Virus record (IMG/VR): IMGVR_UViG_3300020426_000391
Strand: one strand, 5' to 3'
Origin: a virus
Lineage: Duplodnaviria; Heunggongvirae; Uroviricota; Caudoviricetes
Length of the DNA: 24,770 nt
Shown: in pieces, positions 1 through 24,770 of the stretch
How the letters are laid out: each line of letters opens with the position of its first letter
How positions within the stretch are numbered: position 1 is the first letter of the stretch
Program-made: the position numbers and the translations under genes
Notes under the pieces: model-generated
Database searches by the model: none
Told to the model about the DNA's origin: nothing
The model's input: the letters and a program-made list of their open reading frames with translations, nothing else

Positions 1-1
1 T

Positions 2-460
2 GAACTTGCTCAGGGCCCCGAACTCGACGGGGACGATCTGGAGGAGTCGTCCATTGACGAGGACCGGTCGGCCTATGTCCAGGCCTTCCTCGGTGGTCAT
101 GGCCTCCTCGACTTCCCTTACCAACTGCTCCGCGCTGTGGGGATCCGCTCCGACGACGATCAGCTCCGGAATGCCCGCCTGCGTGTTGGCGACCGTGTGA
201 GAGATGGTGGAGCGCGGCTCCAGGTCCTCATAGCCCTCCTCCAGATATTCGAGTTCGAGCAGGGTCCGGAGGGGGTGGTCCGGCGCCGCCATGGTGGTGT
301 GCACCATGCTGTCGGGACCCTGGCTTCCGGTGAGCTCCTCCTGGAACTGCATGAGCTCGGAGAGAATTCTGCCGTCGAGATCGCCCATGGGGATCGTGAT
401 GGTGGCCTTGGCGATGGCGTGACCGTCCGTAGGGGCGTCTGGCAGGATCATGTTCTTCAT
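2..460 (-). CDS. DUF4262-like hypothetical protein (3' end runs off the window)
   Basis: Translated by hand; absent from the ORF track because there is no stop in the window. ATG at 460, open to the edge: MKNMILPDAPTDGH...ISHTVANTQAGIPELIVVGADPHSAEQLVREVEE...GRPVLVNG. Resembles the DUF4262 'YTVGL..GLPELVV.G....A..LLN' pattern. Confidence 0.6.
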   Translation of the reverse strand, partial: MKNMILPDAPTDGHAIAKATITIPMGDLDGRILSELMQFQEELTGSQGPDSMVHTTMAAPDHPLRTLLELEYLEEGYEDLEPRSTISHTVANTQAGIPELIVVGADPHSAEQLVREVEEAMTTEEGLDIGRPVLVNGRLLQIVPVEFGALSKF

Positions 461-468
461 CTTCCGTA

Positions 469-497
469 ATTGTCCCTCACCGGCGCTTTGCTGGCAA
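469..497 (-). promoter_or_regulatory. Putative sigma70-type promoter TTGCCA-N17-GACAAT
   Basis: Read on the minus strand between the terminator at 546-593 and the ATG at 460. The -10 box ends 8 nt before the ATG, implying a very short or leaderless transcript. Confidence 0.45.
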
Positions 498-545
498 GGC
501 GTTTTTCCGCTCTTTCCGAGTATTCTCACCTGCGTTTGAGGATGC

Positions 546-593
546 AAAAAAAAGGGGATCGCCCCCAGAGCGTCTTCGCGCTCCGGGGGCGAT
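546..593 (-). terminator. Rho-independent terminator
   Basis: Stem ATCGCCCCC(558-566)/GGGGGCGAT(585-593) extended by inner pairs, including a G-U that forms only on the minus strand. Followed after CCCC by U8 (A546-553). Lies directly after the stop of 598..810. Confidence 0.75.
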
Positions 594-597
594 GGGT

Positions 598-810
598 TCA
601 GGCGCTGACCGGGGTGTCGTCCGAATCGTCGGCCGCGATGATGACGCCGGCGATGACGGCCGCAAGAACGACGAGAGCGGTGATGGTGGGTCCGTCTCCG
701 CCGAGATTCGAGGCATTCTCGGCCGGCGCAGCGGCACGCTCCACTGCTGCGGCGGCGATGGGGGTTGCGCCGAGCGAGAGGGCTGCGGCTACGAGCAGGA
801 TCTTCTTCAT
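598..810 (-). CDS. Small secreted/membrane protein, 70 aa (Sphingomonadales-type)
   Basis: Signal peptide MKKILLVAAALSLGATPIAAAA, second hydrophobic helix ITALVVLAAVIAGVIIAA, acidic tail DDSDDTPVSA; SD AAGGA; own terminator. Confidence 0.85.
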   Translation of the reverse strand: MKKILLVAAALSLGATPIAAAAVERAAAPAENASNLGGDGPTITALVVLAAVIAGVIIAADDSDDTPVSA

Positions 811-878
811 GATGGTATTCCTTCGTTGTGGTGCCGTTTATGGCTTATCTTCCGTCGAGCGGAGGATCTCTGTTCGGC

Positions 879-1094
879 TCAGTCCAGCCAGAGCGTCGAA
901 TGGTTGAAGGCCTTGGCCCGGACGGGGAGCCATGCGAGGCCCCACACCTGAACTGCACGACCCTTGTCGCTCCATAGCTCCCGTCGCCCGAGGAAGGGCA
1001 CGGGTGGAGCCTCTTCCTCGCGGCTGAGGACGGCGCGACTTCGGACGACCTGCACGAGCAGGATGCCCGCGCCGATGAGCAGGAGTGCTTCCAT
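879..1094 (-). CDS. Hypothetical small membrane-anchored protein, 71 aa
   Basis: N-terminal hydrophobic stretch; purine-rich SD GAAGGGAAAAG; fills the gap between co-oriented neighbours. Confidence 0.55.
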   Translation of the reverse strand: MEALLLIGAGILLVQVVRSRAVLSREEEAPPVPFLGRRELWSDKGRAVQVWGLAWLPVRAKAFNHSTLWLD

Positions 1095-1113
1095 TATCTT
1101 TTTCCCTTCGGTG

Positions 1114-1902
1114 TCAGATCTCTCCGGTGAAGTAGAGAACGATCAGGGATATGAAGTTCATCAGGATGTGCGCGGCGATGGGCAGGGCCAGGGATCCGCT
1201 GCGCCACCTGATCCAGCCGAACACGGCTCCGGCCACGAACAGCGGCGGTATCGCGAGAGGCTGGAAGTGGATCAGGGCGAAGACCGCCGAAGTGATGGCG
1301 ATGGCATGGATCGGCGCCCTTTCGGTCTTTCCGCTCAGCTTGCGATGGATGGCCCCTTGAAGCTGGCCGCGGAACAGGATCTCCTCGAGAACCGGCGCAC
1401 CGACGGCTCCTGCGAGAACTACGACGGCCAGACCCGCGTATCCGCTGTTCATGGCATTCAGGAAGAGCACGAGTTCCGGCTGTATCGGCTTCTCACCGAG
1501 TGCCGTCTGGTAGGCCATGGTGAAGAGCATGACCGCGATTATGAGTGCGATCGTCGTCATGATCGATCGCCGGCTCAGGGCATGCGGCGAGGTGCCGTCC
1601 CATGCCGGCCGCAGATGTCGACACAGATACCGAGCCCTCACGGCGATGAGGCCGGCGGCTCCCAGGAACACACCGAACATCATGGTGATGGGAGCGATCA
1701 TCGGGACCGGGGTGGTCTCGCCGTTGATCTCCCTCATCGCCATCATGGGCTCCCCGCTGATGCCCGCCTGTGCCGCCCACGCGATCACGATGCCGATCAG
1801 CTGGAAGACGACCAGACCGACGATCCACAGTAGACTGGCGATGATGCCGGGATCCTTGTCGGTCGTTCCCTGCGGTATATCGTTGGTCATCATGGTCGCC
1901 AT
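1114..1902 (-). CDS. CPBP family intramembrane glutamic protease (Abi/CAAX-protease-like), about 262 aa
   Basis: Motifs EEILFRG, SAVFALIHF and SGSLALPIAAHILMNF, plus several TM helices. Start moved from 2331 to the ATG at 1902 (SD AGGAAG) because the extension overlaps the PAPS-reductase ORF. Confidence 0.92.
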   Translation of the reverse strand: MATMMTNDIPQGTTDKDPGIIASLLWIVGLVVFQLIGIVIAWAAQAGISGEPMMAMREINGETTPVPMIAPITMMFGVFLGAAGLIAVRARYLCRHLRPAWDGTSPHALSRRSIMTTIALIIAVMLFTMAYQTALGEKPIQPELVLFLNAMNSGYAGLAVVVLAGAVGAPVLEEILFRGQLQGAIHRKLSGKTERAPIHAIAITSAVFALIHFQPLAIPPLFVAGAVFGWIRWRSGSLALPIAAHILMNFISLIVLYFTGEI

Positions 1903-1952
1903 GTCTCTTCCTGTCGTGTTGTTTCCATCGGCTTTTAGGTCGGAAGCCGCCG

Positions 1953-2999
1953 TTATCCAAGCATTGTGGCCTCGCGTGGATCCGCGACGTAGCCGGAGAA
2001 CCCCATGATGCCGGCGATCTCCTTCCTGATCCGTGCGATGTCGCCCCAATCGGATGAAGTCAGATCCGATTGGTTCCTCATCCTGTATGGCTCTGGATAG
2101 GACGCCTCGAGGGCCTTTCGCCTCTCGGACCTGTGCTTCGCTTCGTTCAGGCCCTGGAGTGATTCCGCGTCGAGAAGCTCCGGTCTCACGTCTCCGAGCC
2201 AGCGTGCCGGCTGGAACGAGGATGCGTAGCGGATCTCCATCTCCACGAGCGTGAGATAGGTGTCCCGGTTCTGATCCTGCCCCGAGGACACGTCGAGGTC
2301 GTTGATGCTTGCGAGGACGCAGAAGTTGCACGACAGACGGGTCGATCCCAGGTGGTAGGCCTCGTGCAGGGGTATTCCCTGTTCCTCATGGATGTCGAAG
2401 ACGTCCTGCGTGGTCCAGTCGACGATCGGATTCCAGGTCATGCAGTCCGAGCGCTTGTGACGCTTCATCCCCGTATCGAGGGATTCGAACGGCGCCCTCG
2501 AGCGTCCGTGGCTTTCGTCCCGTCTGATCCCCATGACGCTGACCACGGGGCCATCGAGATCCTTCTTGTGCGCGCTCATGACATGGATCTTCTGCTCTGC
2601 GGTGCAGAATTTGAGCGAGGCGCTCGACCAGGGCCCTACGAGATTGACGGTCTCTCCTCTGGACCATCTCTGGATACCCAGTTCGCCCCTGCGCTCCCAT
2701 CTCGCCACCATGTCCTGCGTCTTGTGTCTGACGGTCCGGAGAGGCAGCCCGAAGTGGTCCGCCAGTCGTTCGACATGAGGCATGGTGGATTTCCATTCTG
2801 ACCGACCCAGATCGGAATGGAGCATGAAACGGCGTTCGGGTGGGTGTCCGATGCTGTCCAGCAGAGGCAGCGTCGCGGCGATCGCGGCGGAGGAATCCTT
2901 GCCGCCGGACACCGAAAAGACGACCCAGGCTCCTGCCCGTATGATCTCTTCCACGGCGGGAGCATCGGCGAATGCCGTGATGCTCCCGCTGCGTTTCAT
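1953..2999 (-). CDS. Phosphoadenosine phosphosulfate (PAPS) reductase family protein, 348 aa
   Basis: PP-loop SVSGGKDS, FCTAEQKI, GIRRDES, WNPIVDWT, and C-terminal RLSCNFC (RxxCxxC, Fe-S type). Confidence 0.9.
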   Translation of the reverse strand: MKRSGSITAFADAPAVEEIIRAGAWVVFSVSGGKDSSAAIAATLPLLDSIGHPPERRFMLHSDLGRSEWKSTMPHVERLADHFGLPLRTVRHKTQDMVARWERRGELGIQRWSRGETVNLVGPWSSASLKFCTAEQKIHVMSAHKKDLDGPVVSVMGIRRDESHGRSRAPFESLDTGMKRHKRSDCMTWNPIVDWTTQDVFDIHEEQGIPLHEAYHLGSTRLSCNFCVLASINDLDVSSGQDQNRDTYLTLVEMEIRYASSFQPARWLGDVRPELLDAESLQGLNEAKHRSERRKALEASYPEPYRMRNQSDLTSSDWGDIARIRKEIAGIMGFSGYVADPREATMLG

Positions 3000-3000
3000 A

Positions 3001-3756
3001 TCAGACGTGTCCTTCCTCGCGGTGTTCCTGCTTCTCGTGAGCGGGATCCTTGGGATGTCCGAACCCTTCGAAGATGCGTTCCATCTTCCACTTGCAGTCC
3101 CGCTTGCCCTCGAGGGTGAGGATCGAGCAGTTCGCCGGGTTCGGCTCGTTCTCGCACCATTCCCAAGGGAGATGCTTCCACTCGCGTGCGAAGCAGCGGA
3201 TCGTCACCCCGTGACTGACGACGACGATATCGGAGTATCCGTCGTCCATGGCGCGGTGGATCATGCCGAAGCTGGTCCGCACGCGGTCGCAGACCCGGGC
3301 TCGTGATTCACCCATCGGCATCGGGGCGAAGAACTCGCCCTTCAGGCCGGCGTCCATGCCCTCGAACTGCGCGTGCTTCTCGTAGTGGGCGTATTCTCGC
3401 GGATAGACCTCGGCCAGCTCTTCCGTCGAATATCCGTCGAAAAGTCCGAAGGACTGCTCCCGGAGGCTGAGCGCCTCCTTCCTGACGTATTCGAGTCCCT
3501 GCTTCCTGATGCCCTCCTCCACGCCGTCCGCGGTCTGACGCGTCCGCAGGTAGGGTGAGACGAGCATGAGGACGCGGCGCCGATGGAAGCCTTCGACGCC
3601 CTCCTGGATGTGCTCCCCAAGGAAGCGGCCCGCCTTCTTGGCCTGTTCGTGTCCTTCGGGTGCCAGTTCGATAGCGTGATCGGGCTTGCGCTTGTTGACC
3701 TCCGTCGAGAGGTTCGATTCCGAGAGGCCGTGCCTCACCAGATGGATGCGATGCAT
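3001..3756 (-). CDS. Histidine phosphatase (phosphoglycerate mutase-like) family protein, about 251 aa
   Basis: LVRHG catalytic motif, SPYLRTRQTA, LREQSFG, GES, VVSHG. Start moved to the ATG at 3756 after SD AGGAAAGGAAAAAG. Confidence 0.92.
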   Translation of the reverse strand: MHRIHLVRHGLSESNLSTEVNKRKPDHAIELAPEGHEQAKKAGRFLGEHIQEGVEGFHRRRVLMLVSPYLRTRQTADGVEEGIRKQGLEYVRKEALSLREQSFGLFDGYSTEELAEVYPREYAHYEKHAQFEGMDAGLKGEFFAPMPMGESRARVCDRVRTSFGMIHRAMDDGYSDIVVVSHGVTIRCFAREWKHLPWEWCENEPNPANCSILTLEGKRDCKWKMERIFEGFGHPKDPAHEKQEHREEGHV

Positions 3757-3797
3757 CTTTTTCCTTTCCTGATGTCGTCTACGTCGGCGACATGTTC

Positions 3798-4181
3798 TCA
3801 CTGGATCCTGTGTGTGAAGTCGCAATCCTCGAGCGCGAACTGCCTGACGGCCTGCTTGTCCTCGTCCCAGGCCTCGAGCAGCCATCCCTCTTCGGGATGC
3901 CATTCGGTGCTGCCCCATGACAGGCCGGTCGGGATCGCCTGACGGATGCCGTGTTCTCCTCGCCAGTTCGTGTATCCGAAGGCGATGCTATGCGCTGGGT
4001 CCCTATCCGGCGCCGACGAAAGGGCTTCGATGGCCTCGCGTGCGATCGCCTCCCAGTCCAGCTTCTCCTGCTCCGGACAACGGTCATAGGGAAAACGCGA
4101 GGGATTGACTTCCATGCGTCGTAGCTTCGCGTCCCTGAGCCTTGCTGCGAGCTCCTTCACGTCTGCGTCTTCCATTCTCAT
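3798..4181 (-). CDS. Stand-alone WYL-domain protein, 127 aa
   Basis: C-terminal YTNWRGEHGIRQAIPTGLSWGSTEWHPEEGWLLEAWDEDKQAVRQFAL matches the WYL pattern (Y...R.I.P..L....W.L.A.D......R.F). ATGA overlap with the upstream gene. Confidence 0.75.
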   Translation of the reverse strand: MRMEDADVKELAARLRDAKLRRMEVNPSRFPYDRCPEQEKLDWEAIAREAIEALSSAPDRDPAHSIAFGYTNWRGEHGIRQAIPTGLSWGSTEWHPEEGWLLEAWDEDKQAVRQFALEDCDFTHRIQ

Positions 4182-5032
4182 TCTCCCTGTTCGACGATCT
4201 CGAGCCTGTCCATCGTGAGGGCGTCGGTCGCGAATACGGCCGTTCCATCATCGTATCCCGCCTCGACCACGATGGGGCCTTCGGGGACCAGTCCGAGTGC
4301 TTGACAGATCGCCGAGACGGGGCGCCCGACGCTGCCTGTCAGGAGGCTGTGATTCACCATTGCCCTGGGCAGGTGCAGTTCGCCGTTGGACCATGTCCAA
4401 TTGCGATCGTGATCCCTCATCCTGAGCATGCGGATCCCCGCCCTGGTCTCGATTTCCGTCTCTATGCGACCGTTGGGCAGTCTCATCGACCCCCGGTCGA
4501 GCATGTCATTCATGCTCTCGACTTTCCGCCAGCCGGGCTTCTTGGTGTCGAGCGCGGCGATGGCGGACGGGTCGAACGCCCTGAGATCGATCGCCTCGTT
4601 CTTGGCGGCTGTCTTGGCGAGCTGATGCGCGGCCTGTCTCGACCATGATGAGGGAAGCGGCATGCTGGAGTGGATGTCGCATTCGTCGAGTTGCTCGATC
4701 ATCGCATCGATCTCGATCTCCGTCTCGACCATGTCGACCATGTCGGTGGTCATCTCGACGAGCTGATGGAGGCCGTGCGGGAATGCGATGTCCAGCGTGT
4801 ACACCTTGTCCTCGTCACTGGTGATCGCGTTCCTCACGAGGTCGAACCCGTTGTCCGAGCATATCCTTCGCAGGTCTTCCTCTATCCGTGCGAAATCCCC
4901 CAGACCGGGAGTCCGAGCTGCGTTGAGATCGTGGACATACTGCCACATCTCCATGACCCACCCGCGGATGGCATCCCCATGCTCTGCATACAGGATGAAA
5001 GGATCGAAGAGATCCCGTGCCGACGAATTCAT
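4178..5032 (-). CDS. Hypothetical protein, shared C-terminal module family (member 1), about 284 aa
   Basis: TGATG coupling at 5030-5034. C-terminus WSNGELHLPRAMVNHSLLTGSVGRPVSAIC. Confidence 0.75.
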   Translation of the reverse strand: MNSSARDLFDPFILYAEHGDAIRGWVMEMWQYVHDLNAARTPGLGDFARIEEDLRRICSDNGFDLVRNAITSDEDKVYTLDIAFPHGLHQLVEMTTDMVDMVETEIEIDAMIEQLDECDIHSSMPLPSSWSRQAAHQLAKTAAKNEAIDLRAFDPSAIAALDTKKPGWRKVESMNDMLDRGSMRLPNGRIETEIETRAGIRMLRMRDHDRNWTWSNGELHLPRAMVNHSLLTGSVGRPVSAICQALGLVPEGPIVVEAGYDDGTAVFATDALTMDRLEIVEQGE

Positions 5033-5931
5033 CAGTCCTTCGTGCATGGGAAGCTCCTGGCGAGGCGAATGCCCTCATCATAGCCATCGGTCTCGATCTG
5101 GACCCCGGCCCCCTTGTTGACTGCGCTTGCGATATGGATGCCGTCGAAAGGCATTGGCATGTCGACGACATCCCTGAGCGACTGCCCCCTCAGGGATGCG
5201 AGGATCGTCTCGGGAAGACGTTCGGGAAGGCAGACGTGATTTCCCAGGAACATCAGGCCGGCGGTGTTGTAGGGGCCGATGTGGACCATGCCCATTCGTT
5301 TCTTGATGATCAGTTTTCCATTCGGATGATCGCAGTCCATTGGCGTCTCCACTAGGAGTCCGCGTGTATCGAGGAATCTGGCGAGACGATCATCATTCCT
5401 CGTCTCCTCCGCATCGCGGACCTGGTCGACCCGGAGACGTGGTGTCGTTCCCTCCTCGATCGCCTTCTTCAGATCCTCGTCCGTGATCCTGACCAGATGG
5501 TTCAGGGCAAGTCTTTCGAAGGCAATCGGCCTGTCTCCGAGCCATGTCGACATTTCCGTGCAGAACGCCTGTTCGGCGTAGCCCGATGCCTGGAGATCCT
5601 GCACCGCATCTTCGCCGTCCATCATCTTGAGACTTTCGCTCATGGTGCCCAGCATCATGAGTCCTTGATTCGAAGACGACGGGTCAAAGCTGAGGATATC
5701 CTTCGTGAGGCCGTGCTCGCACAGCGCGAATGTCTTCGTCTGGCATGACCCTGTCATCCGTAGATTTATTCCGCAGGCCGCGGAGTGGGATATCAGAGAT
5801 TCGGAGCATTTCTTTCCTGACGCAAGATCATCGTGAAGGATGTCGATGATCCCGGACATCCAGTTCCGCAGGCGCGGTATGTTGCTCTCGATCAACAGGT
5901 GATGGTCGAAGATCTGATGCGGTTTCAGCAT
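5032..5931 (-). CDS. Hypothetical protein, shared C-terminal module family (member 2), 299 aa
   Basis: C-terminus FLGNHVCLPERLPETILASLRGQSLRDVVDMP; overlaps both neighbours. Confidence 0.78.
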   Translation of the reverse strand: MLKPHQIFDHHLLIESNIPRLRNWMSGIIDILHDDLASGKKCSESLISHSAACGINLRMTGSCQTKTFALCEHGLTKDILSFDPSSSNQGLMMLGTMSESLKMMDGEDAVQDLQASGYAEQAFCTEMSTWLGDRPIAFERLALNHLVRITDEDLKKAIEEGTTPRLRVDQVRDAEETRNDDRLARFLDTRGLLVETPMDCDHPNGKLIIKKRMGMVHIGPYNTAGLMFLGNHVCLPERLPETILASLRGQSLRDVVDMPMPFDGIHIASAVNKGAGVQIETDGYDEGIRLARSFPCTKD

Positions 5932-6680
5932 TCTTCGTGCCTCCTTCCGCTTGCGGGTTCGAATGTCTCCTCGAGATGTATGATGGTCGTGCTCTCAGGG
6001 CACTCGACGTGCCGGACGGTCGCTTCCGTGAACGCGCTGCCGTATGGGTCGCCTTCCATAAGAGATGCTGCATCCCTCCCCACGATGCCGGCCATCGTCG
6101 AGGCGGGCAGACGGACCTGGGACATGATCAGGTGACCGTTCCGGTAGTAGGTTCTGCCGAGGGATGCCTGCACGAGGATCCTGCCCTGCGCGATCTTCAT
6201 CCCTATGTCATCGTCGAGCTTGTCGTAGCTTTTCCCGTAGCCCATCCTTTTCTCGTAGACGGAGGCTATCTCTCGGGACACTGTGGTCCTCCATTCCTCC
6301 CCCAGTTGGGCCTCGAGGATCGCACGGGCGCAGCTGGATATGTCCAGGGCCGCGAGATCCCCAGGGGTCCACGGTCCTCCCTGACGGATGATCCTGACGA
6401 GGCGGACCAACTCCGCCCTCATGGCCTTTATGTCCGGCCTCAGGTATGTCTTCCCATGGAGGTATCCGTTGGCATCGACCGCCACGCCGCGGATGCTCTT
6501 GTTCCCTGACACGGTCTCGGGCTCCATCCCGATCGATTCCATGACGCGGAGAAGCGTCGTCCTCACGCTGTCCTTGTCGCTGACATCGAGATCGAGACCG
6601 ATCTCCTTCGCGTAGGCCGTCGCCTCTTCCCGCTGCTTCAGCTTTTTCTCGCGTTTCGGGGATATCGGCTGTTCGGTCAT
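5925..6680 (-). CDS. Hypothetical protein, shared C-terminal module family (member 3), 251 aa
   Basis: SD AAGGGAGAAGGG. C-terminus YRNGHLIMSQVRLPASTMAGIVGRDAASLMEGDP. Confidence 0.78.
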   Translation of the reverse strand: MTEQPISPKREKKLKQREEATAYAKEIGLDLDVSDKDSVRTTLLRVMESIGMEPETVSGNKSIRGVAVDANGYLHGKTYLRPDIKAMRAELVRLVRIIRQGGPWTPGDLAALDISSCARAILEAQLGEEWRTTVSREIASVYEKRMGYGKSYDKLDDDIGMKIAQGRILVQASLGRTYYRNGHLIMSQVRLPASTMAGIVGRDAASLMEGDPYGSAFTEATVRHVECPESTTIIHLEETFEPASGRRHEEC

Positions 6681-6696
6681 GCCCTTCTCCCTTTTT

Positions 6697-7632
6697 TCAG
6701 TCTGCGCGACGCTTCATGATGGTGAGGCGGTCCCTTGCGTCGGTGCGGATGGCGATGCCGGGCTTGACTCCATTGGAAGGCTCCATGGAAAGCACCTTCA
6801 GTCCCAGTCCCCTTGTCATCGGCGTCTCGACGATATCGTCGAGTGATCTGCCCACCGATGCGAGCATGATCGTGTCTGGAAGGACCTTGTCGAGGAACAG
6901 CATATCCCCTCTAATGGTGCCCTTCTCGTGACGCTGGCCGTTTGCGCCGAGTATCCCGAGGCGCCTCACGAGATCGAAGTATCCGAATGCTGTGGCTTCC
7001 GCCTTGCGTCCGTTTCCGATGGCCGGCGTCCTGCTGTCCATTCTATCCTGGAAGACGGGGTCGCGCAGATATTCCATTCCGCGTCCTTCCTGTGGCTCTT
7101 CCATGTGCAGCTTGACGTCGAAGCTCGGTTCCTGACAATACCAGTCGAAAGAGCCGCGGCTGACGTGATCGAGTATCCGGATCGTTATCGGATCGACAGC
7201 GAAGGCCTTCCATCCTGACCGTATGAGTTCTCGTTCACCGATCGCGTGTGCGATCTTCATGCCCGGTCCCGTCCATTTGTCGGGGGCAGTGCGGCTCTCG
7301 ATATCCTCGATGAGCCTGTGCATCGCATCGATGCCCTCCTGACATCCCGCTCCATCCCCCTCGAACAGGAATACGGCCCGTTCGCCGGGGCAATGCTTCA
7401 GACCGAGATCCCGGGATACATCGCCTTCGCTTTCGCTATGGCAATGAGTCGTCATCGTCATCGGGAGGCCCATCTGCATGGATCTGTCGTGGATCCTCTC
7501 CGTGACCCGGATGGAATCCCGATCGTTCCGGTGCTCCTCGAGGATGACGATCATCTCGTTCGCCCAGTCTATGAGGGATTTCCCGACCTCGTTTATCAGC
7601 GAGGACCTGTCGAATAGGAGTTCCGGGGTCAT
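6697..7632 (-). CDS. Hypothetical protein, shared C-terminal module family (member 4), about 311 aa
   Basis: Start moved to the ATG at 7632 (SD CAGGAG). C-terminus IRGDMLFLDKVLPDTIMLASVGRSLDDIVETPMTRGLGLKV. Confidence 0.78.
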   Translation of the reverse strand: MTPELLFDRSSLINEVGKSLIDWANEMIVILEEHRNDRDSIRVTERIHDRSMQMGLPMTMTTHCHSESEGDVSRDLGLKHCPGERAVFLFEGDGAGCQEGIDAMHRLIEDIESRTAPDKWTGPGMKIAHAIGERELIRSGWKAFAVDPITIRILDHVSRGSFDWYCQEPSFDVKLHMEEPQEGRGMEYLRDPVFQDRMDSRTPAIGNGRKAEATAFGYFDLVRRLGILGANGQRHEKGTIRGDMLFLDKVLPDTIMLASVGRSLDDIVETPMTRGLGLKVLSMEPSNGVKPGIAIRTDARDRLTIMKRRAD

Positions 7633-7654
7633 GCTGCTTGCTCCTGTGAGGGGC

Positions 7655-7685
7655 AAAGAAAAAGGGCCGGCGGTGCCGGCCCTTT
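7655..7685 (-). terminator. Rho-independent terminator
   Basis: Stem AAAGGGCCGGC(7661-7671)/GCCGGCCCTTT(7675-7685) with a U-rich tail on the minus strand, 21 nt after the stop of 7707..8240. Confidence 0.8.
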
Positions 7686-7706
7686 CGGTTGTCTGGGGAA
7701 ACGGGA

Positions 7707-8240
7707 TCAGAGACCGGCGAGCGAGATGACCGGCTTGCCCTGCTGCCGTGCCATGAGGACATAGCCCTCGTCCGGGGTCATGAGCGCGATGCGGTTTCCG
7801 GCAGCGAAGATCTGCTGTCCCTCGCCGAACAGACCGTCCTGCTTGAAGACCACCTCGTTGCGTCCGCTGTCGCCGTATTTCACGACCACGGCCGACTGCT
7901 TCGAATTGGTGTACATGCGCGCGGTGTCCATTGTTCCGTCGCCGTCATAGTCGACCTGCACGGCGATGGAGAACCGATCCGGACGGTAGTTCGGATTTTC
8001 GGTGTTCTCGAGCATGTATTCCTGCGTGACGACGCGCCATGGATCCTTGGCCGGATCGATGGTCCCGATGTCACCGAGATAGGCGCCCTGCGTCTCGGAG
8101 AGCGTCTCGTTCGCGAGATCCTTGGCCTGTGCAGCGTAGATCGCCTGGACCTCGTTGCCCATGTCGGTCGAATTCTGCGCAGCGGCCATGGTCGGGATCA
8201 TCCCGAAGGCTGCGGCGGCGATGACGATGATCTTCTTCAT
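7707..8240 (-). CDS. Secreted hypothetical protein with a DxDxDG-type motif, about 177 aa
   Basis: Signal peptide MKKIIVIAAAAFGMIPTMAAA-Q; VDYDGDGTMDTA loop (EF-hand/FG-GAP-like, putative Ca-binding). Start moved to 8240 (SD GGAAGGAAAA). Confidence 0.8.
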   Translation of the reverse strand: MKKIIVIAAAAFGMIPTMAAAQNSTDMGNEVQAIYAAQAKDLANETLSETQGAYLGDIGTIDPAKDPWRVVTQEYMLENTENPNYRPDRFSIAVQVDYDGDGTMDTARMYTNSKQSAVVVKYGDSGRNEVVFKQDGLFGEGQQIFAAGNRIALMTPDEGYVLMARQQGKPVISLAGL

Positions 8241-8308
8241 TGGGATTTTCCTTCCAACTTCCCTTCTATGCAATGGAGGCCATTAACGCAGGGATAATGG
8301 ACCGCTCA

Positions 8309-9172
8309 TCACTTCGGGTCGTATTCGATGTGGATGTGGTTGGACGGGTTGTTCGTTCCGTAGTTCTCCCACATCACGTCATAGTTCGCACCGAGTGCGG
8401 CCTTCAGCGAGACCGCCCACTTGAGACAGCTGTTGACCGAATAGCCGTTGGCGGTGTTGCACCGGATATCGATCGCCCGCCCGCTGTTGTGGAGAGAAGA
8501 CCCGCCGCGGTCGTCCTGTCCGGAGGTCATGACCGCATCGAGACCCATCATCCTTCCGGTGATGTTGATCTCGTCGATTATCATGACGATCGAGGAATGG
8601 AGGCCACCGAGCTTGTTCACTTCGGTGTTCTTCACGGCCATCCTCTGGCCACCGATCGTCCTGATGCTCGTGCCGGCCGGATTGCGCGGTTGTGGGTAGC
8701 TCTTCACCTCGCGCAGGTTCTGCATCGAGTATCCGCGCGTCAGCTGCGCCACGTGGAAGCGGCCGCTCACCCTGACGTTGTTCGGATCGGGATTGCGTAG
8801 ATACTGACCGGCGGAGAGTTCGTTGCCTCCTCCGGTGGAGGGCGGGGTGGGCGTGGGAGTGGGATTCGGAGTGGGAGAGGGCGGGACGGGCTGCACCACG
8901 GGATTTCCGGTGAAGACCGGATCCGGCTGATCCGGATCACCTGTTCCCGGTTCTCCGGGGGTTCCAGGCTGTGCAGGGCCTCCTGACCCGCCACCAGCAT
9001 CGGTTCCGGGATTGCTCGACGCCGGAGGGTCGATGCCCATGTCCGACATGATCTGGGCGCACTCCTCGTCGGTCGGCATCGGCAATGCCTGCGCGTGCGC
9101 CAGCGACGGAAGACCGATCGCGAGCGTGAATGCCGAGGCCCTCATGAGCCATTGTGTCCTGGAGGATTTCAT
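8309..9172 (-). CDS. Secreted M15-like (Hedgehog/DD-peptidase fold) zinc peptidase with Pro/Thr/Gly linker, 287 aa
   Basis: Signal peptide ending AHA-Q; PG/PT-rich linker; C-terminal MTSGQD...SLHNSGRAIDIR (H-x6-D) and NHIHIEYDPK (HxH) zinc-ligand pattern. Confidence 0.8.
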   Translation of the reverse strand: MKSSRTQWLMRASAFTLAIGLPSLAHAQALPMPTDEECAQIMSDMGIDPPASSNPGTDAGGGSGGPAQPGTPGEPGTGDPDQPDPVFTGNPVVQPVPPSPTPNPTPTPTPPSTGGGNELSAGQYLRNPDPNNVRVSGRFHVAQLTRGYSMQNLREVKSYPQPRNPAGTSIRTIGGQRMAVKNTEVNKLGGLHSSIVMIIDEINITGRMMGLDAVMTSGQDDRGGSSLHNSGRAIDIRCNTANGYSVNSCLKWAVSLKAALGANYDVMWENYGTNNPSNHIHIEYDPK

Positions 9173-9207
9173 CGAGCGCCTCGCCTCTACCTTTGATACA
9201 GACGATC

Positions 9208-9236
9208 CTTATAGGATGCATTTTCGATTCGATGAA
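9208..9236 (-). promoter_or_regulatory. Putative sigma70-type promoter TTCATC-N17-TATAAG
   Basis: Lies in the AT-rich gap upstream of the M15 gene, with canonical 17-nt spacing. Confidence 0.4.
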
Positions 9237-9244
9237 AGATATTT

Positions 9245-10399
9245 TCAGGATGAACTGCGATCTTTCATGAGACGCAGGGCATCGGGACGCCGCAAAAGCC
9301 CCGTCCTCCGCTCCGATTCTGCTGGAAGGGGAACGGAAAGCACCGGTCCCGGTCCAGGGCGGAGATCGCATCCTATCTCCCTTCCCCATCCGAATCCGGA
9401 ACTGCCCTCATGGGCGCGATCGATAATCGCCTCGCTTCCCCGCAGGAGCCAGTGATCCATCAGGGAGTCCAGCCGCCGGCCTGCCATTCTCGGCATTGCA
9501 GTGCGTAGGGTTTCCGGGAGGCGGTGTCCGGTGAGGACCACGGAATGGTCGTCCCATTGGATCCTCTCGACGGATTGGTCATCGGGTATGATTGCGGCAT
9601 TGGCGAAGACCCTGTGTCCTATGGATCTGATGTTTAGATCGATCCGGTTGCCCTTACCGGTGATCTTTATCGTCGGTTTCCAGTCGAGGACGTATCCGAT
9701 CGTCTCGGCGTCCGTCCACATGCCCCATGCGGCAAGAGCTCCGGCGAGATCATCGGGAGACGCCTTTTCGTATTCCTCTCTGCTGCATTCCCAGAAATCA
9801 TCGAAGGCCGTCGCCTCACTCCAGTCATGGTGGGTCCTGTTCCTCAGGACCGCGACCAGTGCCCGCGCGGAAACGGGGGAGAATCCCACGGGGATGCTGC
9901 GTTCCCTCCCGGCTCCGAACTCGAGTGCGATGCGGGTGTTGACGGCGTGCTCCAGGAGTCCTTCGGTCTGCTCTAATATCTCGGAACCGTCGATGAGGTC
10001 GCCCCAGGGGGCGGTGTCCATGCGCGCCGGGTAGAGGACCACCTGCTCTTCCAGCGCGTCGAGCCGCAGATGGATCTTCGCATAGAGCGCTTCATTGGTC
10101 TCCAACATGCGGAGACTCTGCCATCCGAGCGGAGATTCGAGCGTGAAGAGATAGCGTGGAATCCTCTTCTGAGCGGTTCCCTCGTTGGCGCCGGGTATTA
10201 CGATTACCTTCCCGCCTATGGCGTCGAGCATCCACTTGATGGCGGTCAACGATGCGGCCGGGCTCGTCCGATTGTCACGCCTGTCCTGCCATCGCTGCGT
10301 GAAGGACCGCATCCGCGCGATCATCCCGACGGCGATGGCGCGTGTCTCCTGCTCAAGGAGCAGGGCGTCCATCTCATGGGTGTCGCGCGGTTGTTCCAT
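9245..10399 (-). CDS. Hypothetical protein, shared C-terminal module family (member 5), about 384 aa
   Basis: Start moved to the ATG at 10399 (SD GAAGGA). C-terminus QWDDHSVVLTGHRLPETLRTAMPRMAGRRLDSLMDHW. Confidence 0.78.
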   Translation of the reverse strand: MEQPRDTHEMDALLLEQETRAIAVGMIARMRSFTQRWQDRRDNRTSPAASLTAIKWMLDAIGGKVIVIPGANEGTAQKRIPRYLFTLESPLGWQSLRMLETNEALYAKIHLRLDALEEQVVLYPARMDTAPWGDLIDGSEILEQTEGLLEHAVNTRIALEFGAGRERSIPVGFSPVSARALVAVLRNRTHHDWSEATAFDDFWECSREEYEKASPDDLAGALAAWGMWTDAETIGYVLDWKPTIKITGKGNRIDLNIRSIGHRVFANAAIIPDDQSVERIQWDDHSVVLTGHRLPETLRTAMPRMAGRRLDSLMDHWLLRGSEAIIDRAHEGSSGFGWGREIGCDLRPGPGPVLSVPLPAESERRTGLLRRPDALRLMKDRSSS

Positions 10400-10410
10400 G
10401 GGTTGTCCTT

Positions 10411-10599
10411 CTACATGACGAGACGCGCGCCGAGGGACTCGAGTATTCCCCGTGCCTCCTCGATGTCGGGGTGATCCGAATTGCGCAGTCCGAGATTCCG
10501 ACCGAGCCACTGGATGTCCCTTTCGTCGGCGATCTTCGCCTTCTCGTTCGGGACATCCATGTTCGTCAGCAGGGTGCGCAGTCTGTCCATGTCTGCCAT
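10411..10599 (-). CDS. Small hypothetical protein, about 62 aa
   Basis: SD GAAGGAAAAC before the ATG at 10599. MADMDRLRTLLTNMDVP...WLGRNLGLRNSDHPDIEEA exactly fills the gap after recD2. Confidence 0.7.
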   Translation of the reverse strand: MADMDRLRTLLTNMDVPNEKAKIADERDIQWLGRNLGLRNSDHPDIEEARGILESLGARLVM

Positions 10600-10610
10600 G
10601 GTGTTTTCCT

Positions 10611-12776
10611 TCATCCTTGTTCGATCAGCTCCTTGAGCCGCGTATTGCGCAGATTTCCGTCGTCGAAGGAGACAGCCTGTCGTATGGCGCGCTTCTGGCC
10701 GATCACGTAGCAGCGCAGCTTCGCCCGGGTGATACCCGTGTTCAGCAGGGTGCGACGCAGCAGCTTCCAGTGCGATGTGGTCATGGGCATGACGACGACG
10801 TCGTATTCCGAGCCCTGTGCCTTGTGGACGGTCAGGGCCCATGCGAGAGCGAGTTCGCTCATCTGACCGCTCGTGTAGTCGAGGCGTCGCGGACCCGAGG
10901 GGGTCTCGATCTCGACGGTGGCGACCTGGTCCTTGCCCCGGCCCCGGATGGCCACGATCTTGCCGACGTCGCCGTTGAAGACATCGCGGCCGTCGCAGTT
11001 CTCGAGCTGGATCACTTCGTCACCGACATGGGCAGGCGCTCCGCCAGCGAGGCGGACGAGGGGATCGCTTTCCGTCGACTCGATGGCGAGACGTTCGTTG
11101 AGGGCGCTGGTGCCGGCTTCCGAGGCATGACCGGGCGTCAGGATCTGCACCTTGTTGCCCTGCGAGGTCTCCTTCAGGAAGATGCGTTCGACCTCCTTGG
11201 CGATGTCCTCGTTGTCGCGCTTCTCGATGAAGATGAGATCGTGACCCCATTCGGGCATGCGCCCCTCGCAGATCGCATCGGCACCGGCAGCGATAGCGGA
11301 GCCCTCCGTCTGACGCCTGTTCTCGGTCAGCTCCACGGTCGGGACGTTGCCTGCCGCGACGAGATCACCGAACACCCGGCCAGGACCGACCGATGCGATC
11401 TGGCGGGCATCACCGATGAAGAGGATCTGTGCCTCGCCCCATGCGCGACTGAACGCACCTGCGAGGTAGATGTCCAGCATGGAGGTCTCGTCGATGGCAA
11501 TGGCGTCGGCCTCGATCGGGTTCTCGTCGTTGTGCGTGAAACGCCCGTCGCTGCTGCCAAGCATCCGGTGCATGGTCTGCGCCCGGACGCCGGTCTTCTC
11601 CCGCATGCGTTGTGCGGCCTTGCCGGTCGGAGATCCGAGGTCGATCTTGCGCCCGAGCTCCTTCCAGCACCGCACGATGATGTCGAGCACCGTGGTCTTC
11701 CCGCGGCCGGGACCGCCCGTGATCACGCATAGCGGCTCGATCACGGCCATGATCGCCGCTTCGCGCTGGAGTTCGTTGAGTTCGATGCCGACTTCGCGTT
11801 GCTTGCGATCGACGATCTCCTCCGCCTCCTCTCGGGTGGCGAGCTTTTCGCAGGCGAGCTTGGCCAGGATCGCCCGTGCGACATCCGTCTCCTTCCAAGA
11901 GAGCTTCTGCAGGGCCCACCCCTTCTGGCCATTGACGTCGACGATGACAGCGCCGCCGCATGCACCCTGATCGAAACTGCGTGCGATCAGGGAGGCAGGC
12001 AGATCCGTGAGTGAACTCGTCTGCTGGACGATGTCGTTGACAGGCATCCAGCTGTGACCCTCGTCCTCCGCCTGTCTCAGGACGTCGCGGGCCGCCGCCA
12101 TGATCCGATGGTCGCTTTCCTTGTTCATTCCGGCGTTGGCGGCGATCTGGTCCGCAGTCCGGAAGGCGATGCCCTCTACTTCCATGATCAGACGGTAGGG
12201 ATCCTTCTCGATCACGCGCCCCGTCTCCGTTCCGAAGGTCTCGTAGATCTTGACACGTGTCTGTCGCCCGATGCCCAGTTCGGTGAGCTTGGGCCCGAAC
12301 TTCGCTTCGCCGTAGCGCGAGGTCAGGGCCGCACGCACGGCATCGTAGCGCTTGGCGAGGAGTTCCTTGGCCAGCGGATCCCCGCGCACGATGCGTTCGA
12401 CCGCATTCTCTCCGAGCCTGTCCGCGATGGCGGCTGCGCGGGCCTTCCCGATGCCTTCGATGCCCGCCTCGGAGATCCATTTCGCGAGAGCCTCGGTCGA
12501 ATCGAGCGGAGCGCTGATGACGCGCGCGTCGAACGCCTGGAGCTGGCTGCCGAAGCGGGGGTGGTTGGTCAGGCGCCCCTTCACCTCGAGCTTGTCGCCG
12601 ATGCCGAAGCCGACGAGGACACCGCGGCCCTTGATTGACATCTTCGATCCGTCGGCGAGTCGCAGCGAGAGGATCGCGAAACCGTCCGAGGTCGGGCCGG
12701 AGATGTAGCGCTCCACCTTGCCGGTGTAGGTCTTCGTGGCGGTGGCTGGGTTCGTCTTTCGGACTGCCTGGCTCAT
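10611..12776 (-). CDS. recD2: ATP-dependent RecD-like (RecD2) SF1B DNA helicase, 721 aa
   Basis: N-terminal OB-like and HhH-type segments (IEGIGKARA, DPYRL..EVEGIAFRTAD); Walker A ITGGPGRGKTT; DETSM; IGDARQIASVGPG; LTENRRQ; ALTVHKAQGSEY; TGITRAK. Confidence 0.95.
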   Translation of the reverse strand: MSQAVRKTNPATATKTYTGKVERYISGPTSDGFAILSLRLADGSKMSIKGRGVLVGFGIGDKLEVKGRLTNHPRFGSQLQAFDARVISAPLDSTEALAKWISEAGIEGIGKARAAAIADRLGENAVERIVRGDPLAKELLAKRYDAVRAALTSRYGEAKFGPKLTELGIGRQTRVKIYETFGTETGRVIEKDPYRLIMEVEGIAFRTADQIAANAGMNKESDHRIMAAARDVLRQAEDEGHSWMPVNDIVQQTSSLTDLPASLIARSFDQGACGGAVIVDVNGQKGWALQKLSWKETDVARAILAKLACEKLATREEAEEIVDRKQREVGIELNELQREAAIMAVIEPLCVITGGPGRGKTTVLDIIVRCWKELGRKIDLGSPTGKAAQRMREKTGVRAQTMHRMLGSSDGRFTHNDENPIEADAIAIDETSMLDIYLAGAFSRAWGEAQILFIGDARQIASVGPGRVFGDLVAAGNVPTVELTENRRQTEGSAIAAGADAICEGRMPEWGHDLIFIEKRDNEDIAKEVERIFLKETSQGNKVQILTPGHASEAGTSALNERLAIESTESDPLVRLAGGAPAHVGDEVIQLENCDGRDVFNGDVGKIVAIRGRGKDQVATVEIETPSGPRRLDYTSGQMSELALAWALTVHKAQGSEYDVVVMPMTTSHWKLLRRTLLNTGITRAKLRCYVIGQKRAIRQAVSFDDGNLRNTRLKELIEQG

Positions 12777-13291
12777 CGTCTTTTTCCTTCTTCGATCTGA
12801 ATGCTGTTTCCACTTCCCTCAGGAAGCGGTTCCGGCCATTTCCGCCATGTCGGCGGTGTGGGCTCGAGTATGATTCTGGTGCCGTTCGGCAGGTGCTCCA
12901 CGGTCTCTGCCCTGATTTTCCCTTCTCCGAGGATGGTCCGTCCGAGACACCTTTCGACTCCTCTTCCCGTCATGCCCAGAGCGAGAGACGCGGGGATCTG
13001 CGCGAGCAGCGTGATTGCCTGGGTCGCGTTGTATGGGCCGAGCACGGCCCGGCCCAGTGCGCTACCGAAGGTCGCGATGGGCATGCCGACCCTGTTGCCC
13101 GTGAGGCTCACTGTGCCTTCGAGCGGCAAGCGGACGCCATCGGGGATGAGAAGGGACGTATCGGTATCGAGGGATATCCGCCCGCCCCTTCCGAACCGGG
13201 CCACGTCGAGAGCCCGTCGGTGAAGAGCGGCGAGCATGTAGGCCTCGTCGATTCCCGCTTCTATGATGATTGTATCGAGGAGGCCCGTCAT
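12773..13291 (-). CDS. Hypothetical protein, shared C-terminal module family (member 6, short), about 172 aa
   Basis: SD GGAGG before GTG-ATG (13291); ATGA overlap with recD2. Contains AITLLAQIPASLALGMTGRGVERCL. Confidence 0.7.
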   Translation of the reverse strand: MTGLLDTIIIEAGIDEAYMLAALHRRALDVARFGRGGRISLDTDTSLLIPDGVRLPLEGTVSLTGNRVGMPIATFGSALGRAVLGPYNATQAITLLAQIPASLALGMTGRGVERCLGRTILGEGKIRAETVEHLPNGTRIILEPTPPTWRKWPEPLPEGSGNSIQIEEGKRR

Positions 13292-13311
13292 CACGAACGT
13301 GCCTCCTGCCC

Positions 13312-13800
13312 TCATAGGGGCTCTCCCTTCCATCGATGGAGCCGCCGGAAGGCTTCGTCCGGATGTGTCCTGACGTGGCTCCAAGCGGAACGATGGCATT
13401 CGAGACCGGCATTGCTGTAGGCGCTCTCGTCCAGGTTGAGGACCGGGTTCATTCCGTCCCTCAGGCATCTCTCGATGACGAGCTCCATACCCAGCCCCCT
13501 TCCTCGATGCGGCTCGTCCACGACGAGATCGCATGACAGGTAGCCTCCCGCGATGTCTCCTCGCGGGCAGATCAGCAGGACGCCGGCCGGGACGTCCCGG
13601 AAGCTGTATCCGGGCTCGAAGAGCGAAGGATACGACGCATCGCCGTCATCGGCGATTATGTCCTCCGGTGCGTATCGGGAGAAATCCTCAAGCAGCTGTG
13701 AGAGGCTCTTGGCGAAGATGTCGTCAATATCGAGGCGTCCTTCCTCCCCTTCGAGGAATTCGTCTTCGGAGAGGTCGAAGGGCTCCGGGAATCCAGTCAT
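13312..13800 (-). CDS. GNAT-fold acetyltransferase-like protein, 162 aa
   Basis: Acetyl-CoA-binding motif A pattern LVVDEPHRGRGLGMELV, later AYSNAG; strong SD GGGGAGG. Confidence 0.6.
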   Translation of the reverse strand: MTGFPEPFDLSEDEFLEGEEGRLDIDDIFAKSLSQLLEDFSRYAPEDIIADDGDASYPSLFEPGYSFRDVPAGVLLICPRGDIAGGYLSCDLVVDEPHRGRGLGMELVIERCLRDGMNPVLNLDESAYSNAGLECHRSAWSHVRTHPDEAFRRLHRWKGEPL

Positions 13801-13814
13801 TTTCCTCCCCTTTC

Positions 13815-13843
13815 ATGATGTTCGCTGGCGATTGCGGTCGCAA
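13815..13843 (-). promoter_or_regulatory. Putative sigma70-type promoter TTGCGA-N17-CATCAT
   Basis: The -35 box overlaps the U-tract of the preceding terminator; the -10 box fits the relaxed alphaproteobacterial xAxxxT pattern; directly upstream of the GNAT SD. Confidence 0.35.
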
Positions 13844-13864
13844 AAAAAGGAGGTTCCCCTCCTT
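13842..13864 (-). terminator. Rho-independent terminator
   Basis: Minus strand reads AAGGAGG-GGAA-CCTCCTT-TTTTT, starting at the stop codon of 13864..14748. Confidence 0.7.
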
Positions 13865-14748
13865 CAGTGGTATGCTTCCACGGCGACGAGGCTTCTGTGG
13901 TCTTCCGCCGTGGTCCTTATCGTGATCTCATCCTCATCCGTTGATATGGAGGTGATCTTCACGCCCAGGCCGGTGGCGGGGTGGTTCTCGATGAGGTGCT
14001 CGATGGGTCTTCCGACCATGGCGCTCCGTATCGTGTCCGGAATGCGCTGCTTGAGATGTATGCGTCCCTCGTGCTCGCCGTATCGGCCCATGTCGCTGAG
14101 GATCAGGTTCCCGATGCGCCTGGCACCTTCGAAGGGCAGTGTATCGGACTGGATCCGCCCCTTCATGAGCTTCGCGAAAGAGGTGCACCTATCCGTTGGT
14201 TCCCTGCTCGCCATGTCGATTGTGCATGCCCCGATGACGAGTGGGTCGACGAGCATCACGTAGCTCGCACTGTCGCGCAGGGCAGGCAGGCAATGCCTTA
14301 TCCGGGCTTCGTGCCTGTCGATCGCGTCGGCGATATCGAACGCCAGTCTCTCCATCTGCTGCCGGGACGTGGGGGTTGTCACACCGTCAAGGCTCCCTCG
14401 CAGTACGTCGAGATTCCATCTCTTCCTTTCCGAGGCTTCCATCAAAGCGCGGCACTGTCTTTCCATGTTGACCTTGTCCGAGATGCCTCCGGCCTCCTGC
14501 TTCAGGAGCGGTGTCACCCCGTCTCTCACCTCGATGGTGTGTCCGGCTACGCCGATGGCGAGCCCGGTGTCCGCACGTATGCTTCCGAGTTCCTTCCACA
14601 TCTCCTCGGAGATGTCTTTGAAGCGTCTCCCGTCATTGTCGCCCTTGTAGGCGCCCCATAGGGATATGACGGCCCTGCACACCCTCTCGATCTGGTCAGT
14701 CCTCCGCCCGACCTTTCCCGACGGCCCGTGTTCGCTCCATGGGATCAT
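13864..14748 (-). CDS. Hypothetical protein, shared C-terminal module family (member 7), about 294 aa
   Basis: ATGA coupling at 14745-14748. C-terminus HEGRIHLKQRIPDTIRSAMVGRPIEHLIENHPATGLGVKI. Confidence 0.78.
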   Translation of the reverse strand: MIPWSEHGPSGKVGRRTDQIERVCRAVISLWGAYKGDNDGRRFKDISEEMWKELGSIRADTGLAIGVAGHTIEVRDGVTPLLKQEAGGISDKVNMERQCRALMEASERKRWNLDVLRGSLDGVTTPTSRQQMERLAFDIADAIDRHEARIRHCLPALRDSASYVMLVDPLVIGACTIDMASREPTDRCTSFAKLMKGRIQSDTLPFEGARRIGNLILSDMGRYGEHEGRIHLKQRIPDTIRSAMVGRPIEHLIENHPATGLGVKITSISTDEDEITIRTTAEDHRSLVAVEAYH

Positions 14749-15602
14749 GGTCGTTCTCCGTTGGGATATGGTGGGGGCCTGAGTTCGATCAGCTGTCGGG
14801 GTTGCCAGGCATCGGTGTGGAGATGGAGCAGGCCACTCTGGTGATGCGTCATCCTCGTGACGTTGATGTCGAGGGATCTGCATCCTTCGAAATCCAGGAG
14901 CTCGGCTAGGCCTACGTTCCTGCGCAGCGTGATGCTGTCGGGGATGCGCGCATCTATCGGGACGATGTCCTCGCGAACGTCTCCGTCCCTGTCGACATGG
15001 AGAAGGTTCATGGTCCTCTGAACTCCCAGGAGAGAAAGAGCCCTCCTTGACCATCTGTCCTTCTGCTGGGACAGCCTCTCCTCGGCCATGCGGACGAGGA
15101 TCTGGATGGTTCTGTTCCTCACGCTGCGCCCCGTTGCGCGCGCCAGGACGAGGACGGCCATCCTGTCCGCCAGGAAGACATCGTTCCTTTCATGGTGCCG
15201 TGCGATCCCGTGGAGTGCCAGACACAGGCTCGTGGCCGCTGCCGCTTGCCTCCTCTCGTCAGCCCACTGCGTCACGGGAACACGACCTCGTCCGATCGCC
15301 TCGGCCGCCTTCGTGAACCGGTGCTGCATCTGGATGCAGCCTGCTTCGCTCTTGGGCATTCTCAACGTGAACACCTCCTTGTCGGGAAGGTGGACATGGA
15401 GGTAGGCGCTCTTCTCTCCGTTGTTGAAGTGCGAACTGACCCCTCCCATCGCTTTGGTCAGATCCTCACGGATCCGCGCGATGCTCGGAAAGTCGTGCCA
15501 GTATCCGTGGAGGAAGCGATTGATCAGGAGAACCACTTCGTCCAGTTCACGGTGATATCTCTCGTATCTTCCGGCCGGGAGCAGATGATCGATATCGTTC
15601 AT
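14745..15602 (-). CDS. Hypothetical protein, shared C-terminal module family (member 8), 285 aa
   Basis: ATGA couplings at both ends. C-terminus VREDIVPIDARIPDSITLRRNVGLAELLDFEG (lacks the G[RK] pair). Confidence 0.75.
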   Translation of the reverse strand: MNDIDHLLPAGRYERYHRELDEVVLLINRFLHGYWHDFPSIARIREDLTKAMGGVSSHFNNGEKSAYLHVHLPDKEVFTLRMPKSEAGCIQMQHRFTKAAEAIGRGRVPVTQWADERRQAAAATSLCLALHGIARHHERNDVFLADRMAVLVLARATGRSVRNRTIQILVRMAEERLSQQKDRWSRRALSLLGVQRTMNLLHVDRDGDVREDIVPIDARIPDSITLRRNVGLAELLDFEGCRSLDINVTRMTHHQSGLLHLHTDAWQPRQLIELRPPPYPNGERP

Positions 15603-16558
15603 CCGGAATTCTCCATGTTCATCACCATGGCTGTCAGCCTGGCGCGTCCGCAGGCGTCCGTCCGGATGCCGCTCACATTACCTTGCGATGTCGAATAGGT
15701 CTCCACGCGCTCGATCATGAGACCCAGGCCATCTGTCATGGGATGCTGGATGGCCTGCCTGAGTGGTTTGTCGGTGTATCCCGCCGCCTGGGTCTTGGTC
15801 ATCTCGAAGCGGAGCTTGACCGTGCCATCGGTGATGTAGTCAATCTGGGATCCGCCGAAGAATGACACGACCGAACGGGCGGAACCGTTCTCGATCGTTA
15901 TGGCTATGCTGCGGAGATCCGGGATGTCGCTCCCGTTGATCTGGTATTCCTCTCGCAGCAACGGACCATCGCCATGTTCCGTTACGATGCGCTGGAGGGT
16001 CCTTCTGGCCTTCTTGAGGTTGTCGGCCTCGTTTCCCCTGAGGGCACCGGCGAGGACGGCGTCATCCAGTATCACGTTGCGTCCCTCGTCCTCGCGGTCC
16101 TCCCTGGCTTCATGTATGAAGGCGAGCAGACGCAAGGTGATCGGATCGACGTCGAGGGTCAGGTATCGTGTACCTGGGGCCTGTCCCCTCTTCTCGCGCT
16201 CCAGCGCCCAGGCCATCATGGCCAGTTCCTTCACCTGACCGGCGGCGCGTTCGAAGTCGCCGTCGGGGGTCTCGCCCTCTTCCCACTTCGAGAGGATCCT
16301 GGCGATCTCCTCGTGGGTGGTGATCAGGGCCTCCGTGGAGGTGTAGTAGAGGATCTGCGGATCGGGGCTGATGTCACTGGCGTATCCGGCTTCGTAGTGC
16401 CAGGCATTCCCCTCCTGATTCAGCCTGCTGACTAGCCTTTCCAGGCTGCCACCCTCGTTTGCGAGTTCGAGCGTGCGTGTCACGCATTCCCCGATCTGGC
16501 GCATGTGGGCACGCAATCGTGCCGCATGTCCTAGTCGAGGCATGGTGGCTATGCTCAT
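15599..16558 (-). CDS. Hypothetical protein, shared C-terminal module family (member 9), 319 aa
   Basis: SD CAGGAG. C-terminus ITDGTVKLRFEMTKTQAAGYTDKPLRQAIQHPMTDGLGLMI. Confidence 0.78.
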   Translation of the reverse strand: MSIATMPRLGHAARLRAHMRQIGECVTRTLELANEGGSLERLVSRLNQEGNAWHYEAGYASDISPDPQILYYTSTEALITTHEEIARILSKWEEGETPDGDFERAAGQVKELAMMAWALEREKRGQAPGTRYLTLDVDPITLRLLAFIHEAREDREDEGRNVILDDAVLAGALRGNEADNLKKARRTLQRIVTEHGDGPLLREEYQINGSDIPDLRSIAITIENGSARSVVSFFGGSQIDYITDGTVKLRFEMTKTQAAGYTDKPLRQAIQHPMTDGLGLMIERVETYSTSQGNVSGIRTDACGRARLTAMVMNMENSG

Positions 16559-16627
16559 CTCCTGTCTTGCCTGAGGATATCCGTATCATGGATCGGCGCA
16601 TCGGGTGCTCCGTCCTTTTTCCGTTTC

Positions 16628-17029
16628 TCATCCCTTCTCGTATTCGAGGACGATGAGGGGTATGGGGATGTATCTCGTGGTCGTCGCCTTGCTTCCCCGG
16701 ATGACGGCATCCGAGAGGAAGGGGGCGACGTCATCGGGAAGCGATATGACATCCGCTATGCGTTTGCCATGCAGATTCCCTTCCACGAAGAACGTATCGG
16801 GCATGGTGAGACCGGTTATCGTGACACTCGATTGGATGCCTAAGGCCGAGATTGTCTCCTGCCAGGCCATCCGGTCTCGTGACATGCGGATGTGTCGACG
16901 AAAGGTGCTGTTCCGATATCGGATCCCCCAACCATCGGCGAAGAAGTCGGCCTTCGCGTCTTCCATGCTGCGACCTGTGTTCTCGATGATCGTCCGCAGG
17001 TAGGCGCTGAGGGCGGTCTCGGGTATCAT
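16628..17029 (-). CDS. Hypothetical protein, shared C-terminal module family (member 10, short), 133 aa
   Basis: ATGA coupling. C-terminus SSVTITGLTMPDTFFVEGNLHGKRIADVISLP. Confidence 0.72.
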   Translation of the reverse strand: MIPETALSAYLRTIIENTGRSMEDAKADFFADGWGIRYRNSTFRRHIRMSRDRMAWQETISALGIQSSVTITGLTMPDTFFVEGNLHGKRIADVISLPDDVAPFLSDAVIRGSKATTTRYIPIPLIVLEYEKG

Positions 17030-17268
17030 TTTTCGTCGTTCGACGAGCGGTATGCGGCATCGATCTGCCGCCGGGTGACGATGCCCTCGATCAGGAAGTC
17101 AGCCTGTTCGTCTCGCCGATCGAAGCGGACGATGATGTCGTCGATCAGCTCCTTGCGCGTCTCCTCGGAGAGATGCGGGATGTTCGATATGCTGTTGAGA
17201 CGTTGCCGGAACTCTTCCTTGTATGCCTCGTCGCCGAGTTTCTCGATGTATTTCGCGTTCTTGTTCAT
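17026..17268 (-). CDS. Small hypothetical helical protein, 80 aa
   Basis: SD AAGGCGG; charged helical sequence; ATGA overlap with the next gene. Confidence 0.7.
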   Translation of the reverse strand: MNKNAKYIEKLGDEAYKEEFRQRLNSISNIPHLSEETRKELIDDIIVRFDRRDEQADFLIEGIVTRRQIDAAYRSSNDEK

Positions 17269-17303
17269 TGCGACCGCCTTGATGTCCGTTGTCGATGCGA
17301 GAT

Positions 17304-17331
17304 CGCGGGGGAGCCGATCGGCTCCCCCGCG
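17304..17331. repeat. Perfect 28-bp palindrome
   Basis: CGCGGGGGAGCCGATCGGCTCCCCCGCG is its own reverse complement. It lies 6 nt after the ATPase stop and has no U-tract on either strand. Confidence 0.85.
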
Positions 17332-17337
17332 TGATGC

Positions 17338-18564
17338 TCACAGATCGATCTTGATCAGCGGGCCGTCCATGGCCTCGTCGCTGATCTCGGCCGAGTGCTT
17401 GGAGAAGTTCTTGCTGATGTCCTTCTCCGGCACGTTGTGCTCGCGAAGACGCTTGAGCATGACCTCGATGATCGCCGGCTTCATCTCCTGGAAGGGAAGC
17501 TTGTTCTTCGACTCCGGGAAGGCGTCCATCAGCATGGTGATGTCCTTGCCCGTCTCGACGTCCTTGGGATAGGCCATCATCGAATAGGTCAGCGCGTAGA
17601 GCTGCGAGATGTCCTTCGGCCACAGCTGGCTGAGATCCTTGCCCTTCTTCGCGGCCTCGATGATGTCGAACAGTGCGGTCATCTTCGTCACGATGTCGAA
17701 GGTGGCCATGAACTGCTTGGCGATGCCGGTGCCGACCTTGCCGGAGACCATGGTCTCGAGCGCGTCGCGCTTGGCGTCGTCGGTGTAGTCCGCCGGGTTC
17801 TGCATGATGGAGCGCTCCTGCACCGAGACGTGCTCCCAGCTGCGCGGATTTCCGTAGAGGTCCTGCTTGGCCTGCAGGGCCTCCTCGGTCATGCAGAACT
17901 GGCCCATGTTGTTCTTCAGGTAGGCGACGACCGTCGGCGTGATGTTGGCGCCGGGGGCGTAGTCGTGCATCCAGCTGGTGAAGTCGGCCACGATCCGCAT
18001 GGTGTTGAAGCGGGTCCGGGTGGCGTTGTCGAGCTCGAACACCATGGTTCCGGTCTCGGACTCGTTGCCGCCTGCCATGACCAGGCAGTTGTCAGGCAAC
18101 TGGCGACCGTTGAGTTCGCGATCGAGGAAGACCCCGAAGAGCGGCTTGCGAACGCGGTCGTCGGCCGAGGCGAGCTCGTCGAAGAAGAGGATCGTTCCGT
18201 CGTAGGGCTTGCCTTCCTCGTTCAGTCGTTCGTTGCCCTCGGAATCGAGCACCTTGCCGTCCGGACTGGGAAGCCAGTAGGGCGCGAACCAGTCGGTCGT
18301 GTGCGTTTCCATGTTGGGCATGCGGATGCCGCCGGCGTCGTCCGGGCTCATCTGGTTGGCGCGGATGTCTTCCATGTAGTAGTTGAGCGCCTTGGCGATG
18401 CGCTTCGCGATGGAGGACTTGCCGACGCCCGGCTCGCCCTCGAGATAGTGCGACTGGATGTGGACGGACTTGTCCTCCTTGCGCAGGCGCATGTTGCCCA
18501 GGAACATGTAGGTGATCTGGTTGATCGCCTTGCCGGGGACGATGTTGCGTGCGTTGATCGTCAT
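17338..18564 (-). CDS. MoxR-like AAA+ ATPase, 408 aa
   Basis: Walker A LEGEPGVGKS, Walker B ILFFDE, sensor-1 VMAGGN, arginine finger LDNATRTRF, NPRSWE. Confidence 0.9.
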   Translation of the reverse strand: MTINARNIVPGKAINQITYMFLGNMRLRKEDKSVHIQSHYLEGEPGVGKSSIAKRIAKALNYYMEDIRANQMSPDDAGGIRMPNMETHTTDWFAPYWLPSPDGKVLDSEGNERLNEEGKPYDGTILFFDELASADDRVRKPLFGVFLDRELNGRQLPDNCLVMAGGNESETGTMVFELDNATRTRFNTMRIVADFTSWMHDYAPGANITPTVVAYLKNNMGQFCMTEEALQAKQDLYGNPRSWEHVSVQERSIMQNPADYTDDAKRDALETMVSGKVGTGIAKQFMATFDIVTKMTALFDIIEAAKKGKDLSQLWPKDISQLYALTYSMMAYPKDVETGKDITMLMDAFPESKNKLPFQEMKPAIIEVMLKRLREHNVPEKDISKNFSKHSAEISDEAMDGPLIKIDL

Positions 18565-18618
18565 TCTTTTTTCCTTCCTGATGGAAATCCGTGTCTATTC
18601 GTTCGTGAGGCAGGCCGC

Positions 18619-20268
18619 TCAGGCGGCCTTCTTGATGCCTCCGCCCATGTAGTCCGGGAGATTGATGATCTCTCCGGTGCCTTCGAGTCCCTGCGAGGTT
18701 CCGCCCTGCGTGATCATCCAGATCAGCTTGAGACCCTCGGTGTTCTCAGGCGGGCTGAGATATCCGTCGGTCATGATGATGCAGGCGCGATAGGGCGTCC
18801 GCATCTCCTTGATCTCCTTGAAGACGTTGCCCATGACGGTGCCGCCGCCACCCGTGATGCCGTCTTCGAGCAGCTTCGAGAAGTCGCTCTTCGACTTGAT
18901 CTCGATCTTCTGCTGCACGTTGTGATCGAAGGTGACGACATCGACCGCGGCGTTCTTCATCTTGGCGATTGACCAGACCTCGGCGAAGCACTGGTTCAGC
19001 TCGCTGAGATGACTCCCGGAGACATCCAGGATCACGAGGACACGCGGACGTTCGGAAAAGATCGTCGTGCCCGGCTGATAGGGTGCCCTGCGGCGCATCG
19101 CGAGCGAGGCCCGGGTCGACGCACCGAAGCGCGTATAGCTGTCATCGAGCTTCGTCCCCAGTTCACGCGTGACGGTCTTGCGCAGGAAGTGATCCCACGG
19201 AATGACTGCTTCCGGCAGATCGTTCTCGAGTGCGAGAAGCATGTTGCCGGAGCCGATGCCCTGCATCTTGAGACCCTGGATGATCGCCTGGATCTTCCCG
19301 CGCGCCTCGTCGATCTCACCGTTCGCCTTGGCGATCAGGTCGTTGATGTTGGCGCCATTCTCCAGCAGTTCGCGGATCTCGTCGAGCGAATCGGCCAGAT
19401 CCCACGCCTCCTCGGTCCGCACGATGCGTTCGATCTGTGTCTCGTCCGAAGGGACGTCGGCCTCGCAGCCGCACTGGGAGCCGTCCTCGTCCTTCTGATC
19501 CTCCTGTCCGGAGCCCGATCCGCTGCCATCCTGTTCGGTGGCCTCGTTCTCCTTGTCGGACTGGCCCGAGCCTTGTCCTTCCTGTTCGCCCGGGTCACCC
19601 TCTCCGGATCCGGAACCGCCCTGCGTCTGACCGCGCTGGCCGCTCTGGCCCTTCTGGCCCTGGCCCTGACCCTGTTGGGCCTGCTGGGCCTTGTCCGCCT
19701 CGCGCTTGCGCTGCACCGCGCTGTGGGCCCACACGAGCCAGTCGTAGACGGTCTCCATCTGGAGATTGAGACGCGCTTCCTTGTCGTAGCCCTCAGGCGG
19801 CTTCTCGCCGGTGAAGTCGATCGCCTCCTTGATGATGCCGTGAATGGTCTTCATGGTGATGCCGGGGAAGTCCTTCGGCATCGCGATCTGGTTCGTCTTG
19901 GCCATCGTCTCCTCGTTGATGGCCTCGTTGATGATGGCATCTGCCGCATAGTTCGGCAACGGCTGGATGATCACGCCCTTCTGCAGGAGGAGCAGTTTCG
20001 TCCGGGTTGGGTGACGGAAGATGCCGTGCATCATCTCGTGGAGGAATATGTAGTTGCGACCGGACTGCTCGATCTCTTCGTACTTCTTCCCGTACCATAC
20101 GGTCGTGCCATCGGTGCAGGCGATCATGCCGGGGTCGTTCGCGATCTGCGCGGCGCGGTGTGCGCCTGCCTTCTTGTGCTGGAGCATGAAGGCCAGGCCG
20201 ACCATGTGAGGCATCCACAGCAGGATGGCCTTCTGCTCGCGACTCACGTCGTGTTCGAACTTGCTCAT
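18619..20268 (-). CDS. HExxH metallopeptidase + vWA-like domain protein (DUF2201-type), 549 aa
   Basis: ACTDG; FLHEMMHGIFRH; NYAADAIIN; Q/G/S/E-rich linker; C-terminal MIDAS-type ILDVSGS, GGGGT, MTDGY. Confidence 0.9.
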   Translation of the reverse strand: MSKFEHDVSREQKAILLWMPHMVGLAFMLQHKKAGAHRAAQIANDPGMIACTDGTTVWYGKKYEEIEQSGRNYIFLHEMMHGIFRHPTRTKLLLLQKGVIIQPLPNYAADAIINEAINEETMAKTNQIAMPKDFPGITMKTIHGIIKEAIDFTGEKPPEGYDKEARLNLQMETVYDWLVWAHSAVQRKREADKAQQAQQGQGQGQKGQSGQRGQTQGGSGSGEGDPGEQEGQGSGQSDKENEATEQDGSGSGSGQEDQKDEDGSQCGCEADVPSDETQIERIVRTEEAWDLADSLDEIRELLENGANINDLIAKANGEIDEARGKIQAIIQGLKMQGIGSGNMLLALENDLPEAVIPWDHFLRKTVTRELGTKLDDSYTRFGASTRASLAMRRRAPYQPGTTIFSERPRVLVILDVSGSHLSELNQCFAEVWSIAKMKNAAVDVVTFDHNVQQKIEIKSKSDFSKLLEDGITGGGGTVMGNVFKEIKEMRTPYRACIIMTDGYLSPPENTEGLKLIWMITQGGTSQGLEGTGEIINLPDYMGGGIKKAA

Positions 20269-20429
20269 GATTTTCCTTCTCTATCGCGTATTCGCGAACG
20301 ATGAATTCCAAGGGGGATTCTGGACGGTGCGGAGGCCGCTGTCACCCGTCCGTTTTCCCTTCATGGAAAAAAATTCACATGGATGTCATTTTTATGTTGC
20401 GTTATGATTCGGACCATCCTAAAAACACT

Positions 20430-20747
20430 TCTGAGGCCACGGAAGGCCCCTTCCTCCGGGAAGAGGTTCCTTCCTCCCTTCGGGGAGGGCCCCGCCGCTC
20501 CTTCGGGAGTTGCGAGGTTCCGGCAGCGTCTCCTTCGGGAGACGCCGATCCGAGGTCTTACGGTGACATGGGAGGATTCGCTTCCCCCTGCTGTCCACCG
20601 TGTCGGCCAGGCTGGTAGCCGCCGCCGACGTTCCGGCCCGAGGGCTTGCCCCGCGGACCGCGCGCCAGGCACGGCTCACGTCGCACTCGCTGCGGCAGGT
20701 CAGGTCAACGGAAGGCCCGATGCTTCGGCATCGGGCCTTCTTCGTTT
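20430..20747 (+). ncRNA. Candidate structured non-coding RNA, about 320 nt, family unknown (5' end approximate)
   Basis: Occupies the only large intergenic gap. Hairpins with C(UNCG)G loops at 20450-20463, 20473-20488, 20493-20514, 20526-20545 and 20711-20740; further stems at 20560-20601 and 20602-20629. G-U pairs form only on the plus strand. AT-rich 5' flank with TATGAT at 20403-20408. Confidence 0.55.
20711..20747 (+). terminator. Terminator-like hairpin (possibly also acting on the convergent minus-strand gene)
   Basis: Perfect 13-bp stem GAAGGCCCGATGC-TTCG-GCATCGGGCCTTC followed by TTCGTTT on the plus strand; abuts the stop codon of 20747..21631. Confidence 0.7.
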
Positions 20748-21631
20748 CAGGGTCCGGTGGGAATGTCTATCCTGCGCCTGACGGGTGCTCTGCCCCGATT
20801 GATCAGGAAGGTGATGGTTGAATCGGTGTTCCTGCGGCTCATGCCCCGGATGACCATCGATTCGTCCCGGTATCCGTCGATGTCCACGATCTCGTGCAGC
20901 GGTCTGCCGATGTAGACGTTCTCCTGCTTTAGGACCTCCGGCAGGCTGTCGACCTTGATCCGGATCTCGTCCCCGTCGATGGTGAGCGGATCAGTGCTGT
21001 GATTGGCGGTGATCGTGATGCCGCGTCGGACCGTGCCCGGGAGCTTCGACCATTCGAGACCGGTTTCTGCGATTGTCGTGATCGCACGTCTGATGACCTC
21101 CGTCCTCGTCCGTTCGTCTGCGTCATCGGCTATCTGCAGGTTGTCATCGATCCGATCGCACGAACCGGATATCAGGTGGATGGAGAGGGTGTCGGTCTCC
21201 ACTATGTCGATGTGCCACGGGATCATGCCCTTGAACCCGGCCTTCCTGATCAACTCGGCGAGCCGTTCGCCATGAAGCTTCTTCATGTGCATGTGGATGA
21301 CATGGGAATCGACATCCCGGAAGCGCTCCCATCGTGCGGGCAGGTCAAGGTCACGGGTCCAGTCCCTCAGCTGTGCCACCTGGTGATCATGGCCCGTCCT
21401 GTCCGTGCTGATGTCCAGCTTTCCATCGATTATGTCGAATATGACCGTGTGACCGGTCTCCGAGCGTTCGCATTGTCTCGGACCGATGCCGAGGAGGCCT
21501 GCGATCTCCTGGACCTCATCGGAAGTGATTGCCCGATCGGGTGCGGAGAGGATCTCCCCAAGCCTGTCGTAGATGATTGCCAACTCGTCGCGGTGTTCCG
21601 CGCGCCAGCTCTCGAGGATGGTCTCCATCAT
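20747..21631 (-). CDS. Hypothetical protein, shared C-terminal module family (member 11), 294 aa
   Basis: SD GAGGAGG with ATGA coupling. C-terminus IDGDEIRIKVDSLPEVLKQENVYIGRPLHEIVDIDG. Confidence 0.78.
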   Translation of the reverse strand: MMETILESWRAEHRDELAIIYDRLGEILSAPDRAITSDEVQEIAGLLGIGPRQCERSETGHTVIFDIIDGKLDISTDRTGHDHQVAQLRDWTRDLDLPARWERFRDVDSHVIHMHMKKLHGERLAELIRKAGFKGMIPWHIDIVETDTLSIHLISGSCDRIDDNLQIADDADERTRTEVIRRAITTIAETGLEWSKLPGTVRRGITITANHSTDPLTIDGDEIRIKVDSLPEVLKQENVYIGRPLHEIVDIDGYRDESMVIRGMSRRNTDSTITFLINRGRAPVRRRIDIPTGP

Positions 21632-22305
21632 TCCTCCTCCTGGTCCCAGTCTTCATCGTCCTCGTCCTCGTCTCCGATGAACTCCATCGTGAGACGGGCG
21701 ATGCGGCCATCGGGAGTCATTGTCTTCTTCAACTGGTATTCGCCGTCGCCCCATCCGGTATCCGTCACGAGGATGCGATCGCCGATCATGCCGATGCCGT
21801 CGTCATGGCACTTGCACAGCCCGTTGTAGCTGACCTTGAGATCGTCTTCGTCGATCTTCACCGGCTCCCATTCCCCGCTCGCGTTGAGCTGGTTCATGGT
21901 CTGCCCTCCCTCGGAGGGGATGGCAGCTTCGTAATGCGGGAAGTCGACACAGTATTGGAGCGTCCGGCCATCGGTCTTGTGACGGTAGACGCGGATGTTC
22001 TTGTATTCCTCTTCCTCCCATCGCGCGCAGAACTCGGCGGCATCCGCGAATACGAGCTGCGCGCTGTCGACTCCGAGCTCCTTTATGACCTCGGGTCGTC
22101 CGTCGTCCTCCTGGAAGAAGACGAGGCTGATGGAGGCGACCCTTCCTTCCTTCTCGGTGTGCTCGACGATCGCGGTATTGGGAACGCGGAGCTCGATGTA
22201 GTCCTCGTCGGGCGGATTGCCGGAGGCGATCGCGTCGATCTCGTTCCGATCGAAGTAGCAGGGGTCACCGATGAGGAGACGTCCGCTGGAGATGCACAGG
22301 ATCAT
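21628..22305 (-). CDS. DUF4241-like protein, about 225 aa
   Basis: SGRLLIGDPCY, GVDSAQLVFAD, TGWGDGEY. Start moved to 22305 (SD GGAGG). Confidence 0.7.
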   Translation of the reverse strand: MILCISSGRLLIGDPCYFDRNEIDAIASGNPPDEDYIELRVPNTAIVEHTEKEGRVASISLVFFQEDDGRPEVIKELGVDSAQLVFADAAEFCARWEEEEYKNIRVYRHKTDGRTLQYCVDFPHYEAAIPSEGGQTMNQLNASGEWEPVKIDEDDLKVSYNGLCKCHDDGIGMIGDRILVTDTGWGDGEYQLKKTMTPDGRIARLTMEFIGDEDEDDEDWDQEEE

Positions 22306-22330
22306 GAATTTTCCTCCACTTGAAATATCT

Positions 22331-22540
22331 TCAGACGAACATGTTAATCTGGTTGGGATCGCGCTTCGCTTCTGCGGCCGCTGCGCTGATGGCTGCATTG
22401 TTGCGTGCCATCTTGGCCTTCCCGGCCAGGCGCCTGAGCGCATCGGCGGTCCTCTCGTTCTCGTCGGTCCTGTCGGTGGTCTCGAGACCGGCCGCAGCGA
22501 GACGTGCCGCGAAGGCGGCTCCGGTGGTTGTGCTGCTCAT
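22331..22540 (-). CDS. Small Ala-rich hypothetical protein, 69 aa
   Basis: Purine-rich SD AAGGGAAAAAGG; fills the gap between co-oriented genes. Confidence 0.65.
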   Translation of the reverse strand: MSSTTTGAAFAARLAAAGLETTDRTDENERTADALRRLAGKAKMARNNAAISAAAAEAKRDPNQINMFV

Positions 22541-22583
22541 CCTTTTTCCCTTCTCTGCCGAAGTCCTGCTTCGGTCGTCGCCT

Positions 22584-22838
22584 TCACTCGTTTCCCAGAG
22601 CGGTGAACCTGTCGTCTTCGCTGGCGGGCCTCAGAAGGAGGCTCTTTTCATGGGGATGGACATGGAGCCAGGCGCGCAACGGTCCGCGTGGATCCTCGTA
22701 TGGCTGCTTCGTCTCGGCGTCCTGCGCAATGCCGAGATCCCTGTAGAGTCCACCCTTGCGGTGCTGATGCGTCGCTTCCGGTGCAAGGTCCTTCAGTTCT
22801 CGATGGCTCTTCCCGATCAGTTTCTCATGCGGCTTCAT
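22584..22838 (-). CDS. DUF1653-like small protein, about 84 aa
   Basis: THQHRKGGLYRDLGIAQDAET...LLRP...RF resembles the DUF1653 pattern (H.KG..Y...G.A..SET...W.RP...RF). SD GAAGGAAG before the ATG at 22838. Confidence 0.55.
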   Translation of the reverse strand: MKPHEKLIGKSHRELKDLAPEATHQHRKGGLYRDLGIAQDAETKQPYEDPRGPLRAWLHVHPHEKSLLLRPASEDDRFTALGNE

Positions 22839-24075
22839 ATCGGATTCTTCCTTCGTCCTTGAGCGATCCACGGATACCCTGACGGGCTCGCTTGACGGAT
22901 CTGATTATCATGTCGTCGGTTATGCGCGGGTGCTCCACGAACTCACGGAGACGCTTGCCGACCATGGCCTCCATGGTCGCATGTGGTATCTCGACCCTCG
23001 GCAATTCGAAGGTGGCGTTGAGAAGGCGCAGGATGCGTCTCTTGTCCTTCTCCACGATGAGTTCGCCCCCGATGACGCCATCCCGGATGACCAGCTTCTC
23101 GCGTGTCCTGAGGTCCCCGTTGGTATGCGTGCGCCATTTCGTGATCTTCCTGGGGTCGCGTCCGTTGTTCTCGAGGATGGCCTTTCCCAGGCTGGTGATG
23201 ATCGTTCCGCGCCCCTTTGCGAGAGCGTGTCGCTTGGCATGGAGCCTTATCTTGGTCTCGATCTCGCTCAAGGTTTCCTTGTTGGGCTGTGGCGCTTCCA
23301 GATGAGGATGGACCTCCATGGTGGCCAGGATGCAGTCGGAGAACGGCTCCAGCATGGAATCAAGGGTCTCGATCTCGATGAGGCCTTCGCGCCACGAGGG
23401 GAATCTGAAACCGTATGGAGGAAGTGGCGCATGGAGGTCGCGCATCTCCTCGATCTCACGGGTGAGGCGCTCCTTGGCGAGATCGATGGCGGCATCGGGG
23501 CTTCCGGGTATTCCTCTCTCCCGCATGATGATCCCCTCGGCCATGCGGTCGGCGGCATGACCTCCGTCCGCATGTGAGCGTGTCCTCACGGTAATGGTTA
23601 TCTGTCTTCCGTCCGGTTCCCATCCCTGAAGGCAGGCGAAGACCCTGCGGATGTTTCCGTGGACCTGGACTTCACGCAGGTGGATGCGTCTTCCTTCTTC
23701 GTGCCCCGGGGCGGCTCCGGGATCATGAAGGCCGATCTCGTTGCCGTATTCGACCTTCCAGCCCCTTTCCTCGAGGCGCCTCTTCCATATCGAGAGATCG
23801 TGCTCCTGCTCTTGGATTATCGAGCCGTCCGCGAGGATGTGGAGGCTCGCCTTCGCACCCCTTTCTCCGTAGGAGAGATGGTTCCCCTCCAGGATAACCT
23901 CCTCTCCTGCCAGATGCGCTCTCCCGCGGGCCAGCGGCTGGGAGAAGTCATGTTTCCTTATGAGGCAATGGAAGTCCCTGACGAGCGTTTCCGTAACGTG
24001 GTCCGAGTGCAGGAGGGCCTTCAGGACCTCCCTCGCCGTGGCGGATGTGCCGACGAGGGAGGAGTCCATGGTCAC
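22825..24075 (-). CDS. Hypothetical protein, shared C-terminal module family (member 12), 416 aa
   Basis: ATGA coupling. C-terminus LLNATFELPRVEIPHATMEAMVGKRLREFVEHPRITDDMII. Confidence 0.8.
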   Translation of the reverse strand: MTMDSSLVGTSATAREVLKALLHSDHVTETLVRDFHCLIRKHDFSQPLARGRAHLAGEEVILEGNHLSYGERGAKASLHILADGSIIQEQEHDLSIWKRRLEERGWKVEYGNEIGLHDPGAAPGHEEGRRIHLREVQVHGNIRRVFACLQGWEPDGRQITITVRTRSHADGGHAADRMAEGIIMRERGIPGSPDAAIDLAKERLTREIEEMRDLHAPLPPYGFRFPSWREGLIEIETLDSMLEPFSDCILATMEVHPHLEAPQPNKETLSEIETKIRLHAKRHALAKGRGTIITSLGKAILENNGRDPRKITKWRTHTNGDLRTREKLVIRDGVIGGELIVEKDKRRILRLLNATFELPRVEIPHATMEAMVGKRLREFVEHPRITDDMIIRSVKRARQGIRGSLKDEGRIRYEAA

Positions 24076-24770
24076 TTTCCTTCGATGTGCTTCTGCAACT
24101 GACGGATCCGCTCCGAGTGCTGTGAGGCGGTCTCGAGATCCTGCGCCTTGGTAGCCTTGGCGGAAGCGAGTCGTCTTTCGAGTTCGGCGATATCCTCGCC
24201 GGCCTTGTCGATGCGGCTGATGACCTCACTGGCCGCCCTCTTCTCGTCCTCGACGAGCGACCGGATGCTCTGATCCGTCATGACCAGGGTCGGCTGTCCT
24301 TCCACGGCGTCGATCCGCAGGCGTCCGTCCCGGAGGGCCGCGTTCATGAGATCGTAGTCGCTCGCCATGCTGAGCGGCATGCTCAGACGCGGATAGAGAT
24401 CGCCCTTCATGAGGCGATCGAGGCTCACGGTCTCGTCCGCGTTTTCGGTATCCCTTTCCGCGTCCTCTTCGGTATCCGCGATCTCCCGGGGCGTTTCCGG
24501 CTTATCCACAGCTATGGGCTCCGGACGCGGCGACGGGATTGGTGGGGGCGGTGGAGCGGGAAGCTCTTCGGCTTCCTCGACTTCGGCCTCGATTTGCGCT
24601 TCTGCCGTGATCTCGATTCCCTCTTCATGCATGTCGAGATCGTCGATGTCCTCCTGATCCTGGGCGGCGATCATCTCCGGCCCCAGCTCGAGCGTGTCCG
24701 TTCGGGGCTGCTTGTCTCCGAGCGCGAGCGCCTTTAGCTTCTGCAGCGTGCCTTCGTTTTCGTTGCTCAT
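24072..24770 (-). CDS. Hypothetical acidic/Pro-rich protein with C-terminal coiled coil, at least 232 aa (start at window edge)
   Basis: E/D-rich N-terminal half, PAPPPPPIPSPRP, heptad-like C-terminus IDKAGEDIAELERRLASAK. The ATG is the last 3 nt of the window, so the start cannot be verified. Confidence 0.7.
   Translation of the reverse strand: MSNENEGTLQKLKALALGDKQPRTDTLELGPEMIAAQDQEDIDDLDMHEEGIEITAEAQIEAEVEEAEELPAPPPPPIPSPRPEPIAVDKPETPREIADTEEDAERDTENADETVSLDRLMKGDLYPRLSMPLSMASDYDLMNAALRDGRLRIDAVEGQPTLVMTDQSIRSLVEDEKRAASEVISRIDKAGEDIAELERRLASAKATKAQDLETASQHSERIRQLQKHIEGK

Follow-up and report, generated by a model that had tools for sequence, protein, structure and literature searches.

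Twelve hypothetical open reading frames (ORFs) lie in a 24,770-nucleotide stretch of the virus record IMGVR_UViG_3300020426_000391 (hereafter, the window), and an earlier note, made from the letters alone, had proposed that all of them end in the same C-terminal pattern, a claim to be checked with an HMM and shuffled controls. The question that this locus raises is whether these ORFs form a single family and, if so, what the shared module could be for.

Twelve paralogues with a common C-terminal module

Minus-strand ORFs were present at all 12 stop coordinates named in the note, encoding proteins of 133-416 aa when the longest ORF was taken, or 133-414 aa in the public gene calls. The motif was column-aligned in 12/12 C-termini (MAFFT), within a shared C-terminal module of 75-90 aa. 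In a leave-one-out HMM test, in which each left-out protein was compared with its own 1000 shuffles, ten members outscored all of their shuffles, with 12.4-48.7 bits where the best shuffles reached 6.6-15.0, while the other two stood above nearly all of theirs. A six-frame search of the window with the 12-member HMM recovered the 12 ORFs and no others, at E 3e-25 to 5e-8; the best non-member had an E of 0.92. Alignment, leave-one-out scores and six-frame search all bore out the common pattern, and the family membership of the 12 ORFs was shown to be statistically solid.

The members, all on the minus strand, are lettered A to L by coordinate. The reading frames of A (4178..5047, 289 aa; module 4217-4450) and B (5032..5931, 299 aa; module 5080-5304) overlap by 16 nt; their HMM E values were 4.8e-23 and 1.3e-22, and their leave-one-out scores 13.8 bits (0/1000 shuffles as high for A) and 25.1 bits. 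Member C (5925..6680, 251 aa; module 5967-6203; E 8.7e-13) scored 14.5 bits, with 0/1000 shuffles as high, and the highest score, 48.7 bits, belonged to D (6697..7632, 311 aa in the public gene call; module 6733-6969). In member E (9245..10399, 384 aa; E 4e-23; 24.7 bits) the module, at 9359-9616, is followed by a 37-aa tail. Member F (12773..13291, 172 aa; module 12857-13066), whose start overlaps the stop of a RecD2 gene by 4 nt, is one of the two weakest: its 7.5 bits were equalled by 2/1000 shuffles, with an E of 2.2e-17 against the full HMM.

Member G (13864..14748, 294 aa; module 13903-14124) was recovered with an E of 3.2e-25 and 37.9 bits. Member H (14745..15602, 285 aa; module 14805-15020), which lacks the Gly-Arg pair, scored 12.4 bits, its best shuffle reaching 11.4 (full HMM E 1.9e-16), and I (15599..16543, 314 aa; module 15650-15868), lacking the motif proline and glycine, scored 17.1 bits. 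Member J (16628..17029, 133 aa; module 16703-16876) is almost the module alone; its 5.1 bits were equalled by 6/1000 shuffles, and its full HMM E was 5.3e-8. Members K (20747..21631, 294 aa; module 20804-21034) and L (22825..24069, 414 aa; module 22828-23079, reaching the last residue) scored 21.0 and 30.7 bits, the latter with an E of 1.8e-22. The note had singled out A, H and I as the weaker matches, a set that did not hold: the weakest were F and J, followed by H, A and C.

Predicted fold and conserved positions

An AlphaFold2 model of the module of member D, built from 136 sequences (pLDDT 84.6, pTM 0.74), consists, in order, of two beta-hairpins, a proline-capped helix, a Gly-Arg/Lys turn, a short helix, a proline and a third hairpin. 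This predicted order of strand, helix, Gly-Arg turn, helix and strand agrees with the pattern described in the note. As modelled, the module is a real, autonomously folded alpha/beta domain of ~75-90 aa and not a loose peptide tag. Across the wider family the conservation was mostly structural, with the proline kept in 98%, the glycine in 96% and the Arg/Lys in 89% of the sequences, in addition to hydrophobic positions. In the C-terminal alignment none of the polar residues was invariant from A to L, a pattern that favours binding or scaffolding over an active site; an enzymatic reading of the module was rejected on this ground. The full-length model of D was a single compact globule (pLDDT 93, pTM 0.89), speaking against the module as a separate add-on tag.

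N-terminal parts, orthologues and selection

With the module removed, the profile of D matched those of A (94%, E 1e-7) and B (93%, E 3e-7) in hhalign, and that of I more weakly (E 3e-4); the sequence profiles thus indicate significant homology between the N-terminal parts of A, B and D too. Seven members belong to one length class and align collinearly over their full length. Profile comparison found no significant N-terminal homology for C, E, F, G, H, J, K or L, so some of these may truly join the module to unrelated N-termini; a merged N-terminal profile of A, B, D and I gave collinear alignments with G, H and K that were below significance. The proposed picture of a constant module on unrelated N-termini is only partly right: it fits the otherwise dissimilar proteins of the wider family, but not A, B and D, nor the seven collinear members as a class.

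Each paralogue has full-length orthologues of its own at 24-69% identity, among them P0013 (58%) and P0070 (32%) for A, P0012 (60%) for C, four at 69, 44, 33 and 34% for D, P0061 (48%) and P0091 (38%) for E, P0017 (44%) and P0075 (29%) for G, P0067 (42%) for H, and four each for I (30-59%) and K (24-47%). All orthologue pairs were under purifying selection, with dN/dS of 0.03-0.25 in both halves of the proteins (0.03-0.06 for I). On average no positive selection was seen, some of which might be expected of an arms-race repertoire.

Searches for known relatives

None of the 12 window proteins had a Pfam match of any kind, and no family in Pfam, PHROGs, NCBIfam or PADLOC was common to more than two family members. 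These scans covered 149 wider-family hits plus the 12 window proteins (Pfam-A), the 149 hits plus 10 of the 12 (PHROGs v4), the 149 hits (NCBIfam 20) and 29 full-length proteins (PADLOC 2). The statement that the module has no named domain was upheld in all four collections. Among solved structures, the best PDB matches were a Foldseek E of 0.19 and a VIA-align Z of 4.3 for the module, and an E of 0.083 and Z of 5.3 and 5.1 for full-length D, the noise level of VIA-align being Z 7-8. Shape searches of the ESM Atlas and BFVD reached at best a TM of 0.49 and an E of 0.28, and the ESM Atlas feature search gave a score of 0.89, under the useful range.

The module model did match AlphaFold Database clusters with a Foldseek probability of 1.00 (TM 0.58-0.73), the matched part being C-terminal in the hits, and the D model aligned nearly full-length with relatives there (E 9e-7 to 4e-4, 10-28% identity). 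These clusters (A0A0T0PXB8, A0A4R2T2B8, A0A4P7R090, A0A1G3KA45, M4S2D6, A0A430G1N8 and about four more) are uncharacterised cellular-proteome entries, themselves without name or family, and are probably true family members.

Direct sequence searches were largely silent. Megablast of the entire window against plasmids and phages gave no match, nor did tblastn of D against both sets, or of two consensus-like relatives, P0152 and P0014, against phages, even at E 0.1. A word-index protein search, run once with a single protein and once with the alignment, returned only the protein itself and close orthologues, and an IMG/VR locus search with a single member protein found nothing. A degenerate DNA pattern for LP[DE]T..GRP..[DE]HP had 0 matches in IMG/VR; in genome contigs it had eight, all of which were discarded by the HMM. 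Promoter and terminator consensus scans stayed at chance level.

Distribution of the family

A profile search of 1.84 billion proteins found 282 representative members, and nearly all of the 151 inspected were metagenomic. In cellular genomes the module was detected in only 2 of the 401 sampled, both as marginal matches. Other phage-like contigs, with a GC content of 47-69%, carried arrays of 17 (L010), 11 (L027), 7 (L025) and 5 (L026) copies per ~20 kb, and L011 carried four copies; the family recurs as arrays in several unrelated phage-like elements. The clustering around the window is of the multigene type found in jumbo phages: beyond the 12 members within it, one or two more lie directly past its low end (L001/L005) and at least four to six in a second cluster (L022) of the same 227,742-bp contig, with no member in the 7 kb past the high end.

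Genomic setting and a possible docking role

The arrays were located in phage early or accessory regions, among replication and accessory genes. Phage-typical neighbours were phrog_1297, phrog_1314, phrog_4412 and phrog_424, and AcrVA2-like genes adjoin the arrays in two other contigs. The suggestion that the variable parts act in host takeover or counter-defence gains from these neighbourhoods, which fit an accessory, host-interaction role. The element is uncultured, marine and giant-phage-like; since no capsid, portal, terminase or other virion gene occurs in the part of the contig that was read, its phage nature is probable and not proven.

Two Pfam-assigned minus-strand genes are embedded in the window array, a MoxR-type AAA_5 ATPase (17338-18564) and a DUF2201 metallopeptidase/VWA protein (18619-20268), the pair matching phrog_1297 at 3e-60 and phrog_1314 at 3.5e-34. 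In the distantly related contig L025, a family member sits between homologous AAA_5 and DUF2201 genes, its AAA protein being 51% identical to that of the window. This arrangement speaks for the module as a docking or sorting domain that would hand different proteins to one shared partner, either a phage or a host machine. Candidates for such a partner are this AAA+/VWA pair, some protease or chaperone, and the apparatus for capsid packaging. The position of the module also favours docking: of the 151 top family hits, proteins of 74-473 aa that are dissimilar outside it, 137 carry it no more than 40 aa from the C-terminus. However, the arrays of seven other loci (L009, L010, L011, L022, L024, L026 and L027) had no AAA_5 or DUF2201 gene within 10 kb, the linkage in L025 may be inherited gene order, and the association of the pair with the family is only putative. 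The compact globule predicted for D and the N-terminal homology of at least three members also count against docking, which we regard as rather unlikely. The bolder form of the idea, that the module is a new fold and a common docking domain passing some twenty or more giant-phage proteins to a single machine, such as the AAA+/VWA pair or a host hub, seems to us improbable.

Other possible roles of the module

Expanded families of jumbo phages have been read as regulators, and in the Bacillus phage G group the lineage-specific expansions include ~35 zinc-ribbon copies and a Myb-type HTH expansion (Iyer et al. 2021, PMC7824862). By this precedent, the members could be nucleic-acid-binding proteins, either transcription factors or RNA binders. 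The helix, Gly-Arg/Lys turn and helix resemble phosphate-contacting motifs, and residues 41-112 of D, modelled as an N-terminal unit of alpha-beta-beta-beta-alpha order, gave weak dsRBD-like matches in the PDB (Foldseek E 0.083-0.9, probability up to 0.66), weak DRBM matches in the AlphaFold Database (probability 0.57-0.80, E 0.055-0.13) and a weak VIA-align Z of 3.3 with ADAR1 dsRBD3. Every one of these fold matches was under significance, however, and 9 of the 12 members are acidic (pI 4.7-6.6), with module pI values of 5.0-10.5 and no common basic face, which leaves nucleic-acid binding doubtful indeed.

An oligomerisation domain, homo- or hetero-oligomeric, through which the paralogues would form parts of one multi-subunit virion or intracellular scaffold, would suit beta-hairpin domains, which may often pair edge to edge, and also the gene order, since many members overlap neighbouring genes by 4-16 nt, suggesting co-translation in fixed ratios. 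Against it, structural genes are absent nearby, the arrays keep company with replication and accessory genes, and copy number and composition vary greatly between elements, which would be unusual for one fixed assembly; we consider it very improbable.

The analogy with BID, a helical domain that works with type IV secretion systems (T4SS), is hardly credible as a guide to a conjugative or T4SS transfer signal: the likeness to the effectors of alphaproteobacterial VirB/D4 systems stops at the general pattern of a common C-terminal element on otherwise different proteins, whereas the module here has three beta-hairpins and two short helices, no T4SS, relaxase or coupling-protein family was found in the window or in the ~17 kb of its flanks that were read, the neighbours are phage-typical and no plasmid record matched.

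A probable accessory family of giant-phage-like elements

The explanation that we prefer, tentatively and at a little short of even chances, is that of an old, fast-diverging accessory family of giant-phage-like elements, whose neighbourhoods and analogues point to a repertoire of host-interaction binders. The 12 ORFs are, in this view, paralogues that have diverged within a single uncatalogued family of proteins, with the module as its conserved structural core. In members of ~290-310 aa, the module and an N-terminal alpha/beta region that diverges faster would pack together as a single compact, cytoplasmic protein, and in the short members the module would be almost the entire protein. Growth by old tandem duplications, with purifying selection keeping each paralogue, may have produced binders against different host functions, for takeover or counter-defence, the conserved domain serving as common scaffold or contact surface and the variable parts supplying target specificity.

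With the jumbo-phage expansions (PMC7824862), this family has in common many diverged, largely tandem paralogues of one domain, encoded within the non-structural portion of a very large, phage-like genome; in both cases cellular genomes contain the domain rarely or not at all, and function has been deduced only indirectly. Here, however, the domain is a different one, beta-rich, uncatalogued and always C-terminal, the proteins, mostly of 250-415 aa, exceed those of the expansions in size, and the family spans GC contents from 47% to 69% in uncultured elements of unproven phage status. In the vWA-MoxR-associated (VMAP-type) ternary conflict systems, a third protein with recognisable VMAP domains accompanies a MoxR ATPase and a vWA protein. 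The window has an AAA_5 and DUF2201/VWA pair, and L025 has a family member between the two homologous genes; the members themselves have no Pfam match, in a set whose VMAP models are unconfirmed.

In poxviruses, ankyrin proteins carry an F-box-like PRANC domain whose docking partner is a known subunit of a host ubiquitin ligase. The likeness, by analogy only, is that of a viral multigene family with a conserved C-terminal domain and variable target-binding parts; the two families are unrelated in sequence and fold, and repeats do not make up the N-terminal parts of the present one. If the docking reading were true, the family would be the bacterial-virus counterpart of these adaptor families.

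Giant phages devote large genome blocks to expanded families of uncharacterised proteins, in which much of the biology of host manipulation is believed to reside. The present family is well defined, with hundreds of divergent members and a confidently predicted domain that has no catalogued relative or clear match among solved structures. It merits a definition of its own, as an HMM and a structural model, and is tractable for partner hunting and structure solution. Should the conserved domain prove to be a common docking surface, it would reveal a novel mode of organising effector repertoires in phages.

The shared C-terminal module and its distribution

Minus-strand ORFs accounted for all 12 stop coordinates by which the members are named here (4178, 5032, 5925, 6697, 9245, 12773, 13864, 14745, 15599, 16628, 20747 and 22825). 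When their C-termini were aligned the motif stood in register in all 12. For a leave-one-out analysis an HMM was built from 11 members and the twelfth was scored against 1000 shuffles of itself; 10 of the 12 beat all the shuffles, the exceptions being 12773, whose score was reached by 2 of 1000, and 16628, by 6 of 1000. The 12-member HMM, used in a six-frame scan of the window, recovered the 12 ORFs at E-values from 3e-25 to 5e-8 and no other match better than E 0.92. The common C-terminal module proposed in the earlier note was therefore borne out by the alignment, the shuffles and the scan. Ten ORFs had syntenic orthologues in the relative L001, with dN/dS of 0.03-0.25, and further full-length orthologues of each were found in the protein library at 24-60% identity, indicating that the 12 ORFs are real genes.

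When 1.84 billion representative proteins were screened with a profile built from 24 modules, 282 matches at E up to 0.001 were obtained; module-bearing proteins were 74-473 aa long. Among the best 151 of these 282 matches, the module lay within 40 residues of the C-terminus in 137, and the hallmark hydrophobic-Pro-x-Thr/Ser ... Gly-Arg/Lys was present in 126. The wider consensus runs from W-x-G-x-h-x-h through L-P-E-T-h-x-x-A-h-x-G-R-P-L-x-D-V-V-D-H-P to a hydrophobic strand, with Pro conserved in 98%, Gly in 96% and Arg/Lys in 89% of the wider family. Within the window, the L-P-E-T part is missing from 4178, the Gly-Arg from 14745, and both the Pro and the Gly from 15599. None of the polar residues is common to the whole set of 12 paralogues, which makes it unlikely that the module holds an enzymatic active site. 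The short members, 16628 (133 aa) among them, and library matches of 74-153 aa extend scarcely beyond the module, which is thus also an autonomous unit.

An AlphaFold2 model from 136 modules (pLDDT 84.6, pTM 0.74) began with two beta-hairpins and ended with a third; between them came a helix with the conserved Pro at its start, the Gly-Arg turn and a short helix. Nothing clear was retrieved with it from the PDB (Foldseek best E 0.19, VIA-align best Z 4.3), BFVD (best E 0.28) or the ESM Atlas (best TM 0.49); the only fold matches were about 10 uncharacterised AlphaFold DB clusters (probability 1.00, TM 0.58-0.73), in which the module is C-terminal as well. No family in Pfam, PHROGs or NCBIfam recognised the module in the wider-family matches, none in Pfam (12 of 12 scanned) or PHROGs (10 of 12 scanned) recognised it in the window members, and PADLOC had no family for it in 29 full-length family proteins, in agreement with the earlier note, where no named domain was recognised for the module. 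None of the libraries searched thus describes the module, and no solved structure is clearly related to it.

N-terminal parts and full-length fold

The earlier description of a constant module on variable N-termini was correct as to a shared, C-terminal module, but the N-termini of 4178 and 5032 match that of 6697. With the module removed, the profile of 6697 matched those of 4178 (94% probability, E 1e-7, 146 collinear columns) and 5032 (93%, E 3e-7), and weakly that of 15599 (E 3e-4). Seven members (4178, 5032, 6697, 13864, 14745, 15599 and 20747) have lengths of 285-314 aa and a module that begins at residues 195-226, and when they were aligned jointly with their orthologues an N-terminal helix and a hydrophobic h-h-x-D-P-h-x-h-x-h-L motif each came into register; for 13864, 14745 and 20747 the N-terminal homology was not statistically significant. 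Full-length 6697, folded from this alignment (pLDDT 93, pTM 0.89), is predicted to be a single compact protein, and four AFDB relatives cover nearly all of it (E ~1e-6). No convincing solved relative of the full-length model was found; its best matches, class II aaRS-like cores (Z 5.1-5.3), and dsRBD-like matches (best E 0.083) were both under the tool's stated noise level. The module is more than a tag on unrelated proteins.

Genomic setting of the window array

The GC content of the window is ~61% throughout, and practically all plausible genes are on the minus strand. Identifiable neighbours are a RecD2-type helicase (10611-12776), a MoxR-type AAA_5 ATPase (17338-18564), a DUF2201 metallopeptidase/VWA protein (18619-20268), a PAPS-reductase-like protein, a histidine phosphatase and an Rce1-like protease, and several neighbours matched PHROGs strongly (phrog_1297, 3e-60; phrog_1314, 3.5e-34; phrog_4412, 1.5e-111; phrog_424, 2e-30). 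The same DNA is carried by contigs from marine metagenomes, the longest being 227,742 bp among those analysed and 265,950 bp among those recorded, and a relative with 69% protein identity is present in deep-sea samples. No virion gene was seen in the parts of the contig that were read, and the element is here called giant-phage-like.

Two minus-strand genes in the middle of the array, at 7707-8240 and 8309-9172, encode proteins of 177 and 287 aa with signal-peptide-like N-termini. The former matched phrog_34874 weakly (2.6e-4); the latter, without a match in Pfam or PHROG, combines a Pro/Thr-rich linker with a C-terminal part whose final stretch contains H-x-H. Directly downstream of 4178, a 125-aa protein (3798-4175, minus) matched phrog_3715 (E 4.9e-19) and, weakly, a WYL domain (E 0.0027); 1 of 149 wider-family proteins matched phrog_3715 too. 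Weak, below-threshold matches, both at E 1.3e-4 and on the minus strand, were to DUF4241 (21628-22305) and to DUF4262 (2-547, in a gene truncated by the window start).

The sole large gap (20269-20746, minus) lies between 20747 and the DUF2201 gene and breaks the array up into two or more transcription units. Its folding energy of -219.4 kcal/mol (z -4.81) was equalled by none of 100 shuffles. The 20747 stop is followed in turn by a strong hairpin, a series of hairpins whose loops are C-C-G-A/G-A-G-G, an AT-rich stretch and the next gene; neither an Rfam family nor a tRNA was detected in the gap.

Arrays elsewhere

One or two more members lie beyond the low end of the window, in the relative and in the same element, while none was found in the 7 kb past its high end. 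The family recurs ~13-34 kb farther on in the same contig of 227,742 bp, where a second cluster numbers at least 4-6 members (L022:4631-10765, record positions 108621-129385; members of 289, 229, 281, 133, 514 and 254 aa). It adjoins genes for DpdA, a Vut_1 transporter, a 2OG-Fe(II) oxygenase and, in the opposite orientation, a Macro-domain protein of 524 aa.

The family characteristically occurs in arrays, on unrelated contigs too: 17 copies in 20 kb were counted in L010 (GC 69%), 11 in L027 (GC 47%), seven in L025 (GC 67%), five in L026, four in L011, two in L009 and one in L024. Their neighbours (NAD-dependent ligase, sigma factor, DpdA, thymidylate synthase, UDG, class II aaRS and Peptidase_M78) make these surroundings look like accessory regions of large phages, with AcrVA2-like genes and an MmeI-type restriction enzyme nearby in two cases. 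The densest array seen (L010:1-20480) has its 17 module ORFs amid UDG, 323-aa class II aaRS-like and PadR-like genes. In L024:1-21389 a single 462-aa member shares an island with an MmeI-type restriction-modification enzyme, T5orf172/MUG113, two AcrVA2-like genes and a BLIP-like gene; a weak AcrVA2-like gene (L027:10796-11377) is found inside the 11-copy array. Among 401 alphaproteobacterial genomes sampled there were only two matches, both marginal.

For most modules of the window element the best match lay in a different element, suggesting that its paralogues are old, and most best matches in L026 and L027 were internal, suggesting a more recent expansion there, best matches being a noisy measure at such divergence in either case.

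Possible role of the family

Most of the 12 proteins are acidic, inspection of the translations revealed no obvious signal or membrane segments, and the family is set among early or accessory genes, with anti-defence genes here and there. By analogy with multigene families of other viruses, we tentatively favour a repertoire of binders that would share one conserved scaffold domain and be directed at different host functions. The main rival, that the module is a shared docking domain, seems rather unlikely: the AAA_5/DUF2201 pair lies inside the window array, and in the distantly related contig L025 (5683-9914) a 473-aa member is placed between the DUF2201/VWA and AAA_5 genes, but the pair is missing from the 10 kb around seven other arrays. 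The L025 arrangement may reflect a functional link or mere inherited gene order, which could account for it, as the two elements are related. Between them the AAA ATPases are 51% identical and the VWA proteins ~43%, whereas similarity of the family members is confined to the module, indicating that the family evolves far faster than the adjacent ATPase. Nucleic-acid binding is improbable, an oligomerisation domain slightly more so, and the T4SS signal suggested by analogy in the earlier note can practically be set aside.

Lineage-specific multigene families are already known in giant phages (PMC7824862); the present family is of the same kind, but its domain is not described in the libraries searched. 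The evidence fits best with an old, fast-diverging accessory family under purifying selection that has been multiplied in several elements.

Follow-up and report, generated by a model that had tools for sequence, protein, structure and literature searches.

The stretch of DNA analyzed here, hereafter the window, is a 24,770-nt record of a virus of the Caudoviricetes (IMG/VR, IMGVR_UViG_3300020426_000391). All genes of the window lie on the minus strand, and a gap of approximately 480 nt (20269-20746), flanked by two of these minus-strand genes, contains a predicted RNA gene that reads in the opposite, plus direction (Table 1). On one side, the gap is bordered by the gene for a DUF2201_N metallopeptidase and vWA-like protein, which is accompanied by the gene for a MoxR-like AAA+ ATPase. 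The same pair of MoxR and peptidase-vWA genes was found in group 2.2 jumbo phages, and a role of the pair in virion assembly was proposed (Iyer et al., PMC7824862). The candidate promoter of the DUF2201-MoxR operon is arranged back-to-back with the promoter of the RNA, and both of its hexamers are kept in the window and in four homologous loci (L001, L004, L006, and L010; handles of this type designate the DNA segments compared with the window). Between the two divergent promoters lies a palindrome, TTTTCC-N6-GGAAAA (20353-20370), which may be an operator; related TTTTCC/GGAAAA pairs are also present in L008, L010, and L013. On the other side, the gap is bordered by the gene for a 294-aa protein that has no match in Pfam or PHROG. 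The AlphaFold model of this protein is confident (pLDDT 90.8) and has an unrecognized fold: no PDB entry was matched at E<=0.001, the AlphaFold DB returned only uncharacterized proteins, and no RNA-binding fold is recognizable in the predicted structure. The full 294-aa protein is one member of a group of about 12 ORFs (4178-24075, minus strand) that share a C-terminal module, visible in alignment as ..[LI]P.T....VGR.L....P....G..I....TDA..R; the profile of this module is without a PDB or Pfam match.

Table 1. Features of the RNA locus and its neighbors, with positions in the window. Promoters, terminator, RNA ends, and helices are predictions.
Feature	Position	Strand	Details
MoxR-like AAA+ ATPase	17338-18564	-	Pfam AAA_5 and AAA; phrog_1297 at 3e-60
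DUF2201_N metallopeptidase + vWA-like protein	18619-20268	-	Pfam PF13203 at 1.5e-20 and PF09967 at 1.4e-13; phrog_1314; divergent neighbor of the RNA
Candidate promoter of DUF2201-MoxR operon	20317-20345	-	GTGACA, 17 nt, CAGAAT; promoter scan, consensus match only
RNA promoter region	20385-20426	+	upstream box GTCATTTT, 20385-92; -35-like GTTGCG, 20396-20401; 17-nt spacer; -10-like CTAAAA, 20419-24
Predicted ncRNA, ~315 nt	20433-20747	+	5′ end placed 6-9 nt past the -10 box (+-3 nt); 3′ end at the U-tract after the terminator
Variable 5′ domain	20433-20559	+	candidate helix P1 enclosing hp1-hp4
hp1, CTTCC-TCCG-GGAAG	20450-63	+	UCCG loop
hp2, CCTCCC-TTCG-GGGAGG	20473-88	+	7 bp including the T20472/G20489 wobble (20472-89)
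hp3	20493-514	+	UUCG loop
hp4, GCGTCTCC-TTCG-GGAGACGC	20526-45	+	UUCG loop
Conserved 3′ core, 155 nt	20555-20709	+	helices H1-H6
ACGGTG/CACCGT stem	20560-601	+	encloses GGGAGG-ATTCG-CTTCCC
H1	20560-65 with 20596-601	+	
H2 and extension	20567-76 with 20583-93	+	conserved loop GGAGGAWUCGCUUCC
GTCGGC/GCCGAC stem	20602-29	+	encloses GGCT/AGCC
H3	20602-07 with 20624-29	+	
H4	20610-13 with 20617-20	+	
H5	20635-40 with 20654-59	+	tip GGG-CUUG-CCC, 20642-51
H6	20680-85 with 20691-96	+	
Intrinsic terminator	20710-20747	+	14-bp stem, 20710-23 with 20728-41; UUCG loop; tail UUCGUUU
13-bp perfect inverted repeat (terminator)	20711-23/20728-40	+	read in the sequence
294-aa protein	20747-21631	-	convergent neighbor of the RNA; stop codon 20747-49 abuts the RNA terminator

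The region is rich in hairpins. All of those listed in the original prediction were located by direct reading of the sequence, as were its three G-U pairs. The GAGGTTCC linker, which had been proposed as part of a repeated binding unit, indeed occurs twice (20463-70 and 20514-21), but it is kept only in the closest relatives, and the repeated-unit interpretation does not extend beyond them. On the plus strand, the region folds with a z-score of -4.2, none of 100 shuffles being as stable, and four of the window's seven plus-strand hairpins with a UUCG loop and a stem of at least 4 bp are concentrated within these 321 nt, i.e., 1.3% of its length. The fold z-score of the only other apparent gap of the window, 13535-13863, is -0.9. 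This second gap (329 nt, minus strand) is in reality coding; it shows a terminator-like hairpin and a T-run after the stop at 13864, and a good Shine-Dalgarno sequence with an ATG at 13800 opens a 162-aa frame (13312-13800), which overlaps a 253-aa ORF (12773-13534) in a different frame; a frameshift, a sequencing error, or overlapping genes are possible explanations of the overlap.

Homologous loci were collected as the DNA around twelve relatives of the DUF2201 protein, with one more from a pattern scan. The relatives are graded from 94% to approximately 40% identity and are nearly all metagenomic. Gene order is the same in all untruncated loci, where a gap of 440-550 nt separates the DUF2201 gene from a gene for a protein of about 290 aa, and the gap is kept in all 11 independent loci, even at 47-52% DUF2201 identity (L019, L021, and L023). 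Lengths of the homologous RNAs range from 275 to 391 nt. The twelve have no ORF in common, and their indels do not come in multiples of three; the putative RNA gene is non-coding. Identity of the RNA core to the window ranges from 0.96 to 0.49, as against 0.69 to 0.37 at the third codon positions of DUF2201, and is the higher of the two values in six of seven pairs: 0.96 vs 0.69 in L004, 0.90 vs 0.59 in L006, 0.88 vs 0.61 in L010, 0.71 vs 0.50 in L008, 0.68 vs 0.52 in L013, 0.55 vs 0.59 in L015, and 0.49 vs 0.37 in L018. This difference points to purifying selection on the core. The distribution of the family is very narrow, comprising approximately 10 metagenomic lineages, with nothing found in the IMG/VR, INPHARED, and PLSDB searches. 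Briefly, a scan with the promoter pattern yielded only two loci in metagenome contigs and none in genome contigs or IMG/VR, protein-based scans of genome contigs and IMG/VR returned nothing, and core patterns in IMG/VR gave either no matches or 10 chance matches, all 10 of which were rejected by the model. No match in PLSDB and INPHARED was obtained by blastn or, with the DUF2201 protein as query, by tblastn. The nearest cultured phage by MoxR is the Sinorhizobium jumbo phage Phosso (30% identity), whose genes are ordered differently and which has no gap of this kind. The RNA gene is carried by a small group of uncultured phage-like elements.

The gap alignments show an invariant order of elements just upstream of the structured part, namely GTCATTTT, TTGC, CATCCTAAAAAC, and then GAGGCC, and the -10-like CTAAAA forms part of CATCCTAAAAAC (20415-26). 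Among nine loci, the promoter boxes do not vary; in the most distant loci, they read TTGC/TTTACA followed by TAAAAA/TATAAA/CATAAA in constant orientation, e.g., TTTACA, an 18-nt spacer, and TATAAA in L023, and TTGCTA, a 17-nt spacer, and CATAAA in L021. At the other end, the stem of the terminator shows compensatory changes in L008, L013, L015, L018, L019, and L021, and the T-tract is on the plus-strand side only in 12 of 12 loci. The terminator of the window was missed by a simple terminator scan because a CG interrupts its T run. Position and orientation of promoter and terminator, as recognized by consensus and conservation and with a predicted start site, are conserved in 12 loci. The extended -10 box CATCCTAWAA has one further copy in the window, before the gene at 8309-9172, where 0.01 would be expected by chance, which suggests a promoter class common to strongly expressed units of the element. 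Upstream of the two-gene unit that starts at 9172 (minus strand) lie CATCCTATAA (9209-18), which is the extended -10 box of the RNA promoter again, and a second, similar box, CATCCTGAAAAT (9241-52). At a contig end (L012:1-338), CATCCTAWAA occurs twice (7-16 and 180-189) together with a repeated upstream segment, to be explained either by tandem duplication of the promoter region or by an artifact of assembly. Furthermore, the window (20712-20722) and L023:3566-3627 share one sequence, AGGCCCGATGC, for the 5′ arm of the terminator, although their DUF2201 proteins are only approximately 52% identical and the L023 element is AT-rich in contrast to the GC-rich window; this identity exceeds what pairing would need.

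The comparative model of the RNA comprises 87 pairs, 71 of which are also present in the unconstrained minimum free energy structure, and the constrained optimum lies within 5% of the free optimum. Two parts can be distinguished. The 5′ part is an array of three to six hairpins among the homologues, most of them UUCG-capped; L004 has no counterpart of hp1, and L008, L013, and L016 carry extra hairpins. The commonest tip, UCC-UUCG-GGA, is found in 12 of 39 hairpins. The array is tentatively closed by helix P1, in which the invariant 5′ GAGGCC (20433-38) faces GGUCUU (GGTCTT in the DNA, 20554-59) just before the core; P1 is kept by three one-sided transitions (G-U/G-C) in L013 and L015, and its alternative would be a pairing of the 5′ end with the segment that precedes the terminator. 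The 3′ part is the core, whose helices H1-H6 were derived by hand from compensatory changes and then encoded as a covariance model. Its 3′ single strand, CCAGGUCAAC, is conserved, and the conserved GGCUUGCC is most simply explained as the G(CUUG)C tip of H5, a pseudoknot with GGCARGYC having also been considered. In each locus, the core models (R1 and R2) detect a single copy, which lies on the expected strand, and L018, which had been left out of training, was recovered at E 5e-5. In the model-guided alignment, 87.6% of the cells of the core are paired vs 79.3% in shuffles (0 of 500 shuffles reach this value), and pairing falls to 35-54% when the partners are slid by 1-3 columns as a control. 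The covariation among homologues that was called for as a check of the original prediction was found: both sides are changed in 18 of 37 core pairs vs 8.1 in shuffles (again reached by 0 of 500). A pair of H5 may serve as an example, being a C-A mismatch in the window, C-G in L001, and U-A in L004 and L006. The covariation, which was assessed in an alignment of approximately seven independent lineages fitted to the model and is below R-scape grade, is suggestive of selection on the pairing. Three positional equivalents, the most distant ones (L019, L021, and L023), escape the core model; promoter, terminator, and a strong fold are kept in all three, and UUCG and CUUG caps in L019 and L021. These loci are either products of fast sequence evolution or analogous units.

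Folding energy alone is uninformative on the choice of strand: the minus strand of the region has a z-score of -5.1, and good folds are obtained for either strand of all 12 homologues. With all genes on the minus strand, and with the minus strand folding at least as well in GC-rich members, the hairpins could belong to the polycistronic message as an intercistronic or 3′UTR/5′UTR element that stabilizes or regulates it in the manner of REP sequences. We consider this improbable, since the complementary loop of a UUCG cap is CGAA, which has no special stability, and UUCG-capped hairpins number 39 on the plus strand and none on the opposite strand among the 12 homologues; when UUCG, UNCG, GNRA, and CUUG loops are taken together, the count is 51 vs 4. 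Many of the UUCG hairpins differ between lineages in the sequence of their stems, so that selection has acted repeatedly on the cap in the RNA. The preference for the plus strand that had been deduced from G-U pairs extends to the core helices of the homologues, which contain 26 G-U pairs as against 8 A-C mismatches; on the minus strand, the 26 would become A-C mismatches themselves. Moreover, promoter boxes and T-tract face the plus direction, the conserved candidate promoter of DUF2201 lies downstream of the structure, and there is a single copy per locus, unlike REP elements. The direction of promoter and T-tract, the excess of G-U pairs, and the asymmetry of the UUCG caps are three independent lines that point to the plus strand. 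The same features bear on a function at the DNA level, such as a replication origin or single-stranded DNA hairpins of the ssi or Frpo-type promoter kind. The region is intergenic and hairpin-rich, has divergent promoters, and adjoins an AT-richer stretch (GC 0.50-0.55, 20200-20500), as might be expected of such an element; however, tolerance of G-U pairs and RNA-specific tetraloops speak for RNA, there are no iterons (the repeated boxes are only short repeats at chance level) and no G-rich skew for an R-loop origin, and the carrier looks phage-like rather than conjugative, which makes this reading very improbable.

Taken together, the gap very probably holds a real RNA gene. Comparison among the loci supports a plus-strand transcription unit that is non-coding and whose structure is under selection, and the conserved promoter, one-way terminator, covariation, strand asymmetry of UUCG caps, and lack of a conserved ORF agree with the earlier proposal of a stand-alone plus-strand RNA transcribed divergently from the vWA-MoxR pair. 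With its own promoter and terminator, its non-coding sequence, and its compensatory changes, the candidate would belong to the class of stand-alone bacterial or phage ncRNA genes.

The comparison with known RNA families was likewise in line with the original prediction, which had failed to match the RNA to tRNA, tmRNA, RNase P, SRP, 6S, an intron, or a riboswitch. Searches of Rfam 15 at gathering thresholds returned no match in the window and none in the 12 homologous loci (116 kb), and a permissive search of the window gave only scattered matches of 18 bits or less. The RNA might be a divergent member of a described family, and the only Rfam family with any recurring signal is ar35 (RF02346), for which the homologues L023 (33.0 bits, E 5e-5) and L013 (20.2 bits) gave subthreshold matches in the correct orientation; the membership level of this 144-position model is at least 45 bits, and genuine ar35 copies on Sinorhizobium meliloti pSymB score 139 and 97 bits. 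The window itself has no ar35 match at E<=10. In the alignment of L023 with ar35, 48 model positions of the central hairpin (UUGACCACGGAUGUACUGGCAC) are replaced by 10 nt, and the UUGACCACGGAUGUACUGGCAC motif is absent from the RNA of the window. Recognition is not reciprocal: the core model R2 finds nothing on the genuine ar35 genes (L024:4631-4767 and L024:7731-7872). With a model of the 3′ module (R3), the two ar35 terminators reach 18 and 14 bits when read on the strand of the gene, one of them reaches 28 bits on the reverse strand, and an unrelated terminator of the window (7655-7709) reaches a similar 24 bits. Membership in ar35 was rejected, and the resemblance is regarded as generic and at the level of the terminator. 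Like ar35/Smr35B and the trans-encoded alphaproteobacterial sRNAs of the ar/Smr type, the RNA described here is an independent intergenic unit with a promoter of the CTTG..-N17-CTA.A. type, and it shares with ar35 a strong terminator in the style of GGAAGG...CCUUUUUCGUU. By contrast, ar35 is approximately 140 nt long vs approximately 315 nt here, its central hairpin is missing here, and its gene neighborhood is another one: the pSymB ar35 genes have no adjacent gene of DUF2201 size, whereas the present RNA is found on a phage-like element. Since the promoters of the genuine S. meliloti ar35 genes (CTTGTT-N17-CTATAT) are of the same type as that of the RNA, an alphaproteobacterial host is likely.

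Other families were also considered and rejected. ARAGORN predicted no tRNA or tmRNA gene in the window, and no Rfam tmRNA match was obtained. The CAGGTCAGGTC..GGAAGG sequence of the window resembles the helix 8 sequence of 4.5S RNA, for which a GNAR tetraloop and conserved internal loops are diagnostic; no SRP model was matched at E<=10, and the GGAA at 20710-13 is paired in the terminator stem rather than exposed in a loop. Neither Y RNA nor YrlA models gave a match. Dispersed palindromes of the REP/BIME-like kind were dismissed, since a single copy was found at each locus in the window and in approximately 170 kb of related DNA. With no SRP, tmRNA, or Y RNA model match and with the ar35 signal as described, membership in a known family is a very remote prospect.

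The RNA, which matches no described family, may act in one of several ways. It is reasonably probable, in our estimate, that the locus encodes an independent, structured plus-strand RNA of approximately 315 nt that acts in trans by binding protein. The RNA, convergent with the upstream gene block, would start from a sigma-70-type promoter of alphaproteobacterial style and stop at an intrinsic terminator of its own. It would consist of a plastic 5′ array of three to six very stable UUCG hairpins, serving mainly as a stabilizing, nuclease-resistant body, and of the conserved 155-nt multi-helix core with the terminator; as a long-lived molecule, it would bind at least one protein as scaffold, decoy, or RNP component through its invariant loops and single strands, i.e., the GGAGGAWUCGCUUCC hairpin, the G(CUUG)C tip, and CCAGGUCAAC. 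Expression and binding are both predicted from sequence features. Given that the RNA gene is real, the stable, trans-acting, protein-binding mode has somewhat below an even chance, and the earlier suggestion of a sponge or scaffold function is a guess.

The main rival to a trans-acting RNA is a cis-acting antisense or insulator unit, in which plus-strand transcription opposes the upstream operon and the RNA product has no function in trans: the transcript would collide or form duplexes with minus-strand read-through and thereby uncouple the upstream block from the DUF2201-MoxR operon. The unit always lies between two co-directional gene blocks, and its terminator directly adjoins the upstream gene's stop codon. 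Minus-strand read-through across the RNA gene is plausible because the hairpin is followed on that strand by CGTTGACC and not by a T-tract. Furthermore, no trans target was found in the window, where complementarity of the transcript to the remaining sequence is restricted to 11-13-nt matches at chance level. Interference, however, does not require a 155-nt core with compensatory changes, conserved loops, and UUCG caps confined to the plus strand, and a bidirectional terminator would be a cheaper means of insulation. We regard such a cis unit as unlikely.

Co-regulation of this RNA with the DUF2201/vWA-MoxR pair is plausible from the fixed divergent arrangement; the association of the RNA with the pair is not independent evidence, because the whole gene block is syntenic. 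A more specific version of the trans-acting RNA is that it forms the RNA subunit of a phage RNP with the peptidase-vWA/MoxR pair, e.g., as a scaffold that gathers the paralogues sharing the C-terminal module for MoxR-driven processing or virion loading, an idea we hold to be a long shot. Three known systems offer points of comparison. GOLLD, ROOL, and the orphan motifs of Rfam are stand-alone structured RNAs of phages and prophages that were found by comparative genomics and whose function is not known. GOLLD and ROOL are, like the RNA described here, stand-alone, heavily structured, and phage-associated; the present RNA has no similarity to the covariance models of these or of the orphan motifs, is far smaller than GOLLD or ROOL, and is narrowly distributed. 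In the Ro60/Rsr-Y RNA modules, which are often phage-borne, the gene for a vWA-domain protein lies beside a structured ncRNA. These modules have reportedly been reviewed by Sim et al. in 2020. The present locus likewise encodes a vWA-domain protein beside a structured ncRNA, but the neighbor is a DUF2201 peptidase-vWA protein and not TROVE/Ro60, ARAGORN finds no tRNA-like module, and the gene order is divergent rather than operonic. Finally, pRNA of the phi29 type, a structured RNA encoded by the phage and provided with a promoter of its own, forms part of a virion-assembly machine. The parallel to a phage structured RNA with a promoter, next to a gene pair proposed for virion assembly, is one of analogy; there is no similarity in sequence or structure, and no packaging genes are nearby.

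If the RNP reading were true, the RNA would be the second assembly RNA, unrelated to that of phi29 (pRNA), and, Ro60-Y RNA aside, the first RNA to partner with a MoxR-vWA system. Giant phages are known to carry tRNAs and translation genes; to our knowledge, structured RNAs with a regulatory or scaffold role have rarely been defined in them. The present candidate is clean and has clear limits, comprising a promoter, a two-domain fold, and a terminator; it has comparative support and can be directly synthesized and tested. Its fixed place beside the peptidase-vWA/MoxR pair, for which virion assembly was proposed (PMC7824862), provides a concrete hypothesis for pull-down experiments. Even with a modest function, the family would constitute a new Rfam-type entry and an unusually clear case of repeated selection of the UUCG cap, as judged from its complete bias toward one strand.
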